A stretch of 64,000 nt of DNA, from IMG/VR virus record IMGVR_UViG_3300027899_000001, positions 248,001 through 312,000 of that record; one strand, given 5' to 3'. How positions within the stretch are numbered: the stretch's first letter is position 1; every line of letters begins with the position of its first letter. Both the position numbers and the translations under genes were made by a program. Under the pieces are notes generated by a model. It saw only the letters and a list, made by a program, of their open reading frames with translations, was not told where the DNA came from and did no database searches. Below, one piece after another: positions 1 through 64,000 of this stretch.

Positions 1-653
1 CCGTATCCAGAAGCTGTTGCACTTTCTGATAATTTAGCTAAATGAAAAGTTCTAAATTCACTAAGATAAATTTTTAATGTAAAATATCTCATCATATCAG
101 GAAGAACCCATCTTTGATAAACATCATCCCAAGCAATTTTTTTATAAAGATTCATTAAATAACTCATTCTTCCATCTAATCCTTCAAGACATGTGATATT
201 TATTCTTTTATCATTAAGAATTCTTTGGCCTTTAGTAGGATCAACTTTTAACAATTCGTTAACACCATCAATTGATTGAAAATAATAAGGAAAATCATAT
301 TGTAAATTTTCAAATTTTAATATAAATTCTCTTAACATTTCAGCACGTGTTGGTTCATTAGCATTTTCTAAATACGAAACAGCAGAATAAGAATTTTCAG
401 GAGTAAAAGAGCTATAAACAGAATTTCCAGTAAATCCACCAATAGTTTTAAGTGTATCTGCAATAAAAAATAAAGGATGTGGCATTACATCATATAATGC
501 ACTGTTAGATGCACTATTATAATTTACATCTGATTGAGATCCGAATATTAATTTAAAAGAATAGTATGTTGGTTCATCAAAACGTTTTGATAAAGTATAT
601 TTTTCAGCTATCTTTGGAGATGCGCCTCTAAATTGATTATACATAGTTTTCAT
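1..653 (-). CDS. Putative virion structural protein, partial (3' end runs off the window start)
   Basis: Hand-translated open frame from ATG at 653 (MKTMYNQFRGASPKIAEK...WVLPDMMRYFTLKIYLSEFRTFH...) with no stop before position 1. Co-directional with the baseplate genes. Not in the ORF track. Confidence 0.55.
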   Translation of the reverse strand, partial: MKTMYNQFRGASPKIAEKYTLSKRFDEPTYYSFKLIFGSQSDVNYNSASNSALYDVMPHPLFFIADTLKTIGGFTGNSVYSSFTPENSYSAVSYLENANEPTRAEMLREFILKFENLQYDFPYYFQSIDGVNELLKVDPTKGQRILNDKRINITCLEGLDGRMSYLMNLYKKIAWDDVYQRWVLPDMMRYFTLKIYLSEFRTFHLAKLSESATASGY

Positions 654-661
654 ATCTTCTT

Positions 662-2365
662 CTAAATTTTTGTTTTATTAACTGCTTGCACGGGTAAAGG
701 TGGTGGCCATTCTCTTCTTGTTAAAATAAATTCTTGTGTAAAATTACTAAAACTAATTTCATCACTTTTGCTAGTACTACTCCATGATAAAACAAAACCT
801 TTAACAATGTACCATCCACTATAAAATCTATCTAACATATCATTAAACTCTGCGTCAGGATTTATTTTCATATTTTCAATAGAATCTACTTTAATTATAG
901 CCATAGGTAATTTATCTCCTCGTATTATATTAAAATTATTTCCATTAACTTCTACATGTACATTTAATTTATCAAGTTCTTTGTTATTAATTAAATTTTG
1001 AACTTTAGCAAGCTGATAACTCTTATGATGATTTCCTGTCCATTGTAAATTATCATTATCAGGATTACTAATAGTATATTGTACTCCTAACCAAGGATAT
1101 TTTTCATAAATATCTGTATAACTATAATTAGCACGTTTTAAATCTTTAGTATTAGTAGAAGCATCAAATTTAGCGCGGCCTCTTAATAAAATCATTTTAT
1201 TTGATTTATCTTCATCATATGTAGGTTCTACTGTTATTGCCCAATAATTTTTATTTTTTTCCGTTTTTGGATTTTCATATACATCTTTATTATGTTCAAA
1301 CATCTCACATGTCATTTTTGTTCCAATTTGAAATGTTATATTTGATGATTTATTTATTGGTCTCCAAGTTATAATATAAAAGGGCGTAGTTCTAAAACTT
1401 AAATAATTTGAAAAAACTTTTACCATTGGCCTAGTTTTTTCTTCTTCTGTATTAGCACCATAATTCCAGTTTTTATCAAAATTTGAAATTAACGCCGCAA
1501 CATCTACTTCTGATTCTGCTGACATTAATTGTTTATTAAGATTAATAAAATTTAGATTATAATACACGTCTATCCAACATGCGTAAAAAGATTTATTATC
1601 TCTCCATGCTCTTTCAATTAAATTATTAATAAAAATATCTCCTGCTATATTAGCTTTGAGCCAAATTTGTTTATCATTAGTATCATCTTCATTAGATGAA
1701 AATCCTAATTTATATCTTTTTGCAAAATCTTTAGCTGCTTCAAGTGTAGTTCCTTCAAAATGATAGTCATTTTTTTGACTTTTAAGTCCTGGAATAAATA
1801 ATTCTCCATAAAAAGACATTCTAATTAGTTCTTTTCTTTCAGTTGAAGTTGGTAATACATGTACTCCAGTAATAACATAATCATTGCGAATAATTTTTAA
1901 TGTATCTGTTTTATTACGTATAGCAACTGAAATTATATCTCCATCTTTTGGCATTTCTTTTGCTAAAAATAATTGACTTATAAATGCACAATCTAATGAA
2001 ATTTTGGGTAAAAATTCTGTACAATCAATTGAAAAATTTAATATCTCTTCTCTATTGAAAATATAATCATTAATTTTTATAAGAGGAAATTCCATAGATA
2101 TAACATCCTCTACTTTTTGTGTTTTTATATTTTTTTCTCCGGGCAATGATAATTCATCTAATTCAATTGTTTTAGGAAATACTGTTATAATTCTATTTAA
2201 CACTGTTGTTTGTTGTTCTTGAAGTTGCGTAGTTGTAGTAGATGTATTATTAACAGGCGGTATTATTACTCGTTGTACAGGAATATCCTTTGACGCGTTT
2301 GATTTAGTTACTGAATTAACAGCACTTGTAGGAACAGATGGTATACTCTGTATTATTTCAGCCAT
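662..2365 (-). CDS. Putative baseplate hub / tail structural protein
   Basis: 567 aa. The C-terminal 'RGDKLP...FYSGWYIVKG...QEFILTRREW' resembles hub (gp27/late-control D-like) ends. Adjacent to a gp53-like gene. Confidence 0.4.
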   Translation of the reverse strand: MAEIIQSIPSVPTSAVNSVTKSNASKDIPVQRVIIPPVNNTSTTTTQLQEQQTTVLNRIITVFPKTIELDELSLPGEKNIKTQKVEDVISMEFPLIKINDYIFNREEILNFSIDCTEFLPKISLDCAFISQLFLAKEMPKDGDIISVAIRNKTDTLKIIRNDYVITGVHVLPTSTERKELIRMSFYGELFIPGLKSQKNDYHFEGTTLEAAKDFAKRYKLGFSSNEDDTNDKQIWLKANIAGDIFINNLIERAWRDNKSFYACWIDVYYNLNFINLNKQLMSAESEVDVAALISNFDKNWNYGANTEEEKTRPMVKVFSNYLSFRTTPFYIITWRPINKSSNITFQIGTKMTCEMFEHNKDVYENPKTEKNKNYWAITVEPTYDEDKSNKMILLRGRAKFDASTNTKDLKRANYSYTDIYEKYPWLGVQYTISNPDNDNLQWTGNHHKSYQLAKVQNLINNKELDKLNVHVEVNGNNFNIIRGDKLPMAIIKVDSIENMKINPDAEFNDMLDRFYSGWYIVKGFVLSWSSTSKSDEISFSNFTQEFILTRREWPPPLPVQAVNKTKI

Positions 2366-2946
2366 TACGTATTTTTACTTTTTATTGCATTAATTAAAAA
2401 TTCACTAGTTGTCATTCCATTTTGTAAACATGTATCTGTGCCTGCTCCAAAATGTACTCTACCGTTTCTATATGTTATTTGAGTTTCTCCTTCTTCTGCA
2501 ATATTTGGTGGCAATGCGCCCTCAGGAGCACCACTTACAATTTGTCTATCTTGAAAATCATTATTTTGTTTTGGTATTTTTGTAGGATCTATATATTTAT
2601 AACTATCTCTTATAAGTTTAGCTCCATCAACTCCGGTACCTTGTTGAGAAGATATCATAGTCTTTACAGAATCTAAATTAGGAATTAAAATTAAATCATT
2701 TTCTGCTATAGAAAAAGGGTTTGAAATTCCGTTATATTTTAAAATAACTTCTGCATATAAAGTATTATTATAAACTGCTGCTGAAATTAAATCTGGTCTC
2801 ATTGCAAATTGTTTTGGAACTTTATAAATATTATACGCTACATAATTTTGAGATTTAAGATCAAACATAGATGCAGTTAAATCTTTAATTTCTATTCCAT
2901 CGGGTCTAGTAAATTTCGGTTTTGTGTCAAGACTATTTAAAAACAT
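2365..2946 (-). CDS. Baseplate wedge protein, T4 gp53-like / LysM-like
   Basis: 'RPDLISAAVYNNTLYAEVILKYNGISNPFSI...LILIP' matches the gp53/LysM-type wedge pattern. Confidence 0.65.
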   Translation of the reverse strand: MFLNSLDTKPKFTRPDGIEIKDLTASMFDLKSQNYVAYNIYKVPKQFAMRPDLISAAVYNNTLYAEVILKYNGISNPFSIAENDLILIPNLDSVKTMISSQQGTGVDGAKLIRDSYKYIDPTKIPKQNNDFQDRQIVSGAPEGALPPNIAEEGETQITYRNGRVHFGAGTDTCLQNGMTTSEFLINAIKSKNT

Positions 2947-2963
2947 AATTATATTTTATTATT

Positions 2964-5324
2964 TTATGAATGAGCTTTCTTAGCAATCCATTTAGAAGTT
3001 CGATAAGAACTTTTAAATAATTCATTTTGACTAAGAGTAGCATTAGAATTTTCTGATATACCTATTCTAAAAGCTTCTCTATTCCATACACTTACACTTC
3101 CTGCTAATACATTTGGGCGTGCTTCTAATTGACTTTTAGGAATATTACGGCTATCCATTCCTTGTTGATATAAAACACCCATTCTTCCTTTTGGCATACT
3201 TCCTATGTATCGTAATTCTCCTTTATCCTTTCCTGTAGCTGCATCAACTACTGTTTCATAATCAGAAGAACCTAATGAATCAGGAAGATTATATATTCTA
3301 CCCATACCACGATTAAACATAGATTCAATAGCATCTTTATCTCTAGCCATAGCATGTTTTAGACTAACTATTATTTTAATTTCTGTTGGAAAATCATCTG
3401 GCCCAAGTTCATCATTGAATTCAACTGTAACACCGTCACAAACTAAATTTCCTATCATTGCTATAGGATTTAAAGGATTACCAATAGTAATGTGCCATTC
3501 TCCTACAGGCTCTCCTGTTAAAATTGCTTTAAGACCACTTAAATAAGGAACTTGACCAGCAGTTCTATGTGCAAATGCATTTTTTATTAAATTTTCTCCA
3601 GCACCGGTAAATAATGAAGTAAATGCGCCGAATCCACTTCCTTTTTCTCCACTAAACAATTGACTAAAAACCATTTTAGCAGTTTTCCAAATACTATCAA
3701 ATGCTGCATTAGCTGTACCACTACCTCCATCTCCTGTAAATTTTTGAATAACACTTTTTGAGTATCCTAAAACATCACCTTTATAAAGCATATTTGATGA
3801 TCCTATTAATGGGTGAGCTGCGGGAGCTGCCATAAATCTATGAGCTCCCCCAAAGAATACAGCACTTGCAGATCCTATTACTAAGAAATTGGATAAAATA
3901 TCAAGCAAAACAGCTTTAGGATTAATTCCACCTACAGGTCTTGCAACGTATTCAAACGTAAGATTTAAAGTATCCATTTCAAATTTCATACCAGGTTTAC
4001 GTTTTGTTACTGCATCAATTCTATTTATAGGACCTTGTATTCTATTTTCAAATGGGCCATCTTTATATGGATCTGGCGGTAATTGTCCATCATTTTGTGC
4101 TACTGTTGGATCAAAATTTCCAGTAGCTACATCTAATAATTTAGCCATATTAGCCATTGCTGGAAAAATTTTACCCAATCCATCTGTACTACTAGGTACA
4201 GAATCAGCAGTAACTTCCCATATAGCTGCTTGAACAGGTTCCCATAAAACTCCCGTTGTAAATTTTAATAAATTATTTAAACTGTTTCCTGTATCGCCTC
4301 CTAAATAAGTTATTGCAGAAGCCATTGGTGCAAATTCTGTAGTTTCATCTGATGAAGTTCCTCTGTCTTCATTTATATCTGAACTAGTAGATCCATAATT
4401 TGCGCCGCCTTTCATTCCTGGAAATTTTAAATTATCTAATATCGGCGCAGGATATCTTCTAAGAGTAATTAATCTATTATTTGCAATTTTATTCCAATAT
4501 TTTGCAAAAACAAAATCTGTAAAATGATAAGGAGTTCTCCCATAAGGATCTCCATTTCCCCAATCTATTAATGCTGATGTAGTTGGTGTACTTGCATAAT
4601 TATATGCTTGTTGAGGAGAAGTATCAACTTCATACCATCTTCTTTCATTTTTTTGATTTATTAATTTTGATCCAGCGTTAGATCCATATAATCTTATAAG
4701 CGCATAAGTGTTTTGTAAAGCTGGAACACCGTAATAAAAATCATCTGCTTTAAGCTTATTATATAATGTGTCTCTTACTGTTAATAATTTATTTTTTGTA
4801 GCTTCATCAGGAAGAGTACGAATAGTTTCATTGCTCATAAGATATCCTGAACTTGTAACTTCTTTAAATTCTGAAGAAAATGGAGTATATAATTTAGCAT
4901 GTAATCCATCATTAGCCATTTGTTCTTCTATTCTATCTAATCTTCTATCAAAAGGACTAGGACCTACGTTATTTGTATAATTTATATCTGTATCATGAGA
5001 AGTTTCGATATTATCTAATCCTGGTTTAGCCGCTTCAATTCCTGCGCATCTCATTAATATTTGAGTATGTAAGCCTTCTACCCATACATAATTAGCAGCA
5101 TCATACATATGAGCATTTTCTGTTTTCTGAAAATTTTTATATACATATTGCCCGTGAATATTAAGATCTCCTGCTTTATCTAATGCAGTTTTATCTGCTA
5201 CATAAGTAGCTGCCACCGCATCTCTTATGCATGCATTATTTTGTGCTAAATCTAACCATCCCATCCATGCTTCGGCTTTTGCTCTCCATCTTTCGAATAT
5301 TTCTGCTGCAGTTTCCTTTGCCAT
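2964..5324 (-). CDS. Large virion structural protein, probably baseplate/tail-tube associated
   Basis: 786 aa. The C-terminal block 'WHITIGNPLNPIAMIGNLVC...FPTEIKIIVSLKHAMARD' looks like a tube-fold domain. Preceded by the late-promoter-like motif. Confidence 0.4.
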   Translation of the reverse strand: MAKETAAEIFERWRAKAEAWMGWLDLAQNNACIRDAVAATYVADKTALDKAGDLNIHGQYVYKNFQKTENAHMYDAANYVWVEGLHTQILMRCAGIEAAKPGLDNIETSHDTDINYTNNVGPSPFDRRLDRIEEQMANDGLHAKLYTPFSSEFKEVTSSGYLMSNETIRTLPDEATKNKLLTVRDTLYNKLKADDFYYGVPALQNTYALIRLYGSNAGSKLINQKNERRWYEVDTSPQQAYNYASTPTTSALIDWGNGDPYGRTPYHFTDFVFAKYWNKIANNRLITLRRYPAPILDNLKFPGMKGGANYGSTSSDINEDRGTSSDETTEFAPMASAITYLGGDTGNSLNNLLKFTTGVLWEPVQAAIWEVTADSVPSSTDGLGKIFPAMANMAKLLDVATGNFDPTVAQNDGQLPPDPYKDGPFENRIQGPINRIDAVTKRKPGMKFEMDTLNLTFEYVARPVGGINPKAVLLDILSNFLVIGSASAVFFGGAHRFMAAPAAHPLIGSSNMLYKGDVLGYSKSVIQKFTGDGGSGTANAAFDSIWKTAKMVFSQLFSGEKGSGFGAFTSLFTGAGENLIKNAFAHRTAGQVPYLSGLKAILTGEPVGEWHITIGNPLNPIAMIGNLVCDGVTVEFNDELGPDDFPTEIKIIVSLKHAMARDKDAIESMFNRGMGRIYNLPDSLGSSDYETVVDAATGKDKGELRYIGSMPKGRMGVLYQQGMDSRNIPKSQLEARPNVLAGSVSVWNREAFRIGISENSNATLSQNELFKSSYRTSKWIAKKAHS

Positions 5325-5339
5325 ATTAATTCTTTTTAA

Positions 5340-5350
5340 TTTATATATTC
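5340..5350 (-). promoter_or_regulatory. Putative late promoter motif GAATATATAAA
   Basis: Exact 11-mer 16 nt upstream of the ATG at 5324; recurs before other late-type genes. Confidence 0.55.
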
Positions 5351-5351
5351 A

Positions 5352-5382
5352 AACAAAAAACCTGATCGCATTGATCAGGTTT
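5352..5382 (-). terminator. Rho-independent terminator
   Basis: 10-bp stem AAACCTGATC/GATCAGGTTT, 5-nt loop, U-tract on the minus strand. Confidence 0.7.
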
Positions 5383-5407
5383 AAGATATAAAATTAAAAA
5401 CAAATTA

Positions 5408-5857
5408 TTATGTTTTAATTTCTTTATTTATTTTTTCTATAGTATTTATTATAGATCTACACTCAATGAGTCTAATTTTTTTAATTGATGGGAAAAATAC
5501 AATTTCATCAAAAACTGGATACAAATATTCTAATTTAGGAATATTATAATCATCTAATAAAACAACTTCATTTATAGTATCTATTTCTGCAATAGTTTCA
5601 AATAAATTATTTATAATATTTTCGTTTATTTCCGGATTTGAATATATTATGCCTCTTATTCGTTTAGATTTAGCATGCATTCGTATCAAATTAGTTATAT
5701 GATTACTTATAATAAACGACCCATAATTATCAATCATAGAATATGTATATCCAAATTGTTCTAATACTTCAGGAATATAAATTACTGAAAACAATTTTAA
5801 ATTAAGGAATGATCGTTTAAGTTTTGTAGTTCCTTCTATAGTTACGTAAAATTTCAA
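5408..5857 (-). CDS. Hypothetical protein
   Basis: 149 aa ORF, co-directional with neighbours. Confidence 0.6.
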   Translation of the reverse strand: MKFYVTIEGTTKLKRSFLNLKLFSVIYIPEVLEQFGYTYSMIDNYGSFIISNHITNLIRMHAKSKRIRGIIYSNPEINENIINNLFETIAEIDTINEVVLLDDYNIPKLEYLYPVFDEIVFFPSIKKIRLIECRSIINTIEKINKEIKT

Positions 5858-5874
5858 TCTTTTTTAATTTAAGT

Positions 5875-6159
5875 TTAACTTTGAAGATATTCTTTTCTTG
5901 CTTCTTCTAATGCATCCATTATTGGAATTTTTTTTCTTTTTGCAATATCTTCTGCTAATGAATGAATAATACTAGATTCTTTTTCTTCTAAAAATGCATT
6001 AGTTTGTTTTCTAATTTCTTCAGCAACTTCTTTTTCACGTTGTTTGCCTTGTATTATATTTTCTCGTATTAAATCAAATTTCTTTTCTCTTGGAAGTTTT
6101 TGTTGATATTGAATAATACCTAAATTGTGTGACATTTGACGTCTTTCTCTTCTATTCAT
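5875..6159 (-). CDS. Hypothetical charged/helical protein
   Basis: 94 aa ORF. Confidence 0.6.
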   Translation of the reverse strand: MNRRERRQMSHNLGIIQYQQKLPREKKFDLIRENIIQGKQREKEVAEEIRKQTNAFLEEKESSIIHSLAEDIAKRKKIPIMDALEEARKEYLQS

Positions 6160-6180
6160 AATTTTAATTTTTAATAAATA

Positions 6181-6738
6181 TTATTTTGAATATGTTTTAT
6201 TTTCCAAACTATTAATATAGAAATAATTAAATAATCTTAAGTAACCTGCAAGTAACAATGTATCATCAGATGTTATAACGTAACTAGAATCAATCATTTT
6301 AAATTGCGCCTTATTTTTTGTAGTTTCTATTTCTTCTGTTTCTTTTATACCTTTTGCAGTTAAATCTACACAATATAAATCTATAGGAGAATCTGAAGTT
6401 AAATTATTATAAAGACTGCCTAAATACATCCAATCATCTGCATTTGTAAGATTCATTCCTATAACTTCAAATAATACTCTATTTGCTGCAACTAAATTAG
6501 TGCCATCATCTTGAGAAATATATCCATTTATAAGAGTATAATCATAGTCTTCAAAAATATAATTATAATCTTTAACTACTCCTACTTTATCAAGTAAACC
6601 TTTAGAATCAATAGTATAAGGTAATACTGCAGCACGATGTTTCTTTGAGATTAAAAAGAAGTGTTCGTCTATAGAGACTACATCTTCAAATTTACCCTCA
6701 AGTACAGTTTTACGTTCTATTTTTTTGTTTTCCATCAT
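6181..6738 (-). CDS. Nudix-fold protein with a degenerate Nudix box
   Basis: 'GYISQDDGTNLVAANRVLFEVIG' has the spacing of Gx5Ex7REUxEExGU but lacks key Glu residues. Flanking 'AAVLPY' and 'WMYLG' are Nudix-like. Confidence 0.5.
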   Translation of the reverse strand: MMENKKIERKTVLEGKFEDVVSIDEHFFLISKKHRAAVLPYTIDSKGLLDKVGVVKDYNYIFEDYDYTLINGYISQDDGTNLVAANRVLFEVIGMNLTNADDWMYLGSLYNNLTSDSPIDLYCVDLTAKGIKETEEIETTKNKAQFKMIDSSYVITSDDTLLLAGYLRLFNYFYINSLENKTYSK

Positions 6739-6750
6739 AACTAATTATTT

Positions 6751-7449
6751 TTATACTTGTAGTATATTGCCATTTATACTATTAGATTGAGTTTCATACA
6801 TATCTGTTATAGCTGTTTTTAATGCATCTTTTATTTCTTTAACAGTTATATTTTGTATTATATATTCCACAAATTTTTTGTCGCCATCATCAAAGGATTC
6901 TTTAGCAATATTGTATAAATTTTTAGGTGGTAATGAAATAGTCAAATTCATAAAAATTTCGCTATCAACTTTTTTACTTTTTGACATTAAAATGTATATT
7001 GGATCTGAAGTATCTGCTGAGCTAGAGTTTTCAATTGTACGAAATTCAGGAGGAATAGGCGGAGGCGATATTGGATTTGATATATTTCCAAAATTAGAAG
7101 CTCGTGGTGCAGATTTTTTAGGAGGAGTTAATCTTATAATTTTTTTACCTGGAACAAATGGTTGAACACAAACTTTTTCTCCATCGGCATTAGTTTCCCA
7201 TACTTCTTCTTCTCTTCCAACCCATTCTTCTTTAAACTGCCAACAGTTATTAGGATGATCTATTTCTGCCATTAATTTTCCAGTAAGATCAGTTTTGTTT
7301 AATTCTGCAACAAAAGATTCATTTATTCTTGAGCTATCCTTAAAAACTATATACACATTTTCTTCATCTTGTTCAACTCTATCAAATATTTGTATTTGAC
7401 CTTTTTGATCTCCTGCAATCCATTGAAAATAACGTTTATCGTTGTTCAT
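6751..7449 (-). CDS. Hypothetical protein
   Basis: 232 aa ORF with a Pro-rich linker. Confidence 0.6.
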   Translation of the reverse strand: MNNDKRYFQWIAGDQKGQIQIFDRVEQDEENVYIVFKDSSRINESFVAELNKTDLTGKLMAEIDHPNNCWQFKEEWVGREEEVWETNADGEKVCVQPFVPGKKIIRLTPPKKSAPRASNFGNISNPISPPPIPPEFRTIENSSSADTSDPIYILMSKSKKVDSEIFMNLTISLPPKNLYNIAKESFDDGDKKFVEYIIQNITVKEIKDALKTAITDMYETQSNSINGNILQV

Positions 7450-7496
7450 TTTCTTTATTTTTAATTGTTACATTTTTTATGCGTTTTATTTGCATA

Positions 7497-7835
7497 TCAT
7501 ACAATGATGAATCTTGAGTATTGTTCTTGATATTCTCTAGACCAATCAGTAATGAATCCTTCGTCTTTCCACGAAATATAATCTTCCCGAAAATTTTCCA
7601 ACACATATTCAAAAAATTTTTTATAGTCACCTGAACTTAAATAATCTATTCTAGATACGGGAATTGTGAATGTATGTAAAGTTCCTCTAACTCTCCAATA
7701 ATAATGTAATATATCAGTTAAAGGATTTTTATCAAATATTCCATATTCTACATACAGCGGAGTTACCCATCCTTCGGGATTAATTTCAATAGTTTTTATG
7801 TTTATAAGTTCTGAAAAATCAAAATTATGTGGCAT
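7497..7835 (-). CDS. Hypothetical protein
   Basis: 112 aa ORF. Confidence 0.55.
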   Translation of the reverse strand: MPHNFDFSELINIKTIEINPEGWVTPLYVEYGIFDKNPLTDILHYYWRVRGTLHTFTIPVSRIDYLSSGDYKKFFEYVLENFREDYISWKDEGFITDWSREYQEQYSRFIIV

Positions 7836-7840
7836 AAATA

Positions 7841-8224
7841 TTATCCTTTAGGTTTTTCATCTGGTTTTTCATTTGGTTTTTTTGAACCTACTATAACAAC
7901 ATCTGTGCTATTATCATCTGGTTGAGGTTCTGGATCTACTACAACACTATCTTTAGAACCCACAAATTTTCTTAATCCTAATAAAGCACTTGCAAGAGAT
8001 AAAAGTATTATTATTTTACCCATTACCTCTATAACATCTGGTTTTTCTATGAACCATCCTACCATTGCTGCAATAAATGATGCTGCACCCACCAATACAA
8101 GTATTATTCCAGCAAATCCACTTCCTGAAGTTTTTCCAGTAGTATTATTAAATGTTTCTGAAAAAACAAATTTAGATTTATTATAACTTCCCATTCCCAT
8201 TATAAATAATTTTAAATTAAACAA
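7841..8224 (-). CDS. Membrane protein with two predicted TM helices
   Basis: Hydrophobic stretches 'FAGIILVLVGAASFIAAMVGWF' and 'IIILLSLASALLGL'. The true start may be a downstream Met. Confidence 0.55.
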   Translation of the reverse strand: MFNLKLFIMGMGSYNKSKFVFSETFNNTTGKTSGSGFAGIILVLVGAASFIAAMVGWFIEKPDVIEVMGKIIILLSLASALLGLRKFVGSKDSVVVDPEPQPDDNSTDVVIVGSKKPNEKPDEKPKG

Positions 8225-8304
8225 TAAAATTGTTTTATTTTATTTTATATATTATTGAGAATTTAAGAGTTTCACGGTAAGGATAATATCAAAAAATCAT
8301 AACG

Positions 8305-8342
8305 ATAACATCACTTATGTTATTATTAATAAGTGATGTTAT
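8305..8342. repeat. Perfect 14-bp inverted repeat with a 10-nt spacer
   Basis: ATAACATCACTTAT (8305-8318) / ATAAGTGATGTTAT (8329-8342), intergenic. Confidence 0.85.
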
Positions 8343-8357
8343 TTTATTCATGGTTAA

Positions 8358-8555
8358 TTACTTAATTATATCTGCAATATTTGTAGTATTAATTCCTACA
8401 ATTTCATAATCTTCAACTCCTAAATGTTTAGCAATTTTTGCTTCAACATCAGTAGGAGACATTGCAAATACAATATAAGAATCTTTCCTATATTTCAAGT
8501 TTCCTTTTTTGTCTTCAAAAGACATTTTTACTGTTGCTTTGTAATATTGGTTCAT
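8358..8555 (-). CDS. DUF4494-like small protein
   Basis: Pattern 'YYKATVK...G..K...SYIV.A.S.T..EAKI' resembles the Bacteroidota DUF4494 N-terminal unit as recalled. Confidence 0.5.
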   Translation of the reverse strand: MNQYYKATVKMSFEDKKGNLKYRKDSYIVFAMSPTDVEAKIAKHLGVEDYEIVGINTTNIADIIK

Positions 8556-8567
8556 GTTTTTAATTAT

Positions 8568-8903
8568 TTAAGTTATTTTTAAATTACTAGTTGGTGGCAT
8601 TCTTTTTTCATTTGGTTCTTGAAGTTTAAATTCTTCTTGTTTTTCAGCCAATACTGATTCTGGTAATACTCCTTGTGGATTTAATTCATTAGGAACTTTT
8701 CCACATTTTTGACAAATTATAACTTCTAAAGGATATAATTCTTCGTTTCCAGATGGAGCAATAAGAGCAGATACTTTTTTAAATACTATGCCCGGTTTAA
8801 ATAATTGTCCCCCACAATCACAGGTCAGAGTTTTAAAAGCTTTCATCATATCAGGCGTAAGTTTAATCTGAGCTGATGGGGGTTTTTGATTTGATGTGTC
8901 CAT
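8568..8903 (-). CDS. Zn-ribbon hypothetical protein
   Basis: CDC...CQKC cysteine pairs. Confidence 0.55.
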   Translation of the reverse strand: MDTSNQKPPSAQIKLTPDMMKAFKTLTCDCGGQLFKPGIVFKKVSALIAPSGNEELYPLEVIICQKCGKVPNELNPQGVLPESVLAEKQEEFKLQEPNEKRMPPTSNLKIT

Positions 8904-8918
8904 TTTTATAATTTAATT

Positions 8919-9290
8919 TTAATTTTCTTGAACAGGATAAGAATTTCTATTTTCCATTTCTTTAATTACTTTTACGTATGATTTTTCTTCAGTATCAGGA
9001 GTATATAATTTAACAAGTTTAACGGGTTTTGACATCGCAAATGCCATACCTAAATCGAAGTGAGATCCTTTACTATTTACATCCCAGAAAATATCAACTC
9101 TATCAGCTTGTTGCATAAATTCCATATGTTTTCTACAAATAAAATAGCCAGTTGGATCAGTTTGATCGACAGCGTATTTGGGATTATGAACAGTATGGCC
9201 TTCTCCTTTTAATAATTCAACATAAGTATCTATTTCTTGTTGTTGATCATCTGTTACACCTCTTACGGGACAAATTAAATGTATTTTCAT
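8919..9290 (-). CDS. Nucleoside 2-deoxyribosyltransferase / N-glycosidase-like protein (NDT/Rcl/MilB fold)
   Basis: 'IHLICPVRG', 'MQQADRV', 'SKGSHFDLGMAFAMSKPV' motifs. Confidence 0.6.
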   Translation of the reverse strand: MKIHLICPVRGVTDDQQQEIDTYVELLKGEGHTVHNPKYAVDQTDPTGYFICRKHMEFMQQADRVDIFWDVNSKGSHFDLGMAFAMSKPVKLVKLYTPDTEEKSYVKVIKEMENRNSYPVQEN

Positions 9291-9934
9291 AAGTTTTGTT
9301 TTTTAAGTTTCCAATATTTTTTTAATCCTTCTGTTATTTTTAATCTTGATTCTAATGATACTGTTTTATTTTTATTTCCTATACTTATTTTTTGTCTAGT
9401 TTCTATTGAAGAACTTTTCCCTTTATACCCTGAATTTTTTCCTTTTCTTTTTTTACTCATTTTTTCTTTTGTTTCAATAGATGCTATTTTACCAATATGT
9501 GATTTACTATTTTTAATTTTGTGTTCTTCTGTATGAGGTTTTTGCATTTTTTCTATTACTTCTATTCTTTTCATTGCTAATTTTGTTTTTTCGCTTATAT
9601 TTTTTCGTTGTTCTTCAGTCATGGGTATACTTTTAATTTTTTCAATAGCATATTCATAATCTTTTGCTGATATATTATATTTCAGTTTTTTACTAGATGC
9701 CATTCTAAGAAAGGCGTATGCAATTTTTCGATTTTCATTATAAATATATGTTAATAATTTATGACAAATAAAGTGTTCTTTAGCTGTTAATAAAACTTTA
9801 TTTTCTTCATTATCATTACCCCCTAAACATTTTGGTAATATATGATGATTTTCATAATATACACTTGTTTCTTTTAATCTATTTTCTGATTTTGAATTTT
9901 GAATTATAGATTTATATATTTTTTGATAATTCAT
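9287..9934 (-). mobile_element. Free-standing HNH homing endonuclease with NUMOD3-like repeats
   Basis: 'YYENHHILPKCLGG.DN.EN.V.LTAKEHF.CH.LL' followed by basic repeats. Confidence 0.8.
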
Positions 9935-10317
9935 TCTTTTTCTTTAATATTTTTATCTCTGTAAATTGATGCAAAAGTTCCAAGTTTTCCATCTATTTCT
10001 AAATAAGATACATACCATTTATTTAAATCGTGTTCAAATTTAGATACACTTCCATCATCATTTATTTTAATATAATAATTTTTAGTAATATACATATTCC
10101 AATTAACAGAAAGTATTTCTTCTCTAGTAACTTTATATGCATCTTTAAGAAAATATGATTTTAATCTTTCTTCAAAAATTACATCTTTAACAAATAACGG
10201 ATGTTCTACTGGTGTAATTGAAAATTCGCTAATAGTTATAACATATAGTCTATTTAATTTACGTATATCTGTGATTTTTATACCTGTGTGTGTCCAATCT
10301 AGATTGTCTTTTGTCAT
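9931..10317 (-). CDS. Hypothetical protein
   Basis: 128 aa ORF with an ATGA overlap to the HNH gene. Confidence 0.6.
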   Translation of the reverse strand: MTKDNLDWTHTGIKITDIRKLNRLYVITISEFSITPVEHPLFVKDVIFEERLKSYFLKDAYKVTREEILSVNWNMYITKNYYIKINDDGSVSKFEHDLNKWYVSYLEIDGKLGTFASIYRDKNIKEKE

Positions 10318-10321
10318 AATA

Positions 10322-10984
10322 TTATTGTTTTGGCGTATCTTTAATTTTATTAAGTTCTTTATCTAAATCATCTTCTGATAAAGAAAAATTATCCATTGAA
10401 GTATTACTACTAAAACCTCTTGAATTTGATGAATAATATGCAGCTGCTTTGAACATTTTTCCAGTATCTTTTACTGTATAATTTACATTATTAGATACAC
10501 CCATTCCTCCACCTGCCGCCCAAGCATCTTGATCAGCTCCCATAAATACAACATCCCATTTGTATACATCTTGTTGATGTTTCATTTTTCTTTTAACATC
10601 TTCGATTTTATATTCACGAGATGAATTTTCTTCACCATCAGTCATAATAACCATTATAACTTTTTCTGGTTTTTCTTCTTCGGGAGTAGCATCAAGTCTT
10701 TTTCCAACTGCATCAATTGTTTTTCCAACTGCGTCAAGAAGAGCAGTCATACCGCTTGGAGAATAAGTTTTTGAATTTAAAGGAGGTGTTTTTTGAATAT
10801 CAAGACCGTTATGAACTATATCATATTTAGTATCAAATTTAACAAGTGTGAGCTTTGCTTCACCTGGCATTTTTTGATGTGTTTCAAGAAAAGTATTAAA
10901 TCCTCCAATAGTATCGTTTCTAACTGATCCCATTGAACCTGATTCATCAATAACAACAATAAGTTCGCATAAATCTTTTTTCAT
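10322..10984 (-). CDS. von Willebrand factor A domain protein
   Basis: MIDAS 'DESGSM', 'GMTALLDA', 'IMTDGEEN'. Confidence 0.85.
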   Translation of the reverse strand: MKKDLCELIVVIDESGSMGSVRNDTIGGFNTFLETHQKMPGEAKLTLVKFDTKYDIVHNGLDIQKTPPLNSKTYSPSGMTALLDAVGKTIDAVGKRLDATPEEEKPEKVIMVIMTDGEENSSREYKIEDVKRKMKHQQDVYKWDVVFMGADQDAWAAGGGMGVSNNVNYTVKDTGKMFKAAAYYSSNSRGFSSNTSMDNFSLSEDDLDKELNKIKDTPKQ

Positions 10985-11010
10985 ATTCTTTTTTATTTTA
11001 TATTAGTAAT

Positions 11011-11676
11011 TTATTTATCAGTTTTAAATTTGCAATTTATAAAATGATATCTTATCATATTTGGGCCTCTACCTATTAAATTACAATATGGGCATATTAG
11101 TGTTTTAAAATTTTTAGGTTTTCCTTTTCTTTTTAAAGACATTTCATCTTTAATTTTTTTAGCTCGTTCTATTCCAAATATTTCTTCATATGTTTTACCA
11201 GTATTTTCTTTTGCACGTTTAACAATTCCATACGATTGATAATTTTTACCATACATTCCATTTTTTTCTCCTTTTATATCATTAGAATGCTTAATTTTTC
11301 TTTCTTCGGTATAATTAGATTTTAATGTTTCAGACATTTTAATTAACGTTTCATTTGAATGTTTTTTTCCAAACATGCCATTATCTTCTCCAAAAAACGC
11401 ACCGCCTACTGCATCATTTTTTAAATTATAATATAATGGATTATTTTTGGCATCTACTTCTTTTAATGTTTTATCTTCTATTTCTCTAAATTTATTTCCT
11501 ATATAAAGTATTTTTCTTTCAAAATTATCAACTCCGTATTTTTTAATAGCATTTATAAACACAGTTCCTGATCCTATATAATTATCTTGAACATCTCCAA
11601 GATGTGATCCTATATATTTTTTTCCATTTATATTATTTGTCCATTCGTAGACAAACCCACAATCATCATTAATCAT
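11011..11676 (-). mobile_element. Free-standing GIY-YIG (Seg-like) homing endonuclease
   Basis: 'GFVYEWTNNINGKKYIGSH...YIGSG...' plus NUMOD3 'GMFGKKHS' repeats. Confidence 0.8.
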
Positions 11677-11682
11677 TAGCTA

Positions 11683-12384
11683 TTATACATTATATTTTAA
11701 AAAATCTTTTCGAGTTATACAGGCATTACCAGTTTCTATATAATGTTCAAGTAAATAAAATTGTTTTTCATATAAATGTAAACTTCCACTATTCCATATA
11801 ATTGCTCTTTTATTTATATGTAAATCATCACCCAATTTGTCTAAGATATATTTATGCCATGCGTAATCATTTCTATAGCCTGCCCATGCATCATTAGATC
11901 TCATTAACACATAAGAATATAAAATATTATTTCTAATCAAAAATTGAACAGCATAAGTACACATAAAATCATTTTTATTATTTTTATTATAATCTTCCCA
12001 CATAGTAGGACGATTATAAATCATTACACCTCGTCTTGAACTTTTTTGTTGTGTTAATTCTGTTAAACAATTTTTATATTGATAACCATTTTCTTTTGAA
12101 AAAACACACCAACCATAATTAGAATTTATAAATCCGCTTGGGTCTGCGACGTTTTTCCATATTGTAGGCGTATTTTTTATATCATTAACATTCAAAGATT
12201 GAGATAAATACCAATCAAGTTCATTTTTTACATATTCTTCATTAGTTTTTCCAAATATATATGATTCATCTGCTATAAATTGTGCACATATAAGATCAAT
12301 AACTTTTCCACCAAATTTATCAGTTTCAAATTTTTGTTCTTTATATTTTTTAACGAATTGATTTCTGATATCTTTTACTTTCAT
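11683..12384 (-). CDS. gp42: dCMP hydroxymethylase (T4 gp42-like, thymidylate synthase fold)
   Basis: 'INSNYGW', catalytic 'DFMCT', 'MRSND...GYRNDYAW', 'IIWNSGSLHLY' closely parallel T4 gp42 as recalled, including the dCMP-specifying Asp in RND. Confidence 0.85.
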   Translation of the reverse strand: MKVKDIRNQFVKKYKEQKFETDKFGGKVIDLICAQFIADESYIFGKTNEEYVKNELDWYLSQSLNVNDIKNTPTIWKNVADPSGFINSNYGWCVFSKENGYQYKNCLTELTQQKSSRRGVMIYNRPTMWEDYNKNNKNDFMCTYAVQFLIRNNILYSYVLMRSNDAWAGYRNDYAWHKYILDKLGDDLHINKRAIIWNSGSLHLYEKQFYLLEHYIETGNACITRKDFLKYNV

Positions 12385-12393
12385 AGTTTTTAT

Positions 12394-12603
12394 TTATTTT
12401 TTATATCTTTTATCTTTTAATAGTTTCACTGCATATGAAGATAGTTTTTCTAATTGAGATAAATTCATCTCATAGATAAACTCTTGAAGCATTTCAATTT
12501 CAAGAGACATTAAATATTCATTATCTTCTTTATCCTTTGGTTTCATTTTCTTTGTATATTTCCCAATCAAATCCAGAAAGATATTCTTCATATGTTTCTT
12601 CAT
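12394..12603 (-). CDS. Hypothetical protein (true start possibly downstream)
   Basis: ORF track; overlaps the neighbouring Zn-ribbon ORF. Confidence 0.4.
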   Translation of the reverse strand: MKKHMKNIFLDLIGKYTKKMKPKDKEDNEYLMSLEIEMLQEFIYEMNLSQLEKLSSYAVKLLKDKRYKK

Positions 12604-12730
12604 CTAAAACATAATCCCAATAATAATATGCATTTTTGCAATTCGGGCAATCTCCTGAATCGTAATCTTCAACTTCAAATATATAATTACAAATGGGACA
12701 AGTTAATTCATTCATTTTTTTATTCATCAT
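12530..12730 (-). CDS. Small Zn-ribbon protein
   Basis: CPIC...CPNC. Confidence 0.6.
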   Translation of the reverse strand: MMNKKMNELTCPICNYIFEVEDYDSGDCPNCKNAYYYWDYVLDEETYEEYLSGFDWEIYKENETKG

Positions 12731-13010
12731 GATAAACTATCCATGCAATATCATCACTATCAATTTTAAATGATCCGTCATCTTTTTCTCCATCAACTTC
12801 TGGAACTTCAGGAAGTTCTATTGGATAATCAAAACTAACTTTAGGATGAAAAGATCCATCTCCATCAGCATAAAATGCACAAAATCTTGAAGCTCCTGCA
12901 TTTCCAAGGCGTTCCATATATTTAAACATTTTCTTTAATGCTATTGCATCAGCAGGTCTAATATTATCAATAGTGATAACTAACTTATGTTCTTTTCTTT
13001 CTAGTGCCAT
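12720..13010 (-). CDS. Hypothetical protein
   Basis: 96 aa ORF in a tightly packed operon. Confidence 0.6.
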   Translation of the reverse strand: MALERKEHKLVITIDNIRPADAIALKKMFKYMERLGNAGASRFCAFYADGDGSFHPKVSFDYPIELPEVPEVDGEKDDGSFKIDSDDIAWIVYHDE

Positions 13011-13013
13011 ATT

Positions 13014-13268
13014 TTATTTGTGTAAATATTTTTTAACATTCATTTCATGAGCTACATTTCTTTCTACATCATAATCACTATGAATTACAATTGTATATGT
13101 TAACGCCCATATAAACCAATATAAAGTATAAGTTCTTGTAAGCCACCATCCTTGAACATTTTTCATGTAATCAAATTTTGGAAGCCATTTATTCCACTCA
13201 AAAGTGGGATAATCTTTAAATCCTATTGGCGCATACCAATATCTATAAAATTTCAACTTTCTTCTCAT
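13014..13268 (-). CDS. Hypothetical Trp/Tyr-rich protein
   Basis: 84 aa ORF. Confidence 0.5.
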   Translation of the reverse strand: MRRKLKFYRYWYAPIGFKDYPTFEWNKWLPKFDYMKNVQGWWLTRTYTLYWFIWALTYTIVIHSDYDVERNVAHEMNVKKYLHK

Positions 13269-13569
13269 TTTCTAAAGTATTATTTGTTTCATCTTGTTTT
13301 ACAGATGGCGAGCAATTAAGATACTCAAAAGCAAACATTTTACGAGTAAATTTTTTACTCCATCCAAAGTGTTTTGCTAATAAATTTACAGCCCATTCAT
13401 ACCATTCATCATGTTGAGCTTGAGTTACTTCATATTTTTTATAAAATGCTCGAAAATCTTTTTCACCCACCCATTCTTTTTCTACTTGAGCTATTGTTGT
13501 GTTATGATAAGGAACTAACCAACCATCTATTAAATCATCAAGAGTTGGCTCCTTTTTTCTTGTTCTCAT
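13243..13569 (-). CDS. Hypothetical protein
   Basis: 108 aa ORF with an ATGA overlap to the kinase. Confidence 0.55.
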   Translation of the reverse strand: MRTRKKEPTLDDLIDGWLVPYHNTTIAQVEKEWVGEKDFRAFYKKYEVTQAQHDEWYEWAVNLLAKHFGWSKKFTRKMFAFEYLNCSPSVKQDETNNTLENEKKVEIL

Positions 13570-14180
13570 TTTACAAATTGTATTACTTCTTTTAATATTT
13601 GTTTTTTAGATCTAAACGCAGTTTCTTCCATAACAACTACTTCATCTACTTTTAACATAAGTTTATTTTTTATTTTTGAAAAATCATGTGCTTCTTTAAA
13701 CAATTCAAGTTCTTTAGTTTTTTGTTCTAAATTTTGTGAAAAAGAATCGCCATCTTCTTTAAGTAAAAAGAAATAAGGATCTGCTGTTAAAGTAATAAGA
13801 TATATGTCAAATTTATTGTCAACATAAGGTAATTCAGTAATTTCCCAGTTCATTAATTTATTTTTCAAAAAATTACCATCTACGTTTCTAAACATTTGAC
13901 CATATACATATTCTCCTAAGTGTGATCTATTCCATATAATTATGTCTTCATAATAATTATATCTAGAATAGCAAAAAACATTTTTAATTTTATGAACTAA
14001 TTGAATTTCATTATCAAAACATTTAAATTGATAATCTAAAGTTTCTTCAACAGTCATGCCTTTAGGAGGTTTTCCAAAATGTCTTATTGTAATATTATTA
14101 TAATCAAACTTTTTACAAATACCTTCAATAAGAGTAGATTTACCAAGTCTATCTCCCCCCTCGATCACAATGAGTTTCAT
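13566..14180 (-). CDS. Deoxynucleoside monophosphate kinase (thymidylate-kinase-like P-loop)
   Basis: 'IVIEGGDRLGKST' P-loop; 'WNRSHLGEYVYG' DR-type motif. Confidence 0.8.
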   Translation of the reverse strand: MKLIVIEGGDRLGKSTLIEGICKKFDYNNITIRHFGKPPKGMTVEETLDYQFKCFDNEIQLVHKIKNVFCYSRYNYYEDIIIWNRSHLGEYVYGQMFRNVDGNFLKNKLMNWEITELPYVDNKFDIYLITLTADPYFFLLKEDGDSFSQNLEQKTKELELFKEAHDFSKIKNKLMLKVDEVVVMEETAFRSKKQILKEVIQFVK

Positions 14181-15069
14181 ATTTAATAAATTTTTTATTA
14201 TATCTTTCTGTAAATATTAATTTTTTATCTTCTATTAAATTTTTTATTTCTTCAAAAGATACTTGTTTTACACATTCAGTTAATTTATATTTAAAATTTT
14301 GTTGTTTACAAAATACCTCAGCGGCTTCTTTTTTTCTTGCAACTGTATCGCTATTCCATAATTTTTTAGGCTTAATTTCTATTAAAAATTTATCTTCAAT
14401 TAAAAAATCTGGATAATACGTTCTTTTGTTTCCGTTATAGTCAATATATTCAATTTTATATTTCTTTTTTTCAGCTCCTTCCCATTTTAAATTAAATCTT
14501 TCAATAACATATATCATATATGATAATTCTTTTAGAGATCTAAAAAACCACCCTTTATACCAACCACTCCAACCATTACCTGAACCCTGAGGAGAAGGCT
14601 TACCATACATATTATTTTTATCGCCTTTACGAGATTCACTATAATGTTGTCGTAATCGTTTACCTGTTTCTTCACCCCAGATTTGTTCAATGGTTTTTCC
14701 ATTTTGATCTAATGAGGCCCATCCATGCGAATATTTACCACCAAAATTTGCATTATTTTTTCCACTATTTGCTGTAGAATTTTTTTCTTTAGCAATAATA
14801 GCACCATCAATTCCTAAAATTTCTTCTAATGTTTTATTTTTTAAACTTTTATTATATTGAATTAATTTATTAGAATTTCGAATGCCTTCTTTATATTGCT
14901 GTTTATTCTTACAGCTTCTGCATAAATCTTTATAATATTTCTGAAATCCTAGTTGTTGATTTAATAAAGAAGAATCCCATATATTATCACATTCATCACA
15001 TTGAATTATTATTCGTTGTTTATTAGTTATTGTAGAATTTTTTAATTTAATTACTTCACTTAAAATCAT
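14149..15069 (-). mobile_element. Homing-endonuclease-like protein (Zn finger + NUMOD3-like repeats + TnsA-like PD-(D/E)xK nuclease)
   Basis: CDEC/CRSC; 'NNMYGK'; 'YYPDFLIEDKFLIEIKP'. Confidence 0.7.
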
Positions 15070-15094
15070 GTTTTATTCTATATATTCATAATTT

Positions 15095-15136
15095 TTATTC
15101 AACTCTATCTCCATCTTCAATAATTATTAATTTCAT
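15095..15136 (-). pseudogene. Stranded 5' remnant of the dNMP kinase gene (MKLIIIEDGDRVE*)
   Basis: Hand-translated; aligns with the kinase start MKLIVIEGGDRLG; ATGA-coupled to the upstream small ORF. Confidence 0.75.
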
Positions 15137-15276
15137 TTTTTCTCTTTAAGTAATTTTTCTAATTCTTTTTGTTGAGAATAATTAAGTGTATGTTTAGACT
15201 TTAAGTATAATAACCATGAAAATCTATCTTTTAATCCAGTGTCTCTTGCAAAAGATGCAGATTTAAGTATAGCCAT
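15133..15276 (-). CDS. Small hypothetical protein (47 aa)
   Basis: Hand-translated MAILKSASFARDTGLKDRFSW...KEKK*; its stop overlaps the remnant ATG. Confidence 0.45.
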   Translation of the reverse strand: MAILKSASFARDTGLKDRFSWLLYLKSKHTLNYSQQKELEKLLKEKK

Positions 15277-15397
15277 TATAATGAATTTTTAAGTATTTCA
15301 ATTAATTCATTTTTATCAATATATGTTCTTATATCTTGGGTATTCCAATATGCTTGTCCCTTATCTATTAATTCAGTACGCATTCCATTTATTAGAT

Positions 15398-15811
15398 TTA
15401 TAACTTCATCAAGTGTAAAAGTTTTTCACTTGATATAGTTAACGGTTCATTAACTGTTTCTTCTGAATTTATTGTAGGCGGGTGAGTCATATATATTCCA
15501 TATTTATCAACTAATTTAAGAAAAGCATCTTCAATACAGTTTGAATCTAATGTTCCATTTTTTAAATTAACTAAAGTAGAATATGTACTACTATCTAAAT
15601 TAGTATATCCTTGTTGACTAAATGACGCATGAGTTCCTGGCATTCCAGGAGGACCTTGAATTCCTGTCATTCCCGGTTGACCCACAGGTCCTACACTTCC
15701 TGAAATTCCTTCAGTTAATAAACTTGCTCTTACGTAATTTTTCATCCATTGTTCTTTTTTATCATCAATTGCATTAGTTTTTAATCTCGGTTCAATACTT
15801 GTATATCCCAT
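15398..15811 (-). CDS. Hypothetical protein with a short collagen-like (G-X-Y)n tract
   Basis: GISGSVGPVGQPGMTGIQGPPGMPG. Confidence 0.6.
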   Translation of the reverse strand: MGYTSIEPRLKTNAIDDKKEQWMKNYVRASLLTEGISGSVGPVGQPGMTGIQGPPGMPGTHASFSQQGYTNLDSSTYSTLVNLKNGTLDSNCIEDAFLKLVDKYGIYMTHPPTINSEETVNEPLTISSEKLLHLMKL

Positions 15812-17022
15812 TAGAATAAAGATTTTGATTTATTATTTAATTCTTTTGTATTATCCTGCATATAAACAGATTGAGTAGATAATGTACGATTACCTTTTAT
15901 TATTTCAACTATTTCTCGAGTTACATCCTCACATGTGCAAACTGGAACATTTTGAGTTATTTTAGGATATTCCTTTATACTTTCAAGTTCATAATCATGA
16001 GGTAATCCCATCAGGTGCATATATTCTCTTATATTAATAAGTCTATCCTCTGAAGGATGAAGTGTTCTATTCATCATCTCAGATATCACCGCGTACACAT
16101 AATCTCTATCTAATCCAAGAACACGATATCCAAGTCTAAAATTTTTACCCATCTCAGTCTTTTTAATAACATGAGCAGTATTCTTTTTAACTATATTAGA
16201 CGCGTTCGGTAAAGTTTCAAGAAAATCTTTAAAATCATATAATAATCCCTGTCGTTTAAGATAATCGTATGAAGTTAAATGAGTTTTATATGTTTTATAA
16301 ATTTCATTTTTCCAATCAGTTCCATATATTTTTTTAAAGAATTTTGTTATTTCATATTCATTTACATCTGAATCTTCATTCATATATTTATCTTGATAAC
16401 TTGCTCTTTTAGGTATATCTTTTAAATATTTAGAAATATTTGGCATCGGTCTATTATATGAATGTAATATAGGAGCGTATTTACCTTTTAGAAATATTGC
16501 AAATGTACGAGGACGAAATTGGGGAATTCCGTGCTTTATCGTATTTGTTTTATAAAATGTAACTGCATAATCATTTGCTTCAGCAATTTTAATAAGATTA
16601 TTTCTTACATCTTCTCCACTGCCTGTATAAAGGCCCGGAGCATTTTCAAATGCATAAATAGTTGGACTTAAAAAATCTAAGATAAAGACTGCTGATTTAT
16701 ACATCCATTCATTTGGTTCTGCAGTTCCTCTTGAACCCTTAGGACGTTGTGCAGCTTGAGATAATCCAGAACAAGGTGGAACTGCTGTGACAAAATCAAG
16801 ATTTTTAGAAAATTCTTGTAGTTTATGAACTTCGTTATCATTCATATTATCTAATTGAATATAAGGCACATCGTGTCCTTTTTTCAAAAGATATCTTCTC
16901 AATAAATCGTCATTAGCTTTAAAAGGAGTATAGGATGTAATTGCCAGAGGAGGGCTTCCTATTATATTCATATTTCCAAGAGCAAAACCTCCAGCAAGAG
17001 GTATATGTGCTATGTAACGCAT
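15811..17022 (-). CDS. DNA cytosine-C5 methyltransferase homolog with a divergent motif I
   Basis: Motif IV 'PPCSGLS', VI 'ENAPG', VIII 'GIPQFRPRTF', IX 'RLINIREYMHLMGLP', X 'QNVP'. Motif I reads 'IPLAGG' instead of FxGxGG. Confidence 0.75.
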   Translation of the reverse strand: MRYIAHIPLAGGFALGNMNIIGSPPLAITSYTPFKANDDLLRRYLLKKGHDVPYIQLDNMNDNEVHKLQEFSKNLDFVTAVPPCSGLSQAAQRPKGSRGTAEPNEWMYKSAVFILDFLSPTIYAFENAPGLYTGSGEDVRNNLIKIAEANDYAVTFYKTNTIKHGIPQFRPRTFAIFLKGKYAPILHSYNRPMPNISKYLKDIPKRASYQDKYMNEDSDVNEYEITKFFKKIYGTDWKNEIYKTYKTHLTSYDYLKRQGLLYDFKDFLETLPNASNIVKKNTAHVIKKTEMGKNFRLGYRVLGLDRDYVYAVISEMMNRTLHPSEDRLINIREYMHLMGLPHDYELESIKEYPKITQNVPVCTCEDVTREIVEIIKGNRTLSTQSVYMQDNTKELNNKSKSLF

Positions 17023-17084
17023 GTTAAAATATTTAATATAGTTTAATTATTATACCTTTAAAGAGATTAAAAGTTTTAATTTAT

Positions 17085-17116
17085 TAAAAAAAGAGACGCC
17101 CCTCGTAAGGAGCGTC
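17085..17116 (-). terminator. Rho-independent terminator with a UACG tetraloop
   Basis: Minus strand GACGCTCCT-TACG-AGGGGCGTC followed by TCTTTTTTT. Confidence 0.75.
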
Positions 17117-17146
17117 AGGCCAAAGATTCTATCTTTGGGGATGCAA

Positions 17147-17557
17147 CTATTTTTTACTTTTTACAAATATTAAAGAATCTATTTCTTTATGTTGTTCTTT
17201 AAGAACTTCTTCAGTTTTTTCTAATTGTTTATAGTTTATTGCTCTTTGAGTTTTTCTTAATGTATCAATTTCCACGGGTTCAATTTTCTTTTGAGTTGTT
17301 ATTTTTTTAGCTTCTTGTTGTACATCTTCTGTATCTAAAGATTTATCTTCATATGTAGTTTCATCGGGTGTTGTTATTACTAACATAGTAATAGTATCTT
17401 CTGAAATATTTAATACTGGCATAGTAGAATCAACACTATATTCATCTATACTATACATTTCTTTAGGCGGATTTGATCTTGACATACAAGCTCCACATGA
17501 TACAAAAATCATGTATAATAAAAATAATAATCCTATTGTAATTAGTTTTCTTTTCAT
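17147..17557 (-). CDS. Putative lipoprotein / membrane-anchored protein
   Basis: Basic N-terminus, hydrophobic stretch, 'FVSC' lipobox-like Cys. Confidence 0.45.
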   Translation of the reverse strand: MKRKLITIGLLFLLYMIFVSCGACMSRSNPPKEMYSIDEYSVDSTMPVLNISEDTITMLVITTPDETTYEDKSLDTEDVQQEAKKITTQKKIEPVEIDTLRKTQRAINYKQLEKTEEVLKEQHKEIDSLIFVKSKK

Positions 17558-17829
17558 TTCATTTGCATATATTGTATAATCTTGCCATTCAATAATTGTT
17601 GTTCAGTTAAAACACTATTAACCTTTTCAAGTTGATCGGTATTTTCATTAACTGCTTTTGTTAAAGTTTCTACTTGAACTTGTAACTTAGTATTTTTAAC
17701 AGTTTCAGAACGTATCCAACCTATAACTGATGCTAAAAATAAAACGATATATACTACATCTTTAACATTTGATATAAGCTTGCTCCACGGGGAAAGTTTT
17801 TTTTCTATTTTTTCCGGATTTATTGGCAT
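17554..17829 (-). CDS. Single-TM coiled-coil membrane protein (spanin/holin-like)
   Basis: TM 'VVYIVLFLASVIGW' followed by a heptad-rich tail; 4-nt overlap with the lipoprotein gene. Confidence 0.4.
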   Translation of the reverse strand: MPINPEKIEKKLSPWSKLISNVKDVVYIVLFLASVIGWIRSETVKNTKLQVQVETLTKAVNENTDQLEKVNSVLTEQQLLNGKIIQYMQMK

Positions 17830-17843
17830 TTCTAAAAATAATT

Positions 17844-18251
17844 TTAACCTCCTAAATTCATACCTCCTAAATCTGGGCCTTTTTCTGCTGCAGGTTCTGC
17901 TGGTACTGCAGCAGGTTCAGGCGATTTTTTCGCAGATTTAGGTTTTTCTGGTTCTTCTTTATCAATAAAATATTTTTTATATAAATTTATAGCAGCAGGC
18001 TCTTCAAAAATACCCTTTTTCATTCCTTCACTATAATATTTTTCATTCTCAGACAAATGTTGAAGAACAATTGTTTCAACTACTGATAAATCAGAAGAGT
18101 GTTCTTTTTCAACTTCCATTCCTACAAGAAATTCTCTTGAATCAACATCTTCAACAGTTAAACCGACTTTCTTTTGTCCTTTAAATATATCTTTATCGTT
18201 TGCTACTGATGATATAAATTCATTAAGACTTTCGTATACTAATTTTTTCAT
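17844..18251 (-). CDS. DUF5661-like protein with a capsid-targeting-like leader
   Basis: 'GMEVEKEH...I...HL.E...YY'; N-terminus MKKLVYESLNEF. Confidence 0.55.
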   Translation of the reverse strand: MKKLVYESLNEFISSVANDKDIFKGQKKVGLTVEDVDSREFLVGMEVEKEHSSDLSVVETIVLQHLSENEKYYSEGMKKGIFEEPAAINLYKKYFIDKEEPEKPKSAKKSPEPAAVPAEPAAEKGPDLGGMNLGG

Positions 18252-18263
18252 ATTATAGTTTAT

Positions 18264-18274
18264 TTTATATATTC
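18264..18274 (-). promoter_or_regulatory. Putative late promoter motif GAATATATAAA
   Basis: Exact 11-mer 13 nt upstream of the ATG at 18251. Confidence 0.5.
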
Positions 18275-18278
18275 ATAA

Positions 18279-18527
18279 TTAGGTTATAGATATAACTACT
18301 CCCCTGTCAGTAAATCTTCTTAATGCTTCAGTAACGTTTTCAATAGTAGCAGCGGGGTCATTCACTGTAATTGTTGCTTCGCTTTCTCTTGGATCTGGTC
18401 TATTACGTGGATCTGATCTATCAAATGGTTTATCAACTTGTGTAACATTTTGAAATTGTCTTTCTAGGGTGTGCGTAATTACATGAATCATTCCACGAGG
18501 GCCTTTAACTTCTACTTTAATTTCCAT
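18279..18527 (-). CDS. Hypothetical protein
   Basis: 82 aa ORF. Confidence 0.55.
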   Translation of the reverse strand: MEIKVEVKGPRGMIHVITHTLERQFQNVTQVDKPFDRSDPRNRPDPRESEATITVNDPAATIENVTEALRRFTDRGVVISIT

Positions 18528-18565
18528 AATTTTAATTTATTTTAGTTTATTTTAATATATATTCA

Positions 18566-18883
18566 TTAAATTTCATCTTCTGGTAAAATCTCTAAATCTT
18601 CTCCTTCAAGAAATGAATAAACATATTCATCTATAAATTGTTTTTGATATTCCGCAGGAGTATTATCAAGAATTGTATTTACAAGGTTATTTACGCCTTC
18701 TCTATTATAAAGTTCTTGTATTAAATAAGCAAATCCTTCATAATAAGTATCAACTTCTATATTATATCTTTTTAATTTTTCTGTAAGATATCTATTTCTA
18801 TTAAAACCTATTTTCATATCTTTAATAGGATCTGAATGTTCTTCAAATTTTTCATATAAAGATTCTTTAATAAGTTTTTTCAT
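18566..18883 (-). CDS. 'ESDPI-leader' family protein
   Basis: N-terminus MKKLIKESLYEKFEEHSDPIKDMKIG. Confidence 0.65.
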   Translation of the reverse strand: MKKLIKESLYEKFEEHSDPIKDMKIGFNRNRYLTEKLKRYNIEVDTYYEGFAYLIQELYNREGVNNLVNTILDNTPAEYQKQFIDEYVYSFLEGEDLEILPEDEI

Positions 18884-18891
18884 ATTAATAT

Positions 18892-19755
18892 TTATTTTTG
18901 ATCATCACCTTCCATAGCTCTAATTTCACGTCTATATTTCTTTTCATGTTCATATTCATACTCATGATAATCTGTAAAATACGGAGGTTTAGAAAGCTGT
19001 CTTCTATAATTTGCGCGGGGTACTATGTCTTTAAATGTAGGCGTTATAGTAAATCTTACTATTCGTGGTAATGTTACATCATCTTTTTTAAAATAATGTC
19101 TAATTAATCGCGGTTTAATTAAAATGGAAGAAAATCCCAAGTTATTAATAATATCTTTAACATATTTACCTAACTTATCAATTTCATTTTTCGGTAAGTT
19201 TTTAATTTTAGGATTATTAAACCAGAAATCTATATATCCATTACGTACATATACTGTAAAAATATAATGATTCTTATCAGCGTTTCCAAATAATTTAACT
19301 AAATCTTTGTATCTTGATTTTAATCCTATGCCCATATCATATATCGCATCATCACTTTCAATAAATTTTTCATCTATATGTTTTTGGGGTTTTATACGTT
19401 TTCCTGTATCTGGGTGTCTTTTAGGATATCCTAATTTTAATAATTTATTTCTTACACCCATATAAATATATGCAAAAGGATTACCAGTATGTCTGTTTTC
19501 CATTTTAGTATAATTCTTAGCGTATTCATCTAATATATTATAATATTTCCAATTAAATGCAGTATTTTCATCTTCAGGAAAAATGATATCATCAGGGATT
19601 TTATCTGTACCTAAAATAACAGTTAAATATTTAAAAAACCAATCTGCAGCGTCATCTTCATCTTTAAATCTACGTTTCGCATAAATTCCTATTCCTAAGT
19701 CATGAATGGGATCCGACTCTTCTATAAATTTTTCGTTAATATATTGTGCTCGCAT
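18892..19755 (-). CDS. 'ESDPI-leader' family protein, two tandem units
   Basis: N-terminal INEKFIEESDPIHDLGIG and internal IDEKFIESDDAIYDMGIG. Confidence 0.7.
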   Translation of the reverse strand: MRAQYINEKFIEESDPIHDLGIGIYAKRRFKDEDDAADWFFKYLTVILGTDKIPDDIIFPEDENTAFNWKYYNILDEYAKNYTKMENRHTGNPFAYIYMGVRNKLLKLGYPKRHPDTGKRIKPQKHIDEKFIESDDAIYDMGIGLKSRYKDLVKLFGNADKNHYIFTVYVRNGYIDFWFNNPKIKNLPKNEIDKLGKYVKDIINNLGFSSILIKPRLIRHYFKKDDVTLPRIVRFTITPTFKDIVPRANYRRQLSKPPYFTDYHEYEYEHEKKYRREIRAMEGDDQK

Positions 19756-19778
19756 TAAAGAGACTTTTATTTATATAT

Positions 19779-19928
19779 TTAATCTTCATAATATATAAAT
19801 TCACGTCCTTCATAGTTTTTTAATTTTACACAATTTCCTTCACGTCCAACGTAATAATCTGGTAACATAGGTATTTTACCACCCGGAGTATCAATAATAA
19901 ACTGAGGAACAAACCTAAATTTTTTCAT
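19779..19928 (-). pseudogene. Stranded 3' end of kamA, present as its own 49-aa ORF
   Basis: Hand-translated MKKFRFVPQFIIDTPGGKIPMLPDYYVGREGNCVKLKNYEGREFIYYED*; matches the canonical KamA C-terminal pattern (VP.F.ID.PGG.KIP..P.Y...L.NYEG). Confidence 0.8.
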
Positions 19929-19939
19929 GAATATATAAA
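19929..19939 (+). promoter_or_regulatory. Putative late promoter motif GAATATATAAA
   Basis: Exact 11-mer 8 nt upstream of the endonuclease ATG at 19947. Confidence 0.5.
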
Positions 19940-19946
19940 ATAAAAA

Positions 19947-20966
19947 ATGAAAGAATTCAAAAAAGAAAAGAATTTATTTATATGTGAAGAATGCCAACGC
20001 ACATTTGTTAAAATCGATGGGTTAAGTAAACATATAAGACTTAATCACTATTCTCAAAAAACATATTATGATAAATGGCTAAAAGAAAATGATGAAAATA
20101 CTTGTAAAATTTGTAAAAAAGAAACAACATTTATAGGATTAGGAAAAGGTTATAAAAATTGTTGTTCATCTGACTGCACTAAAAAATTTAGAACACATAA
20201 AATTCAAGCAACTTTATTACTTAGATATGGTGTAAATTCTCCTACTAAAGATAAAACTATTAGAGAAAAAGTAAATAAAACGATGATAAAAAAATATGGG
20301 CATAAATGCCCTATGAAAAATGAAAAAATACAAAAAGAAATAAAACAAAATAATTTAAAAAAATTGGAAGTAGAATATCCATTTCAGTCTTTAAAAATTC
20401 AAGAAAAAATAATTATATCTAATTTAGAAAATTTCGGAGTAAAAAATACGTTTCAACGAATAGATGTAAAAAATAAAATAAAAGAAACTTGTATGCAAAG
20501 ATATGGAGTTGAAAATCCAAATAATAATAAAAAAGTTAGAGATAAAATAGAAAAAACTTGTATAGATAAATATGGAGTTAAAAATCCATCACAGAATAAA
20601 GAAGTGCATGATAAACAACAAAAAAACGCGTGTTATTCAAAAAAATATAAAAATACTATTATAAACTATAGAGCATCTTATGAATATGATTTTTTAGAAA
20701 AATTTTACCCAGTATATTCTGATATAGTTAATGGCCCAACAATAAAATATCAATATAAAAATGAATCCAGATTATATTTTCCAGATTTTTACATTCCATC
20801 TTTAAATCTTATCGTTGAAATAAAAAATTCTTATCTTTTAAAAAAAGATAAAGAAAAAATAGAAGCAAAGAAAAAATATACTATTCTTAATGGGTATAAT
20901 TATTTAATAATTACTAATAAAGATTATTCTACATTTTCTTCATATCTTAAAATTTCTCCAGTATAA
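19947..20966 (+). mobile_element. Homing-endonuclease-like protein (C2H2 finger, YGV.NP repeats, C-terminal PD-(D/E)xK nuclease)
   Basis: 'FICEECQR...HIRLNH'; repeated 'YGVxNP'; 'YFPDFYIPSLNLIVEIK'. Confidence 0.7.
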
Positions 20967-22099
20967 CTTTTAAATTCATATACATGATCTTTATGCGATA
21001 TAATGTTATCACAGACTTCAATTTTTCCTAAATGAGAATCTACAATAAATGTTGGACACGCGTAACCACTCGTCCAGCCTCTCAATGCTGAGATAATCTG
21101 AAGTCCTTTATTAATAGTAGTTCTAAAATGACTTGTACCTGCAACAAGATCGCATGCATATATATAATATGGTCTAACTCTAATTGTAAGAAGACTATTC
21201 ATAAGCTTTTTCATAATTTGTGGGTCATCGTTAACGCCTTTGAGTAATACTGTTTGAGAACCTAAAGGAATTCCTGCATTCGCAAGCTTTTCACACGCTT
21301 GTTTAACTTCTGAAGTTATTTCATCGGGATGAGAGAAATGAATACTTATGAATAAAGGATGATATTTCTTTAAGATATTAGTTAACTCTGGCGTAATTCT
21401 TTGAGGTAACACAACAGGAACTTTAGTTCCAATTCTTAAGAACTCAACGTGTTTTATTTCTTTAATTTCTTTAAGAAGATATTCTATACTATCGTCATTC
21501 ATAGTTAAAGGATCTCCTCCAGATAATAACACATCTCGTATCTCAGTATGTTCTCTAATATACTGAAGCGCCTTTTCCCACGCTTTCTTAGGAATTCGTT
21601 CTCTATTTATGAGTCTACTTCTTGTACAGTATCGACAATTTGAAGAACAAAAGTCCGTGGTTAGAAATAATACACGATCTGGATATCTATGAACTATACA
21701 TTCCACAGGACTTTGATGTTCTTCGTTCAGCGAGTCGTTTTTCTCATTTTCAGTTACGTGAAGTTCGTTATTGGTTGGAATAACGCACTTTCCGATTCCT
21801 TCTGAAAGAGAAGTGATTGTACTTGCATAATATGGAGTAATTCTTAATGGTAAATTTATATTCTTGGATAATTCATAATTTGAATCTCCAAATATACGAC
21901 TCAATTCTTCATATGTAGTTATACTGTTACGTATCTGCCAATGCCAATCATTCCAATTAGTATCAGATACATCTGAATAAAATCTATTTTTAAAAGATTG
22001 AGTTTTTTCGGAGATGATAAGAGGGGGTTCTTCAGTATCAACGATAATCTCCTGAGCTGGTTGATACTGGTTTTTAGACGAATCTATTTGTTGTTCCAT
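20924..22099 (-). CDS. kamA: KamA-family radical SAM lysine 2,3-aminomutase
   Basis: 'WNDWHWQIRN', 'VHRYPDRVLF...CSSNCRYCTR', 'LLSGGDPL', PLP-Lys 'LLKGVND', 'VRPYY'. Confidence 0.85.
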   Translation of the reverse strand: MEQQIDSSKNQYQPAQEIIVDTEEPPLIISEKTQSFKNRFYSDVSDTNWNDWHWQIRNSITTYEELSRIFGDSNYELSKNINLPLRITPYYASTITSLSEGIGKCVIPTNNELHVTENEKNDSLNEEHQSPVECIVHRYPDRVLFLTTDFCSSNCRYCTRSRLINRERIPKKAWEKALQYIREHTEIRDVLLSGGDPLTMNDDSIEYLLKEIKEIKHVEFLRIGTKVPVVLPQRITPELTNILKKYHPLFISIHFSHPDEITSEVKQACEKLANAGIPLGSQTVLLKGVNDDPQIMKKLMNSLLTIRVRPYYIYACDLVAGTSHFRTTINKGLQIISALRGWTSGYACPTFIVDSHLGKIEVCDNIISHKDHVYEFKSYTGEILRYEENVE

Positions 22100-22179
22100 T
22101 TTGTAGTAAAAAATTTTACTTTTATATTCGTATTTTTAGTTTAGTTTTGTTCTATATATCAAAATTTTTGGGATAAAAA

Positions 22180-22255
22180 GATGGCGTGAACCTGGATCCC
22201 ACCCTGTACCTACGAAGATGATTTTCGTTGTTCTGACATTAAACTACACGCCATC
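22180..22255 (-). ncRNA. tRNA-like element (degenerate T-arm, UCA at the anticodon position)
   Basis: 9-bp closing stem GATGGCGTG/CACGCCATC; D-arm TA-GTTT-AATGTCA-GAAC-A; perfect ACGAA/TTCGT stem with 7-nt loop AATCATC; no GTTCRA T-loop. Confidence 0.45.
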
Positions 22256-22291
22256 CGGATTATGGTTAAATTTAGGGCCCAGCTAACCATC

Positions 22292-22636
22292 TTATTCTGG
22301 TAAGGTCATTTTAAAAAACTCGAAAATGGGATTAACATTTTGTTTAGAATGCATCGAAATGTCATCTAAGGTCCGTAGAGATATCGCGTTCTCTAAAGTA
22401 ATAGAACCATATTCTATCCAAAGACCTATAGAATCTACTTCATCTGGTGCACTGGTTAAAAGATCATCGAAAATACTCGTGACAATTTGTTCAGTCAATG
22501 CTTCGTTTAGTATATAGTTTTCAGGAATTTCAAATTTAGCAGATATTTTTTTAAGGTATTCTGCTTTGCCTTCTTCTATATCAGTATCTCTTTTCATCAA
22601 AGAGATTGATATACTTTTAATTAAGTTTAAATCCAT
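22292..22636 (-). CDS. Hypothetical protein
   Basis: 114 aa ORF. Confidence 0.55.
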   Translation of the reverse strand: MDLNLIKSISISLMKRDTDIEEGKAEYLKKISAKFEIPENYILNEALTEQIVTSIFDDLLTSAPDEVDSIGLWIEYGSITLENAISLRTLDDISMHSKQNVNPIFEFFKMTLPE

Positions 22637-22659
22637 AAACTAATTTTTTTATTATATAT

Positions 22660-22992
22660 TTATGTTTGTCTAATTCTAAATCCTCTTCGTTGTAACATTT
22701 TTTGTAACATCTCAGAATCAAACCAGGGGTTTTCTCCTTTTATTTTACAATATTCATTAATAAACATTTGTATATCATGATGATATTTTTCATTTATATA
22801 ATAAGTATTAGATTTAATTATATCGTTAGGTATTGTAGGAGTTTTTAAAATTTGAGGTAATATTTTTATTATATATTGAAACATTCGTACATCATCAGGA
22901 AAATTTTTCTTGGTGTGAGTTATTCCAATACCCATATCATAAATGGGATCAGATTCTTCTACAAATTTTTCAAATACATATTGCGCTTTCAA
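22660..22992 (-). CDS. 'ESDPI-leader' family protein
   Basis: MKAQYVFEKFVEESDPIYDMGIG (TTG start); its payload resembles unit 1 of 18892-19755. Confidence 0.7.
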   Translation of the reverse strand: MKAQYVFEKFVEESDPIYDMGIGITHTKKNFPDDVRMFQYIIKILPQILKTPTIPNDIIKSNTYYINEKYHHDIQMFINEYCKIKGENPWFDSEMLQKMLQRRGFRIRQT

Positions 22993-23007
22993 ATTTAATT
23001 TATTTTA

Positions 23008-23018
23008 TTTATATATTC
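23008..23018 (-). promoter_or_regulatory. Putative late promoter motif GAATATATAAA
   Basis: Exact 11-mer 16 nt upstream of the start at 22992. Confidence 0.5.
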
Positions 23019-23126
23019 AAAACTCTACATTAATATATAATAAAAGAGGTGAGGCTCTGACAAGCCAATTGGTAGTTTGGATAACCAACTGTCCCCCTTT
23101 AATTATATATTAGTCTAAAATAAAGT

Positions 23127-23816
23127 TTGGAAATCATGAATCATCAAAAAGTCTATGAATCTATAATTCAGAGAGCAAAATCTGAAAATAGAATTAAACT
23201 TAATAGAAATAATGAAAATTATATTTATTATGAAAATCATCATATTTTGCCCAAATGCTTAGGTGGAAATAATGATAAAGATAATTTGGTTTTATTAACA
23301 GCAAAGGAACATTATGTCTGTCATAAATTACTTACATATATTTATAAAGAAAACGCAAAAATATACGGTGCTTTTTTCTATATGTCATTTAATAAAAAAT
23401 ATGACAAATTTTTATCAGCTCGAGATTATGCTTACGCAATAGAATTAAATACTATCGCACATATTAATAAAAAACAATCGTTAGAAACAAAAGAAAAAAG
23501 AAGAAAATCAATGTTAGGTAAAAACAAAGGAAAAAAAATGAAAAAAGAATTTGGCGAAAACATTTCTAAACGTTTAAAAGGAAACATTCCTTGGAATAAA
23601 GGAAAACCCGGGTGTTTTTCAAATGATACTATTAATAAAATGTCAATAGCTGCAATAGGAGTAAAAAATTCATTAGAATCAAATGAAAAAAATAGGCAAT
23701 CTCATATAGGAAAAACTACATGGAATAAAGGATTAACAAAAGAAATTGATGAACGGGTTTTAAAATGTTCACTTAAAATTTCTAAAACTCTTAAAAATAA
23801 AAATTTATTAAATTAA
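23127..23816 (+). mobile_element. Free-standing HNH homing endonuclease
   Basis: 'YYENHHILPKCLGGNNDKDNLVLLTAKEHYVCHKLL'; paralog of 9287-9934; 'PWNKG' repeats. Confidence 0.8.
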
Positions 23817-24517
23817 GACTGGCCCGGACCCTTTATAGCAATTCCGCTAATTGCAGGGTTGGATCTATCATTAGGTTGCGAAAATTGTTTTACCCTATTC
23901 GCATCAGTTATATCGGCAGCATTTTGCTGAAGACCTATACTCTCTTCAACTTCTCCTTTGGCTGCTACTGCTTTACCATCTGTAACTTTATTAAGTTCTT
24001 CTGGAGCCATTGTTCCAAATCCTGAACGTTCTTCCCAATAATCTTTTCCATAATCAATTGTAAGTTGTTCTCCAGCTTTTATAGTTCTTGCTGCGATAAA
24101 ATACATTTGACGATTATCTTTATTATAAGCAAATGTGATATTTGGTTGAGGTGAATGCCCATATAAACTGCCATATCCAAGCACAATACCGTATTGCATT
24201 TTATTTTTATCGATTTCAAAAATATAATCTTTTAATCTTGGAACTGCTTTTGCTTCAAGACCCACAAAAATAATAGGCGCAATTTCAACTATTTCTCCTT
24301 TAGCATATTGTGTTTTAGCTAACACAAGATATCCTCCATTCTTTTTCTTAGAATATTCTACACGATTAACATTGAACACTTCTTTACGCGCTGTCAAGAA
24401 ACCCCCTTTATCAGCAATATGTGAAGGTTTTACTACGATATCTGTTTTTTCAAACGGATTGTAAAATTCTTCATCTAGTTTAGCAAATTGATCAAATGTT
24501 TTAATTTTATATTTCAT
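23813..24517 (-). CDS. SET-domain protein methyltransferase
   Basis: 'KNGGYLVLAK...KGEIVE', 'GSLYGHSPQPN' (NHS-like), 'AARTIKAGEQLTIDYG'. Confidence 0.8.
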   Translation of the reverse strand: MKYKIKTFDQFAKLDEEFYNPFEKTDIVVKPSHIADKGGFLTARKEVFNVNRVEYSKKKNGGYLVLAKTQYAKGEIVEIAPIIFVGLEAKAVPRLKDYIFEIDKNKMQYGIVLGYGSLYGHSPQPNITFAYNKDNRQMYFIAARTIKAGEQLTIDYGKDYWEERSGFGTMAPEELNKVTDGKAVAAKGEVEESIGLQQNAADITDANRVKQFSQPNDRSNPAISGIAIKGPGQS

Positions 24518-24538
24518 GATTGAATTAATTTTTTATAT

Positions 24539-25264
24539 TTATTCATCTGATATATTTCTTTCTTTCAACTTATGATAATATTGAGCAAATTTATGAGCTA
24601 ATATTTTTTTAACTTTAGGAGTTAAAAAAGTATTCCATAGTTCATAATGTACACCGAATATCTTTTTAAATTCATTATATAGATTATTGATGTTTTTAAT
24701 ATGCCCATTTTCATCAAAAAAATCTAATTTACTAATGGTTTCTAAGAAAAAAGAATGTATTTCTTCAGTACTATTATAATAACGACGATTAAACTGATCT
24801 CCTGAAAGTCCAGGCGCTTGATACGATTTTTTTAAGGGCATATTAGAATTTTTTCCTTTACTACGATACCAATTATATGCATGACTTAATTCATGTAGTA
24901 TTCTTTCATATTTATTTCCATGAATTATTATTAAGCCCTTTGAAAATTGTAATTCATTTAAAAGTCCATATTTTTTTAATTGAGCATTAGTTCTATTAAA
25001 AGCAGTGGGCGGTAAAAAGCTACCAGAAAATTCAAAATTAGGAAAATATAATCTAATTGCTACATCTTGTATCATTTTATACGTATCACTTTTTTCTATG
25101 TCTACTAAATCTTTTATAAAATATGTTTCATTTGATTTAATTTCTTTATTTTCAGTTTTACGTAAAATTATTTGCGCTAATTTTTTTAAGTCAATATAAC
25201 TATCATATGTTTCATTTAAAACAGAATATTTTTTATATAAATCGTAAGAGATAAAATTGTTCAT
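24539..25264 (-). CDS. Putative zincin-like metallopeptidase (HExxH)
   Basis: 'ILHELSHAY' with a downstream 'YYNSTEEI' Glu; leader ends in VLNE. Confidence 0.45.
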   Translation of the reverse strand: MNNFISYDLYKKYSVLNETYDSYIDLKKLAQIILRKTENKEIKSNETYFIKDLVDIEKSDTYKMIQDVAIRLYFPNFEFSGSFLPPTAFNRTNAQLKKYGLLNELQFSKGLIIIHGNKYERILHELSHAYNWYRSKGKNSNMPLKKSYQAPGLSGDQFNRRYYNSTEEIHSFFLETISKLDFFDENGHIKNINNLYNEFKKIFGVHYELWNTFLTPKVKKILAHKFAQYYHKLKERNISDE

Positions 25265-25281
25265 ATCTATTTTTATATGAA

Positions 25282-25893
25282 TTATGGCTTATATTGTATT
25301 GGCTTTGATTTATTAGTATCATCTTTATAATCTGAAAATGATTGAAATGTTTGTGATTTATATTTTGGCATCTTTCCTTTATTTGTTACAAAGATTTTTT
25401 TGAATTCATTAAAACTCATTGTTCCTACTGCCATGCGTTTAATTTGATTTATAAATTGAGAAATATGATTAGGATGAAGCAACATTGCTGTAAACTTTTT
25501 ACTTAATTCATTTTCCGTACCTGCATATCTTTTATATTCATATTCAGGAAGAGCCATTTTTCTAATGTATGTTCTTACTCCATTCAATAAAGATTCATAG
25601 TATTTTTTTGCTAATAAGTATTTTTCAATATAATCAGCAGCTTCGTAATAAAAATCAATATTATGTTCAACTTTATCAATTTCAGACTTAGGATAATTTC
25701 CTTCTAATTCACGAATGTTAATTTTATTTAACAAACTATTTAAACGATCAATATCGTCTAATGTTCTGCTTATAATAGTATCTTTTTGAATTTCAGAAAC
25801 TTGATTTGATTCAAATTGATCAAATACATCAGAAATACTTTTATATAAATATTTTGATTGTTTATAAAATTCTACTGTACTCTTTAAACTCAT
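25282..25893 (-). CDS. Hypothetical protein
   Basis: 203 aa ORF. Confidence 0.6.
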   Translation of the reverse strand: MSLKSTVEFYKQSKYLYKSISDVFDQFESNQVSEIQKDTIISRTLDDIDRLNSLLNKINIRELEGNYPKSEIDKVEHNIDFYYEAADYIEKYLLAKKYYESLLNGVRTYIRKMALPEYEYKRYAGTENELSKKFTAMLLHPNHISQFINQIKRMAVGTMSFNEFKKIFVTNKGKMPKYKSQTFQSFSDYKDDTNKSKPIQYKP

Positions 25894-25909
25894 TATTAAA
25901 ATTATTTTA

Positions 25910-26899
25910 TTATGCTAATTTACCTGTTTGTTCACCTTCTACTTTAGTTTCATCTGTGAGAGGCCCTTCAAATGATTTAGCATATTTAATATCGCATTGA
26001 TTGTTTTCTTTTTCTCCAACTATCTTATATGTTATTAATTTATCATCAACACTAACTATTACTACTTCTTTTTCTCCTATGCCTTTAATATTAATTTTAT
26101 ATTTTTTTCCAACTTCAAGTTTAGGAGTTTGTTTTTCTGTTTGTGCTTCTTCTTGATCTTTTTGTATTTTAGCCTTTTGTTCTTCTGTTTGTGTAGTAGT
26201 TTCTTGAATTTTCTCATCGTTGTATCTATTAGCATAAGAACTTTCATCATAAAGTTTGTAGGCTTCTTCATTAGTCAATACTTTTCTTGCATCAGCTTCA
26301 ATAGTTTTTGAAATGTATGAATATGCATTCATTTGAATTTGTGTATGTAATAATTGCCAATAATTTTTTAATTTAAGAGCAGCAGCATCTTTTCCACCTT
26401 TAAAAAATGCAGCTGTTGCATCTAATATTCCTGTTATAGTTGATGATGTTTCTGCATTACTAATTTTTTTATCAAAAGCAGCATCTGCATTAGATAAAAA
26501 TTTATCTACTGCGCCATAAATAGCATCTAATTGTCTTTTTTGTAAATTCGATGTCGTTTTAATTTTATTATTTAAAATTTTCTTTAATTCTTCGCCTTTT
26601 TTATTTTCTTTAATAGCTTCTGCTAAAGCAGTAGTTACACTTCTTTCTAATTTTAATACATTAGGAAGATATTTATTTATTATTTTTTCTGTTACTTGGT
26701 CTTGAGTTCTTTTTGCAGTTTTATTTAAAGTTCTTTTAATTCTACCCCATTTTGTAAAAAGGTTTCCTTTTTCTGTTTCGACATCTTCAGGTTTTCCTGC
26801 AATTGTTTCATTGGCTTCATTTAAACCCAATTCTTTAAATAAACTATTTCCATTTATATCAACAACTTCAGAAAGTTGTAAGTATTCACTATATTTCAT
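25910..26899 (-). CDS. Hypothetical helical protein with a capsid-targeting-like leader
   Basis: MKYSEYLQLSE...GLNE; 329 aa. Confidence 0.6.
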   Translation of the reverse strand: MKYSEYLQLSEVVDINGNSLFKELGLNEANETIAGKPEDVETEKGNLFTKWGRIKRTLNKTAKRTQDQVTEKIINKYLPNVLKLERSVTTALAEAIKENKKGEELKKILNNKIKTTSNLQKRQLDAIYGAVDKFLSNADAAFDKKISNAETSSTITGILDATAAFFKGGKDAAALKLKNYWQLLHTQIQMNAYSYISKTIEADARKVLTNEEAYKLYDESSYANRYNDEKIQETTTQTEEQKAKIQKDQEEAQTEKQTPKLEVGKKYKINIKGIGEKEVVIVSVDDKLITYKIVGEKENNQCDIKYAKSFEGPLTDETKVEGEQTGKLA

Positions 26900-26946
26900 A
26901 ATCTTCTTACTTTTATTTTTATATATATTCTAGTACAAAAAGCTTT

Positions 26947-26957
26947 GAATATATAAA
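26947..26957 (+). promoter_or_regulatory. Putative late promoter motif GAATATATAAA (divergent pair with the variant at ~26918-26930)
   Basis: Exact 11-mer 17 nt upstream of the ATG at 26974. Confidence 0.5.
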
Positions 26958-26973
26958 ATAAAATATTACTACT

Positions 26974-28281
26974 ATGAAACATGTATATGAATCTTTAAAA
27001 GAATTTAATGATTATAAATTCTTCAAACTTTTAGAAGAAAAAGAAGAACCTGGTACTGATAAGCAAAATCTACAATCTAAAGAAAAAGATGGTTTAGCTA
27101 TTATAGATAAGGTCATAAAGAATTTTGATGACTTTAAAAAAGATGCTAAAGGTGAAATTCTTAAGTATAAAGAATTCTGGGAAGAAAATCAGCAAACTAA
27201 AAAGGCATTTTCTAATGGAGATGTCTATAAAATGTATGATGGTAATTACGTTGTAGGTGTTCTTGAATTACCAGTAGAAACATTATCTGATGGTAGTATA
27301 GAAGGTGGATTAGGAGCAACAGATGAACCAGTAGAAGAGATTATTGAAGGCAAAGAATTAATGGAAGCTACAAAAGAAGAAGACGATTTAGGTCTTGATC
27401 TTGGTTTAACAGATGAACCCATAACAGAACCTAATACTAGTCCTGCTCCAAATGAAGTTCCAGCAGATCCTAATACACAAGAATTAGAAGAGCCTGCTCC
27501 TGATCAATCGGGAAATTCAGGATTAACTGATCAATCTCCAGTAGAAGAACCTCCAATGGATCAAGCACCAGTTGAAGAACCTTCGCCAGATCTTACAGCG
27601 CCCCAAACATATTTAGTAGTATATGACATGTCAGGTGATGATAAAGAAGAAATTTTTAGATGTGGTTCTAATAATGTAGTTCAAGGATTTCAAGCATTCT
27701 ATAATGACACTTTTAAAGGATCAATGAAAAATGCTATATTACAATATAAGAAACAAAAAGAACAAGAAAAAGCTGAAGCTGAAAAAACAGAGAAGAAAAA
27801 AGTTCAAGCTGAAAAACAAACTAAAGTTCAAAAATTCTTAGGTGAAGCTCTTGAAGAAGATATGCCAGAAGATGATGAAATGCAGTCTTGGCTTGATGAA
27901 GTAAGAGATTATCTTATATCTGAATATGAAATTGAAGAAGATGTAGTAGATGATTTCTTAGAATTAGCTTCTGAACAATTAGCTGATTTATTTGATGGAG
28001 GATCAAGTGCATTTGATGCAGCTGGAACAGTTGCTACAGATGAAGATATTTTATCAGAACTTGATAAAGATGATGAAGACGAAGATGATATTGACATAGA
28101 AGATGAAGATGAATTAGATGATGAAGATCTTGAGGATCTTGGTGAAGAAGAAGATGAAGAAGAATATCCTGAAGATGAAGATGATGAAGAAGATGATGAC
28201 GATACACATGAAGAAGAATTAGGAAAAATAATTGGAAGAGATACAATGAGACGTCCATTACGTTTATCAGATGAAGATTAA
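26974..28281 (+). CDS. Highly acidic low-complexity protein
   Basis: 435 aa; Pro/Glu-rich middle, D/E-saturated C-terminus; leader MKHVYESLKEF. Confidence 0.7.
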   Translation: MKHVYESLKEFNDYKFFKLLEEKEEPGTDKQNLQSKEKDGLAIIDKVIKNFDDFKKDAKGEILKYKEFWEENQQTKKAFSNGDVYKMYDGNYVVGVLELPVETLSDGSIEGGLGATDEPVEEIIEGKELMEATKEEDDLGLDLGLTDEPITEPNTSPAPNEVPADPNTQELEEPAPDQSGNSGLTDQSPVEEPPMDQAPVEEPSPDLTAPQTYLVVYDMSGDDKEEIFRCGSNNVVQGFQAFYNDTFKGSMKNAILQYKKQKEQEKAEAEKTEKKKVQAEKQTKVQKFLGEALEEDMPEDDEMQSWLDEVRDYLISEYEIEEDVVDDFLELASEQLADLFDGGSSAFDAAGTVATDEDILSELDKDDEDEDDIDIEDEDELDDEDLEDLGEEEDEEEYPEDEDDEEDDDDTHEEELGKIIGRDTMRRPLRLSDED

Positions 28282-28300
28282 TAAAATATAAAATTTAAAA

Positions 28301-28324
28301 CAAAGGGAACTTCGGTTCCCTTTG
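28301..28324 (+). terminator. Rho-independent terminator with a cUUCGg loop
   Basis: CAAAGGGAAC-TTCG-GTTCCCTTTG. Confidence 0.8.
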
Positions 28325-28370
28325 TTATTTAACAAAACTTTAACAAGATATCAGCGTATAATATAAAATA

Positions 28371-28385
28371 TTTGTTTATATTTAC
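28371..28385 (+). promoter_or_regulatory. Putative early/middle promoter element TTTGTTTATATTTAC
   Basis: Identical 15-mer upstream of the phosphoesterase at 63675-63689 (-). Confidence 0.45.
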
Positions 28386-28396
28386 AATAAAATTTT

Positions 28397-29203
28397 ATGA
28401 GCAAACACTTTGACGAAATTATCATAATTGGTCTTGAGAGGTGTCAAAACAGAATTGACATGGTTGAATCTCAACTTAAAAATTTTAATCTTCCCTATCG
28501 TATCTTTCCCGCATTTGATGGACAGCAAATAGCAAATCCGTCAATGAAAACAATGACACGTGCTCCTCTTAAAGCATTTTCTAATTTTAATCCCAGTAGA
28601 CCTAAATATCTTCCGGGTATGTTATGTTGTGGGTTATCTCATATAGCAGCAATGAAACATGCTCAGATGATGAATCTTAAAGGAATACTTTTACTTGAAG
28701 ATGATGTCATATTATCTCCTGATTTTGCAGATAGATTAAAATTGATTGAAGAAGTTCCAGACGATGCAGATTTAATTTATATTGGAGCTATTGTGACAAG
28801 CGATCATTTAAGTAAGAAATATAAAATATCTGAACATGTATGGGATGCTCAGAAAATGAGTCTTTACGCAACTCATTCCTTTATAGTCACGCGTAAAGGA
28901 TATACACCAGTTATTAAAAAAATGATGGAATGCGAAGATACATGCGATTCATTATTAGTTGAAGGTGTTCAAAAACAGGAAATTAAAGCATATGCAGTAA
29001 TTCCATTTTGTACATATCAAATAGAAGGAACATCAGAAATTGATGGTAAAAAGAAATCATTAAATCATACAAAAACTTTATATTCTCCGGATGAAAATTT
29101 TAGTAACATGGGAGGCTATGATCGTAAAACTAAAATGAATGTTAATGATATAACAAGTGAATATAGCTACGAAAAAAGTGCAAAACCTAAATCTTTATTC
29201 TAA
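28397..29203 (+). CDS. Glycosyltransferase, GT25-like
   Basis: 'IIGLER...R', 'AFDG', 'LCCGLSH', 'LLLEDD'; ends KPKSLF. Confidence 0.75.
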   Translation: MSKHFDEIIIIGLERCQNRIDMVESQLKNFNLPYRIFPAFDGQQIANPSMKTMTRAPLKAFSNFNPSRPKYLPGMLCCGLSHIAAMKHAQMMNLKGILLLEDDVILSPDFADRLKLIEEVPDDADLIYIGAIVTSDHLSKKYKISEHVWDAQKMSLYATHSFIVTRKGYTPVIKKMMECEDTCDSLLVEGVQKQEIKAYAVIPFCTYQIEGTSEIDGKKKSLNHTKTLYSPDENFSNMGGYDRKTKMNVNDITSEYSYEKSAKPKSLF

Positions 29204-29337
29204 TGAACGAAAACAAATGTCCAAAACATGAATTAGTCTTCGTAAGAAATATCTACGAAGACAAAAAAAGTGAATGGAAATGTTCTAAATGTGGAAAAAC
29301 AAAATATAAAAAATATCTTAATAAAAGAGAAAAATGA
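29203..29337 (+). CDS. Small Zn-ribbon protein (44 aa)
   Basis: Hand-translated MNENKCPKH...WKCSKCGK...*; overlaps both neighbours. Confidence 0.45.
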   Translation: MNENKCPKHELVFVRNIYEDKKSEWKCSKCGKTKYKKYLNKREK

Positions 29338-29561
29338 ATGCACAAGAATATATCGATTATCTTAAAGATTTTGCTGAAAAAATAGATGATGAAACTCTTA
29401 AATCAGTAGGAATTAAATCTATTGCAATTATACAAGAAGTTCTTGCAAAAGATCCAATGAAACCAAAATTATTGGTAAAAAAATTAGATGAAACACAATA
29501 TAGTGTATATGGTAGAGATGAAATTTTAACAGAATTGAACAGAATATTTAGAGACGTATGA
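29334..29561 (+). CDS. Hypothetical protein
   Basis: 75 aa ORF. Confidence 0.55.
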   Translation: MNAQEYIDYLKDFAEKIDDETLKSVGIKSIAIIQEVLAKDPMKPKLLVKKLDETQYSVYGRDEILTELNRIFRDV

Positions 29562-30802
29562 AAATAGCTTTAGTAATGGGAAGAGGCGCAGAAGGCGCCG
29601 GAATTCAACGATATGTTATTGAATTATCGACATTTTTATCTAAAAAACAAATTGAACATATTATCTATATCATGGATGATAAAAAATGGGGACGTGGAGG
29701 ATTTCAAACATTTCCTCAAAAACCATCTATGATTACAAAAGATAACATTGATAATTTTTCAGATGTATTGAATAAATTTGATTATGTGTTTATCAATAGT
29801 GTTCCAAGTATTAAACATTCAGAATGGGCTATTGATGGATTTCTTAAAATGGTCAAGGGTATAAAAACCAAAAAGATTATATTTCAAAATGATCATAAAA
29901 TAGCTTCTATTCATAGAAATGCTAATTTTATTGAGATGTGTGGTCTTTGTGATGGTATAGTATCTCATAGTATTACATCTCCTTTCTATAATAAACTTGT
30001 AGATGTATATGGAGGCGCTGTTAGATCTAAATTTATTCAACTTCAAGTAGGATTTAATTTCTCTCAGTTAGCAAAATATCGTAAAGAAGATCATGTTAAA
30101 AAAATTACATATCTTGGTAGATATGCTACATTTAAACAACCTGACAGATTATTTGCTTTTCTTCCTTATGCTAAAGATAATGATATATTACTTGAAATGA
30201 AAGGTGTTGAAAGATCACTTGGCGCTTTGAATATCTTTTATGATGATATCGAAAATAAAATTCCCAAACATGATATCATTCAGGTTGATAAAAATTTCTT
30301 TAAAACTGGAATGTCAGCTTTAGATGCTGATAGAAGTTATGAACATGTTTATATATATGGTCCTTATGATTATGTAGATGGAATGGAAACATTAAGCAAA
30401 TCATTAGTAGGCGCAGATTTTTATCATCTTAATGCAGATGCATATGGAGATAATTTTGAATATGCTCAATGTGAAATAATTGGAGTAGGAACAGTTCCTA
30501 TGTTTGATTATCATTGGGCAGAAAATTGTTACATATATGAAAATGGTAAGAAAACTGATAAAAGATTTGTAGAACTTGATACTTATGGACTTTTTGTTAA
30601 AAAAGATTTAACAAATGTAAAGGAAATAGTAGAAAAAATTAACAATATATATTCTGATAAGAAACTTCATAAACAATATTTAGATTGTAGTTTTGAAGTT
30701 ACACGAAATCATTGTGATAGTGAATTTATATTTCAAAATCTTATAGATGGTATTTCAGGATTAGAAAAAGCAAAACAAATAAAAACTAAACCCTTATTTT
30801 AA
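29558..30802 (+). CDS. agt: DNA alpha-glucosyltransferase, T4 AGT-like
   Basis: 'MGRGAEGAGI', 'INSVP', 'NDH...S.HRN', 'SHS', 'GRYATFK', 'GVERS', 'EYAQCE...GTVP.F' parallel T4 AGT as recalled; ends KTKPLF. Confidence 0.8.
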   Translation: MKIALVMGRGAEGAGIQRYVIELSTFLSKKQIEHIIYIMDDKKWGRGGFQTFPQKPSMITKDNIDNFSDVLNKFDYVFINSVPSIKHSEWAIDGFLKMVKGIKTKKIIFQNDHKIASIHRNANFIEMCGLCDGIVSHSITSPFYNKLVDVYGGAVRSKFIQLQVGFNFSQLAKYRKEDHVKKITYLGRYATFKQPDRLFAFLPYAKDNDILLEMKGVERSLGALNIFYDDIENKIPKHDIIQVDKNFFKTGMSALDADRSYEHVYIYGPYDYVDGMETLSKSLVGADFYHLNADAYGDNFEYAQCEIIGVGTVPMFDYHWAENCYIYENGKKTDKRFVELDTYGLFVKKDLTNVKEIVEKINNIYSDKKLHKQYLDCSFEVTRNHCDSEFIFQNLIDGISGLEKAKQIKTKPLF

Positions 30803-30803
30803 A

Positions 30804-31730
30804 ATGGCACGACCTAAAAAAGTAAAAGTAGAAGAACCTGCTAAAATAGCAGTAGAAGAAAAAGAAACTCTAAATGATATTATAATTGAAAAAAGTAACA
30901 TTTATCCATTAGGAGAAATACAGATTGTAGATAATCCGGTGTTTGAAGTTCCATATTTGGAATTTAATTATAATAAAGAGTCTGACACCATTTCTCTAGA
31001 AAAACAAAAACAAACAATACAAGTTAGCACTTCTAGAGTAGGCACGCATATAACTTCAGAACAAGCTAAAGAATTTAAAGATAAATTTAATTTAGACTTA
31101 AACGAAGTTGTTAAAAAAGCATTGATAAATGAAGCTTCTCAACAATTAACAAAACATTATATATCAAAAATTGGAGAAGCTGCTACAGAAAATTATATTA
31201 AAGAATATACCCGTTGGGATAAGTTTAAAGTATGGGCATATAAACTTGTTAAAAAACAATATAGAAAAAAAATAAAAATTCAAACTTCTAAAGAGTTAAA
31301 TTATAGAATTTTAAAAGAAGCCAATAATATTGCAGCAAATAGTAGATGGGGAAGTGGAAATTTTGTTATATGTAGTTTAAAAACTGCTATGCTTTTACAG
31401 AGTTCATCTAATTTTGTATATGCTACTTTAAATAAACCTGTATCTACAAATGGCAGTATTTATCCAATTGGAACTATTGCAGGCGTGACTATTTATGTAG
31501 ATCCTTATATGTTATATCAAGATACTAATGTATACATAGGAAGAAGAAATAATACAAATCAGCCTGGCATAAAACTATTTTTTAAAGAATCTTATAGTTA
31601 TATGCAAACGGAAGGTCTTGGTGCTCCAAAGGTTATATTAGAAATGAGATACGCAATCGCAGGCGTTGGTAAAAATTATAAAGACCAATATAGAAAATTT
31701 GAATACATTGATAAAATCATAAACAAATGA
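30804..31730 (+). CDS. Truncated paralog of the major capsid protein
   Basis: 'NGSIYPIGTIAGVTIYVDPYMLYQDTNVYIGR...TEGLGAPKVILEMRYA' aligns with 'NGSLYPLGTIAGMTLYVDPNMLYSDTRVLVGR...TEGTGAPKVIIKTRYA' in 56803-58575. Confidence 0.8.
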   Translation: MARPKKVKVEEPAKIAVEEKETLNDIIIEKSNIYPLGEIQIVDNPVFEVPYLEFNYNKESDTISLEKQKQTIQVSTSRVGTHITSEQAKEFKDKFNLDLNEVVKKALINEASQQLTKHYISKIGEAATENYIKEYTRWDKFKVWAYKLVKKQYRKKIKIQTSKELNYRILKEANNIAANSRWGSGNFVICSLKTAMLLQSSSNFVYATLNKPVSTNGSIYPIGTIAGVTIYVDPYMLYQDTNVYIGRRNNTNQPGIKLFFKESYSYMQTEGLGAPKVILEMRYAIAGVGKNYKDQYRKFEYIDKIINK

Positions 31731-32026
31731 AAAAGAAATTAATAATTTTAGTATGTTATTTAAGTGTAAATGATGAATTATCTTATCAAGAAATTCAAGA
31801 ACATTTATCAGATTTTAAAAGAATTTTAGATGAATCATTTGATAATGAATTACAGGAAAATACAAATACTATAATTAAAAGTATAGTTTTACCTGTACAT
31901 TATCAGCCTACATCTATAGAATGTATTTTCCCAACAGAGCCTGATTTACCAGAAGAAGTAATTGAAAGACTTGAACAAATTGAATTAACACAGAAAAATT
32001 ATGACGAACACAGATCTAAGGATTAA
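31727..32026 (+). CDS. Hypothetical protein
   Basis: 99 aa ORF. Confidence 0.55.
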   Translation: MKKKLIILVCYLSVNDELSYQEIQEHLSDFKRILDESFDNELQENTNTIIKSIVLPVHYQPTSIECIFPTEPDLPEEVIERLEQIELTQKNYDEHRSKD

Positions 32027-32282
32027 ATATAAATTTGACACAGGATTATATCCAACTAAAATGGATTATCGTGGAAACCTAACTCAAGAATATGCTAAAT
32101 GGCTTGAAGAATATGGCGGTGATTATCCACCATTGTATTTAACTACTTGGCAACGTGAGTATTTCAAAAAAGAAACTGGAAATTACGCCACGTTTTATAA
32201 AAAAGGAAGAATACATTATAAACGAGACTATAGATTTTGGTTAGAAGATTTTGTGCGTAAAATATTATCATTAGAACAATAA
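32001..32282 (+). CDS. Hypothetical protein with an internal duplicated Y..WLE motif
   Basis: 93 aa; 'FDTGLY...YAKWLEE' and 'KETGNY...YRFWLED'. Confidence 0.55.
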   Translation: MTNTDLRIKYKFDTGLYPTKMDYRGNLTQEYAKWLEEYGGDYPPLYLTTWQREYFKKETGNYATFYKKGRIHYKRDYRFWLEDFVRKILSLEQ

Positions 32283-32298
32283 TCATAAGATATAAATT

Positions 32299-33018
32299 AT
32301 GAGTTTAATAGACGAACGATATGATAAACGAGTTTGTATTTGTCTTAAAGAAAGAGATGACAAGTATAAATATATGTTGGCACAATTTATTAAAAATAAT
32401 ATAGACGCTGAATTTTATAGGCCTGTAATTCAAGGACATGCACATCATTTTGTAAAACCTTATGCACAAATCTATAACAGAAGGGATATAAATTATGTAA
32501 GATTTAATGAAGAATTTCCTAATGAATTTGGATGTTTCTTAAGTCATTATAATGTTATTAAATCTGCTTTATTAGATGGTGCTGAAAGTATTTTTGTATT
32601 TGAAGATGATTGCGCATTTCATAAAGATTTTACTACATTACTTCCTAAATATTTAGATACTATTCCTGAAGGAACAGATGGAATTTTGCTTTATTCTTTT
32701 ATGTATCAATTTGAACCTCAAAATGTTAGATTAAAACCGAGATGGACAAAAGGATTTGCAAGTTGGTCTTTTTTAGCATATGGATTAAATAGAAGGGCAA
32801 TGGAAGGATATATTAAACTTCAAGATGAAACACCAATGATTGCAGATAGAGGATCTTGGACTATGATGACACAAATGAATTATAATTTTGTTATCGCAAG
32901 CCCTCCGTTAGTAGTTCCTTCAAAAATACTTACATCAAGTATTCGAGGAGAAAATAAAAATTATGAAAAAAACAAGAGTGTATTTTTATTAGGAATAAAT
33001 GAAACAGATTATGAGTAA
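32299..33018 (+). CDS. Glycosyltransferase, GT25-like
   Basis: 'EFGCFLSH', 'FVFEDD'. Confidence 0.7.
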   Translation: MSLIDERYDKRVCICLKERDDKYKYMLAQFIKNNIDAEFYRPVIQGHAHHFVKPYAQIYNRRDINYVRFNEEFPNEFGCFLSHYNVIKSALLDGAESIFVFEDDCAFHKDFTTLLPKYLDTIPEGTDGILLYSFMYQFEPQNVRLKPRWTKGFASWSFLAYGLNRRAMEGYIKLQDETPMIADRGSWTMMTQMNYNFVIASPPLVVPSKILTSSIRGENKNYEKNKSVFLLGINETDYE

Positions 33019-33286
33019 ATATAGAAAACTGCCAGTAATAATAGAAGCAGAATCTGTGACAGAACTTATATATAACGCAAAAAATAATTGGAGTGCACTT
33101 CCTAATTGGATAAAAGAAAATTATGAAAAAGGAAAAATTTTCTTTCTTAATAATAGTATAGAAATTATGACAGATGAAGGAAGAATGCGTGGCGAAAAAA
33201 ATGATTATATTATTAAAGGAATTCATAATGAAATTTATCCATGTAAACCTGATATATTTAATTTAACGTATGAAAAACTTGATTAA
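32999..33286 (+). CDS. Conserved phage hypothetical protein (likely start 33011)
   Basis: 'KYRKLPVIIEA...EG.M....DYIIKG...E.YPCKPDIF..TYE' is a widespread phage pattern. Confidence 0.65.
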   Translation: MKQIMSKYRKLPVIIEAESVTELIYNAKNNWSALPNWIKENYEKGKIFFLNNSIEIMTDEGRMRGEKNDYIIKGIHNEIYPCKPDIFNLTYEKLD

Positions 33287-33440
33287 AGAAGAACATAATG
33301 AAGCTAAAATTATAATTGAAGATGCTTCTGTAATATTAGAAGGCGAATTTACAGAATTCGCTGATATTGATCCTTCAGGAAGATATTGGTTATATAGATG
33401 GGATCATAATAAAAAAGAATGGATAAAAACAAAATGGTGA
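33270..33440 (+). CDS. Small hypothetical protein (56 aa)
   Basis: Hand-translated MKNLIKEEHNE...WIKTKW*; fills an operon gap. Confidence 0.4.
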   Translation: MKNLIKEEHNEAKIIIEDASVILEGEFTEFADIDPSGRYWLYRWDHNKKEWIKTKW

Positions 33441-33456
33441 ATAAATAAAATAAAAA

Positions 33457-33657
33457 ATGACAACATTACTTAAAAGAACACTAAAACCAAACAAATGGAT
33501 TGGTGGTGTTTGTGGCGGTCTCGGCAAATTTTTTGGAGTAGATCCACTTATTTGGAGACTGATTTTTATATTTGGAAGTATGTTTACAATATTTCCGTTT
33601 ATAGTAACTTATGTAGTTATGTGGATTATAGTTCCAAAAGAAACTCCAACCGTTTAA
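33457..33657 (+). CDS. pspC: PspC-domain membrane protein
   Basis: 'KWIGGVCGGLGKFFGVDP..WRL.F....Y..MWI.VP'. Confidence 0.85.
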   Translation: MTTLLKRTLKPNKWIGGVCGGLGKFFGVDPLIWRLIFIFGSMFTIFPFIVTYVVMWIIVPKETPTV

Positions 33658-33669
33658 TACCTTTACTTT

Positions 33670-34449
33670 ATGACATTTGCAACGTATGTAATGACATTCG
33701 ATCAAGAAAAATGGATCATGCGAAATCTTGAGAATGCCTATCCTCATGTAGATAATATCTATGTAATGTATAGTAAATTACCATGGGGATATAATCCACA
33801 AGCAAGAGAAACTTATACAAATTCATTTGATTTGAATATCATTAAAAATTCTCCTTATATGGACAAAATAACCATTATTGAAGGAGATTGGATGAGTGAT
33901 ACTGATCAAAGAAATGCTTGTCTTCAACGTGCTAAAAAAGATGGATATGATTTTTTAATGGTTCATGATGCAGATGAATTTTATTTTCATAATGATTTTG
34001 ATAAAATAATTGATTATGTTCATACATATGAAAATTATGATGTATTTGATATAAATCTTTATGCATTTTGGAAATCATTTAAATATGTTTTAATAGATCC
34101 ATCAAAACCGCATAGAATAGGCGGCACAAATCAAACAGTTGTTAATTTACGCAGAGTTGATAAATATGATTACATTAGAGATACTCATACAAAAAATCGT
34201 GTAACAATTCCTGATATAATATGCTATCACGGATCTTATGTATTAACAAATGAAGAAGTATATAAAAAAATAAAAACTTGGAGTCATAATAATGATTTTA
34301 ACGTAGATGATTGGTATAATAAGGTGTGGCTACCTTGGACTATAGAATCTAAAAATTTACATCCTATTTGGCCTTGGTGTTGGGATCATTGTGAAGTATT
34401 TGAAAATATGTTGCCTGAAGCAATAGAAGATTTTGATTTTGTAAACTAA
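33670..34449 (+). CDS. Glycosyltransferase, GT-A/GT2-like
   Basis: 'QRN..L......D.....DADE' pattern. Confidence 0.65.
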   Translation: MTFATYVMTFDQEKWIMRNLENAYPHVDNIYVMYSKLPWGYNPQARETYTNSFDLNIIKNSPYMDKITIIEGDWMSDTDQRNACLQRAKKDGYDFLMVHDADEFYFHNDFDKIIDYVHTYENYDVFDINLYAFWKSFKYVLIDPSKPHRIGGTNQTVVNLRRVDKYDYIRDTHTKNRVTIPDIICYHGSYVLTNEEVYKKIKTWSHNNDFNVDDWYNKVWLPWTIESKNLHPIWPWCWDHCEVFENMLPEAIEDFDFVN

Positions 34450-34462
34450 AATATAAATAATT

Positions 34463-34651
34463 ATGGCAAAAGAACCCTTTGTAGATGTAATAGAGAAGTC
34501 AACTCTATATTTATCGTTATCAGAAAATCTTTTAATTAAATTAGATCGTTTTTTATGTAATACAAATTTAACAAAAAAAGAACAAGAAAATATAATAAAA
34601 ATTATAGAAGAAATTTATAGTGAAGCATATGTTAATAGTTTAACAGATTAA
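34463..34651 (+). CDS. Hypothetical protein
   Basis: 62 aa ORF. Confidence 0.5.
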   Translation: MAKEPFVDVIEKSTLYLSLSENLLIKLDRFLCNTNLTKKEQENIIKIIEEIYSEAYVNSLTD

Positions 34652-35383
34652 GTGGAAAAGATTAAAGTTTATACATATCACGGATTTGGCGATCAGTGTA
34701 TCTGTTATGGAATTCTTAAAGAATTTGCAAAAAGATATAATGAAGTAAAAGTGTATTCTGATGTAATGAATAAAAATACATTTAATTCAATTACTCGTTT
34801 ATATTCTAGCCTGAAAAATGTAGAATTAATAGATGAAGTCTATAAAGAAGAAATTCACGCTGCTGATCATAAAATAGCTCATACTAAATACTGGTTTGAT
34901 AAAGTTCTTCCATGGTATCAAGATCCATCATTACCTCCACCAGAATGGTTTAAAGATGATTGGTGGTTTGATAGACAATGGTATTTAAATGCTAGTTTGC
35001 CATTTAATTTAAAATGGGATAATTTTTATTTTGAAAGAGATTTAAATAAAGAAAAAGAAGTTTTTTATGATATCTTGGGCTTAAAAGATAATCAAGAATT
35101 TTTATTTTTTCATGAAGATCCTGTAAGAAATTATAATATTAATAAAAAACATCTAAATGCAAATATTAAATGGATAGATTTTTTTAATTATCAAGATATT
35201 AGCATATTAGATATTTTATATACTATTGAACATGCTAAAGAAGTGCATACTTTTAATACAAGTACATTAACATTTATTGATTTAATGAATATTCAGCACC
35301 CTGCTTTATATTATCATATGTATGTAAGACCATCAATATTTGATAGTATAAATTTAAGATTACCTTGGAATTTAATAACATAA
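34652..35383 (+). CDS. Putative GT-B glycosyltransferase, paralog 1 of 3
   Basis: 'HGFGDQ...G', 'WDNFYFERD', 'YTIEHAKEVH'. Confidence 0.55.
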   Translation: MEKIKVYTYHGFGDQCICYGILKEFAKRYNEVKVYSDVMNKNTFNSITRLYSSLKNVELIDEVYKEEIHAADHKIAHTKYWFDKVLPWYQDPSLPPPEWFKDDWWFDRQWYLNASLPFNLKWDNFYFERDLNKEKEVFYDILGLKDNQEFLFFHEDPVRNYNINKKHLNANIKWIDFFNYQDISILDILYTIEHAKEVHTFNTSTLTFIDLMNIQHPALYYHMYVRPSIFDSINLRLPWNLIT

Positions 35384-35386
35384 AAT

Positions 35387-36124
35387 ATGAAAGTATATAC
35401 ACATACGCAATTTGGAGATCATGTTGTAACATTTGGAATTATTAAAGAATATTCAAAACAATATGATGAAGTAATATTAACTATTAGTGATAACGCACAA
35501 GGAACTTTAGTAAGTTCTTCTCATAATGATAATATTAAAAGATTATTTTCAAGTATTCCTAATGTAGTTTTAACAACTGAACGATTTGCAGATAATGAAT
35601 ATGATAAAATTATTAGTAGCGGTTGGTGGTATGAACAAGTTAAGCCATGGTTTGAAAATCAAGATTTACCATATACATTAGGAGATAATATGATAGGAGA
35701 TAGATTTTGGTATATTCTTGGTGGTGTTCCATTTTATTTAAAATGGGATAATTTTTACTTTGAAAGAGATCCCAAAAAAGAAAAAGAAGCATATTATGAT
35801 ATATTTGGATTAAAAGAAAATCAACAATATTTATTTTTACATGAAGATCCAAAAAGAAATAATGGAATATGTATAAATAGGAAGTATGTTAGTGATATGT
35901 ATAGAGTAATTGAATTAGCAAAATATCCTGAAGTAAGCGTGTTAGATATTTTATACACTATTGAAAAAGCTAAAGAAGTGCATATTATTAATACTGGATT
36001 AAGATCTTTTATAGATTTAATGAATATAAATCATAACAATTTAATTTATCATAAATACACAAGACCTAATCCAGTAGAACAAGCAGCAATGAGATTAAAT
36101 TGGAAAGTAATAGATAAATTTTAA
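35387..36124 (+). CDS. Putative GT-B glycosyltransferase, paralog 2 of 3
   Basis: 'QFGDH...G', 'WDNFYFERD', 'YTIEKAKEVH'. Confidence 0.55.
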   Translation: MKVYTHTQFGDHVVTFGIIKEYSKQYDEVILTISDNAQGTLVSSSHNDNIKRLFSSIPNVVLTTERFADNEYDKIISSGWWYEQVKPWFENQDLPYTLGDNMIGDRFWYILGGVPFYLKWDNFYFERDPKKEKEAYYDIFGLKENQQYLFLHEDPKRNNGICINRKYVSDMYRVIELAKYPEVSVLDILYTIEKAKEVHIINTGLRSFIDLMNINHNNLIYHKYTRPNPVEQAAMRLNWKVIDKF

Positions 36125-36126
36125 AT

Positions 36127-36768
36127 ATGGAAGGTAGCAGAACAGATATAATAAATTCTATTTTTGATAATTTTGATTTTGAATCTTATCTTGAAATAGG
36201 AGTGTATTATCCAGAAAATAATTTTAATAAAATTAATGCAAAATTAAAGCATTCAGTTGATAATCTTCTTGGAGCTTCCACTTGGTATACATATTATGTG
36301 GATAGCGATTGTTTTTTTGAAAAACATGTAGGAAATCAAAAATATGATGTTATTTTTATAGATGCATTACATGAAGAACATCAATGCTATAGAGATGTTA
36401 AAAATGCATTAAAACATCTTAATAAAAATGGATTTATTGTAATGCATGATTGTAATCCATTAGAAGAAAAAAATACAATACCATATAAAGATTTTCTTAA
36501 CGGTGTAGATTCTGGAGGAAGATGGAATGGAACAGTTTATCGTGCATATGTACGATTAAAAAATGAATTAAGAGATTATTCATGTTTTACAGTTGATGAA
36601 GATTGTGGAGGATGTGGAATTTTAACACAACAAAAATTATTACCAAATAATCCATTGCCATTTAATGTTGATAATTTTGGTTGGAAAGAATTTGATGAAA
36701 ATCGAAAAAAAACATTACAATTAATTTCTTATGATGAATATCTTCATATACTAAACACTGCGAGATGA
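36127..36768 (+). CDS. Class I SAM methyltransferase (Methyltransf_24-like)
   Basis: 'YLEIGV', 'YDVIFIDALH', 'IVMHD'. Confidence 0.75.
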   Translation: MEGSRTDIINSIFDNFDFESYLEIGVYYPENNFNKINAKLKHSVDNLLGASTWYTYYVDSDCFFEKHVGNQKYDVIFIDALHEEHQCYRDVKNALKHLNKNGFIVMHDCNPLEEKNTIPYKDFLNGVDSGGRWNGTVYRAYVRLKNELRDYSCFTVDEDCGGCGILTQQKLLPNNPLPFNVDNFGWKEFDENRKKTLQLISYDEYLHILNTAR

Positions 36769-37385
36769 ATTATTATAGCCAAACAGGAGAAGATAAAATA
36801 ATAGAAGAATATTTTGAAAAAAATTATATTGGTGGTTGTATAGAAGTTGGCGCAATGGATGGCGTAGGTAATAGCAATACTAATTATTTTGAAAAAAGTG
36901 GATGGTATAGTTTATGTGTTGAACCAAATCCTCATTATTTTAAACAATTAATTAATAATAGATTACATAGCATTAATTACGCTATATCAAATGTTAATGA
37001 TGATTTAATTTTTAATATAGTAGATATTAAAGACTCGTATATTCATCAAGATGCTATAAGTTCTTTAAAAATAGATGATAGACTATTTAATCAACACAAA
37101 GATTTAGGATATAATATGTCAATAATACCTATAATCGTTAAGGCTATAACATTAGACTATTGTATTGAACATTTTTATAAATATGATACACTAGATTTTA
37201 TAAGTATTGATACAGAAGGAACAGAATTAGATGTACTAAAAGGATTTTCTATTGAAAAATGGATTCCTAAATTATTAATAATTGAAAATAATTATAATGA
37301 CCCAGATATAGAAATTTATTTAGATATGTTTGGATATAAAAAAGATAGAAGATTAGCAGTAAATGATTTTTATATTAAAAAATGA
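36765..37385 (+). CDS. FkbM-family methyltransferase
   Basis: 'YYSQ.GED', 'IEVGA.DG...SNT', 'VEPNP', 'IDTEG.E..VL.G'. Confidence 0.85.
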   Translation: MNYYSQTGEDKIIEEYFEKNYIGGCIEVGAMDGVGNSNTNYFEKSGWYSLCVEPNPHYFKQLINNRLHSINYAISNVNDDLIFNIVDIKDSYIHQDAISSLKIDDRLFNQHKDLGYNMSIIPIIVKAITLDYCIEHFYKYDTLDFISIDTEGTELDVLKGFSIEKWIPKLLIIENNYNDPDIEIYLDMFGYKKDRRLAVNDFYIKK

Positions 37386-37828
37386 AATTTATTCAATTAT
37401 CTAACATAGAATTTTTAAAATCTTCTATAGAAAAATTTTTTATAGATAATAAATACGCGTATGCATTTTTTAGTCCGCATGAATATTCTTATGATGCATT
37501 ATTAAAAGAAATAGCTTCTAAACCAAAAGATTATTTTGTATTTTTAATGGATGATAATAATATTGCTGGATATGGTTTACTTAGAGGATGGAGCGAAGGA
37601 TATGATATTCCAAGCTTAGGAATAATGATAGATATTAATTATCAAGGAAAAAAATTATCAGAAACATTGATGAATCACCTACATCAAATTTGTGTTGATA
37701 GAAATGCTAAAAAAATAAGACTAAGAGTTTATAGAAAAAACTATAAAGCAATTTCTCTTTATAATAAATTAGGATATGTATTATCTGATTTTGATGAAAA
37801 TACATTTATAGGATTTAAAACATTATAA
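37382..37828 (+). CDS. GNAT N-acetyltransferase
   Basis: 'YQGKKLSETLM', 'N.KAI.LY.KLG'. Confidence 0.85.
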   Translation: MKFIQLSNIEFLKSSIEKFFIDNKYAYAFFSPHEYSYDALLKEIASKPKDYFVFLMDDNNIAGYGLLRGWSEGYDIPSLGIMIDINYQGKKLSETLMNHLHQICVDRNAKKIRLRVYRKNYKAISLYNKLGYVLSDFDENTFIGFKTL

Positions 37829-37829
37829 T

Positions 37830-38132
37830 ATGGCAGATACAGTAGGATCACTTATAGATAAATTAACTACAGTTGATTTAAAATTATGGAATAGTCAAGA
37901 AATTTTATATGAAATAAGAAGAATGACTTTTGAAGAATATAAAGAAAAATATTTTAAATCAGAAGAAGGTGCAAAAGAAATGTGGGAAATGCTCAAAAAA
38001 ACCACAGATCTTAATTATCAAAGAAGTTCATTGATACATGAAATTGATGAAAAATTAATTGATATGATTAATACAGGATTAAGCGGAGACGATTTTTTAA
38101 AATATACACAAAACCCTCATAAAACTTATTAA
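37830..38132 (+). CDS. Small helical protein, DUF4254-like
   Basis: 'T.GSLIDKL...LKLW...N.QRS.LI.EID'. Confidence 0.55.
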   Translation: MADTVGSLIDKLTTVDLKLWNSQEILYEIRRMTFEEYKEKYFKSEEGAKEMWEMLKKTTDLNYQRSSLIHEIDEKLIDMINTGLSGDDFLKYTQNPHKTY

Positions 38133-38133
38133 A

Positions 38134-39240
38134 ATGATACCATCATACAGACCTTATTTACCAAAGAGAGTTCTAAAATATGCGCATGAAGCTCTTGATT
38201 CAACATGGATTTCATGTTACGGAAAATACATACAAATGGTTGAAGAAAAATTAAGTGAAATTTCTCAATGTAAATATGTATTAACAACCGATCATGGCAC
38301 TTCTGCAGTACATTTGGTTGCAAAGGCTCTTGAGTTTAAATATCCTGAAATTAAAAAACTTATTGTTCCTTCAAATGTTTTTGTAGCAGCTTGGAATATG
38401 TTTATCACTAATCCTATTTATGAATTAATTCCAGTAGAAGCAGATATTAATACGTGGAATATTAATTATGAGTATTTAATAAAAGCTCATAAGGAACATC
38501 CAGATGCTGCATTTTTAGCAGTTCATAATATGGGCAATATCATAAATATTCCCTATATAAAATTTCATTGTCCTAATATGATTATTGTTGAAGATAATTG
38601 TGAAGGGTTTTTAGGTAGTTATGGAAACTATAAAGCGGGTTCACAGGCATTAGCATCTGCTATATCTTTTTTTGGAGGTAAAACTATTACAACAGGAGAA
38701 GGCGGCGCATTTTGCACAAATGATGAAGAAATTGCTAATGAAATTAAAAGAGTAAAATCACAAGGAGTTACATCAAGAAATTTTGTTTTTTCTGGCTTAG
38801 GATATAATTATAGAATGACTAACGTTGAAGCTGGTCTTTTATATGGTCAACTTGAAATATTAGATGAAATACTTGAATTAAAAAATAATGTTTTTAATTT
38901 ATATAAAGAAGAATTGGAAAATGTGGAAGAAATTGAATTTCAAGAATCATCAGAAGTTTGTAAACATTCTCATTGGATGTTTGGAATAAGAATGAAAACT
39001 TTCAATAAAGAAAAAACAGATGCACTAAAATATTTTCTTTATACAGGTAATGTAGAAACAAGACCTATGTTTCCTCCAATGAATTATCATAGTCATTTTA
39101 GTCATTTTCCTGATTTTTCAGTTTCAAAACAATTATTTGAAACTGCCTTTATTCTTCCATCCTTTCCTGATTTAACTAAAAAAGAAATAAAATACATATG
39201 TAAAACGCTTAAAGATTATTTACATAAAAATGGGAATTAA
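38134..39240 (+). CDS. DegT/DnrJ/EryC1/StrS PLP-dependent sugar aminotransferase (perosamine-synthase-like)
   Basis: 'GTSAVHL', 'VEDNCE', 'SFFGGKTITTGEGG', 'GYNYRMTN'. Confidence 0.9.
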   Translation: MIPSYRPYLPKRVLKYAHEALDSTWISCYGKYIQMVEEKLSEISQCKYVLTTDHGTSAVHLVAKALEFKYPEIKKLIVPSNVFVAAWNMFITNPIYELIPVEADINTWNINYEYLIKAHKEHPDAAFLAVHNMGNIINIPYIKFHCPNMIIVEDNCEGFLGSYGNYKAGSQALASAISFFGGKTITTGEGGAFCTNDEEIANEIKRVKSQGVTSRNFVFSGLGYNYRMTNVEAGLLYGQLEILDEILELKNNVFNLYKEELENVEEIEFQESSEVCKHSHWMFGIRMKTFNKEKTDALKYFLYTGNVETRPMFPPMNYHSHFSHFPDFSVSKQLFETAFILPSFPDLTKKEIKYICKTLKDYLHKNGN

Positions 39241-39924
39241 ATGAAAATTTTAATACTTGGTGATGGTAAATTAGCAACAGAACTAATTAAACAAACGGGA
39301 TGGGATTATATTAGTCGTAAAAAAGATGATATAGATTTTACTTATCCATTTACATATTTAGAAAAACTTAGATCATATGATGTTGTTATAAATTGTATAG
39401 GATATACAAAAACATATGAAAATGAAAGAAAAAAGAACTGGAATATTAATTATGTTGGTGTTATTCATTTAATGAATTATTGTAATAGTTTTCATAAAAA
39501 ATTGGTTCAAATTAGTACTGATTATGTTTATGCTAATTCAAATAATTCTCATTCTGAAGATGATATTCCAGTTCATTTTGAAAGTTGGTATACATATACA
39601 AAACTTTTAGCTGATGGATATATTCAAGCAGTAGGAAAGAATTATTTATTATTAAGAACTACATTTAAACCTCGCCCATTTCCATGGAAAAAAGCATGGG
39701 ATGATATAAAAACGAATTCTGATTATGTTGATGTTATTGCAAATTTAATAATAGAATTGATAAAAAAAGAAGCTACTGGAGTTTATAATGTAGGAACTAA
39801 TCCAAAAACATATTTTAAATTAGCTATTAAAACTAATCCCGGCTGTCAACTTGATAATAGTAATGAATTTAATCATCCTAAAAATGTTACTATGAATTTA
39901 GATAAATTACATAACATACTATGA
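39241..39924 (+). CDS. RmlD-like NDP-4-keto-sugar reductase (SDR)
   Basis: 'LILGDGKL', 'VINCIGYT', 'QISTDYV', 'YTYTK', 'LLLRT'. Confidence 0.8.
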   Translation: MKILILGDGKLATELIKQTGWDYISRKKDDIDFTYPFTYLEKLRSYDVVINCIGYTKTYENERKKNWNINYVGVIHLMNYCNSFHKKLVQISTDYVYANSNNSHSEDDIPVHFESWYTYTKLLADGYIQAVGKNYLLLRTTFKPRPFPWKKAWDDIKTNSDYVDVIANLIIELIKKEATGVYNVGTNPKTYFKLAIKTNPGCQLDNSNEFNHPKNVTMNLDKLHNIL

Positions 39925-41234
39925 TAACTACTCCATTTTATGAATTTAAAAATTCTTTAACAACAGAAAATAAATTTCAAAGTCTAATTTCTTTTATGAA
40001 TTCTTATCAATATATAAGAGAGAACAATTATTTTAAGGTTCATGAAATTGATTTAAAAGAAATAAAAAAATGGAATATAAATAATAAAGAAATAGTTCAT
40101 GAATCTGGAAAATTTTTCAAAATTGAGGGAATAAAAGTTCATACAAATTATGGAAATAAACATGATTGGGATCAGCCTATTATCAATCAACATGAAATAG
40201 GAATATTGGGTATAATTACTAAAGTACGTAATGGCGTGCGTTATTTTTTAATGCAACTTAAAATGGAACCAGGCAATATAAATCTTTTACAATTATCTCC
40301 AACTGTGCAGGCAACAAAAAGTAATTTTTTACAAGTTCATAAGGGAAAATCTACATTATATTTAGAGTATTTTGCCGAAAATAAAAAATCAAAAATATTA
40401 ATTGACCAATTACAATCAGAACAAGGTGGAAGATTTCTTAGAAAAAGAAATCGTAATATGATTGTAGAAATATATGATGAATTTGTAATTCCAGAAAATT
40501 TCTTTTGGTTAACATTAGGAGAAATAAAAAACCTTTTGCATTTAGAAAATTTTGTAAACATGGATGCAAGATCTGTGTTGTCTACTATTCCTCTTGATTA
40601 TGATTTTGGCATGCCATTATATGCTGATCAAGAAGTAATACGTTGGTTTATTGATCAAAAAATGAAATATGAATTACAAATAGAAAAGGTATCATTATCA
40701 CAATTAAAAGATTGGCATATAGCTAAAAATAGAATTTATAATTTTTATAGAGCTGATAAGTTTTTTACAGTAATAGGAATAAAAGTTGAAACAAAAAACA
40801 GAGAAATATTTTCTTGGTGCCAGCCTATGTTTAAAGATGAAAACGAAGGATTAATAGGACTTATAATGAAAAAATTTAAAGGCGATAATCATTATTTATT
40901 TCAAGTAAAAGTATTACCAGGTAATATAGATATTATTGATTTATCGCCAACTGTATCATATTCAAATTATAAACAATATATAGGATATGAAGATCAACTT
41001 GAATTTTTTGATAGATTCATATATCCAAAAAATTCACAAATTTTATATGATGTAAAACAGTCAGAAGAAGGGGGAAGATTTTATCATTTACAAACTAGAA
41101 ATATGCTAATTGAGATAGATGATGAAATAGATATTCCTGATAATTATATTTGGCTTAATAAAGATCAAATAAACAAATTTTTACCTTACGGAATGTTTAA
41201 TGTAGAATCAAGAAGTTTAATTTCAATAATATAA
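39921..41234 (+). CDS. NDP-hexose 2,3-dehydratase (EvaA/TylX3/OleV family)
   Basis: Duplicated domain: 'WDQPII.Q.E.GILG...EPGN...QLSPTVQAT.SN...QSEQGGRF..K.NRN' and 'QSEEGGRFY...RN'. Confidence 0.9.
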   Translation: MITTPFYEFKNSLTTENKFQSLISFMNSYQYIRENNYFKVHEIDLKEIKKWNINNKEIVHESGKFFKIEGIKVHTNYGNKHDWDQPIINQHEIGILGIITKVRNGVRYFLMQLKMEPGNINLLQLSPTVQATKSNFLQVHKGKSTLYLEYFAENKKSKILIDQLQSEQGGRFLRKRNRNMIVEIYDEFVIPENFFWLTLGEIKNLLHLENFVNMDARSVLSTIPLDYDFGMPLYADQEVIRWFIDQKMKYELQIEKVSLSQLKDWHIAKNRIYNFYRADKFFTVIGIKVETKNREIFSWCQPMFKDENEGLIGLIMKKFKGDNHYLFQVKVLPGNIDIIDLSPTVSYSNYKQYIGYEDQLEFFDRFIYPKNSQILYDVKQSEEGGRFYHLQTRNMLIEIDDEIDIPDNYIWLNKDQINKFLPYGMFNVESRSLISII

Positions 41235-41246
41235 ATAATATAAATT

Positions 41247-42185
41247 ATGAATGTAGCATTAATTGGAACAGGATATTGGGGTAAAAAATATGTACATACT
41301 TTAATGAGTATAGAAGATATAAATTTATCCTGGGTATGTGCAAAAACTGATACAGAAAAATTTGCACCAACAAATACAAAATTCACTAACAACTATAAAG
41401 ATATTCTGCATGATAAAGATGTAGAATGCATTATAATTGCAACACCACTTGAAACACACTATGAAATAGCAAAAGACTGCCTAATAGCAAGAAAGCATGT
41501 ATTATTAGAAAAACCATTTACAAGAACTTCTGAAGAAGCTTCAAAATTATTTCATATAGCAATAGAAGAAGAACTTATATTAATGCCCGGACATATTTAT
41601 TTACATCATGACGGTATAGTACAATTAAAAAAATTAATAGATAACAAAAAAATAGGTAAAGTTGAATCTTTTTTTTCAAAAAGATTAAGTACAAGTTATA
41701 AATATTTAAATGCGTTATGGGAAGCTGGCGCGCACGATATATACATATTAGATTATTTTTTTGGTGATAAGTATAGTTATGAAATGAAAAATATAATGGG
41801 GGATATTACTCATTGCGTATTTAATTTAGAATATAATAATAAAAATAAATTAAATTCACCATATATTTATAATGATCCTAATTTACATATAATAAATGTG
41901 TATATTGAAGTTTGTAATAAATATCCAAATAAAGTAAGAGAAATAATTATAAATGGGTCTAAAAAACAAGCAATATTTGATGACAAGTCAATAGTTTTAA
42001 TAGATAATATAACTAGAGAAATCGATATTGTACAGTATAATAATACTATATCACCATTAGAAAAACAATGTAGACATTTCTTTGAGTGTATAAGAAATAA
42101 TAATATTAAACCTATATCTAACGCTTTTGATGGATTTAAGAATATACAAGTACTAGAAAGAATTAATAGTTTATTAAATCTTTAA
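41247..42185 (+). CDS. Gfo/Idh/MocA oxidoreductase (probable NDP-sugar 3-ketoreductase)
   Basis: 'IGTGYWG', 'IATP..TH', 'KHVLLEKP'. Confidence 0.85.
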   Translation: MNVALIGTGYWGKKYVHTLMSIEDINLSWVCAKTDTEKFAPTNTKFTNNYKDILHDKDVECIIIATPLETHYEIAKDCLIARKHVLLEKPFTRTSEEASKLFHIAIEEELILMPGHIYLHHDGIVQLKKLIDNKKIGKVESFFSKRLSTSYKYLNALWEAGAHDIYILDYFFGDKYSYEMKNIMGDITHCVFNLEYNNKNKLNSPYIYNDPNLHIINVYIEVCNKYPNKVREIIINGSKKQAIFDDKSIVLIDNITREIDIVQYNNTISPLEKQCRHFFECIRNNNIKPISNAFDGFKNIQVLERINSLLNL

Positions 42186-42197
42186 ATATAAAATAAT

Positions 42198-43064
42198 ATG
42201 GACAAATTAAAAGTAGCCTTTTTAGATTTTTGGCCAGAAATAACAGATGAAAATATATTTTTACCGATTCTTCAAAATCATTTTGATGTAGAAATAACAA
42301 AAAATAATCCTGATGTAATTATACATTCTATATTTGGTGGTATGCGAGAAACTCCTAATTATAAGTGTAAAAAAATTCTTTATCTTGGTGAAAATTATAG
42401 ACCAACAAATTTTAAATCTGATTATTCTATATCTTTTGATCCTCAAACTGAAACAAATTATAGATTACCTTTATGGCAATTATATATGATTCTAAGTCCT
42501 GTTCAAAAAGAAGCATTATTTGGACCAAGAATTAACTATGAACATTTTGATAGAGGTGGTTCTTTTGTTGTATCAAATCCTGGTAATTTCTTTAGAAACG
42601 GATTTTATGATAGTTTTAGTTTTGTATCTTGGCTGCAATGGTTTTCATATGGAAGATATAAGACAAATAGTTATGATTTAATAAAAGCTTCACAAGGAAA
42701 ATATTGGAGACAAGCAAAATATGAATTTTTTCAACAATATAAACATAAATATGCTATAGTATTTGAAAATAATTCATATCCTTATTATTGTACTGAAAAG
42801 CTAATGGATGCATTTCTAGCAGGCAGTTTACCTTTATATTGGGGCGATCCTAAAGTAAACGAAGACTGGAATAAAGAAGCATTTATAAATGTAGGAAAAC
42901 TTGGACAACAAGCAGCGCATGAATTAGTTCATTCTATGGAAAGAGATCCTATTTTATTTCGAGATATGTATTCAAAGCCAGTATTTACAGATGAACAGCG
43001 TCAAAAACATTTAAATAATATTGATGGTTTTAAAGATTGGCTAATAAATATAATAAAAAAATAA
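42198..43064 (+). CDS. Glycosyltransferase family 10 (alpha-1,3-fucosyltransferase-like)
   Basis: 'FEN...YY.TEKL.DAF.AG..P.YWG'. Confidence 0.85.
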   Translation: MDKLKVAFLDFWPEITDENIFLPILQNHFDVEITKNNPDVIIHSIFGGMRETPNYKCKKILYLGENYRPTNFKSDYSISFDPQTETNYRLPLWQLYMILSPVQKEALFGPRINYEHFDRGGSFVVSNPGNFFRNGFYDSFSFVSWLQWFSYGRYKTNSYDLIKASQGKYWRQAKYEFFQQYKHKYAIVFENNSYPYYCTEKLMDAFLAGSLPLYWGDPKVNEDWNKEAFINVGKLGQQAAHELVHSMERDPILFRDMYSKPVFTDEQRQKHLNNIDGFKDWLINIIKK

Positions 43065-43837
43065 TATTAATGAAAAAATTAGAAATTACAACAATCGTTG
43101 GATGCAGCAATATGTGTTCGTATTGTCCGCAAGAGTTACTCATAAAAGCATATACAGACAAAAAGAAAAAAATGAGTTTTGAAGATTTTAAAAAGATAAT
43201 GGCCAATGTTCCCAAAAATGTTGGCATTGATTTTTCAGGTTTTTCAGAAGCATTTTTAAATAAAGAATCATCTTTGATGATGAAATATTCTATTGAAAAT
43301 GGATATAACACTGTTTTATATACTACTCTTACAGGTTTTACAGAAAATGATGTTGAAGTTTTAAAAGGACTATATTTTGATAGTGTAGTTTTTCATCAAT
43401 ACGATGGTAAATCATTTAATTCAGAAAAATTTAATGTAAAAAGAACATTATTTGAAAGTTCAATACGATCTAAACAAAAATTTGGATTAGCATTTATTGA
43501 ATCTCCAGATAAATCTAAAAAAGGACTTACTCTTTGGTCAAGAGGCGGCAATCTATTTGAAATGACACCAGTAAAAGGACCTGTATTTTGTTCATCTGCG
43601 CCTGAAGATTTTAATCATAATTTAGTTATGCCTAATGGCGATGTTTATATATGTTGTATGGATTATGGATTAAAACATAAATTAGGAAATTTAAACGAAA
43701 CTAATTACAATAACTTAGATAGAACTATTATAACACAGCTCTCTAATAAGAGTATGTCTGATTTGTTATGTAGAACATGTGAACTTTGTAAACAAAGATA
43801 TGAAATATTAATAGGGGGAATGCCTCATAAATTTTAA
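43037..43837 (+). CDS. Radical SAM / SPASM-type protein
   Basis: 'GCSNMCSYC'; C-terminal 'NGDV..CC.D...LGN...C..C'. Confidence 0.8.
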   Translation: MANKYNKKIILMKKLEITTIVGCSNMCSYCPQELLIKAYTDKKKKMSFEDFKKIMANVPKNVGIDFSGFSEAFLNKESSLMMKYSIENGYNTVLYTTLTGFTENDVEVLKGLYFDSVVFHQYDGKSFNSEKFNVKRTLFESSIRSKQKFGLAFIESPDKSKKGLTLWSRGGNLFEMTPVKGPVFCSSAPEDFNHNLVMPNGDVYICCMDYGLKHKLGNLNETNYNNLDRTIITQLSNKSMSDLLCRTCELCKQRYEILIGGMPHKF

Positions 43838-43840
43838 ATT

Positions 43841-44512
43841 ATGAATATAGTTGTAATCAGTCTCGAAAGAGCTGTAAATAGAAGAGAACGTATAAAAGCT
43901 CAATTAGAAGAAAGAAAGATTGATGCAATAATAATGGATGCTGTTGATGGAAAAAACCTTTCTGAACAAGAACTTAATAAAAGAATATCTTTACAGGGAG
44001 GGTATCGTTTTGGTGAAAAATTTAAGCCAGGAGAAATAGCATGTACTATGTCTCATATAAATGCACTTAAAATTGCACAAGAAAAAGATTGGCCATATTT
44101 AATTGTATTAGAAGATGATATAATCATGGCTGATGATTTTGAAAAAAGAATAAATTTTTTAATTAGAATTCTTCCTGCATTTTGGGAACACGTATATCTT
44201 TCAGGAATTCCACGTTTAGGATTTGCGCCTAAACCTTTATTAGATCTACCTAATATTGTTCTTTCTATTTTTACAGAGTGCACACATTCAATGATGATAA
44301 AAAATACAGCATATCAAAAATTAATTGATCATTTATCGCAATTTGAAACTACAACAGATGATATGTATAATAGCATTATAAGTAATAAGAAACTTGCATC
44401 TTTTACATATTATCCCTTTGTTACTTACCCATCAGATGATTATACATATATATGGGATCTTAAATTAGAAAGAGAACATAAAGCAAAACAATACTTCAGA
44501 AACACTATATAA
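43841..44512 (+). CDS. Glycosyltransferase, GT25-like
   Basis: 'ISLER..RR', 'AVDG', 'GEIAC..SH', 'LEDD'. Confidence 0.85.
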   Translation: MNIVVISLERAVNRRERIKAQLEERKIDAIIMDAVDGKNLSEQELNKRISLQGGYRFGEKFKPGEIACTMSHINALKIAQEKDWPYLIVLEDDIIMADDFEKRINFLIRILPAFWEHVYLSGIPRLGFAPKPLLDLPNIVLSIFTECTHSMMIKNTAYQKLIDHLSQFETTTDDMYNSIISNKKLASFTYYPFVTYPSDDYTYIWDLKLEREHKAKQYFRNTI

Positions 44513-44517
44513 AATAT

Positions 44518-45234
44518 ATGGAAAATTCAATATACATTTACCATCATCTTGGGTTAGGCGATCATTTTCTTTGCAATGGAATAGTAAGAACCTATGCAGA
44601 AAGATACGATAAAGTATTTTTATTTGCAAAACCACGAAATAATACTAATGTTGTACGTTTGTATAAAGATCTAACAAAATTAAAAGTGCTACCATTAGAT
44701 GATCCAGATGTAAGATTTTTTATGCAAATAAATCCTAATAATAATTATAAAATTATAGGAATAACTCCAGAATGGTTTAGAAAATTAGATGTAGAAAAGG
44801 CATTCTTATCATTTGATCACGGATTCTATGTAGCAGCTGATGTTCCATTTGAAGATAAATGGAATAAATTTTACTTTGAAAGAGATATTGAATCTGAGAA
44901 AAATGCATATTATAATAGACTTAATTTAAAAGATGAAGAAGAATATTTATTTGTTCATGACGATAGAGAAAGAGGAAGATATTTTAAACCTGAAACTATA
45001 GAAAAAGGAATTAAAATTATTAGAGCAACTGATTATAAAGATGTGGGAATATTTGATTTTATATACACAATAGAACATGCTAAAGAAGTTCATGTAATGA
45101 ATAGTTCTTTTTCCTGTTTAATAGATACTATGCAAATAAAAAATGATCATTTATTTTATCATCATTATGCAAGAACAGATATGGGAGAAAATCCTAATCA
45201 TCAATTTAAATTAAATTGGACAATTTTAAAATAA
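44518..45234 (+). CDS. Putative GT-B glycosyltransferase, paralog 3 of 3
   Basis: 'HLGLGDH..CNG', 'WNKFYFERD', 'YTIEHAKEVH'. Confidence 0.55.
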   Translation: MENSIYIYHHLGLGDHFLCNGIVRTYAERYDKVFLFAKPRNNTNVVRLYKDLTKLKVLPLDDPDVRFFMQINPNNNYKIIGITPEWFRKLDVEKAFLSFDHGFYVAADVPFEDKWNKFYFERDIESEKNAYYNRLNLKDEEEYLFVHDDRERGRYFKPETIEKGIKIIRATDYKDVGIFDFIYTIEHAKEVHVMNSSFSCLIDTMQIKNDHLFYHHYARTDMGENPNHQFKLNWTILK

Positions 45235-45250
45235 TTTAATAATCTATAAA

Positions 45251-45634
45251 ATGGAAATACTTGTACCTGTATCATTAGGAGAATTATATGATAAAATATC
45301 GATTTTGCTTATTAAAAAAGAAAATGTTAAAGATACAATTAAATTAGAAAATATTCAAAAAGAATTAGATATTCTTCAAGATATTGCTGAAAATTTTGAT
45401 ATTGATGGAATATATCATACAGAATTATACAATATAAACAGTCACATATGGAATATAGAAGATAAAATACGAATAAAAGAAAAAAATAAAGATTTCCATA
45501 ATGATGAATTTATTGAATTGGCTCGATCAGTTTATTTTTGGAATGATAAACGATCAGAAGTAAAAAGACAAATCAATCTTCAATATAACTCAAGTATAAT
45601 AGAAGAAAAACAATATGAAAAATACAAATTGTAG
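45251..45634 (+). CDS. Small helical protein, DUF6165-like
   Basis: 'PVSLGEL.DKI.IL.IK...L..IN..IW.IED.IR...ARSVY..ND.R...K..IN'. Confidence 0.7.
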   Translation: MEILVPVSLGELYDKISILLIKKENVKDTIKLENIQKELDILQDIAENFDIDGIYHTELYNINSHIWNIEDKIRIKEKNKDFHNDEFIELARSVYFWNDKRSEVKRQINLQYNSSIIEEKQYEKYKL

Positions 45635-46910
45635 AATAACAAATTCTCCCCTTATAGAATTATTTTCGTTAGGAGATCTTTATATATCAGATTTTATTAA
45701 AACAGAAGGAGACTATAGAGGAACAAAAAAATGGGATTTAACATTGATGTTATCTCCAGATACTCAGTGCCTTCAGTTAAAAGAAAATGCAGATAAAGAT
45801 TTTATGTATGGCAAATATTGGTATCGTTCGGGTACTAATACTACTATGAAAATGGAACTTTTTGATATTGCTAATTCTTGTATGAATTTATCTAAAATAA
45901 AGGCAAAAAATGATGTAGATGATCCTTATGATAAATTAGTATTTTTAGACATAGCATCAAATGATGGAACATTATTATCATTTGTCAATAATAAGAAATA
46001 TGAACGGATAGGAATAGATCCAGCAGAAGGAAGTTTTCAAATTGAAGCAAAAAATAATTGTGATATTGCAGTTAAAGATTTTTTCTCAAAAGATGTTTAT
46101 GAAAAATGGGAACCAATAATATCTGGAGAATTAACTAAAGCTTCTATTGTTACATGTATTGCTATGTTTTATGATCTTGAAGATCCTCTTTTATTTCTTA
46201 AAGATGTTTACGATATTATGGAAGATGATGGTTTATTTGTTATTCAACAAAGTTATATGCCATTAATGATTAAACAACTTGCATTTGATAATATTTGTCA
46301 TGAACATGTATTTTATCATTCTTTATATTCAATGGAATATATGTTAAGGCAGATTGGATTTAAAGTAGTCGATGTTATATTAAATGATGTTAATGGCGGA
46401 AGCTTTAGAACATATATTCAAAAACAAAAAGCAAAGCCAGAATCTTTTGGATCTTCACCATATAGAGATGTAGCTCAAATGCGTCTACAATCACTCAGGG
46501 AATATGAGAAGACATTAAATCTTAAAGATAAGGAATCCTATATAAACTTTTGGAATGATATTCAAGAGTTAAAAAAACAGACTTGCGAATTTGTTATGAA
46601 AGCACATGAATCAGGAAAAAGTATATGGGTTTATGGCGCATCAACTAAAGGTAATACACTTCTTCAGTGGTTTGGATTAGATAATTTGTGGATAGATGGC
46701 GCTGCAGAAAGAAGCCCTTATAAATTTGGACTAAAAACAATAGGTACAAATATACCTATTCATTCTGAAGAAACCATGAGAAATATTCATCCAGATTATT
46801 TACTCGTTTTACCTTGGCATTTTATAGATGAATTTAAAGAAAGAGAAAAATCATATTTAGAAAAGGGTGGGCATTTTATTATACCATGTCCTAAATTTGA
46901 AATAATATAA
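45615..46910 (+). CDS. NDP-hexose C-methyltransferase (EryBIII/TylCIII/NovU-like)
   Basis: N-terminal Zn-binding 'CR...LG', 'DIASNDG.LL', 'HEH..Y.S', C-terminal 'GASTKGNTLL...PDY.L.LPW'. Confidence 0.85.
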   Translation: MKNTNCRITNSPLIELFSLGDLYISDFIKTEGDYRGTKKWDLTLMLSPDTQCLQLKENADKDFMYGKYWYRSGTNTTMKMELFDIANSCMNLSKIKAKNDVDDPYDKLVFLDIASNDGTLLSFVNNKKYERIGIDPAEGSFQIEAKNNCDIAVKDFFSKDVYEKWEPIISGELTKASIVTCIAMFYDLEDPLLFLKDVYDIMEDDGLFVIQQSYMPLMIKQLAFDNICHEHVFYHSLYSMEYMLRQIGFKVVDVILNDVNGGSFRTYIQKQKAKPESFGSSPYRDVAQMRLQSLREYEKTLNLKDKESYINFWNDIQELKKQTCEFVMKAHESGKSIWVYGASTKGNTLLQWFGLDNLWIDGAAERSPYKFGLKTIGTNIPIHSEETMRNIHPDYLLVLPWHFIDEFKEREKSYLEKGGHFIIPCPKFEII

Positions 46911-46916
46911 TTAAAA

Positions 46917-47696
46917 ATGAAAATATATGTAGATAAAGATGTAAATATATTTGAAGGAGAAGCTGCTGAAAAATTATTAAAAGAACATAATGACAAACAA
47001 TATTTTATAAAAAATGTAGGTGTTCCTAAAGTAGATATTGAACGTTGGAATGAAGCGCAATCATATGAACGAAAAACTTGGTGTGATTCTGCAGCTAAAA
47101 ACATGGAAACTGATCATAATGAAGAGCATGAAAAACACTTTGGTGGATATGAAGAATTAAATTTTATGCTTCCTAACACATATCTTAATATAATTGAATT
47201 AGGATGTGGGCCATTTACTAATTTACGATTAATAGTTCCAAAAATATATCATCTGCCTATTAAAAATATTGATTTATTAGATCCGCTTATAAACGAATAT
47301 ATCAATCATTCTCCATCCTGTGCATATAAAAACGGTTATTTAAATATGTTAAAAGTTAATTTATATAATTGTGCTATAGAAAATTATATAACAACAAAAG
47401 AATATCAATTAGTTGTAATGATAAATGTAATAGAACATTGTTTTGATGTTGATGAAATATTTAAAAAAATATCTAATATATTATGTGATAATGGTATTTT
47501 TATTTTTCATGATAAATTTATTAAAGAAAAAAATATTGATGAATTTTATGAAAGAATTTATGATTCTGGACATCCTTTAAAATTAACGTATAAATATATT
47601 GAAGATATAATAGAAACAAATTTTAAAACTTTATATACAAAATCATATATAGATCAATATGATAATGAATGTATATATAAAATACTTAAAAAATAA
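46917..47696 (+). CDS. Class I SAM methyltransferase
   Basis: 'IELGCGP', 'NVIEH'. Confidence 0.75.
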   Translation: MKIYVDKDVNIFEGEAAEKLLKEHNDKQYFIKNVGVPKVDIERWNEAQSYERKTWCDSAAKNMETDHNEEHEKHFGGYEELNFMLPNTYLNIIELGCGPFTNLRLIVPKIYHLPIKNIDLLDPLINEYINHSPSCAYKNGYLNMLKVNLYNCAIENYITTKEYQLVVMINVIEHCFDVDEIFKKISNILCDNGIFIFHDKFIKEKNIDEFYERIYDSGHPLKLTYKYIEDIIETNFKTLYTKSYIDQYDNECIYKILKK

Positions 47697-47701
47697 TTTT
47701 A

Positions 47702-47749
47702 ATGAATAAAAAAATAGCGCTTATCACCGGGATAACTGGCCCACATTAA
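47702..47749 (+). pseudogene. Stranded 5' remnant of gmd (MNKKIALITGITGPH*)
   Basis: Hand-translated; aligns with NKKIALVTGING at the start of the intact gmd. Confidence 0.8.
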
Positions 47750-47804
47750 ATATCAATTATGTCAGTAATTAAAATAATATATACAATAAACGATTTTATA
47801 TATT

Positions 47805-48566
47805 ATGGGAAGAAAAAAACAAGAAATTATATTTGAAAAAAGACTCTGCGAAGAATGCAGTAATGAATTTATAATAAATAAAAAATCAAAAAAGAGGTTT
47901 TGTTGTTCTATTTGTGCAAAAAGAAATAATGGAAAAAGAAATAAAGGAAAAAAACATTTTGATGAAATAAACAAAAAGAAAGGATTAATTGGAGAAAAAA
48001 ATCCAATGTTTGGAAGATCATATTATGATATTTGGATAAATAAATTTGGAAAAGAGATAGCAGACGAAAAATTAAATCAAATTAAAGAAAATAAAAAAGG
48101 TAAAAAACATACTAAAGAACATAATAAAAAAATAAGTGAATCATTACGTGGTTTAAAAAATCCTTTCTTTGGAAAAAAACATAAACCCGAGTCATTAGCA
48201 AAAATAAGTGAAAACCATAGAGATTGTAAAGATAAAAATAATCCTATGTTTGGGCAGGGCGATAAAATTAGAAGAGAAAAAAATGGTTCATGGTTTGGAG
48301 GAATAAGTAATGAGCCTTATGATACACTATTTAATGAAGAACTTAAAACTAAAGTAAGAATTAGAGATAATTATAAATGTGTTATTTGTGGAAAATCTGG
48401 GTATGTTGTGCATCATATAGATTATAATAAACATAATAGTATAGAAGAAAACTTAGTAACTTTGTGTAAAAGTGATCATATGAAAACAAATTCTCATAGA
48501 GATAGTTGGATAGAATTTTTTAAATCGATAATAAATATGTTGTATGAGTATAAAATTAAGCAATAA
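47805..48566 (+). mobile_element. Free-standing HNH endonuclease with NUMOD3-like repeats
   Basis: 'NPMFG/NPFFG' repeats; C-terminal 'RDNYKC..C...VHHIDYNK.N....NL.TLC..H'. Confidence 0.8.
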
Positions 48567-49608
48567 AAAAATTGCCCTGGTGACTGGTATCAACGGGCAA
48601 GATGGTTCCTATTTGGCTGAACTACTTTTATCAAAGGGATATATTGTGCATGGCATAATAAGAAGAGCATCTTCTTTTAATACACAACGCATTGATCATA
48701 TTTTTTCAAATTCAAATTTAACATTACATTTTGGTGATGTAACTGATGCATTAGCAATTGATGATCTTATAAAAAATCTTCAGCCTACTGAAATTTATCA
48801 TTTAGCAGCGCAATCACATGTTAAAGTTTCTTTTGATCTTCCAAGATATACAGCAGAAGTAGATGCAATTGGAACATTAAATATTCTTGAATCTATAAGA
48901 AAACATTCTCCAAAAACAAAATTATATAATGCATGTACATCAGAATTATTTGGAAAAGCCTCAGAAATTCCTCAAAAAGAAACTACAAGATTTCACCCAA
49001 GAAGTCCATATGGAGTAGCAAAATTATATTCATATTGGATTCTTGAAAATTATGTAGAATCTTATGGAATATTTGCAATTAATGGCATACTTTTTAATCA
49101 TGAAAGTGAAAGACGAGGCGAAACATTTGTTACAAGAAAAATAACAATCGGATTATCTAAATTCTCAAATAGTTATCAGGTTGTTCAAAATTATAAACAA
49201 ATTGTTCCGCCATTGTCTATGGGAAATCTTTATTCTAAAAGAGATTGGGGATATGCACCAGATTATGTTGAGGCTATGTGGATGATGCTTCAACAAGAAA
49301 ATCCAGAAACCTTTGTTATTGCAACAGGAGAAACTCACACGATAAAAGAATTTATTGATGAAGCTATTAAATATACTCCATTTAGTGGAAAAGTTAAATG
49401 GATAGGAGAAGGCGTAGATGAAAAACTTATGTATAATAATATAATACTTATAGAAATTGATCCTAAATATTATAGGCCTGCTGAAGTAGAACATCTTGTA
49501 GGAGATTATTATAAAGCAAAAACTAAACTTAAGTGGAAACCAACAACAACATTTCATGAATTAGTTAGAAAAATGATGATTTGCGATTTAGAACAATTTA
49601 GTAAATAA
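48544..49608 (+). CDS. gmd: GDP-mannose 4,6-dehydratase
   Basis: 'TGINGQDGSYLAE.LL.KGY.VHG..RR', 'LAAQSHV', 'PRSPYGVAK', 'FNHES.RRG.TFVTRKI', 'RDWG'. Confidence 0.95.
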   Translation: MSIKLSNKKIALVTGINGQDGSYLAELLLSKGYIVHGIIRRASSFNTQRIDHIFSNSNLTLHFGDVTDALAIDDLIKNLQPTEIYHLAAQSHVKVSFDLPRYTAEVDAIGTLNILESIRKHSPKTKLYNACTSELFGKASEIPQKETTRFHPRSPYGVAKLYSYWILENYVESYGIFAINGILFNHESERRGETFVTRKITIGLSKFSNSYQVVQNYKQIVPPLSMGNLYSKRDWGYAPDYVEAMWMMLQQENPETFVIATGETHTIKEFIDEAIKYTPFSGKVKWIGEGVDEKLMYNNIILIEIDPKYYRPAEVEHLVGDYYKAKTKLKWKPTTTFHELVRKMMICDLEQFSK

Positions 49609-49614
49609 AAAAAT

Positions 49615-50316
49615 ATGCTAACTATTCTTTATAGAGCCTGTGATAAAGAATTAATATATCCTTTAACACGTAAAGAAAGGCCATCTTGGTTTAATAAAAT
49701 AAATTGTTTTAATTCATTATATAAAAGTATTTTGAGTAGTAAATATAAAAACGATATAAATGTTATTGTTTTTATGGATGGTGATAAATGTATTTTATCA
49801 GATTTTATAGAAGAATGTGGATATACTATTATTTATAATAAATTAAATTCAGGACCTAATTCATTAAAATATCAACTTGATTTTTCTGATGATATAGATA
49901 CTGACATATATTTTGTCGAAGATGATTATTTGCATATTACAGAAGCGATTGATCATTTATATATGGGTGTAAAAAAATTTGGTTTAATAACAGGATATGA
50001 TTGTATAGACAGATATGTTAGAACTGACGACATTACTAAAGACAAAGAATCTATTTATTTTTATAATGGAAGACATTGGAGAACTGCTGAAAGTACTACT
50101 TTAACGTGGGCTGTATCAAAAGAATTAAAATCTATTATAATATCAAATTTTAAAACTTATGGATGGCGTGATAGAGTATTTTTTAGAAACATGTTTGAAA
50201 AAGGAATAAGATTATATCAACCAATACCTGGCGTATCTACTCATGTACATGAACCATTTTTATCTCCCGGTATTAATTGGGAAGAAATAAATAATATGAA
50301 TTCTAAAAAAATATAA
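49615..50316 (+). CDS. Putative GT-A glycosyltransferase
   Basis: 'IYFVEDDYLH'. Confidence 0.6.
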   Translation: MLTILYRACDKELIYPLTRKERPSWFNKINCFNSLYKSILSSKYKNDINVIVFMDGDKCILSDFIEECGYTIIYNKLNSGPNSLKYQLDFSDDIDTDIYFVEDDYLHITEAIDHLYMGVKKFGLITGYDCIDRYVRTDDITKDKESIYFYNGRHWRTAESTTLTWAVSKELKSIIISNFKTYGWRDRVFFRNMFEKGIRLYQPIPGVSTHVHEPFLSPGINWEEINNMNSKKI

Positions 50317-50317
50317 A

Positions 50318-51022
50318 ATGAAACTTTTAATTTTAATATTAGGGGCAAATGACCAAACCAGCACAAATTTAATAGAAAATGGTATACTACCCACGTGGGG
50401 GCAAGATGTTTCTAATGATATTCAAATAATGTATTATTATGGAGATAAACCTAAAAATGAAATTGTAGGAAATAATATATTTTTAACCACATCTGATGCA
50501 TATGGAATTCCGATGTTTAAAAAAACTTGTGATGCATTTCAACTAGTTTTTGATAATATTGATTTTGATATAATGTTTAGAACTAATGTTAGTACATATG
50601 TAAGAACAAAATATCTTCATAAAATTTTATCTGAGCAAAAACCCATCGATTTATTTGGATCTGCTATTCCTAGTAATGTAGTTCCAGGAACATTTACAGG
50701 AATAACTGCGGTTTTTTCAAAAGATGTTATTGGAAAAATATTAGAAAATAGAAATGCGACAAACCCCGTTAAAGAACCCGAAGATATGGCAATAGAATAT
50801 CTTTTAAAAAATAAAATTTTTAAAGATTCATATACATATCTTTTTAAAAATTTTAAAAGATTTGATATCTTAGAAAATTCTATTCTACGATTACAAGATC
50901 CGTTATTTTTTTTAAAACATAATGATGAATATACATTTAGATGTAAAACTGTTAATGGAAATAGAAACATGGATGTTGAAAAAATGAAACAATTATATAA
51001 AATATTTAATAGTAATATATAA
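50318..51022 (+). CDS. Putative glycosyltransferase, GT31/fringe-like
   Basis: 'TWG', 'K...AF......FD...RTN..TYV', 'EDMAI'. Confidence 0.55.
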   Translation: MKLLILILGANDQTSTNLIENGILPTWGQDVSNDIQIMYYYGDKPKNEIVGNNIFLTTSDAYGIPMFKKTCDAFQLVFDNIDFDIMFRTNVSTYVRTKYLHKILSEQKPIDLFGSAIPSNVVPGTFTGITAVFSKDVIGKILENRNATNPVKEPEDMAIEYLLKNKIFKDSYTYLFKNFKRFDILENSILRLQDPLFFLKHNDEYTFRCKTVNGNRNMDVEKMKQLYKIFNSNI

Positions 51023-51031
51023 ATAAAACTT

Positions 51032-51592
51032 ATGTATTGGGAAAAAATTTATGGTTGGTTTACATTTCAAACATTATATGATGAAATGGTTAAAAAATAT
51101 GATAATGCTATCTTTGTTGAAATTGGCACATTTAAAGGGAAGTCTATTGTATACTTAGCTGAAGAAGTAAAAAAAGCAAATAAAAATATTAAAATCTATG
51201 GAATTGATTTATTTATCGTTGATGGGCAAATGATATTTAATAGCCCTGATCTTAAAACTCCAAAGGGATATAATTTTTATGAAGAATTTATACGAAATAT
51301 TGAGCCAGTAAAAGAATACATTACTCCTATACAAATGAGTAGTTTAGATGCTTATAAAGAATTTGAAGATGAAAGCGTAGATTTTTTATTTATTGATGGA
51401 GAACATCTATATGAAATAGTCATTGAAGAATTAAATTTGTGGTATCCCAAAATTAAAAAGGGTGGTATTATCGGCGGTCATGATTATTGGTGGGGCGATG
51501 GAGGCGTAAAAAAAGCAGTAGGAGAATTTTTTCCAATGGGTGAAATTAAAATTGAATCAGATGATTCAACTTGGACAGTTTATAAATCATAA
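51032..51592 (+). CDS. Class I SAM methyltransferase (Methyltransf_24-like)
   Basis: 'VEIGTFKGKS', 'DFLFIDGEH.YE', 'K.GG.I.GHDY'. Confidence 0.85.
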   Translation: MYWEKIYGWFTFQTLYDEMVKKYDNAIFVEIGTFKGKSIVYLAEEVKKANKNIKIYGIDLFIVDGQMIFNSPDLKTPKGYNFYEEFIRNIEPVKEYITPIQMSSLDAYKEFEDESVDFLFIDGEHLYEIVIEELNLWYPKIKKGGIIGGHDYWWGDGGVKKAVGEFFPMGEIKIESDDSTWTVYKS

Positions 51593-51604
51593 AAAAATAA
51601 AAAT

Positions 51605-52207
51605 ATGGACAGACCTGGGCAATTAAATAGAGAAACGGTAATAGGAAAAAAAATATATGAATTAACAACACTTCCTGAAATTTCTACAGTAGTTGATATT
51701 GGAACATGGAATGGTAATGGAAGTACTCGATGTATTTATGAAGGAATATTAGAGAGTAGAAAAAAAGATTATAAAGTTTTATCGTTTGAAATTGATAGAA
51801 ATTTTTATAAACAAGCAAAATTTAATTTATTTCCTCCTTTAAACAATTTTGATTTAGTTTATGGATCTTTAGTATCTTATGAAGAACTAATAAAGCAACG
51901 AGAAATTTATGGCAATCATAAATGGTTAGAAGAAGATTTAGTAAATTTATCAAAGGCTCCTTATGTATTTAATATGGTGCCCGAGAAAATTAATTTATGT
52001 GTAATGGATGGAGGAGAATTTTCAGGATATATAGAATTTACTAAATTATGGAAAAGATGTGATTACATTGTATTAGATGATACTCTTACATATAAACACA
52101 CGGAAAGTAGAAAATTTATACTCGATAATTTAGATGATTTTACTGTAATTTATGATAATATTAATGAAAGAAATGGTTGTATGATAGTTAATGTTAAACA
52201 GAAATAA
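51605..52207 (+). CDS. Methyltransferase-like protein
   Basis: 'VDIGTWNG.GST', 'MDGGEF', 'LDD'. Confidence 0.55.
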   Translation: MDRPGQLNRETVIGKKIYELTTLPEISTVVDIGTWNGNGSTRCIYEGILESRKKDYKVLSFEIDRNFYKQAKFNLFPPLNNFDLVYGSLVSYEELIKQREIYGNHKWLEEDLVNLSKAPYVFNMVPEKINLCVMDGGEFSGYIEFTKLWKRCDYIVLDDTLTYKHTESRKFILDNLDDFTVIYDNINERNGCMIVNVKQK

Positions 52208-52967
52208 AATGAAAGTACTTTTAGTAACACTTGCGATAGGAGAAGCTTATTTAAAACAATATGAATTATTATTTAAACAAAGTCAAGAAAACTACGCCAA
52301 AAGATATAAATATGATTTTAAAGTAATTACAGATTTTTTAGATAAAGATAAAAATAATCAACTTAAATCTACTATTACTTTTAATAAGATATTAGTATGT
52401 AGTCAAGAATGGTCAAAAGACTATGATTTAATAATATTTGTTGATGCAGATATTTTAATTAGTGTTTGGGCTCCACCGTTGCATAATTATATGGATTATG
52501 AGAATCTTATTGGAATGGTTGATGAATTTTCTCAACCAACAAAAGCTAAAAGATTAGAACTACATAAGAGACAGAAATGGGAAGCAAATGCTGTTGAATT
52601 TTATAAATTATGTGATTTAGATATTGAAACAGATATGGTTTTTAATACAGGCGTAATGGTAATGCAACCAAAAATACATGCAGATTTTTTAGAAGGCATA
52701 TATAAAAAATATATAGAAAAATCAAAAACACATAAAAGAGGCTACATTTTTGAAGAAACTTGTATAAGTTATGAAATGCAAAAAAATAATTTATATAAAA
52801 TTTTACCTAATAAATTTAATGCTCTTTGGGCATTAATAGCTTGGGATAATATAGATAATATACTTCTAGAAGATTTTTTTAGAGATAACTATTTTACACA
52901 TTTCGCAGGACAAGCAGAACTTGCTAAAGTACCTGCATTACATAAACAATATAATACTCTTTTTTAA
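52191..52967 (+). CDS. GT-A glycosyltransferase (GT34/GT8-like; likely start 52209)
   Basis: 'FVDADIL', 'FNTGVM', 'THFAG'. Confidence 0.65.
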   Translation: MLNRNKMKVLLVTLAIGEAYLKQYELLFKQSQENYAKRYKYDFKVITDFLDKDKNNQLKSTITFNKILVCSQEWSKDYDLIIFVDADILISVWAPPLHNYMDYENLIGMVDEFSQPTKAKRLELHKRQKWEANAVEFYKLCDLDIETDMVFNTGVMVMQPKIHADFLEGIYKKYIEKSKTHKRGYIFEETCISYEMQKNNLYKILPNKFNALWALIAWDNIDNILLEDFFRDNYFTHFAGQAELAKVPALHKQYNTLF

Positions 52968-53817
52968 AATGTTTGATTTTATAAATGGAAATAAATTTTG
53001 CGATTTTGCAACGTATTCTATATTCCCTTGGGATAATTTGCATTGGACAAATGATATATTACGAAAAAATGCTATTATATATGTTAAAACAGATTTTATT
53101 CAAGATGTATTTAATCAATTAAAATTTTCATCTAATAAATATGTTTTAATAACGCATATGTCCGATTATGCGATAACAGAAAATATATTTAAAAGTCGTC
53201 CTTCTTGTATTAAAAAATGGTTTGCTCAAAATGCTGTATATGATCACCCCGATCTTATTCCAATTCCAATTGGTATAGAAAATCATAAAGGAAATCAAAA
53301 AGGAAAATCAACAGATCATCAGTGGTTATCAGAAAACTTAGAAATATTACGTGCTAATCCTAAAAATGAAAAAATACTTTATTGTAACTGGTATACTCCA
53401 AATAATCCTGTTGCTCGTACTGGAATACTACAAAAATTACGAAATAATAATGTTCAATATATCTGGGATAGACAAGGAGGAGAAGAAGATAATAAAGAAA
53501 ATGATAATAAAATAGCTAAACTTACATATTATCAATATTGTGATCACGTATCACGTTATAAATTTATGGTGTGTCCTCCAGGACATGGCGTTTCTATTCA
53601 TCAACCATTTGAAGCTATGTATTTTGGATGTGTTCCTATAGTTATACGACACAGAATTTATAATAATTGTGAAGATATGCCAATGATTCAGGTAAATGAT
53701 TGGACAGAAGTAAACTATAACTTACTTGAAGCATATAATAATAAAATAGTTAATAATGAAAAAATTTATATGCCTTATTGGGAAAACTTAATTACAACTG
53801 AATTTAATAAATTATGA
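52921..53817 (+). CDS. Exostosin-like (GT47-type) glycosyltransferase (likely start 52969)
   Basis: 'YKF..CPPG.G...H..FEA.Y.GCVPIV'. Confidence 0.65.
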   Translation: MLKYLHYINNIILFFKMFDFINGNKFCDFATYSIFPWDNLHWTNDILRKNAIIYVKTDFIQDVFNQLKFSSNKYVLITHMSDYAITENIFKSRPSCIKKWFAQNAVYDHPDLIPIPIGIENHKGNQKGKSTDHQWLSENLEILRANPKNEKILYCNWYTPNNPVARTGILQKLRNNNVQYIWDRQGGEEDNKENDNKIAKLTYYQYCDHVSRYKFMVCPPGHGVSIHQPFEAMYFGCVPIVIRHRIYNNCEDMPMIQVNDWTEVNYNLLEAYNNKIVNNEKIYMPYWENLITTEFNKL

Positions 53818-54896
53818 GAGTAATAGTCATTGGTGCAGGTATTCATGGATTAAGTACAGCAATTACATTAGCTAATAACGGATTTGATGTTACAGTATTA
53901 GAACAAAATAATGCTATAATGTCAGGCACATCTAATGCTACACATAATCGTGCTCATTTAGGATTTCATTATCCACGATCATATGAAACCGCATTAGAAT
54001 GTATGAATGGATTAGACTTATTTAAACAAAAGTATAACGATGTTCTAGTTTATCCTAAAAAAAATTATTATCTTATTTCAGATATTTCAAATGTAACATT
54101 TGAAGAATATGAGAATTTTTGTAATCATATTAATGTACCATATAAAATAGAAATGCCTACGGGATATGTTTATGAAGAACATATTACTGGTGCTATATTA
54201 GTAAATGAACCTATATTTGATATAAAAAAATTAAAAACACTACTCTTTTCTGAATTATTAAACAATGGAATTTCTATACATGTTAACGCTAAAGTAACTG
54301 GATTTTATCCATTTTCGACAAATTCAGATTATACTGTTATTACAACAAATGGTACTTTTAAAACTGATTTAATAATAAATGCAACCTATGCTTTTTCAAA
54401 TAATACTCTTAAAATTTTAGGATTAGAAGAAGATATGACAGAATATTATTTACAAGATACTGAAGTAGTAGTTGTAAAAAGTCCAGTTTCTTTACCATCA
54501 TTAACAATTATGGATGGAAAGTTTTTTTCTATAATGGAATATGCTAATGAAATTACAAATTTATATTTATTATATGATGTTGTCAATTCCATTTTATCAA
54601 AAGAAGAAGGCTATTATTACACTCCAAAAAAATATGAAACAAATTTTAAAAAGATTATAGAACACGGCTCAGAATATTTTCCATTTTTTAAAGATCTTGA
54701 ATATGTTGAATCTTGGTATGGATCACGACCAATACCAGTTAAAATTACTACTGATGCAAGAACTACAAGAATTGTTTCACATAAAAAATATAAAGGAATT
54801 TATTCAATTTTAGAAGGTAAATTTATATCAGCTCCTTTAATTGCTAATAAAGTTGTCTCATTAATACAAACAGAATTATATGAAAAAAATAATTAG
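53814..54896 (+). CDS. FAD-dependent oxidoreductase
   Basis: 'VIGAGIHG', 'GTS...HNR.HLG.HYPRS'. Confidence 0.85.
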   Translation: MRVIVIGAGIHGLSTAITLANNGFDVTVLEQNNAIMSGTSNATHNRAHLGFHYPRSYETALECMNGLDLFKQKYNDVLVYPKKNYYLISDISNVTFEEYENFCNHINVPYKIEMPTGYVYEEHITGAILVNEPIFDIKKLKTLLFSELLNNGISIHVNAKVTGFYPFSTNSDYTVITTNGTFKTDLIINATYAFSNNTLKILGLEEDMTEYYLQDTEVVVVKSPVSLPSLTIMDGKFFSIMEYANEITNLYLLYDVVNSILSKEEGYYYTPKKYETNFKKIIEHGSEYFPFFKDLEYVESWYGSRPIPVKITTDARTTRIVSHKKYKGIYSILEGKFISAPLIANKVVSLIQTELYEKNN

Positions 54897-55527
54897 TTTT
54901 TCACTTTGGGGCGATAATCCAAAATATTTGCAAGGAGCTATTGAAAATATTAAATTACAAAAACAATTATTTCCAGATTGGATTTGTAGATTTTATTATC
55001 ATGAATCAATAAATCATAGATATATTTCAGAATTATATCACGATGGTGCTGAAATAATTATAAAACATGAAAATCCTGTAATTAAACATATGGACGCTCC
55101 AGGAATGTTTTGGAGATTTGAAGTTCTTAAGGATAGTGATGTAGAAAGATTTATAGTTAGAGATTGTGATGGAAGATTATCTCAACGAGAAGTAAATTGT
55201 GTAAAAGATTGGGAATTTTCTGAAAAGGAATTTCATATTATAAGAGATCATATTCATCATAATACTAAAATTATGGGCGGTGTGTGGGGAGCAACAAAAG
55301 AATTTATAAATAGAATAGATTATGATGATCTGTTAAAACAATTTAACACATTACAATATAATAATATATATGCTTCTGATCAAGAATTTCTTGCAAGAAT
55401 GATATATCCTTTAATTAAAGAATCTGCATGTATTCATGATGATTGGGATAGATATCGTGAAAACGCAAAAAAAATACCTCACATGAGAGAAGAAAATCAT
55501 TTTATAGGAGAACCAATAGAATTATGA
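54880..55527 (+). CDS. Putative glycosyltransferase (viral 'FSLWG...RDCD...RE' family)
   Basis: 'SFSLWG..PKY..GA.EN', 'MFWRF', 'RDCD.R...RE', 'RDH..H', 'DQ.FL'. Confidence 0.55.
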   Translation: MKKIISFSLWGDNPKYLQGAIENIKLQKQLFPDWICRFYYHESINHRYISELYHDGAEIIIKHENPVIKHMDAPGMFWRFEVLKDSDVERFIVRDCDGRLSQREVNCVKDWEFSEKEFHIIRDHIHHNTKIMGGVWGATKEFINRIDYDDLLKQFNTLQYNNIYASDQEFLARMIYPLIKESACIHDDWDRYRENAKKIPHMREENHFIGEPIEL

Positions 55528-56270
55528 AAAAAGTACACATATCATTCGGAAATGAAGATTATTATAAAAGTTTAGATGTATTAGAAGAATCATCTTTAGT
55601 AGTAGGAAAAATAGATCAATTTATTAGATATACTCAAAATGAATTAAAAATTGAAGAATTTTGGAGAAAAAATTCTTTCATATTATCTCAACATAGAGGT
55701 GCAGGATTTTGGATATGGAAACCTTATCTTATCTTAAAGACATTTGAAACGCTCGAGAATGGTGATACAGTCCTCTACAGTGATGCAGGACTTAAAGTAA
55801 TAGATAACCTTAGTCCTTTATTTGATATCGCTAAAAGCAATATTAATAAGGGTAAAATTATTTTTAAAGTACCCTGGGTTGGCGCAAATCATATTGCTAA
55901 AATATGGACTAAAAGAGATTGTTTTATATTAACAGATGCTGATGAAGAAAAGTACTGGAATGCTCCTATGACTAATGGTGCAGTTTCATTATGGGTAAAA
56001 AATGAAGATAATATAAATTTCTTAAAAGAATGGTTAAGATATTTAAGAGATACAAGAATTGTAACTGATGATCCTAATATGTGCGGAAAAGCAAATTTTA
56101 TAGAATTTAAAGATCATAGACATGATCAGTCTGTTTTAACTATTTTATCTGTAAGAAATAATTTTGAGTTGTTTAGAGATCCTACTCAATGGGGAAACGA
56201 AGAAAAGGGCAAATTCTTAAATTCACCCTATTCTCAATTATTTCATCATCACCGAAATTTTAAACATTAA
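55524..56270 (+). CDS. Putative glycosyltransferase ('WKPY...D.G...HRHDQS' family)
   Basis: 'RGAGFWIWKP', 'LYSDAG', 'HRHDQS.L'. Confidence 0.55.
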   Translation: MKKVHISFGNEDYYKSLDVLEESSLVVGKIDQFIRYTQNELKIEEFWRKNSFILSQHRGAGFWIWKPYLILKTFETLENGDTVLYSDAGLKVIDNLSPLFDIAKSNINKGKIIFKVPWVGANHIAKIWTKRDCFILTDADEEKYWNAPMTNGAVSLWVKNEDNINFLKEWLRYLRDTRIVTDDPNMCGKANFIEFKDHRHDQSVLTILSVRNNFELFRDPTQWGNEEKGKFLNSPYSQLFHHHRNFKH

Positions 56271-56272
56271 TT

Positions 56273-56710
56273 TTAAACTGCTGAAACTATAAGACCATCT
56301 ACTATATTAAACACCGAAGCATCTCCAAAATTTATTGATCCAGTAAGACCCGCAGGTGCTGTCCCTTGAACGCCTTGAATACCTTGTATTCCTTGTGCAC
56401 CTTGATCACCAGTTATGCCCTGAATTGCTTGAATTCCTTGTACTCCTTGAGCACCCGTTATTCCTTGAATACCTTGAATACCTTGAGCTCCAGTTATGCC
56501 CTGAATTGCTTGAATTCCTTGTACTCCTTGAGCACCTGTTATTCCTTGAATACCTTGAATACCTTGAGCTCCTTGTGAACCTGTTATTCCTTGTAATCCC
56601 TGAGTACCTTGAATACCAGTTATTCCTTGTGCGCCTTGAGCCATTACATATCCATCTAATAGTGTGCTAACATCTCTAGTTAAATCAGCATTAGTTTTTT
56701 CACGTATCAT
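56273..56710 (-). CDS. Collagen-like (G-X-Q/T) protein, probable head/virion fibre component
   Basis: About 30 Gly-X-Y triplets; directly downstream of the MCP with its own late-promoter motif. Confidence 0.75.
56409..56570 (-). repeat. Tandem 81-bp duplication within the collagen tract
   Basis: 56409-56489 vs 56490-56570, one mismatch by eye (CCCGT/CCTGT). Confidence 0.85.
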
Positions 56711-56739
56711 GTTTTATAGTTTATTTTATTTTTTTATAT

Positions 56740-56750
56740 TTTATATATTC
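56740..56750 (-). promoter_or_regulatory. Putative late promoter motif GAATATATAAA
   Basis: Exact 11-mer 30 nt upstream of the ATG at 56710. Confidence 0.5.
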
Positions 56751-56752
56751 AT

Positions 56753-56781
56753 AAAAAAAAGAGGCAATGTGCCTCTTTTTT
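56753..56781 (-). terminator. Rho-independent terminator after the MCP
   Basis: AAAAAAGAGGCA-atg-TGCCTCTTTTTT; symmetric, possibly bidirectional. Confidence 0.8.
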
Positions 56782-56802
56782 CGTTTATCTAAAGTTTAGT
56801 TA

Positions 56803-58575
56803 TTAAATAACTGAACCACTATTAGTTTCAAACCAAAGTGTAATATATTGAGTTTCTGGGTGGAAACCTGCGTCAACTAAAGCGTATCTAGTTTTGATGA
56901 TAACTTTAGGAGCACCTGTACCTTCAGTAATAAGCTTAACGCTTTCAGCCATAAGGTATGGGCAGAATACTGTTCCTGGTTCATCAATAGCACCTTTTCT
57001 TCCTACAAGTACTCTGGTATCAGAATAAAGCATGTTAGGATCTACATAAAGAGTCATTCCAGCGATTGTTCCGAGAGGATACAATGAACCGTTAGATTGA
57101 GTAAATGTATTGGTTATAGGTGAGAATGTGTAACCAGCATTTGTTTGAAGAGCTGTAGCAATTTTAAGGTTAGTAACAATAAAGTTAGCAGGACCTCTTC
57201 TTCCTCTTTGCATGATAACGTTACCAGCTGCAAGAATATTAGCCATAACTCTTTTGATAATTGTGTCTTGGTTTTCAAATGTTGCACCAACTACTGATGT
57301 ATATTTTGCGAATCCTGGAACAGTCATTGCTCCTGTAGTAACAGAACCAGCATCATTATATGCAAATGCAGTTGAATTAAGAGAACCTGTAGATGTACAG
57401 TTCATGTTAAGGTTAATACCTTCAACAGCGTTAGCTTTGATATGGTTTTTCCAACCGTGACCGAACAATCTTGAAAGAATGTGTTTGTTAATAGCTTGGC
57501 TAATTTCGTTGATTCCAGCATTTTCTACCATTGCGATAACATCAATACCCCATTGTTTATTAAGATCTTGAATTTGTTCCTGAGTAACAGAAACTGATAC
57601 TTGGAATGTGCCTACTTGTACAAATTTAGTAAATACCTGAAGACCAAGAGCTCTTGGATATTCCATTTCACCAACGCCTCTTTCCATAGGTTCATAAAGA
57701 GTAGTGCCTGAGACGAATGTTCCTCCCCAGTCAGCATTATCTGTTTGACCTGCACCGGTAAATCCTTGTACTTGATCTTCCAATGTGGAAATAAGTGTAG
57801 GATAAGTAGTAACATTATAAAGTAATGATTGATTTAATAGAGGAGCGACGTTTCCTGTACCATTGAAAATATCAGCCAAATTATCACCTGCTGTTCCAAA
57901 TGTTCCAGTTTTAAACATTGGGAAACCATCAATTCTTGATTTTCCAATATAAGTAGCTGTTAATGTAGAAGCACCTGTAGATACGTTTGTTGCTGAGTTA
58001 AATATTAAAGATGTTCCATTAGTAATTGTTCCTGCTGTAATAAGAGCTTGAACAGATGCATCAAGTTGAATTTTGAATGCATGAGGAGCATCGTATTGAC
58101 CATAAGCAGCAGAACCTTGGAAAGTAGCAGGATTTGCTGTTGCAGGACTAACTGCTGGTTGTGCGCCAAATGGTTGTTTTCCTCCAGCGTATACATAATC
58201 TAAATAGGATACAACTCCTGTTGGACCTGGCATAGGAACCACGTTAACAAGGTCAAAACCTATTGTTCTAGCGGCTACTTGAAGAGCCATAGGAAGAAGT
58301 GCAGGCCATTTGTCACCTGAACCTTTAACAGTTGTACCTGTAAATTGAGCTCCTGTAGTAGCTGCAACTGATGCAGGAACTGCAGTACCAACACCTGGTA
58401 CGTTGTAAAGAGTTGCATAAGGAACGGATACACCACCCATAGCAGCTTCATTTAATGCATGAAAATGTGCGTATTTAGAAATCCAACTCAATCTGTTTTT
58501 ATCTTTAAGACCAGTTACAGTTTCAATCATTGGAGACCATTTTTGCACAATTTGTTGTTCGTTTAATTGTTTCAT
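56803..58575 (-). CDS. gp23: Major capsid protein, T4 gp23-like
   Basis: 'KWSPMIE', 'DLVNV.PM.GPTG', 'EQIQDL...GID', 'NEI...IN', 'GTIAG', 'TRYAL'; downstream of the protease/scaffold gene. Confidence 0.9.
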   Translation of the reverse strand: MKQLNEQQIVQKWSPMIETVTGLKDKNRLSWISKYAHFHALNEAAMGGVSVPYATLYNVPGVGTAVPASVAATTGAQFTGTTVKGSGDKWPALLPMALQVAARTIGFDLVNVVPMPGPTGVVSYLDYVYAGGKQPFGAQPAVSPATANPATFQGSAAYGQYDAPHAFKIQLDASVQALITAGTITNGTSLIFNSATNVSTGASTLTATYIGKSRIDGFPMFKTGTFGTAGDNLADIFNGTGNVAPLLNQSLLYNVTTYPTLISTLEDQVQGFTGAGQTDNADWGGTFVSGTTLYEPMERGVGEMEYPRALGLQVFTKFVQVGTFQVSVSVTQEQIQDLNKQWGIDVIAMVENAGINEISQAINKHILSRLFGHGWKNHIKANAVEGINLNMNCTSTGSLNSTAFAYNDAGSVTTGAMTVPGFAKYTSVVGATFENQDTIIKRVMANILAAGNVIMQRGRRGPANFIVTNLKIATALQTNAGYTFSPITNTFTQSNGSLYPLGTIAGMTLYVDPNMLYSDTRVLVGRKGAIDEPGTVFCPYLMAESVKLITEGTGAPKVIIKTRYALVDAGFHPETQYITLWFETNSGSVI

Positions 58576-58657
58576 TTTTATTTCGTTATTTTATTTTTTA
58601 AATTTGTTTTATTTATTTTTATATAAACTGTTGTTTTTTATACTTAGTGCACTAAAA

Positions 58658-61003
58658 TTAGTTATTATAACGATTTTTCATATAATCACCAATGGACGCA
58701 ACATAAGTATCTAATTTTTGTTCACTTTCTTCTGGAGTTTTTGCGATGACAGACTCATTAAGAGTAAGATTAGGTTTAGTAATTAATCCGCTAGTTTCCC
58801 AGAAATTTTCGATCTGATACTGTGTATTCAATGTAAAGTATTCAGCTTTTGCATTAATCGTTTCTCTAATTACTTCTGAAGAGTTATAAAGATCTTTATA
58901 AGCTTTAGGAGCTAATGCTAACCATAAAGGTTCATTAGTTTGATTTTTTGCAACTGCATTTTCCCATAATTGCATAATTACTTTAGAATCAGTTGTTGGA
59001 ACTTTTGAAATTTCGTTTGCTACTTTTTCTTTATCAGTTGCGTCTAGACCAGCAAATCTTTTTCTATCAGTTTCACTTAAAAGCTGAGTGAATGGATATT
59101 GCTCTTTTACACTTTCATCTAATCCTTTTTCTTTTTCTAAAGATTGAATAATTGCTTCAAGTTTACTATCAAGATTTGTTTTTCTAGCTTGAATATCAGA
59201 AGTTTGATTTAAGCTTTCGTTTGTTAATCCTTTTCCGCCAGGTTTAACATTTAATTTAAGATTTTGTGCACTAGTATAGTTCTTTTTAGGACCATCACCA
59301 GATACACTTTCTTTTCCTTTTCCTATAGTTTTAACAACTTTAAGATCAGTTTTAAGATCTTTTGGATCATTGCAACAACCCCCATCTTTTGGAAGTGATG
59401 CACCTGCTTTAGAAGGATTCATTTGTAATTTATCGTTTCCAACAGGCATTTTTTCTTTACCAACTTTAACGTTTCTTAATTTTGCTGTAATAATTTTACC
59501 ATCAAATTCTACGCTAGTGTTTTTCTGATGTGCGGTATCAACTTTCACATTGCCAGCTTTCTTAAGAGTATCTGCTGTAATAACTGATATTCCTTTAAGA
59601 TTTGCTTCGTTAAGTGGTTTTGCTGTAATTGAATGTGTTTTTAGCATTTCGTCGATTTTTGATTTTAGTTCTGGACTTTTCTTTGATTCTGAAACTAATT
59701 CAACGTATTCAATAAGTTTCATGGCATCTTCTTTACTTATAGCTCTGCCAAACATATCTTCTGTCCAGTTTACAGAATGATTAAGATTTTTAGCAATGGA
59801 TGAAGTCCATTCATGCATGCCGTTAATAGCTTGGGCTTTTTCTGTACCCCATTCGTTAAGTGCATTAACACCTTTTGCGATTTGAGTTGTCCACTCATTA
59901 AGACCATCAAGCATTTCTGCGTTATGATCTACAGTTTCTCCAATTGCATTTGTGACCTTTGCTACTTCTGCAGTCCAGTCTTGGGTTGCATTTAGAGTTT
60001 TAGCATTATGATCTACAGTATCTGCAATCTTCTTAGTTAGTTTATAGTGATTATTGCTCTTTTCTGCTAATGTATCAGCATAAGTAGCGAGTTCATTTAC
60101 AGCTTTAGCGATTTCGGATTGCCAATTTAATGAATCTTCTTGGATTTTACGTATTTTTTCAACATATTTTTCCAATTTTCCTGATTTATCAGGAGAGTCA
60201 TTTGAATTTTCTAGTTTTTCCTTAATGGCGCCAAGCTCTTGATTGAATAATTCGGTCCATTTCTGGATAGCTTCTTCATTCATCATTGGTTTTGTTTCTG
60301 CCATTTGATTTTCGTGATTATTTTTAATTAATTGTTTTGCTTCTTCACGTAGTGGAACTGATGGATATTTATCAGTAACATCAATAATAGAGATGTCTTC
60401 ATTTAAAATACCGAGCTTAGAATTGATACTATGATCTTTACGTGTTGAAGAGGATTCGTTAAGTTGTTTTACTAATTCATTAATATAGGCTTGTTTTGGA
60501 TTGGCACCTTCATTAACTTTGTGAAGCTGTGCAGACTCGAAACCTGGTTTGGCAACCAAGTCATATGTGTAAATCTGCTGTATAGCTACTGTTTTGTCTT
60601 CGTTAACCGTACCAGCGGCTCTTGAAGAGATTGAAAGTGGAACTCCTGCTTCTAATAATGATTTAGCAATTTGCCCCTTCGGTGTTTCGAGTACTTCAAT
60701 ACGACCTAAAACTTGACGTTTTTGTTGATCATACCACAACTCAGATATTCTATGAGATACACCACCTAATGCAACTTCAAATCTTTCAGGATGATCTAAT
60801 TCACCAAGAAGGTTACCATTAGTAATGTCTTTCTTCAAATATTCTAAGTGGGGTAAATACTCTTTTTCTTCGTAAATACGACCATTTCTATTTTCAACTC
60901 CAAACTCAGCAAAAACACCTTCTAACATAGTCTTACCGTTTTTGGTAATTTTCTGTAGGTTTTGAGATGATCTTTCAAGGATCAAAAGTGATTTTTCTGC
61001 CAT
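58658..61003 (-). CDS. gp21: Prohead protease (gp21-like) fused to a coiled-coil scaffold
   Basis: 'LEGVF....N.NGRIY', 'LGELDHP', 'VSHRI', 'TPKG.I...L..G..L.ISSRAAG', 'TYD.VA.PG' in the first ~190 aa, followed by a long helical repeat region. Confidence 0.85.
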   Translation of the reverse strand: MAEKSLLILERSSQNLQKITKNGKTMLEGVFAEFGVENRNGRIYEEKEYLPHLEYLKKDITNGNLLGELDHPERFEVALGGVSHRISELWYDQQKRQVLGRIEVLETPKGQIAKSLLEAGVPLSISSRAAGTVNEDKTVAIQQIYTYDLVAKPGFESAQLHKVNEGANPKQAYINELVKQLNESSSTRKDHSINSKLGILNEDISIIDVTDKYPSVPLREEAKQLIKNNHENQMAETKPMMNEEAIQKWTELFNQELGAIKEKLENSNDSPDKSGKLEKYVEKIRKIQEDSLNWQSEIAKAVNELATYADTLAEKSNNHYKLTKKIADTVDHNAKTLNATQDWTAEVAKVTNAIGETVDHNAEMLDGLNEWTTQIAKGVNALNEWGTEKAQAINGMHEWTSSIAKNLNHSVNWTEDMFGRAISKEDAMKLIEYVELVSESKKSPELKSKIDEMLKTHSITAKPLNEANLKGISVITADTLKKAGNVKVDTAHQKNTSVEFDGKIITAKLRNVKVGKEKMPVGNDKLQMNPSKAGASLPKDGGCCNDPKDLKTDLKVVKTIGKGKESVSGDGPKKNYTSAQNLKLNVKPGGKGLTNESLNQTSDIQARKTNLDSKLEAIIQSLEKEKGLDESVKEQYPFTQLLSETDRKRFAGLDATDKEKVANEISKVPTTDSKVIMQLWENAVAKNQTNEPLWLALAPKAYKDLYNSSEVIRETINAKAEYFTLNTQYQIENFWETSGLITKPNLTLNESVIAKTPEESEQKLDTYVASIGDYMKNRYNN

Positions 61004-61232
61004 AATTTTCTTTATTTTATGTTAGTTTGAATTTTATACAATATTCTATTTATATATACAGATCTTAAGTGATTAAAAATAAGGTTAATGCATATACTTT
61101 TAAGACATTGTTAAATTCTTAAAAATATGGAGCATTAATATATTAGAAACAAACAAATTAAAGATACGTGTGATGTTAATGATATGTTAAAAAGAACTTA
61201 AAATTTCTATATCTCAATAATTTTTATTATAT

Positions 61233-61697
61233 TTGTATATAAAATATATAAAAATGCAAACATTTCTTCCGTATGATAATTTAGAAAAATCGGTAAAAGC
61301 TTTAGATAATAAAAGACTTGGAAAACAACGCGTCGAATGTTATCAGCTTATAAGCGTGATATCAGGCAGACCGAGAAAAGATGGAAAACCTTATAAAGGT
61401 TGGACTAATCACCCTATAACAGTGATGTGGAGAAATCACCTAAATGCATTAAAATTATACTATAATCTATGTATTGATGAATGGATAAAACGAGGATTTA
61501 AAAATACTATGGAAAAAGAAAAAATAGAAGGGCCTATAGTTTATCCTGAATGGTTTGGTTATATACCTTTTCACGCATCACATCGTTCTAATTTACTTAG
61601 AAAAGATAAAAGTTATTATTCTAAACTTGGATGGAGCGATTCGGCTGATTGGGCGTATTTATGGTTTGATAACGAAAGAGGCTGGCATTCTACTTAA
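61233..61697 (+). CDS. Pyrimidine-dimer DNA glycosylase / endonuclease V family (likely start 61254)
   Basis: 'MQTFLPY', 'LD.KRLGKQRVE', 'W.NHP', 'EW..RG', 'H.SHR.NLL.K'. Confidence 0.8.
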   Translation: MYIKYIKMQTFLPYDNLEKSVKALDNKRLGKQRVECYQLISVISGRPRKDGKPYKGWTNHPITVMWRNHLNALKLYYNLCIDEWIKRGFKNTMEKEKIEGPIVYPEWFGYIPFHASHRSNLLRKDKSYYSKLGWSDSADWAYLWFDNERGWHST

Positions 61698-62515
61698 TCT
61701 GTCTGTATTTCTCCGTTTACAGCACAAACCTTTTTAACATCTCTCCTTGAAAAATTTTTATAATTACCATGACAATAAAAACTTGCGCCTACATATTTAG
61801 GAGCAAATTCAAGAGATTTTAGTCTATTATTACTACAAGAAAATAATCCTGTTACAAATACAGGACATCCTCTTAAAGAAGTGAGATGATTATTTTGTAA
61901 AGTAAACATCCCTTGTATTTTATTAAATTGTATGTAAGAAGGAAATTCTGTAAGACCTTTCCATTTTAATATTACATTTTCATTAACATCAATGGTTAAA
62001 TCATCATTTATAGTATAATGTTTAATTTCATACTCATCTAACCATTTTTTTATTTTGATTTTAAATCCTATACCCATATCATAAATAGGATCTGATTCTT
62101 CTGTAAAAGCCTCTGATATAGTATTTTTATTAAGTTCGCTTTCTTTAAAAACTTTAAAATATTTTTTCCAACGTGAAATTGACGCAGTATTTGTTGCTTG
62201 AGAATATGTTCTTTCTTTTCCATTTAATATATTCTTTCTTATATCTAAAAATATTGGATTAATAGTGTATCCATAAGGAACAAGATTTAATTGTAATTCA
62301 TTTTTTGATAAATGTTTTATGTGATATACTATGTATAAACCAGTAGCGGGAAATGGCGTCTTATCATTAAATGCAAAATATTTACTTTCTTTAAGACATC
62401 TAAGAACATCTCCTACTTCAAGATTTTCAAAACCCTTATAACCTATTCCCATATCTTTAATAGGATCAAACTCTTCAGTAAATTTTTCGTTAATATGTTC
62501 TCTAATCAATTTCAT
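61694..62515 (-). CDS. 'ESDPI-leader' family protein, two units; the second carries LRR-like repeats
   Basis: INEKFTEEFDPIKDMGIG; internal ISEAFTEESDPIYDMGIG; 'NNHLTSLRGCP..V.G.FSCSNNRLKSLEFAP'. Confidence 0.7.
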   Translation of the reverse strand: MKLIREHINEKFTEEFDPIKDMGIGYKGFENLEVGDVLRCLKESKYFAFNDKTPFPATGLYIVYHIKHLSKNELQLNLVPYGYTINPIFLDIRKNILNGKERTYSQATNTASISRWKKYFKVFKESELNKNTISEAFTEESDPIYDMGIGFKIKIKKWLDEYEIKHYTINDDLTIDVNENVILKWKGLTEFPSYIQFNKIQGMFTLQNNHLTSLRGCPVFVTGLFSCSNNRLKSLEFAPKYVGASFYCHGNYKNFSRRDVKKVCAVNGEIQTD

Positions 62516-62871
62516 TAATCTTTAATGATGTATTTTTCTGTTGGAATTATATGATATGTAAGAGTAGTTATTCCTTTTCCTTTTACATTTATTAATCCGT
62601 CTCTATTCATAATTATTTCATCGACAAGAACTTCACAATGTTTTCGTGTAGAGGAGTATTTTCCAGCTTCATATAGATCCATTATTCCAGATATTCGTTT
62701 TCCATGAAATTGATATACAAATTTTACCCATTTTTGCCATACTAGATTTTCAAAATCTTTGTATATAGAAAAATATTTATCTTCAAATACTATATATCCT
62801 ATACCTAAATCATGTATTGGATCTGACTCTTCAGTAAATTTTTCGTATAATTTCTCCTTTAATTTTTTCAC
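62515..62871 (-). CDS. 'ESDPI-leader' family protein
   Basis: LYEKFTEESDPIHDLGIG. Confidence 0.7.
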   Translation of the reverse strand: MKKLKEKLYEKFTEESDPIHDLGIGYIVFEDKYFSIYKDFENLVWQKWVKFVYQFHGKRISGIMDLYEAGKYSSTRKHCEVLVDEIIMNRDGLINVKGKGITTLTYHIIPTEKYIIKD

Positions 62872-62890
62872 TCGAGATATTATTATTTGT

Positions 62891-62901
62891 TTTATATATT
62901 C
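62891..62901 (-). promoter_or_regulatory. Putative late promoter motif GAATATATAAA
   Basis: Exact 11-mer 20 nt upstream of the ATG at 62871. Confidence 0.5.
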
Positions 62902-62913
62902 CTATATAAACGA

Positions 62914-62941
62914 CAAAAGAGAGACTGAGGGAGTCTCTCTT
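62914..62941 (-). terminator. Rho-independent terminator
   Basis: AGAGAGACT/AGTCTCTCT stem, followed by a U-tract on the minus strand. Confidence 0.7.
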
Positions 62942-62959
62942 AAATCGACAAGAGGGTTG

Positions 62960-63652
62960 TTATAAATTTATCAACATACTAGCAACTCTTTTATTTCCCC
63001 TGTCATCAATACAGGCAATAAAATCGCCGCCAAAAAAATCTAATCGAGGAGTAACCTGAGGAGTATGTCCAAACACCTGATTTATTCCGTTATAAGGATC
63101 GTCAAGAACTTCCATGTAATCTGCCCAAAGTGGACCCGGAGTTCCTCTTCCGCCTCTCATTCTTCCAACTTTCCATATTAATTCTTGTCTATCATGAATT
63201 CTATTTAATGTGTCATGAATTAATTCGCCTTCTTTCATTTCAGGTTTAATAAAAAATTCATCATAATTTGTAGTGTATCCCGCGTGAGTAGCAAGAGTAT
63301 ATTTTTTAGTTGTATCATTAGTATATCCCCAAGCCATTTGAAACAAATCTGCATTATCATCAAAAATCTTTTTATATTCCCATGCAAATTCGTATTGTTT
63401 TCCGGTTATACCATCTATGCCGTGCATATATGCATAATCATGATTTCCGATAAGAAGCGTAACTTGATCTTTATTTTTACGAGCAAAGTTACAAATATTA
63501 TTAAGATTATATAACTGTATACTACGTTTAACAAAGAAACTATCTACATAATCGCCAAGAAACACGATTTTATAGAAATTTTTCATTCCTTCTTTAGCGA
63601 GTTCTTCCCACTCTATTAATCCATGTATATCCCCTATAAATAGTACTTTCAT
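62960..63652 (-). CDS. Calcineurin-like metallophosphoesterase
   Basis: 'GDIHG', 'GDYVD', 'GNHD', 'THAG', 'GHTP'. Confidence 0.9.
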   Translation of the reverse strand: MKVLFIGDIHGLIEWEELAKEGMKNFYKIVFLGDYVDSFFVKRSIQLYNLNNICNFARKNKDQVTLLIGNHDYAYMHGIDGITGKQYEFAWEYKKIFDDNADLFQMAWGYTNDTTKKYTLATHAGYTTNYDEFFIKPEMKEGELIHDTLNRIHDRQELIWKVGRMRGGRGTPGPLWADYMEVLDDPYNGINQVFGHTPQVTPRLDFFGGDFIACIDDRGNKRVASMLINL

Positions 63653-63674
63653 TTTGTTTGTTTTTTAATTATAT

Positions 63675-63689
63675 GTAAATATAAACAAA
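63675..63689 (-). promoter_or_regulatory. Putative early/middle promoter element TTTGTTTATATTTAC
   Basis: Identical to 28371-28385. Confidence 0.45.
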
Positions 63690-63718
63690 ATACTTGACAG
63701 AAAAAAATTATTTACATA

Positions 63719-63991
63719 TTAATTTGATAATTCCATCTTTACATGTGCAACAATTTCAGATATTTCTTCTATTTTATTTTGAATTATATCCATTTCTGAT
63801 AAATATACGCTTAAATTTGTGCAAATTTCTTGAAGATATTCTTCATTAATTGGCTGTTTATCTAATTCATCTGTTAGTTCATTGAATTGATTTTGAACTT
63901 TAGTGTAATTTTCCTTAAGTACATTTAATCTATCTTTGAACTCACCAAGCAGATAAACTTTTGCGGTGTGTTCAAAACTTTGAGTTGTCAT
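63719..63991 (-). CDS. Coiled-coil hypothetical protein
   Basis: 90 aa heptad-rich ORF. Confidence 0.55.
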   Translation of the reverse strand: MTTQSFEHTAKVYLLGEFKDRLNVLKENYTKVQNQFNELTDELDKQPINEEYLQEICTNLSVYLSEMDIIQNKIEEISEIVAHVKMELSN

Positions 63992-64000
63992 TTTATGAAG

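What the first reader, a model, noticed from the sequence alone, without database searches (positions are those of the whole stretch)
19779..22099. kamA with two C-termini: an antisense endonuclease brought a substitute tail and the original survives as a 49-aa ORF
Seen: KamA ends CPTFIVDSHLGKIEVCDNIISHKDHVYEFKSYTGEILRYEENVE, partly antisense to the nuclease's 3' end. Beyond the nuclease lies VPQFIIDTPGGKIPMLPDYYVGREGNCVKLKNYEGREFIYYED*, which aligns with that tail and fits the canonical KamA end better. It is uninterrupted and has its own ATG. Established: mobE splits nrdA of Aeromonas phage Aeh1 into two expressed pieces. Inference: 3'-end replacement by a mobile nuclease; the intact fragment may still be translated and work in trans.
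Basis: partly seen in the sequence, partly recalled or inferred. Interest (0 to 1): 0.72.

Follow-up and report, generated by a model that had tools for sequence, protein, structure and literature searches.

The report
Nuclease cassette replaced kamA's tail
In a 405-kb freshwater phage, a selfish nuclease gene landed in the lysine-aminomutase gene kamA and brought a foreign substitute end for it, leaving the original 43-codon end stranded downstream as a probably useless but still intact relic; this is a pattern long known from fungal mitochondria, here caught in a phage alongside relatives at later stages of decay.

Summary
kamA (20924-22099, minus strand) ends in a tail that overlaps the 3' end of an antisense nuclease gene (19947-20966) by 43 nt. 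Beyond the nuclease, a 49-codon ORF (19779-19928) encodes a second KamA tail.

The body of kamA is 75-81% identical to nuclease-free alleles. Their tails match ORF49 at 71-86% and the current tail at only about 30%. The insert is 1,148 bp (19911-21058): foreign tail, nuclease gene and a 36-nt leader.

The nuclease is one of 12 copies of a DUF7487 family with a PD-(D/E)XK motif. Related phages show later stages: nuclease plus a 16-codon tail stump, nuclease deleted with an 18-codon stump, and foreign tail only.

The idea that the fragment is translated and acts in trans is not supported. KamA is complete and keeps both catalytic residues of the tail. ORF49's ATG belongs to the cassette's leader, its start context is atypical, and relatives let the fragment decay. 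The mobE/nrdA split-gene analogy does not fit.

The closest precedent is the mobile-ORF C-terminal duplication of fungal mitochondria. Expression could not be tested.

The parts
21059..22099 (-). kamA body, codons 1-347 (native part). It holds the radical-SAM motif C151/C155/C158, plus R160 and D317.
   Evidence: The body is 75-81% identical to nuclease-free alleles P0002-P0019. In 20-codon windows the DNA is 65-92% identical to L095, L027 and L030 over codons 41-340, excluding the variable N-terminus.
20924..21058 (-). Foreign 'type 2' tail of kamA, codons 348-391 plus the stop. It holds D354 and the PLP-lysine K359.
   Evidence: The tail is about 30% identical to the tails of the closest bodies and 60-67% identical to type-2 tails such as P0043, P0022, P0055 and P0020. 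DNA identity switches from type-1-like to type-2-like between codons 341 and 360. The model's pLDDT is 82-90 over the tail.
19947..20966 (+). Free-standing homing-endonuclease-like gene (339 aa). It has an N-terminal C2H2-like zinc finger, about 30-aa repeats and a C-terminal PD-(D/E)XK nuclease domain.
   Evidence: Pfam DUF7487 matches at E 8.8e-41. TnsA-like_N scores 23.8 bits, below its cut-off. PHROGs calls the matched families homing endonuclease and endonuclease. There are 12 copies in the genome. The D...ExK motif is invariant in all copies.
19911..19946 (+). 36-nt leader of the nuclease gene, which is cassette DNA. Its antisense supplies ORF49's ATG and the first six codons (MKKFRF).
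   Evidence: The motif tttttCATGAATATATAAAATAAAAA-ATG is shared with the leaders of nuclease copies at genome positions 91888, 108266 and 128090.
19779..19910 (-). Displaced native tail of kamA: Val348 to the stop, 132 nt. It is the homologous part of ORF49 (19779-19928).
   Evidence: It has the same length as nuclease-free tails. It is 76.5-78% identical in DNA to the L095 and L027 tails (81% and 86% in protein), matching the divergence of the body. The type-1 tail profile scores E 3.9e-24. Only 1 of 42 residues is lineage-unique.
19911..21058 (.). The whole insert (1,148 bp): foreign tail, antisense nuclease gene and leader.
   Evidence: The boundaries come from a codon-level comparison with the empty sites L095 and L027 and from the leader comparison among paralogs.
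20298..20311 (-). Terminator-like hairpin followed by a T run on the kamA strand, between the kamA stop and ORF49.
   Evidence: This is a consensus scan only. Four such sites were found in the region against 0.7 expected.

Best explanation
A free-standing homing-endonuclease gene of the DUF7487 family, carrying a PD-(D/E)XK motif, entered kamA together with the adjacent 3' end of its donor's kamA.

Inferred sequence of events:
1. The nuclease, or another break, opened a 'type 1' kamA allele near codon 348. This is just upstream of the codons for the substrate-binding Asp and the PLP-binding Lys.
2. The left end was repaired by homologous recombination with a donor kamA that carries a divergent 'type 2' tail and the nuclease gene downstream in convergent orientation.
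3. The right end was joined without homology.
4. As a result the donor tail, the nuclease gene and its leader (1,148 bp) now sit between codon 347 and the recipient's own codon 348.

The chimeric KamA (native body plus foreign tail) is the working enzyme. The displaced native tail (ORF49) is a recent relic that has not yet decayed. Its ATG is a by-product of the cassette's leader.

Shown here: the chimerism, the insertion boundaries, the empty sites, and the later decay and loss stages in relatives.

Inferred: cleavage by this nuclease at this site, the repair pathway, and the lack of function of ORF49.
For: 1. Body and tail disagree. The body is 75-81% identical to P0002-P0019. Their tails are 71-86% identical to ORF49 and about 30% identical to the current tail. 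The current tail's best matches (60-67%) belong to proteins whose bodies are only 64-71% identical.
2. In DNA, ORF49 is 76.5-78% identical to the empty-site tails. The last 300 nt of the body are 75-78% identical to the same alleles. The current tail is 39% identical. Identity switches within codons 341-360.
3. Empty sites exist. In L095, L027/L028 and about 50 IMG/VR loci the kamA stop is followed directly by the next gene, with no nuclease.
4. The same architecture occurs elsewhere in decayed form.
- L025/L026 carry a type-2 tail, an antisense DUF7487 gene with a 23-nt overlap, and only the last 16 codons of a type-1 tail.
- L140 equals L025 minus about 790 bp of nuclease interior, and still carries an 18-codon type-1 stump (E 1.5e-7).
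- L074 has a truncated 76-aa nuclease remnant.
- L023, L096, L045 and L098 have a type-2 tail only.
5. Type-2 tails are scattered over the body tree. Starred branches force at least 5 changes. Holding type-2 bodies together costs 130 lnL units, p-AU 0.0015.
6. The nuclease has 12 copies in the genome with an invariant D...ExK motif and a variable number of repeats. PHROGs calls the matched families homing endonucleases.
7. The chimeric protein looks functional. All family-invariant residues are present, including D354 and K359 in the foreign tail. The tail is modelled with confidence and the model has TM 0.80 to 2A5H.
8. ORF49 looks like a relic. Its ATG lies in the cassette leader. A content upstream is 0.25 against 0.54 +/- 0.12 for genes, the 2.8th percentile. 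A terminator-like hairpin lies upstream.
Against: - No cleavage data exist, so the nuclease's target is inferred only from the junction.
- The two kamA-linked nucleases (own and L025) are only 42% identical. L025's is closer (52%) to another copy in this genome. A single kamA-specific nuclease lineage is therefore not shown.
- Most type-2 alleles sampled carry no nuclease. Their spread could owe something to ordinary recombination.
- No close donor of the cassette was found.
- ORF49 shows no decay at all: 1 of 42 residues is unique and 0 of 16 invariant positions are changed. This fits recency but equally fits purifying selection.
- None of the five other antisense nuclease copies examined in this genome shows a leftover tail.
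Confidence: 0.82

Rival explanations
1. ORF49 is a functional small protein. Under this reading the displaced tail is translated and either complements or modulates KamA in trans, or has another role.
For: The ORF is intact with an in-frame ATG. It has no lineage-specific damage: 1 of 42 residues is unique, against 19 of 347 in the body. It retains the Asp and Lys equivalents. This genome does not use Shine-Dalgarno sites (4.7% of genes), so the lack of one is no argument against translation.
Against: KamA already has a complete tail in cis. The ATG and six codons are the antisense of the nuclease leader. The upstream context is T-rich, at the 2.8th percentile of genes for A content. The gap to the divergent nuclease ATG is only 18 nt, and a terminator-like hairpin lies between kamA and ORF49. 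In L025 and L140 the homologous leftover is reduced to 16-18 codons without the catalytic residues. The complex prediction gave no answer.
Confidence: 0.1
2. The tail was duplicated in place and one copy diverged, with no foreign DNA involved. The nuclease inserted between the copies later.
For: The two tails are homologous and of nearly equal length.
Against: The current tail is 39% identical in DNA to the native type but 65-82% identical to type-2 tails of other phages. The same type-2 tail plus nuclease plus type-1 stump occurs in an unrelated body lineage.
Confidence: 0.03
3. The insert is an intron-like element, and RNA splicing joins codon 347 to ORF49 to restore the native CDS.
For: The insert is flanked exactly by codon 347 and codon 348 of the native gene, so precise removal would restore the frame.
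Against: No Rfam family, including group I and II introns, matches 18000-24000 at E <= 1. The 5' exon would end in G and the insert in T, not the U and G expected of group I introns (the rule is from my own knowledge). The nuclease gene is antisense. The foreign tail is a bona fide KamA tail with its own stop, and it serves alone in nuclease-free genes.
Confidence: 0.02
4. The nuclease cassette brought the ORF49 fragment, and the current tail is native.
For: ORF49 abuts the nuclease's 5' end.
Against: ORF49 matches the tails of exactly those alleles whose bodies are closest to this kamA, at the same divergence as the body. The current tail does not.
Confidence: 0.03

Closest known systems
Mobile endonuclease ORFs (mORFs) with carboxy-terminal duplication in fungal mitochondria: Allomyces macrogynus atp6, and Glomus sp. 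atp6, atp9, cox2 and nad3 (PMC3630166)
   Same: A foreign C-terminus lies in frame with the host gene. An endonuclease ORF follows it, and the native C-terminus is retained downstream. The native piece clusters with relatives and the inserted piece does not. In one Glomus gene (atp6) the native piece was not transcribed.
   Different: The host here is a 405-kb phage genome, not mtDNA. The nuclease is a DUF7487 protein with a PD-(D/E)XK motif, not LAGLIDADG or GIY-YIG. The nuclease gene is antisense and overlaps the new tail 3' to 3', rather than lying in phase. The swapped segment carries two catalytic residues.
Free-standing homing endonucleases of T4-like phages (seg and mob genes), with co-conversion of flanking markers (my own knowledge; overview in PMC10448857)
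   Same: The nuclease gene is free-standing and present or absent among syntenic phages. It sits next to a conserved gene. Flanking sequence is carried along.
   Different: In those cases repair is homologous on both sides, so no duplicated gene end is left. I found no phage case with a retained native tail in the searchable literature.
mobE splitting nrdA of Aeromonas phage Aeh1
   Same: A free-standing nuclease gene lies inside a phage metabolic gene.
   Different: In Aeh1 the gene is cut into two non-redundant pieces that are both needed. Here the upstream gene is complete and the downstream piece is redundant.
Integrative elements that carry a substitute 3' end for their target gene, such as e14 in icd of E. 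coli and elements in tRNA genes (my own knowledge)
   Same: The element restores the target gene with its own copy of the 3' end and displaces the original.
   Different: Those elements use site-specific integrases and att sites and are excisable. Here no integrase is present and the nuclease is of the homing type.
phi3T-type prophages integrating in kamA of Bacillus (PMC6957869)
   Same: The target gene is the same and so is the spot. The attB core CCTAC falls in the Val-Pro-Thr codons, as seen in L082. That is within two codons of this junction.
   Different: The mechanism is a serine recombinase. The gene is truly disrupted and is rebuilt by excision. No substitute tail is supplied.

Membership tests
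KamA family radical SAM aminomutase (TIGR00238) | Whole-protein score above the curated cut-off | tested here: met
   340.8 bits against a cut-off of 199.2.
KamA family radical SAM aminomutase (TIGR00238) | CxxxCxxC cluster motif and the PLP-binding lysine | tested here: met
   C151, C155, C158 and K359 are invariant in A2. K359 aligns with K337 of 2A5H. The role of K337 is from my own knowledge of that structure.
Lysine 2,3-aminomutase proper (TIGR03820 equivalog) | Score above the equivalog cut-off | tested here: not met
   412.1 bits against a cut-off of 525.4. The protein ends at profile position 360 of 417 and so lacks the C-terminal extension.
Lysine 2,3-aminomutase proper (TIGR03820 equivalog) | Substrate-binding residues (Arg134, Asp293 and Asp330 of 2A5H) | tested here: met
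   R160, D317 and D354 align to them and are invariant in A2. The residue roles are from my own knowledge.
Free-standing homing endonuclease gene | Nuclease domain with an intact catalytic motif | tested here: met
   The PD...E-x-K motif is invariant in all 13 aligned copies. DUF7487 matches at E 8.8e-41. The TnsA-like match is below its cut-off.
Free-standing homing endonuclease gene | Present or absent at the same site among otherwise syntenic genomes | tested here: met
   Empty sites are L095, L027 and others. Filled sites are the window and L025. A deleted site is L140.
Free-standing homing endonuclease gene | Site-specific cleavage of the nuclease-free allele, with immunity of its own allele | not testable with these tools
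   This needs purified protein and target DNA.
mORF-type C-terminal replacement (Allomyces atp6 type) | Inserted C-terminus in frame, endonuclease ORF next to it, and native C-terminus retained downstream | tested here: met
   However, the ORF is antisense, not in phase.
mORF-type C-terminal replacement (Allomyces atp6 type) | The native piece groups with relatives and the inserted piece is foreign | tested here: met
mORF-type C-terminal replacement (Allomyces atp6 type) | LAGLIDADG or GIY-YIG endonuclease in a mitochondrial genome | tested here: not met
   The host is a phage genome of 405,016 bp with terminal repeats. The nuclease is a DUF7487 protein with a PD-(D/E)XK motif.
Split gene of the mobE/nrdA kind | Two ORFs encoding non-overlapping, jointly required parts of one protein | tested here: not met
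   kamA covers the whole family profile to its end, and ORF49 duplicates columns already present.
Group I or II intron carrying a homing endonuclease | Ribozyme core detectable | tested here: not met
   There are no Rfam matches at E <= 1 in 18000-24000.

The most novel reading that the evidence does not exclude
The divergent 'type 2' tail is a nuclease-immune allele of the KamA active-site segment (Asp354 to Lys359). Under this reading, DUF7487 homing endonucleases have driven it repeatedly through unrelated kamA backbones of huge freshwater phages. Homing would then be swapping catalytic modules of an enzyme, not just neutral flanks. The window would have caught the earliest stage, with an intact displaced tail that the cassette's leader happens to equip with a start codon.
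Probability: 0.4. Interest if true: 0.6.

Novelty: new variant of a known kind. Interest (0 to 1): 0.5.

Why it matters
This looks like a clear phage example of a process described mainly in fungal mitochondria. A homing nuclease invades a gene without killing it, because it carries a spare gene end.

Together with the relatives found here, the window forms a series of stages:
1. empty site;
2. fresh insertion with an intact relic;
3. truncated relic;
4. nuclease deleted, leaving a scar;
5. foreign tail only.

The series suggests how such elements leave lasting chimeric genes behind. It also offers an explanation for why the last 43 residues of phage KamA, which hold two catalytic residues, disagree with the phylogeny of the rest of the protein.

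It also gives the uncharacterised DUF7487 nuclease family a candidate target that can be tested directly. For annotation, ORF49-like fragments should be flagged as gene remnants rather than small proteins.

Tried and rejected
- Intron or splicing: the Rfam scan found nothing.
- tRNA scan of the window: nothing.
- Expression: no RNA run was listed. Only one DNA run holds the sequence. Laying its contigs confirmed the assembly but showed no nuclease-free variant, and the short joints reported come from repeats.
- Trans-complementation in silico: KamA 1-347 with ORF49 gave 'no answer', which is evidence neither for nor against.
- Generality within the genome: four of the five other plus-strand nuclease copies also overlap a neighbour's 3' end by 21-64 nt. 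None of the five shows a detectable leftover tail in the 50-172 nt upstream of it. A flank-against-flank tblastn found only the multi-copy gene family and was too insensitive to see even the kamA pair.
- Donor search: the nearest nuclease relatives in IMG/VR are 43-56% identical and none lies next to kamA.
- More filled sites: degenerate DNA pattern scans of IMG/VR and JGI metagenomes for type-2 tails found many type-2-like alleles. They found no further nuclease-bearing ones.
- The phage GenBank collection holds only distant KamA homologues (54% identity or less) in huge phages.
- Literature: no phage precedent for a retained native tail turned up, and there is no paper on DUF7487. This is not proof that none exists.
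Full report
**Where the window lies**

The window is bases 248001-312000 of a 405,016-bp IMG/VR virus record with direct terminal repeats. The genome is 28.8% G+C. The nearest GenBank phage matches to the kamA product are uncultured huge phages at 52-55% protein identity. Shine-Dalgarno-like motifs precede only 4.7% of its genes, and gene starts are preceded by A-rich sequence.

**The observation**

- kamA is 20924..22099 on the minus strand (391 aa).
- A 339-aa ORF lies at 19947..20966 on the plus strand. The two genes converge and overlap by 43 nt.
- ORF49 is 19779..19928 on the minus strand.
- kamA passes the KamA-family cut-off (340.8 bits against 199.2). It aligns with the solved lysine 2,3-aminomutase 2A5H over residues 39-389 (E 3e-111).
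- ORF49 hits Pfam LAM_C at profile positions 13-55 (E 3e-7). kamA's own tail covers positions 1-56 of the same profile.
- The two tails are 33% identical as protein and unrelated as DNA.
- A second assembly is identical over 9.2 kb. A 46-kb Logan contig covers the region without a difference.

**Which tail is native**

A search of 5.8 billion proteins returned many homologues of 60-77% identity and about 389 aa. Their C-termini fall into two kinds.
- Type 1 carries the motif D-T/A-P-G-G-K-I-P-L-L-P, as in bacterial KamA.
- Type 2 carries D-S-x-x-G-K-I-x-x-S-x-N-x-I.

The body of this kamA (residues 1-347) is 75-81% identical to type-1 proteins P0002-P0019. Their tails are 71-86% identical to ORF49 but only 27-39% identical to the current tail. 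The current tail matches type-2 tails best, at 60-67%, and the bodies of those proteins are only 64-71% identical.

The DNA tells the same story.
- The 132-nt native part of ORF49 has exactly the length of the tails of empty alleles L095 and L027.
- It is 76.5% and 78% identical to those tails. The last 300 nt of the body are 78% and 75% identical to the same alleles.
- Along the gene, identity to type-1 alleles drops from about 70-85% to about 50% within codons 341-360. Identity to type-2 alleles rises to 65-82% over the same stretch.

The junctions are clean.
- Codon 347 (GCG) is followed by foreign codon 348 (TGT).
- The native sequence resumes at its own codon 348 (GTT) at 19910.
- The insert is therefore 19911-21058, or 1,148 bp.

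**The nuclease**

- The ORF matches Pfam DUF7487 (E 8.8e-41). It weakly matches the TnsA-like endonuclease N domain and a C2H2 zinc finger.
- It matches PHROG families labelled homing endonuclease. No solved relative was found beyond zinc fingers.
- The genome holds 12 copies.
- The copies differ in the number of roughly 30-aa repeats. All of them keep a P-D...E-x-K motif.
- A conserved leader sequence (CATGAATATATAAAATAAAAA followed by ATG) precedes this copy and three others.
- The reverse complement of that leader supplies ORF49's ATG and its first six codons. The start codon is therefore cassette DNA, not a feature of the old gene.

**Empty, filled and decayed sites elsewhere**

- Nuclease-free type-1 alleles are followed directly by the next gene. 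Examples are L027/L028 (a cupin gene) and L095 (a DUF5661 gene), along with about 50 IMG/VR loci.
- L025/L026 (protein P0021) repeat the architecture. They carry a type-2 tail and an antisense DUF7487 gene overlapping it by 23 nt. Next comes a 34-nt leader, then only the last 16 codons and the stop of a type-1 tail.
- L140 (P0025, the sister of P0021 in the body tree) has the type-2 tail, an 80-nt scar and an 18-codon type-1 stump (E 1.5e-7).
- Aligned to L025, L140 lacks about 790 bp, which is nearly the whole nuclease ORF.
- L074 has a 76-aa nuclease remnant after an odd short tail.
- Other type-2 alleles (L023/L024, L096/L097, L045, L098, L141) have neither a nuclease nor a stump.

These loci read as successive stages of one process: invasion, decay of the displaced tail, loss of the nuclease, and a chimeric gene left behind.

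**Are type-2 tails mobile?**

- On a tree of the bodies alone, type-2 tails need 10 changes by parsimony. At least 5 of these are forced by well-supported branches, and the query nests among type-1 alleles.
- Forcing all type-2 bodies into one clade costs 130 log-likelihood units (p-AU 0.0015).
- More distant phage KamA proteins carry type-2-like tails natively. They are a plausible source.

There are caveats.
- The type-2 class is heterogeneous and the tree has some long branches.
- Only two body lineages are caught with the nuclease.
- The two kamA-linked nucleases are only 42% identical.

**Is the chimera functional?**

- All residues invariant in 40 homologues are present.
- They include the cluster cysteines, R160 and D317. 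In the foreign tail they include D354 and K359.
- By the alignment to 2A5H, these residues correspond to R134, D293, D330 and the PLP-lysine K337. The residue roles are from my own knowledge of that structure.
- An AlphaFold model gives pLDDT 82-90 over the tail. It superposes on 2A5H with TM 0.80.
- Type-2 tails serve alone in many intact genes.

**Is ORF49 used?**

This could not be tested directly. No RNA run was listed.

Against use:
- KamA needs no trans tail.
- The ATG is accidental cassette sequence.
- A content in the 20 nt upstream is 0.25. Genes average 0.54 +/- 0.12, which puts ORF49 at the 2.8th percentile.
- Only 18 nt separate it from the divergent nuclease ATG.
- A terminator-like hairpin at 20311..20298 lies between kamA and ORF49. 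This is a weak consensus match.
- The homologous leftovers in L025 and L140 have lost the catalytic residues.

For use, or at least not against it:
- ORF49 is undamaged. One of 42 residues is lineage-unique, against 19 of 347 in the body, and none of 16 invariant positions is changed.
- This means either a recent insertion or selection. The data cannot separate the two.

The complex prediction returned no answer.

**Comparison with known systems**

- The closest precedent is the mobile-ORF C-terminal duplication of fungal mitochondria. Examples are Allomyces atp6 and Glomus atp6, atp9, cox2 and nad3. There the inserted tail is foreign, and the native one persists downstream and, in one of the Glomus genes (atp6), was not transcribed (PMC3630166).
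- Free-standing phage nucleases are known to sit next to or within essential genes (PMC10448857). I found no phage report of a retained native tail.
- The mobE/nrdA case differs, because there both pieces are needed.

**Verdict**

The 3'-end replacement is well supported. The trans-acting fragment is unsupported. This is a new variant of a known kind, and its main value is the comparative series and a testable target for DUF7487.

Noticed in passing
window 22174-22291 (minus strand), between the 114-aa gene and kamA; also L027:3809-3922, L095:238-350, L023:3787-3904, L025:3810-3926, L033:3793-3908: A G+C-rich, roughly 115-nt conserved element with apparent structure. It has a hairpin (TGGTTA...TAACCA), then a cloverleaf-like four-way junction closed by a 9-11 bp stem and a U run. 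RNAalifold predicts 29 pairs, 11 of them with compensatory changes across 6 sequences. A single-sequence fold is no better than shuffles (z = 0.08). ARAGORN and Rfam do not recognise it. It is followed by a conserved AT-rich leader with a small hairpin just before the kamA ATG.
   Followed up: partly
L091:1250-2410 (IMGVR_UViG_3300037225_001164): A kamA homologue carries an in-frame LAGLIDADG-type intein of about 385 aa. It is inserted exactly at the third cysteine of the radical-SAM CxxxCxxC motif (CRY|S...HN|CTR). This is a second, unrelated selfish nuclease aimed at a catalytic motif of phage kamA.
   Followed up: partly
L082:1-2658 (IMGVR_UViG_2901201504_000001): A bacterial-type kamA is cut after GTT CCTAC (Val-Pro-Thr) and followed by a 529-aa large serine recombinase. 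This matches the phi3T-type prophage attB core CCTAC in kamA (PMC6957869). The break lies within two codons of the nuclease-cassette junction in the window.
   Followed up: partly
L074:2058-2413: A kamA has an unusually short tail (29 residues after the conserved Pro). It is followed by a truncated 76-aa antisense DUF7487 remnant consisting of the zinc finger only.
   Followed up: no
window 23127-23816 (+): An HNH homing-endonuclease-like gene (phrog_655, E 1e-39) lies antisense among minus-strand genes. Its 3' end overlaps the neighbouring 234-aa gene (23813-24517) by 4 nt. That gene sits where related loci carry a SET-domain gene, but it was not itself scanned. Related loci have no gene at this position.
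   Followed up: no
genome positions 82071-82979, 126455-127255, 178597-179538 and 378073-378876 (outside the window): Four other plus-strand DUF7487 copies also overlap the 3' end of a convergent neighbour, by 21-64 nt. Each has 130-170 nt of apparently non-coding DNA upstream. No leftover gene tail was detectable there.
   Followed up: yes
window 18892-19755, 18566-18883 and 22660-22992 (minus strand), and many sites genome-wide: A multi-copy gene family shares the N-terminus M-K/R-A-Q-Y..EKF.EESDPI.DMGIG and has no Pfam or PHROG match. Members often lie next to nuclease copies. Three of them sit between ORF49 and the DUF5661-like gene, where the empty allele L095 has none.
   Followed up: no
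L143:1161-5809 (IMGVR_UViG_3300032053_000497): Three DUF7487 nuclease genes lie in tandem on one strand.
   Followed up: no

Follow-up and report, generated by a model that had tools for sequence, protein, structure and literature searches.

A putative clamp-binding tail shared by a family-25 glycosyltransferase, a DNA alpha-glucosyltransferase homologue and replication enzymes of a freshwater megaphage

Two neighbouring genes of a freshwater megaphage, encoding a family-25 glycosyltransferase (GT25a) and a homologue of the T4 DNA alpha-glucosyltransferase (AGT), end in the same type of short C-terminal peptide as the replication enzymes of the phage. On balance, we favour the view that both products are DNA glycosyltransferases that are recruited by the sliding clamp and work on DNA containing hydroxymethylcytosine (hmC). 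In the proposed mechanism, the two genes would be co-transcribed, and a flexible extension following each catalytic domain and ending basic-x-basic-[SP]-L-F-COOH would tether the enzymes to the gp45/PCNA-like clamp that the phage encodes. The replicative polymerase and the flap exonuclease would be served by peptides of the same type, as would a C5 methylase, a helicase-adjacent ORF and an N6-methylase-associated ORF. Because of the tethering, newly made DNA would be modified at the replication fork or just behind it. AGT would place alpha-glucose on hmC, and GT25a would either attach a beta-hexose to this glucose, like the second-sugar enzyme of T2 and T6, or glycosylate hmC directly, in the manner of T4 beta-glucosyltransferase (beta-GT). 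The phage, a freshwater relative of the Lak megaphages, has a 405-kb genome from a freshwater source with no DNA-level similarity to known phages. The window referred to below is the whole stretch of 64,000 nucleotides of this genome that was analysed.

GT25a (268 aa) occupies positions 28397–29203 of the window and AGT (414 aa) positions 29558–30802, both on the plus strand. Upstream of the pair, a terminator-like G+C-rich hairpin (28299–28326) separates an acidic 435-aa ORF from GT25a and is followed by a promoter-like site at 28340–28369. The 354-bp interval between the two genes is taken up by two small plus-strand ORFs with overlapping stops and starts. The first, a 44-aa Zn-ribbon-like ORF (29203–29337) with a CxxH...CxxC pattern, has a start that overlaps the GT25a stop, and its C-terminal part is kept in the relative L034. 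The second, a 75-aa ORF with no assigned function (29334–29561), overlaps each of its neighbours by 4 bases and is missing from the relative L116, in which 47 bp separate GT25 from AGT. No terminator-like site was found between GT25a and AGT. A short gp23-like paralogue with the major-capsid fold (30804–31730, plus strand) lies directly 3' of AGT, and a 32% identical copy holds the same position in L116. A single sequencing run, of freshwater metagenome DNA, contains the locus, and no RNA run does. An earlier note had placed the two ORFs at these positions, assigned them to these families, called them co-operonic and set them at the head of an island. Both family matches are real, a glycan and deoxysugar island follows at 32–56 kb of the window, and the shared strand, the overlapping ORFs and the position of the hairpin make co-transcription probable.

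The assignment of GT25a is based on Pfam and PHROG matches, an AF2 model and Foldseek comparisons. The protein matches PF01755 at 5.7e-14 (52.9 bits, gathering cut-off 24), and its E101-D102-D103 motif is invariant or nearly so in an alignment of 52 sequences. The AF2 model has a pLDDT of 88.9 and consists of a core (residues 1 to ~245), a linker and a C-terminal tail (residues 253–268) that is predicted to be disordered, with pLDDT below 50. The top Foldseek matches are COLGALT1 and Mimivirus R655 (E 1e-13), and bacterial beta-1,4-galactosyltransferases are also among the matches. GT25 is an inverting, beta-transferring family, and the solved relatives act on hydroxylysine or sugars, never on DNA. 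GT25a shares its profile, GT-A fold and EDD motif with the CAZy GT25 family (LOS beta-1,4-galactosyltransferases, COLGALT1 and R655), which has no known DNA-acting member, whereas the subclade to which GT25a belongs differs by the linker and the K-x-LF tail. With a pI of 6.6, the core of GT25a is not basic, which counts against action on DNA, and a comparison of core charge between tailed and untailed GT25 proteins gave no signal. Three GT25 copies were found in a genome scan with PF01755; the other two are the untailed paralogues GT25b (32299–33018, plus strand), 19% identical to GT25a, and GT25c (43841–44512, plus strand), located inside the deoxysugar island.

AGT is homologous to its T4 counterpart over its full length. 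It matches PF11440 at 1.6e-11 (44.4 bits, cut-off 25) and phrog_2888 at 3.8e-62, and its residues 1–399 align end to end with the T4 AGT structures (PDB 1Y8Z, 1XV5 and 1Y6F; E 1.6e-18); identity to T4 AGT is 25%, at E-values of 1e-18 to 1e-21. Residues 400–414 form an added extension beyond the end of the T4 enzyme. T4 AGT ends ...FDIITK, without the SLDFLF-like motif of gp43, whereas the 15 additional residues of the phage enzyme end like the phage polymerase. No AGT homologues were found in six genomes of Lak and other huge phages.

The likeness to T4 extends to the predicted supply of hmC. A dCMP hydroxymethylase encoded at 11683–12384 on the minus strand is 51% identical to T4 gp42 and keeps both the catalytic Cys (DFMCT) and the cytosine-specifying Asp (RNDYAW). 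Since a gp42-type enzyme makes hydroxymethyl-dCMP, the gene content suggests that hmC is supplied in this way and that the phage DNA should carry it. A dNMP (thymidylate) kinase-like ORF (13566–14180, minus strand) is a candidate hm-dCMP kinase; BLAST found no gp56-type dCTPase. A TET/JBP route to hmC was rejected, as the genome has no match to PF12851. The phage also encodes a 403-aa homologue of C5-cytosine DNA methyltransferases (15811–17022, minus strand), which keeps the PPC and ENA motifs and ends ...NKSKSLF; no such enzyme was found in the six Lak and other huge-phage genomes examined. A C5-methyltransferase next to full hmC replacement would be odd; this and the lack of a dCTPase match weigh against the favoured reading.

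GT25a ends ...AKPKSLF, with the motif K-P-K-S-L-F at 29183–29200, and AGT ends ...IKTKPLF, with K-T-K-P-L-F at 30782–30799 (both plus strand). The whole genome, with 127,380 ORF residues, contains the pattern K.K[SP]LF three times, at the C-terminus in each case, where about 0.002 occurrences are expected; its carriers are GT25a, AGT and the C5-methyltransferase only. More broadly, 11 of the 473 ORFs end in LF (2.0 expected). They include the C-terminal half of DNA polymerase B (...YARSLF), the 5'–3' flap exonuclease (...GTALF), orf156 (...KTKRLF), which adjoins a DnaB-like helicase in the replication module, and orf140 (...KAKALF), which matches a PHROG annotated as DNA methyltransferase at 9e-18 and lies 3' of an N6_Mtase-like ORF. 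An ankyrin protein and two ORFs of no known function also end in LF and have no obvious DNA role, which speaks against the favoured reading. A GT8-like ORF at 52191–52967 (plus strand) ends ...HKQYNTLF and, for want of the lysines, is at most a possible tail carrier. Stop-codon recoding as a source of false C-termini was ruled out, because every tail-bearing gene, including GT25a and AGT, ends in TAA. The earlier note had recognized the common tail of GT25a and AGT, which is real and conserved, but missed its likeness to the ends of the polymerase and the flap nuclease.

Both tails are extensions absent from untailed relatives, and they are kept in relatives at 56–80% identity. The GT25–AGT adjacency and both tails recur in three relatives (L034 and L116/L117), and the AGT proteins of L034 and L116 end KSKSLF. 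The methyltransferase tail is kept in L035, where the homologue ends KKVKSLF. Within GT25, a subclade at 31–63% identity retains x-K-x-LF behind a variable linker and stands apart from the island-type enzymes, and about 70 more distant viral GT25 proteins lack the tail. Most tailed representatives lie on contigs too short for informative gene context. Five relatives at 49–78% identity retain the polymerase tail (ARSLF, AKALF, ASALF, AKSLF and RTQLF, summarized as [KRS][SAQ]LF), all known from fragmentary contigs without GT25a. In LR756504, whose polymerase ends LSLF, there is no enrichment of LF ends (7 against 4.3 expected), and the flap-nuclease tails of LR756504 and of Lak phages differ from that of the polymerase. 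The tail network is therefore shown, from sequence comparison, only for this phage lineage.

Most likely, the tail is a motif for binding the sliding clamp, of the same peptide type as the ends of the polymerase and flap nuclease. The phage encodes its own clamp, a 259-aa ORF (G000 96718–97497, minus strand) whose structure matches gp45, PCNA and beta-clamp clusters with TM scores of 0.71–0.86. This ORF has no Pfam or PHROGs match and was found only by a size and pI filter followed by a structure search of the ESM Atlas; sequence searches with PF09116, T4 gp45 and the DnaN model TIGR00663 returned nothing, and no phage DnaN was found. A PF02916 match at 7451–7549 of the window (13.8 bits) was discarded as spurious. 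A gp44-like clamp loader is present. When the clamp trimer was co-folded with GT25a residues 229–268, the ipSAE was 0.54, compared with 0.00 for the best of three controls; with a partner pLDDT of about 37 and no interface contacts given, this model lends weak support to tail–clamp binding. Recruitment of DNA-modifying enzymes by clamps is familiar from the PIP boxes of eukaryotes, as in the DNMT1–PCNA pair.

Precedent among phages comes from T4, whose alpha-glucosyltransferase binds the gp45 clamp (Sommer 2004; pull-down, PMC13216743), whereas its beta-GT does not (PMC13216743). The T4 proteins gp43 and gp55 carry C-terminal tails, and the clamp peptides of T4/RB69 gp43, gp55 and gp33 resemble the present tails in that a hydrophobic-aromatic motif, common to several clients, stands at the extreme C-terminus of the polymerase. 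In contrast to the SLDFLF motif of gp43, the motif described here is basic-x-[SAPQ]-L-F-COOH after a disordered linker, and two glycosyltransferases as well as methylases are among its putative clients.

Binding to the host beta clamp (DnaN) rather than to the phage clamp appears very unlikely to us. The residues S-L-F-COOH do correspond to the end of the bacterial clamp-binding consensus QL[SD]LF, and the phage has no DnaN of its own. However, it has a gp45/PCNA-like clamp with a loader, its own polymerase bears the tail, and the co-fold scores cited above were obtained with the phage clamp.

A more serious alternative, though one that we consider on the unlikely side, is that GT25a is not directed to DNA at all. 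As the opening enzyme of the glycan island, it would act on a virion protein (such as the gp23-like paralogue or a collagen-like ORF at 15398–15811) or on a host surface glycan, and the tail would be a signal of another kind, for instance for localisation, turnover or packaging. The genomic setting agrees with this reading. GT25a heads a glycan island of 25 kb. The glycan and deoxysugar genes at 33670–56270 (plus strand) encode a GT2-like ORF, FkbM and other methyltransferases, a DegT aminotransferase, an RmlD-like ORF, an NDP-hexose 2,3-dehydratase, a GFO/MocA reductase, a GT10 fucosyltransferase, a radical SAM/SPASM ORF, a sugar C-methyltransferase, a GDP-mannose 4,6-dehydratase, two GT8-like ORFs, a GT47-like ORF and an FAD oxidoreductase, and the two untailed GT25 paralogues are counted with the island. 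The GT25 homologues of Lak and other huge phages are likewise untailed and lie in glycan islands without AGT. The acceptors known for GT25 enzymes are LOS and collagen, and the weak co-fold result is also in keeping with a function away from the clamp. Against it, none of the island ORFs carries the basic K-x-LF tail. Since the other island glycosyltransferases lack it, the sequence evidence links GT25a with the DNA enzymes and not with the remainder of the island. The remaining carriers that can be identified are DNA enzymes. Among them is the polymerase, and in T4-like phages the polymerase C-terminus is the classical site of clamp binding. Moreover, the tailed GT25 subclade is distinct from the island type, and the lone tailed GT25 of L118 does not lie in a glycan island.

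If GT25a acts on DNA, two acceptors can be considered. Direct transfer of a beta-hexose to hmC residues missed by AGT would make GT25a a functional analogue of T4 beta-GT and give DNA with two kinds of monosaccharide; we put this forward as a tentative possibility. The inverting mechanism, the side-chain-hydroxyl enzymes among the solved GT25 members and the pairing of alpha-GT with beta-GT in T4 are all consistent with such a role. So is the apparent vacancy for it: a genome scan for beta-GT (PF09198) gave only an 18-bit match, below the cut-off, to an unrelated 166-aa ORF. Beta-GT, an enzyme of GT-B fold, is itself unrelated to GT25a. On the other hand, no feature of GT25a was recognized as serving base flipping or DNA binding, and the tight, conserved linkage to AGT is equally compatible with sequential action.

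Sequential action, in which GT25a adds a second, beta-linked hexose to the alpha-glucosyl-hmC made by AGT and so forms a disaccharide as in T2 and T6, seems to us rather doubtful. It is suggested by the adjacency kept in three relatives and by the habit of GT25 enzymes, the beta-1,4-galactosyltransferases among the Foldseek matches included, of extending sugars. No enzyme that would fill the role otherwise is evident, since the genome has neither a beta-GT nor a match (E <= 0.1) to PF20691, the family of the T2/T6 beta-glucosyl-HMC-alpha-glucosyltransferase (TAGT). As TAGT belongs to an unrelated family, GT25a would be its analogue at most. Yet no feature of GT25a favours a sugar over hmC as the acceptor or the reverse, and COLGALT1 and Mimivirus R655, its best structural relatives, glycosylate a non-sugar hydroxyl. 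In addition, the tailed GT25 of another lineage (P0008, L118–L120) has no AGT within 10 kb upstream or 0.6 kb downstream, and this lone occurrence leans slightly towards direct action on hmC. Under the favoured reading of clamp-recruited DNA glycosyltransferases, either acceptor would be accommodated.

The closest parallel to such a use of glycan enzymes is found in phage MT/5mYOX(TET)/GT clusters, which build mono-, di- and trisaccharides on 5hmC (Pyle et al., bioRxiv 10.1101/2023.12.21.572611). There, LPS/WTA-type GT-A and GT-B enzymes have been repurposed for DNA and separate glycosyltransferases, GT-A enzymes among them, add the second sugars (bioRxiv 10.1101/2023.12.21.572611). Those clusters differ from the present system in that hmC is made post-replicatively by a methyltransferase and TET, whereas this phage has a gp42-type dCMP hydroxymethylase and no TET/JBP; clamp tails are not described for them (bioRxiv 10.1101/2023.12.21.572611). 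In the collection of papers searched, there was no GT25 acting on DNA and no clamp tail on a phage DNA-modifying enzyme. Of the earlier note's reading, the shared tail and the AGT have held, and a gp42-type enzyme for the hmC that it presupposes is present, but these LPS/teichoic-acid-like phage enzymes acting on 5hmC make its proposal of a new family role less striking.

The boldest form of the hypothesis is that this megaphage lineage uses one basic-x-[SP]-L-F clamp ticket for its polymerase, flap nuclease and DNA-modification set, and that GT25a, as the first GT25 DNA glycosyltransferase, builds a disaccharide on hmC with AGT at the fork. Taken as a whole, this is improbable, but its consequences would be broad. 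Huge phages are rich in glycosyltransferases, and sequence alone seldom separates those with DNA targets from those with protein or glycan targets; the tail, if the hypothesis is true, would be a sequence-only marker of the DNA-directed enzymes. It would also show a coupling of modification to replication, an idea hitherto based on the interaction of the T4 alpha-GT with gp45, and GT25 would join the families repurposed for DNA hypermodification. The DNA of this phage may bear an unusual glycan, which would be relevant to the evasion of restriction and CRISPR.

The glycosyltransferase GT25a, of family 25 (28397–29203, +; 268 aa; PF01755, 52.9 bits, above the cut-off of 24), and the DNA alpha-glucosyltransferase homologue AGT (29558–30802, +; 414 aa; PF11440 match; phrog_2888 at 3.8e-62) are encoded on the same strand and end in ...AKPKSLF and ...IKTKPLF, respectively. 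The ORFs, the Pfam and PHROG matches and the C-termini bear out the adjacency and the shared K.K[SP]LF tails described in the earlier note. Its co-operonic arrangement is also supported at the sequence level: two small ORFs, of 44 aa (Zn-ribbon-like) and 75 aa, sit between the two genes and have start/stop overlaps with their neighbours, and no terminator-like site was found in the GT25a–AGT interval. A strong hairpin (28299–28326) lies upstream of GT25a. In related contigs, the interval holds differing insertions. A SET-domain protein (PF00856, 1e-11; 23813–24517, −) is encoded upstream of the GT25 at the same position in the related phage contigs L034, L035 and L116. Immediately 3' of AGT, a short gp23-like paralogue of 308 aa with a capsid fold is encoded (30804–31730, +); it occupies the same position in L116 (32% identical), not in L034, and could be a glycosylated decoration protein.

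The ORFs of the genome contain K.K[SP]LF three times in total, in every case at the C-terminus (expected, ~0.002), and 11 of 473 ORFs end in LF (expected, 2.0). Besides GT25a and AGT, the motif is carried by a C5-cytosine DNA methyltransferase homologue (C5-MTase; 15811–17022, −; PF00145, 1.6e-22) that retains the PPC and ENA motifs. The remaining LF-ended ORFs include the C-terminal half of a split family-B DNA polymerase (...YARSLF), a 5'-3' flap exonuclease (...GTALF) and a 156-aa ORF (...KTKRLF) directly after a DnaB-like helicase. The last of these lies in a replication module, alongside a UvsX/RecA-like ORF, the polymerase half, the clamp and a topoisomerase II subunit. A 140-aa ORF (...KAKALF; PHROG annotated as DNA methyltransferase, 9e-18) closely follows an N6_Mtase-like ORF and a helicase; the list is completed by an ankyrin protein, a GT8-like ORF (...NTLF) and two ORFs of no known function. 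Tail carriers with a nameable function are mostly DNA enzymes. The GT8-like ORF (52191–52967, +), from the glycan island described below, ends in ...HKQYNTLF, that is, LF without lysines; GT8-like enzymes of other phages put second sugars on 5hmC glycans (bioRxiv 10.1101/2023.12.21.572611).

The tail is an appendage to both glycosyltransferases. Residues 1–399 of AGT align with the entire T4 AGT and residues 400–414 are extra, whereas the C-terminus of the T4 enzyme has no polymerase-like end; AGT is an ordinary family member to which an unusual tail is appended. In the AlphaFold2 model of GT25a (pLDDT 88.9), confidence is high over the GT-A core and falls below 50 at residues 253–268, which are disordered. 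An exhaustive HMMER search over 1.84 billion proteins delineated a GT25 subclade, 31–63% identical to GT25a, in which the core is followed by a linker that varies in both length and sequence and by a terminal x-K-x-L-F (or -LL), with the ends ...VKTLF, ...TKKLF, ...AKTLF, ...EKKLF, ...NKKLF and ...PTQLF. The extension and tail are absent from shorter close relatives, from GT25b and GT25c (two paralogues inside the glycan island) and from ~70 more distant viral GT25. The arrangement is retained in three related phage contigs: L034 (GT25, 60% identical, ...KSKPLL; AGT, 80%, ...KSKSLF), L116/L117 (GT25, 63%, ...NVKTLF; AGT, 67%, 47 bp downstream, ...KSKSLF) and L035 (GT25, 56%, ...KSKTLF; C5-MTase, 58%, ...KKVKSLF). 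The polymerase end is kept in five relatives with 49–78% identity (ARSLF, AKALF, ASALF, AKSLF and RTQLF), and ARSLF is also found in a near-identical copy of this phage.

In T4-type phages, the clamp-binding site is the extreme C-terminus of the polymerase. T4 gp43 ends in SLDFLFG, and T4 gp55 has SLDFLY. Binding of T4 alpha-GT to the gp45 clamp has been reported and was confirmed by a 2026 pull-down that was negative for beta-GT (PMC13216743). This phage has a gp44-like clamp loader, 41% identical to those of Prevotella Lak megaphages, the closest named relatives, and, near the polymerase half, a 259-aa acidic ORF for which structure prediction gives a fold similar to those of the gp45, PCNA and beta-clamp clusters (TM scores 0.71–0.86); Pfam and PHROG searches with this ORF returned no match, and no DnaN was found in the genome. 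Co-folding of the clamp trimer with GT25a residues 229–268 gave ipSAE values of 0.53, 0.54 and 0.54 (best of three controls, 0.00; partner pLDDT ~37; no interface reported). By the calibration of the method, a pass of 0.60 or less is wrong in the majority of cases, except for interactions that are likely a priori. The predicted complex is weakly consistent with tail–clamp binding, and we regard a clamp-binding peptide as the probable identity of the tail.

The tail network is demonstrated in this lineage only. LR756504, another huge phage, has a polymerase ending in LSLF and shows no enrichment of LF ends, and neither there nor in the Lak phages does the end of the flap nuclease match that of the polymerase. 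Over the whole LR756504.1 record (L143–L174), the commonest C-terminal dipeptide is LL (45/905 ORFs), and at least 25 small ORFs (70–145 aa) end in R-K-x-K-I-[DE]-[DE]-L-L, a motif that differs from K-x-LF. A distant untailed-type GT25 on the contig of a relative (L142, 1471–2238, +) ends in ...NQLDILFP, like the T4 SLDFLFG clamp motif, which may be due to chance.

A substrate for AGT is likely supplied by a gp42 homologue (11683–12384, −; 51% identical to T4 gp42, E 7e-85). It retains the catalytic Cys within DFMCT and, within RNDYAW, the Asp responsible for cytosine selection in T4 gp42. A dNMP-kinase-like ORF lies close by, and a separate true thymidylate synthase is encoded elsewhere in the genome; no TET/JBP was found in the genome, and BLAST detected no gp56-type dCTPase. 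AGT very probably acts on hmC DNA. The C5-MTase, with apparently intact catalytic motifs, is encoded alongside this gp42-type dCMP hydroxymethylase. Were C fully replaced by hmC, the methyltransferase would have no substrate; its presence hints that some C may remain in the DNA. A nucleoside 2-deoxyribosyltransferase-like ORF (8919–9290, −; below the Pfam cut-off) lies a few kb from the hydroxymethylase, and a radical SAM protein (20924–22099, −) whose C-terminal domain resembles lysine-2,3-aminomutase is encoded near the nucleotide-modification genes.

The fold and motifs of GT25a are of the GT25 type, with Mimivirus R655 and human COLGALT1 (E 1e-13) as the top Foldseek matches, followed by bacterial beta-1,4-galactosyltransferases. 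Because GT25 members glycosylate a side-chain hydroxyl or a sugar, hmC and glucosyl-hmC are both chemically plausible acceptors. Neither a T2/T6-type TAGT nor a beta-GT was found in the genome, and thus GT25a could fill either role. On balance, we slightly favor action of GT25a on DNA; that it specifically adds a second sugar to glucosyl-hmC, as the earlier note proposed, appears rather unlikely. The kept GT25–AGT linkage fits sequential action. In another lineage (P0008, L118–L120), the tailed GT25 lies outside any glycan island, with no AGT within 10 kb upstream or 0.6 kb downstream, and such a lone tailed GT25 leans slightly towards independent, direct action of the enzyme.

Alternatively, GT25a would be part of the 25-kb glycan/deoxysugar island downstream (33670–56270, +), and its acceptor would be a virion protein or glycan. 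This island encodes a large deoxy/amino/C-methyl sugar pathway (DegT aminotransferase, NDP-hexose 2,3-dehydratase, sugar C-methyltransferase, GDP-mannose 4,6-dehydratase and a radical SAM/SPASM ORF), two tandem paralogues (34652–36124) and many glycosyltransferases (GT10 fucosyltransferase, GT8-like, GT47-like and two further GT25). However, among the island glycosyltransferases, only GT25a and AGT have the basic K-x-LF tail, and the tailed GT25 subclade is separate from the island-type GT25 found in other huge phages. Collagen hydroxylysine is glycosylated by solved GT25 enzymes, which gives relevance to a 137-aa ORF (15398–15811, −) that weakly matches collagen repeats; it lies immediately 3' of the C5-MTase, and base 15811 belongs both to its start codon and to the C5-MTase stop codon.

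The virus record (405,016 bp, direct terminal repeats, G+C ~27%), of which the window covers bases 248001–312000, contains 39 tRNA genes and a tmRNA, and the locus is present in one sequencing run only, a freshwater metagenome. An amber-suppressor-like tRNA(CTA) lies within the tRNA array outside the window (353926–353999 of the genome), and TAG serves as the stop in only 25 of 304 long ORFs. No recoded genes were seen within the window, and in-frame TAG is present in Lak flap-nuclease genes. Because all genes discussed stop at TAA, their C-termini are independent of how TAG is read. The two polymerase genes lie ~48 kb apart (genome positions 92925–94094, −, and about 142068–143219, −); Lak phages show an additional split within the C-terminal part. 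Numerous homing-endonuclease-like ORFs (GIY-YIG, NUMOD3, HNH, TnsA-like) are scattered among the modification and sugar genes of the window (9287–9934, 11011–11676, 14149–15069, 19947–20966 and 47805–48566).

Repurposed LPS/WTA-type glycosyltransferases acting on DNA, including second-sugar enzymes (bioRxiv 10.1101/2023.12.21.572611), and clamp binding by T4 alpha-GT (PMC13216743) have already been published. The literature accessible to us contained nothing on GT25 in a DNA role or on polymerase-like tails of glycosyltransferases or DNA methylases. What appears to be new is a GT25-family enzyme in a DNA-glycosylation role, together with the presence, on glycosyltransferases and also on DNA methylases, of an explicit C-terminal motif like that of the polymerase.

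What the first reader, a model, noticed from the sequence alone, without database searches (positions are those of the whole stretch)
28397..56270. ~28-kb phage glycosylation island of O-antigen-locus scale
Seen: roughly 14 GT-like ORFs (GT25 x3, AGT, GT10, GT-A x2, GT-B x3, and GT31-, GT34/8-, GT47-like plus two unassigned), five or six methyltransferases, a GNAT, a DegT, reductases, gmd, a radical SAM protein and an FAD oxidoreductase, all on one strand. No Wzx/Wzy/ABC exporter or Und-P priming transferase is recognisable. Established: giant eukaryotic viruses build their own glycans on capsid and fibre proteins with soluble GTs. Inference: lipid-carrier-independent assembly of a complex methylated/acetylated glycan on virion proteins (the island abuts the collagen and MCP genes) and/or on DNA.
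Basis: partly seen in the sequence, partly recalled or inferred. Interest (0 to 1): 0.82.

Follow-up and report, generated by a model that had tools for sequence, protein, structure and literature searches.

The report
Hypervariable sugar island in a megaphage
A freshwater giant phage related to the gut Lak megaphages carries a real 28-kb block of about 41 same-strand genes, mostly sugar-building and sugar-transferring enzymes, that is swapped cassette by cassette between relatives; one fixed part probably sweetens the phage's own DNA, while the target of the rest (virion, DNA or host surface) cannot be settled from sequence.

Summary
Window 28397-56270 holds 41 tightly packed + strand ORFs. 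About 15 are glycosyltransferase-like, 5-6 are methyltransferases, and the rest include a GNAT, DegT, Gmd, an EvaA-type 2,3-dehydratase, a sugar C-methyltransferase, reductases, a radical SAM protein and an FAD oxidoreductase. No ORF in the 64 kb looks like a flippase, polymerase, ABC exporter or priming transferase.

The window is part of a 405-kb freshwater phage contig. Its capsid protein is 48% identical to those of the Prevotella Lak megaphages.

- The island sits at a fixed locus between a conserved acidic protein gene and the capsid gene. It is 15-21 kb in five relatives, which share only 42-61% of its genes.
- Only three genes are invariant: a full-length homologue of T4 DNA alpha-glucosyltransferase, a 93-aa ORF and one GT25.
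- A clear T4-type dCMP hydroxymethylase lies 16 kb upstream, so hydroxymethylcytosine DNA glycosylation is likely.
- A dideoxy/C-methyl sugar cassette has no match in 50,697 GenBank phage records.
- A homing endonuclease sits next to a gmd remnant, which points to cassette exchange.

The acceptor of the variable part is unresolved. I favour virion proteins. Closest known: cyanomyovirus sugar islands, T-even DNA glucosylation, and giant-virus and mycobacteriophage virion glycosylation. I rate it a new variant of a known kind.

The parts
11683..12384 (-). T4 gp42-type dCMP hydroxymethylase. It lies outside the island but is probably functionally linked to the AGT homologue.
   Evidence: PDB 1b49, E 3e-73, full length. 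It keeps 'DFMCT' (the catalytic Cys, and an acidic residue at the L143 position), 'RSND' (D169) and 'RND' (N177D). The criteria come from PMC13326640. 45-54% identical to T-even enzymes. Conserved at 70% in relative R1, 12 kb from its island.
13566..14180 (-). Thymidylate-kinase-like protein, a possible dNMP kinase for hm-dCMP.
   Evidence: Weak precomputed Pfam Thymidylate_kin hit. No PDB sequence match.
26974..28281 (+). Conserved acidic 435-aa protein of unknown function that marks the left border of the island.
   Evidence: 45-59% identical homologues flank the island in relatives. pI 4.1. No Pfam or PHROG hit.
28299..28326 (.). 12-bp G+C-rich hairpin, terminator-like on both strands, separating the border gene from the island.
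28397..29203 (+). GT25 glycosyltransferase no. 1 (variable gene).
   Evidence: Pfam PF01755, 5.7e-14. Paralogue of 43841.
29203..29561 (+). Two small ORFs: 44 aa with Cys pairs suggesting a zinc ribbon (by eye), and 75 aa.
29558..30802 (+). Homologue of T4 DNA alpha-glucosyltransferase (AGT). Invariant gene of the locus.
   Evidence: Pfam AGT, 1.6e-11. PDB 1y8z/1xv5/1y6f, E 1.6e-18, residues 1-399 against 3-400, and the only PDB family hit; the Asp of the T4 'QHDH' motif is kept. 68-70% identical in all 5 relatives. 93 metagenomic homologues, nearly all carrying PF11440.
30804..31730 (+). gp23-like capsid-protein paralogue covering only the C-terminal half of the fold.
   Evidence: Pfam Gp23, 1.5e-21. 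PHROG major head protein. phmmer against the window capsid protein, 1e-37. 39%-identical homologue at the same place in R1 only.
31727..32282 (+). Two small ORFs. 32001-32282 (93 aa, basic) is invariant across relatives.
32299..33018 (+). GT25 glycosyltransferase no. 2. Invariant gene of the locus.
   Evidence: Pfam 1.1e-11. 62-71% identical in all 5 relatives. 26-27%-identical homologue in Lak phages, at a different locus.
32999..33657 (+). Small ORFs, including a 66-aa PspC-like single-pass membrane protein (33457-33657).
   Evidence: Pfam PspC at the same position in a relative. 58% and 44% identical in R1 and L022.
33670..34449 (+). GT2-like GT-A glycosyltransferase (sub-threshold hit; it has a 'DADE' motif).
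   Evidence: Pfam 8e-4, 19.8 bits against a 23.3 cut-off. 69% identical in R2 and R3.
34463..36124 (+). A 62-aa ORF followed by two tandem paralogues of a virus-specific GT9-like family.
   Evidence: Paralogy 1e-65. ESM Atlas structure neighbours are GT9 and TPR-GT9 proteins. Family alignment A2.
36127..37385 (+). Two methyltransferases: Methyltransf_24 and FkbM.
37382..39240 (+). GNAT acetyltransferase, a 100-aa ORF, and a DegT aminotransferase. Together these look like a perosamine-type amino-sugar module.
   Evidence: Pfam. The best PDB match of the DegT is GDP-perosamine synthase 3bn1, 9e-42. The module co-occurs with gmd in relatives L004, L010 and L014.
39241..42185 (+). Dideoxysugar cassette: RmlD-like reductase, EvaA-type NDP-hexose 2,3-dehydratase, and a GFO/IDH/MocA (3-ketoreductase-like) oxidoreductase.
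   Evidence: Pfam. PDB EvaA 4j7g, 5.8e-90. KijD10 sugar 3-ketoreductase is among the GFO hits. RmlD hits are weak. The same cassette, plus an RmlC-like gene, occurs in two metagenomic homologue contigs whose islands hold GT25, FucT, PspC and GT47 genes. No match in GenBank phages.
42198..43064 (+). GT10 alpha-1,3-fucosyltransferase-like glycosyltransferase.
   Evidence: FucT_N 1.6e-17 plus GT10. 46-62% identical in 9 related loci.
43037..43837 (+). Short radical SAM/SPASM protein of unknown role.
43841..45634 (+). GT25 no. 3, the third GT9-like paralogue, and a DUF6165 protein.
   Evidence: Pfam.. DUF6165 is fused to this GT9-like domain in giant-virus proteins.
45615..47696 (+). Sugar 3-C-methyltransferase and a class I methyltransferase.
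   Evidence: Methyltransf_14, 4.9e-42. PDB MtmC D-mycarose 3-C-methyltransferase 4rv9, 1.8e-35, and TcaB9.
47702..47749 (+). 15-codon remnant of the 5' end of a gmd allele.
   Evidence: Its translation matches the N-terminus of the intact Gmd.
47805..48566 (+). HNH/NUMOD3 homing endonuclease that overlaps the start of gmd.
48544..49608 (+). GDP-mannose 4,6-dehydratase (Gmd).
   Evidence: Pfam 4.4e-128. NCBIfam equivalog above cut-off.
49615..52207 (+). GT-A fold glycosyltransferase (49615), GT31/Fringe-like glycosyltransferase (50318), Methyltransf_24 (51032), and an unassigned 200-aa ORF (51605).
52191..56270 (+). GT8-like (52191), GT47-like (52921), DAO-type FAD oxidoreductase (53814), virus-specific GT-like 54880, and GT8-like 55524.
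   Evidence: Pfam. ESM Atlas. 54880 and 55524 are 42-73% identical in many relatives. A 55524 homologue sits in the sugar island of cyanophage P-TIM68.
56273..56710 (-). Collagen-like 145-aa protein (about 31 G-X-Y triplets, Thr-rich, no Lys). A variable fibre-like gene between the island and the capsid gene.
   Evidence: Pfam Collagen, 1.6e-15. Sequence. R1 has the same N-terminus but 'FATNASVGL' repeats; L022 has similar repeats.
56755..56781 (.). 12-bp hairpin between the capsid gene and the collagen-like gene, terminator-like on both strands.
56803..58575 (-). gp23-type major capsid protein, the right border of the locus.
   Evidence: Pfam Gp23, 1.2e-38. 48% identical to Lak phages. 70-84% identical in 22 IMG/VR contigs.

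Best explanation
The island is a phage-encoded, cytoplasmic glycan-building locus with two parts.

Part 1 is an invariant left module: the AGT homologue 29558, the 93-aa ORF 32001 and GT25 32299. Together with the T4-type dCMP hydroxymethylase 16 kb upstream, it most likely glycosylates 5-hydroxymethylcytosine in the phage's own DNA, as in T-even phages.

Part 2 is a hypervariable cassette region. It makes activated unusual sugars:
- an N-acetyl-perosamine-like amino sugar, from Gmd + DegT + GNAT;
- a 2,6-dideoxy, 3-C-methyl (olivose/mycarose-like) hexose, from the EvaA-like dehydratase + 3-ketoreductase + C-methyltransferase + RmlD-like reductase.
About a dozen soluble glycosyltransferases then string the sugars into an oligosaccharide that is O-methylated and N-acetylated, without any phage-encoded lipid-carrier export step. 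I consider the most likely acceptor to be virion surface proteins, namely the variable fibre-like protein encoded between the island and the capsid gene and/or the capsid itself. That would give each lineage its own 'virion serotype'.

Cassettes are exchanged between relatives by recombination, helped by homing endonucleases.

Shown: gene content, homologies, locus architecture, variability, and the presence of the hmC pathway.
Inferred: sugar identities, that the GTs act on one glycan, and every acceptor.
For: Enzyme content.
No membrane or export proteins.
Fixed locus with variable content: the island is bounded by the homologue of 26974 and the capsid gene in 5 relatives. It is 15-21 kb there against 28 kb here, with only 42-61% of their ORFs shared and only 3 genes universal.

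DNA part:
- AGT homology is end to end.
- The hydroxymethylase has the T4-type diagnostic residues.
- Both are conserved in relative R1.
- In GenBank phages the two families occur in near-identical sets of T-even records.

Protein-acceptor lean:
- The 44518 and 54880 families are structurally closest to the catalytic domains of bacterial TPR-fused proteins. The TPR-plus-GT layout is that of the flagellin glycosyltransferase FlmG (PMC7591256).
- Several families are shared with giant viruses, which glycosylate capsids with soluble viral GTs (PMC5408694, PMC7826918).
- The 55524 and GT25 families sit in the sugar island of cyanophage P-TIM68, whose whole genome has no gp42-type hydroxymethylase and no AGT.
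- A capsid paralogue lies inside the island.
- The gene between island and capsid gene is a small protein with variable repeats: collagen-like here, NxS/T-rich repeats in R1 and L022.

Cassette exchange: gmd remnant plus HNH endonuclease, and endonuclease-like genes in relatives' islands.
Against: No experiment or read-level data bears on any acceptor.
- DNA-acting GTs described so far also look like LPS/GT8/GT-B enzymes, so fold cannot separate DNA from protein acceptors.
- The AGT homologue is only 25% identical to T4 AGT, and its best GenBank hit is Bacillus phage G gp306. I did not check that phage's DNA chemistry.
- The hydroxymethylase is 16 kb away on the other strand, not clustered with the GTs as it is in RB69 and DLP3.
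- The fibre-like gene is present in only 3 of about 20 relatives.
- No RmlA/RmlB-type enzyme for the dideoxysugar branch and no GDP-fucose synthase were found in the window. Donors must come from the host, from elsewhere in the 405-kb genome, or from an unusual GDP-linked route.
- Expression timing is unknown. The shared AT-rich upstream motif occurs on both flanks and is not diagnostic.
Confidence: 0.4

Rival explanations
1. The whole island, invariant and variable parts alike, builds one complex glycan on hydroxymethylcytosine in the phage DNA. The AGT homologue adds the first sugar and the other GTs extend it. Variability would reflect an arms race with host nucleases and glycosylases that recognise modified DNA.
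For: - The AGT homologue and the T4-type dCMP hydroxymethylase are both conserved.
- Phage DNA glycans of up to three sugars are documented, as are phage-encoded NDP-sugar synthesis genes for them.
- GTs that add secondary sugars to DNA resemble GT8/LPS enzymes and a chlorovirus capsid GT.
- AGT is transcribed in the same apparent unit as the rest, with no strong internal terminator.
Against: - About 15 GTs and 5-6 methyltransferases far exceed any DNA glycan described (three sugars at most).
- The 55524 and GT25 families occur in P-TIM68, which lacks both the hydroxymethylase and AGT.
- The closest structural relatives of 4 GTs are TPR-fused bacterial proteins.
- No homologue of the T2 second-sugar transferase is present.
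- A large glycan on 13% of all bases would add much mass to packaged DNA (my inference).
Confidence: 0.2
2. The island remodels the infected host's envelope glycans (LPS O-antigen or core, or capsule). It would supply new sugars and GTs that act on the host's own lipid-linked intermediates. The host's priming, flipping and ligation machinery would do the rest, for example to block superinfection or to alter grazing. This is the explanation usually offered for cyanophage 'LPS' islands.
For: - The GT families (GT25, GT10, GT8, GT9-like, GT2) and the sugars (perosamine-type, deoxyhexoses) are typical of LPS loci.
- Homologous GTs lie in cyanomyovirus sugar islands that the literature interprets this way.
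- O-antigen GTs are themselves soluble or peripheral, so lack of TM segments fits (established knowledge).
- A small PspC-like membrane protein is semi-conserved in the island.
Against: - No priming transferase, flippase, polymerase, ligase or exporter is present in 64 kb.
- The locus is embedded at the head-gene module and carries a capsid paralogue.
- The island has the phage's own extreme base composition (GC 0.24-0.29).
- The nearest homologues of the AGT-like and EvaA-like proteins lie on metagenomic contigs, some of which carry the same island genes, rather than in named bacteria.
Confidence: 0.25
3. The cluster makes a glycosylated small molecule or modified peptide (natural-product-like) rather than decorating DNA, virions or envelope.
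For: - The EvaA/C-methyltransferase/3-ketoreductase set is best known from actinomycete antibiotic sugars (PDB hits EvaA, MtmC, TcaB9 and KijD10).
- A radical SAM/SPASM protein is present.
Against: - No aglycone-forming genes (PKS, NRPS or a RiPP precursor) and no exporter are present.
- The number of GTs is far beyond what a natural product needs.
Confidence: 0.04
4. The island is a decaying or chimeric region: acquired bacterial DNA being lost, or an assembly artefact.
For: One 15-codon gmd remnant. High turnover between relatives.
Against: - All 41 ORFs are intact and tightly packed.
- Composition matches the flanks.
- Shared genes are 45-80% identical across relatives, which is consistent with purifying selection.
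- Contigs from two samples show the same spacing and are identical over every stretch fetched.
Confidence: 0.02

Closest known systems
Sugar ('LPS' / cell-wall synthesis and modification) islands of large T4-like cyanophages (P-SSM2, S-SCSM1, S-SCSM2R, P-TIM68)
   Same: - A T4-type myovirus with one long same-strand block of many GTs (13 in S-SCSM2R, including GT10 and GT25) plus NDP-sugar enzymes.
- No export genes were found, and the acceptor is unknown.
- There is direct homology: the 55524 family (36% identity) and a GT25-like gene lie inside the P-TIM68 island.
   Different: - The present phage is a Lak-related freshwater megaphage of at least 405 kb.
- Its island is anchored next to the capsid gene and carries an AGT homologue, with a T4-type hmC pathway nearby. 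P-TIM68 has neither.
- It encodes a 2,3-dehydratase/C-methyl dideoxysugar route found in no GenBank phage record.
T-even phage DNA glucosylation (gp42 dCMP hydroxymethylase + alpha/beta-glucosyltransferases)
   Same: - An orthologous hydroxymethylase, 51-54% identical, with all diagnostic residues.
- A full-length AGT homologue.
   Different: - AGT identity is only 25%.
- No homologue of T2's beta-glucosyl-HMC-alpha-glucosyltransferase is present.
- AGT here heads a 28-kb block of further sugar genes.
- The hmC content of the DNA is untested.
Phage DNA hypermodification gene clusters with their own NDP-sugar synthesis (RB69/DLP3 arabinosyl-5hoC; RL38JI hexosyl chains; TET/5mYOX-associated GT clusters)
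   Same: - A thymidylate-synthase homologue, several GTs and sugar-nucleotide enzymes are encoded by the phage.
- The GTs resemble LPS enzymes.
   Different: - Those clusters are compact, with 1-3 GTs and glycans of at most three sugars, and the synthase sits inside the cluster.
- Here the synthase keeps Asp at the D169 position, which marks a hydroxymethylase rather than a 5-hydroxycytosine synthase.
- Here it also lies 16 kb away.
Virus-encoded virion glycosylation: chlorovirus PBCV-1 capsid glycans, Mimivirus-family fibril glycans, mycobacteriophage capsid/tail glycans
   Same: - Soluble virus-encoded GTs, methyltransferases and GDP-sugar enzymes (Gmd) work without ER/Golgi or lipid carriers.
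- Gene sets are clade-specific (mycobacteriophages as summarised).
- GT31-like, GT9-like/DUF6165 and 54880-like families are shared with Nucleocytoviricota.
   Different: - No glycan has been observed on this phage.
- The host is a bacterium.
- The gene number exceeds the two GTs reported for a mycobacteriophage.
- The locus shows O-antigen-like cassette turnover.
Bacterial O-antigen/capsule gene clusters
   Same: A fixed chromosomal site between conserved flanking genes; mosaic cassettes of NDP-sugar genes, GTs and methyl/acetyl-transferases; perosamine- and deoxyhexose-type sugars.
   Different: No initiating transferase, Wzx, Wzy, Wzz, ABC transporter or ligase is present. The cluster is encoded by a phage, next to its capsid gene.

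Membership tests
T-even-type hydroxymethylcytosine DNA glucosylation system | dCMP hydroxymethylase (a thymidylate-synthase homologue) with the catalytic Cys, Asp at the N177 position, an acidic residue at the L143 position, and Asp (not Asn) at the D169 position | tested here: met
   Window 11683-12384(-): PDB 1b49, 3e-73. The motifs DFMCT, RSND and RND are all kept.
T-even-type hydroxymethylcytosine DNA glucosylation system | A DNA glucosyltransferase of the AGT or BGT family | tested here: met
   29558-30802 matches Pfam AGT above cut-off and T4 AGT structures end to end at 1.6e-18. This shows homology only; activity on DNA is untested.
T-even-type hydroxymethylcytosine DNA glucosylation system | A kinase for hm-dCMP, and exclusion of dCTP (gp1-like and gp56-like functions) | tested here: inconclusive
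   Only a weak thymidylate-kinase-like hit at 13566-14180. No dCTPase was identified in the window. The other 340 kb of the genome was not examined.
T-even-type hydroxymethylcytosine DNA glucosylation system | hmC, or glycosyl-hmC, actually present in virion DNA | not testable with these tools
   This needs nucleoside LC-MS or native-DNA signal data. The one run found is held only as assembled contigs.
Wzx/Wzy- or ABC-dependent O-antigen/capsule locus | An initiating (Und-P priming) transferase | tested here: not met
   No multi-pass membrane ORF in the 64 kb, and no matching Pfam hit.
Wzx/Wzy- or ABC-dependent O-antigen/capsule locus | A flippase with polymerase, or an ABC exporter | tested here: not met
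   As above.
Wzx/Wzy- or ABC-dependent O-antigen/capsule locus | NDP-sugar synthesis genes and GTs in mosaic cassettes between conserved flanks | tested here: met
Virus-encoded virion protein glycosylation (chlorovirus / Mimivirus / mycobacteriophage type) | Soluble virus-encoded GTs and sugar-nucleotide enzymes, independent of lipid-carrier export | tested here: met
Virus-encoded virion protein glycosylation (chlorovirus / Mimivirus / mycobacteriophage type) | Glycan covalently attached to a structural protein | not testable with these tools
   This needs glycoproteomics of virions. Only circumstantial hints are available.
Cyanomyovirus-type phage sugar island | A long same-strand block of GTs plus NDP-sugar enzymes in a T4-type myovirus, with homologous GT families | tested here: met
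   P-TIM68 island 155-173 kb. The 55524 family matches at 36% identity (E 5e-32) and there is a GT25-like hit. The literature is covered.
2,6-dideoxy / 3-C-methyl hexose (olivose/mycarose-type) NDP-sugar pathway | 2,3-dehydratase + 3-ketoreductase + C-3 methyltransferase + 4-ketoreductase | tested here: met
   EvaA 5.8e-90. GFO family hits include KijD10. MtmC and TcaB9, 1.8e-35. The RmlD-like hit is weak. Assignment is at family level only.
2,6-dideoxy / 3-C-methyl hexose (olivose/mycarose-type) NDP-sugar pathway | Nucleotidylyltransferase and dTDP-glucose 4,6-dehydratase to supply the 4-keto-6-deoxy precursor | tested here: not met
   None is present in the window; the only 4,6-dehydratase is Gmd. 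The precursor may come from the host, from elsewhere in the genome, or through a GDP-linked route (my inference).
GDP-perosamine / N-acetylperosamine pathway | Gmd + GDP-perosamine synthase + N-acetyltransferase | tested here: inconclusive
   Gmd meets the equivalog cut-off. The best PDB match of the DegT is perosamine synthase, but it falls below every NCBIfam equivalog cut-off. The acetyltransferase is a GNAT, not the PerB type.

The most novel reading that the evidence does not exclude
The entire hypervariable island writes a lineage-specific, methylated, deoxy/amino-sugar-capped oligosaccharide onto hydroxymethylcytosine. It would be a DNA 'O-antigen' far more complex than any known DNA modification, diversified by an arms race with modification-dependent host nucleases.
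Probability: 0.15. Interest if true: 0.92.

Novelty: new variant of a known kind. Interest (0 to 1): 0.62.

Why it matters
Large sugar-gene islands in phages have been known for twenty years from cyanophages, and their target has never been established. This locus offers a better handle on that question for four reasons:
- It lies at a fixed site between conserved genes, in a clade with many metagenomic relatives.
- It separates cleanly into an invariant module, tied to a T4-type hmC pathway, and exchangeable cassettes.
- It carries chemically distinctive sugars (dideoxy, C-methyl, N-acetyl-amino) that would be easy to trace by mass spectrometry in DNA, virions or host envelope.
- It shows a mechanism for cassette turnover, namely homing endonucleases.

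It also extends T-even-style hydroxymethylcytosine chemistry to the Lak-related megaphage lineage. And it places an actinomycete-type deoxysugar pathway in a phage, which the GenBank phage collection does not contain.

Whichever acceptor proves right, the result would say what very large phages spend about 7% of their genome on.

Tried and rejected
- **Stop-codon recoding.** From my own knowledge, Lak phages recode TAG. In this window, reading through TAG or TGA joins no adjacent ORFs meaningfully, and code 11 gives dense coding. Rejected.
- **Synteny with Lak-A2 and LR756500.** There are no island homologues within 20 kb downstream of their capsid genes. The only Lak homologue, a GT25, stands alone elsewhere.
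- **Second-sugar DNA transferase.** T2 beta-glucosyl-HMC-alpha-glucosyltransferase was compared with all island ORFs, and by profile with the GT9-like and GT25 families. No relation was found. The T2 a-gt.2-5 small ORFs are also unrelated to the island's small ORFs.
- **GT25 as a collagen hydroxylysine galactosyltransferase analogue.** The collagen-like region has no lysine. Rejected.
- **Isoelectric point as a DNA-binding hint.** T2 AGT and its partner are themselves acidic, so pI is uninformative.
- **Promoter class.** An AATATATAAAA-like motif precedes head genes, the border gene and some left-flank genes, and a related motif precedes the island. It is not diagnostic of timing. Sigma-70-like hits are below shuffle expectation.
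- **PHROGs and permissive Pfam searches.** These gave nothing for the unassigned ORFs.
- **AF2 on 49615 as a single sequence.** It failed (pLDDT 32). It succeeded with a 72-sequence alignment.
- **Read laying on the only run found.** The run is held as Logan contigs and gave only 20-40-nt spurious pieces.
- **Near-identity DNA search in GenBank phages.** No relative was found.

Full report
**What the window is.** The 64-kb window is AT-rich (GC 0.24-0.35). It matches positions about 248-312 kb of a 405,016-bp IMG/VR contig, and the same sequence is found in a 133-kb contig from a second sample. The only public run that holds it is a freshwater metagenome. The head module is T4-like: a prohead-protease/scaffold fusion at 58658-61003 and a gp23-type major capsid protein at 56803-58575. 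The capsid protein's best matches in GenBank phages are the Prevotella Lak megaphages (48% identity) and a 462-kb uncultured phage (41%). No GenBank phage is close at the DNA level. IMG/VR holds 22 contigs with capsid proteins 70-84% identical. Lak phages are known, from my own knowledge, to recode TAG, but this window reads well in the standard code.

**Checking the observation.** The finding's coordinates are exact. From 28397 to 56270 there are 41 consecutive + strand ORFs, counting five of 44-75 aa that fill the apparent gaps. Strong hairpins lie at 28299-28326 and 56755-56781, and none as strong lies between them.
- Pfam places five glycosyltransferases (GTs) above threshold: GT25 three times, AGT and GT10. 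Four more are just below: GT47-, GT8- (two) and GT2-like.
- Six ORFs without Pfam hits are also GT-like. Three are paralogues of a virus-specific GT9-like family. 54880 belongs to a virus-specific family. 50318 is GT31/Fringe-like. 49615 has a GT-A fold: its family has 812 representatives, the AF2 model reached pLDDT 96, and the top Foldseek hits were GnT-I, POMGnT1, TarP and SpsA.
- Five methyltransferases, a GNAT, a DegT, Gmd (which meets the NCBIfam equivalog cut-off), an RmlD-like and a GFO-family oxidoreductase, a radical SAM/SPASM protein and a DAO-type flavoprotein are all confirmed.
Nor did it list the sugar C-methyltransferase identity of 45615 (MtmC/TcaB9), a gp23-like capsid paralogue at 30804, an HNH/NUMOD3 homing endonuclease at 47805, or a 66-aa PspC-like membrane protein.
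- No ORF in the whole window has more than three hydrophobic segments, and those with two or three are short, mostly out-of-frame ORFs. The absence of flippase, polymerase, exporter and priming transferase is therefore real for these 64 kb.

**Locus architecture across relatives.** The acidic 435-aa protein just left of the island (26974-28281) has 45-59%-identical homologues in related contigs. In five relatives I could join loci to cover the whole interval from that gene to the capsid gene.
- The interval is 15-21 kb there, against 28 kb here.
- It is filled with same-strand sugar genes in every case.
- Only 42-61% of their ORFs have a homologue in the window.
- Only three genes occur in all five: the AGT-like GT (68-70% identity), a basic 93-aa ORF (32001) and GT25 no. 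2 (62-71%).
- A second tier recurs in many but not all relatives: the GT10, GT25 no. 3, the GT9-like family, 54880, 55524, 33670, gmd and DegT.
- The 2,3-dehydratase cassette is absent from those five. It appears, with an added RmlC-like epimerase, in two metagenomic homologue contigs whose islands also hold GT25, FucT, PspC and GT47 genes.

Lak-A2 and the 462-kb phage have nothing comparable within 20 kb of their capsid genes. The base composition of the island equals that of the flanks. This is a long-resident, fixed-site, cassette-exchanging locus, so the O-antigen analogy holds for architecture as well as size.

A mechanism for exchange is visible. A 15-codon remnant of a gmd 5' end lies at 47702-47749, immediately before the homing endonuclease gene, which itself overlaps the intact gmd. 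Endonuclease-like genes also sit in or beside several relatives' islands.

**The DNA lead.** The AGT-like protein aligns with T4 DNA alpha-glucosyltransferase over its whole length (residues 1-399 against 3-400; E 1.6e-18). It hits no other PDB family, and the Asp of the T4 'QHDH' motif is kept. Precomputed Pfam labels for the left flank pointed to a thymidylate-synthase homologue at 11683-12384. This protein is 51-54% identical to T-even dCMP hydroxymethylases (PDB 1b49, 3e-73).

A 2026 paper sets out how to read such enzymes:
- Asp at the N177 position specifies dCMP as the substrate.
- An acidic residue at the L143 position goes with a hydroxymethyl rather than a methyl product.
- Asn at the D169 position marks the 5-hydroxycytosine synthases of RB69 and DLP3.

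The window protein has Asp, Asp and Asp at these positions, which is the T4 pattern. The enzyme is also present, at 70% identity, 12 kb from the island in relative R1. In GenBank phages the AGT and hydroxymethylase families are found in almost the same T-even records. I therefore think it likely (about 0.7) that this phage replaces cytosine with hydroxymethylcytosine and that the AGT homologue glycosylates it.

**The sugars (inferred).**
- Gmd, a DegT whose best solved relative is GDP-perosamine synthase, and a GNAT co-occur in several relatives together with the 100-aa ORF 37830. This suggests an N-acetyl-perosamine-like sugar.
- The EvaA-like dehydratase, the GFO-family enzyme (KijD10 is among its hits), the MtmC-like C-methyltransferase and the RmlD-like reductase would make a 2,6-dideoxy, possibly 3-C-methyl hexose.
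- The window lacks the RmlC-like epimerase seen in relatives, so a D-configured sugar is likelier here.
- No nucleotidylyltransferase, no dTDP-glucose dehydratase and no GDP-fucose synthase is encoded in the window.
- No GenBank phage record has a 2,3-dehydratase homologue.

**The acceptor of the variable part.** Sequence cannot settle this.

*For DNA.* Known DNA-glycan clusters encode their own NDP-sugar enzymes, and their GTs look like LPS enzymes.

*Against DNA.*
- The number of GTs and methyltransferases far exceeds the three-sugar maximum described.
- There is no homologue of the T2 second-sugar transferase.
- The 55524 and GT25 families sit in the sugar island of cyanophage P-TIM68, whose complete genome has neither a gp42-type enzyme nor AGT.

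*For virion proteins.*
- The locus adjoins the head module, and a capsid paralogue lies inside it.
- The GT9-like and 54880 families most resemble the catalytic domains of bacterial TPR-fused proteins. That layout is the one used by the flagellin glycosyltransferase FlmG.
- Several families are shared with giant viruses, which glycosylate capsids with soluble viral enzymes.
- The gene between island and capsid gene encodes a small protein with variable repeats. Here it is collagen-like and Thr-rich. In R1 it has the same N-terminus followed by 'FATNASVGL' repeats carrying at least nine NxS/T sequons, and L022 has similar repeats.
- That gene is absent from most relatives, so it cannot be the only acceptor.

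*For the host envelope.* The GT and sugar types are LPS-like, and this is the interpretation usual for cyanophages. Against it is the total lack of lipid-carrier genes, although the host's own machinery could serve.

My weights are: two-part model with a virion acceptor 0.4, host envelope 0.25, all-DNA 0.2, other 0.06.

**Comparison and novelty.** Large sugar islands of unknown target are already described in T4-like cyanophages, and this island shares GT families with one of them. hmC glucosylation, DNA glycan clusters and virion glycosylation are also known kinds. New here are:
- the lineage (a Lak-related freshwater megaphage);
- the fixed-site mosaic architecture with a three-gene invariant core;
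- the co-occurrence with a T4-type hmC pathway;
- the actinomycete-style deoxysugar cassette;
- the homing-endonuclease footprint.

I rate it a new variant of a known kind, with interest 0.62. The most novel reading that the evidence does not exclude is a complex DNA-borne glycan (probability about 0.15).

Noticed in passing
window 11683-12384 (-), with 13566-14180 (-), 15811-17022 (-) and 8919-9290 (-): A T4 gp42-type dCMP hydroxymethylase with all diagnostic residues lies 16 kb left of the island. Nearby are a thymidylate-kinase-like protein, a C5 cytosine DNA methylase and a weak nucleoside deoxyribosyltransferase-like ORF. The phage therefore probably has hydroxymethylcytosine DNA.
   Followed up: yes
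window 47702-47749 (+) and 47805-48566 (+): A 15-codon remnant of a gmd 5' end sits immediately upstream of an HNH/NUMOD3 homing endonuclease gene. That gene overlaps the intact gmd. This looks like the footprint of a cassette replaced by homing.
   Followed up: partly
window 30804-31730 (+); R1 = L044:16260-17255 and L044:18827-19270: A gp23-like paralogue covering only the C-terminal half of the capsid fold lies inside the island. The closest relative has a 39%-identical copy plus a 147-aa paralogue of the prohead-protease N-domain. The other four relatives lack both.
   Followed up: partly
window 56273-56710 (-); L003:11522-12127 (+); L022:11898-12521 (+): The small gene after the capsid gene is variable. 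It is collagen-like here (G-X-Y repeats, Thr-rich, no Lys or Pro). In L003 it has the same 17-aa N-terminus followed by 'FATNASVGL' repeats carrying at least 9 NxS/T sequons, and L022 has similar repeats. Most other relatives lack it.
   Followed up: partly
window 33457-33657 (+): A 66-aa PspC-domain-like single-pass membrane protein is the only membrane protein in the island. It recurs after GT25 no. 2 in R1, in L022 and in one ENA relative.
   Followed up: partly
window 56749, 26948, 62900, 19930, 18273, 8253 (motif starts): The motif AATATATAAAA lies about 20-30 nt upstream of several start codons on both strands, including the collagen-like gene and the island's border gene. A related TAATATAAAATA precedes the island. 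It is promoter-like, but its timing class is unknown.
   Followed up: partly
whole window: There is no sign of TAG or TGA reassignment, although the nearest named relatives (Lak phages) are reported to recode TAG.
   Followed up: yes
L048:14701-16368 (+) and L049:16684-18351 (+): In two relatives the GT9-like domain occurs twice in tandem within one 555-aa protein. The ESM Atlas shows the same domain fused to DUF6165, GNAT or GT2 in other phages and in giant viruses.
   Followed up: no
window 20924-22099 (-), 23813-24517 (-), 14149-15069 (-), 19947-20966 (+): The left flank holds a lysine-2,3-aminomutase-like radical SAM protein, a SET-domain protein and two TnsA-like endonuclease-domain proteins (one with DUF7487). 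Their roles are unknown.
   Followed up: no
window 58658-61003 (-): The prohead protease (S77/S80) domain is fused to a long C-terminal region, probably the scaffold, in one 781-aa protein. It is conserved at 53-71% in close relatives.
   Followed up: no
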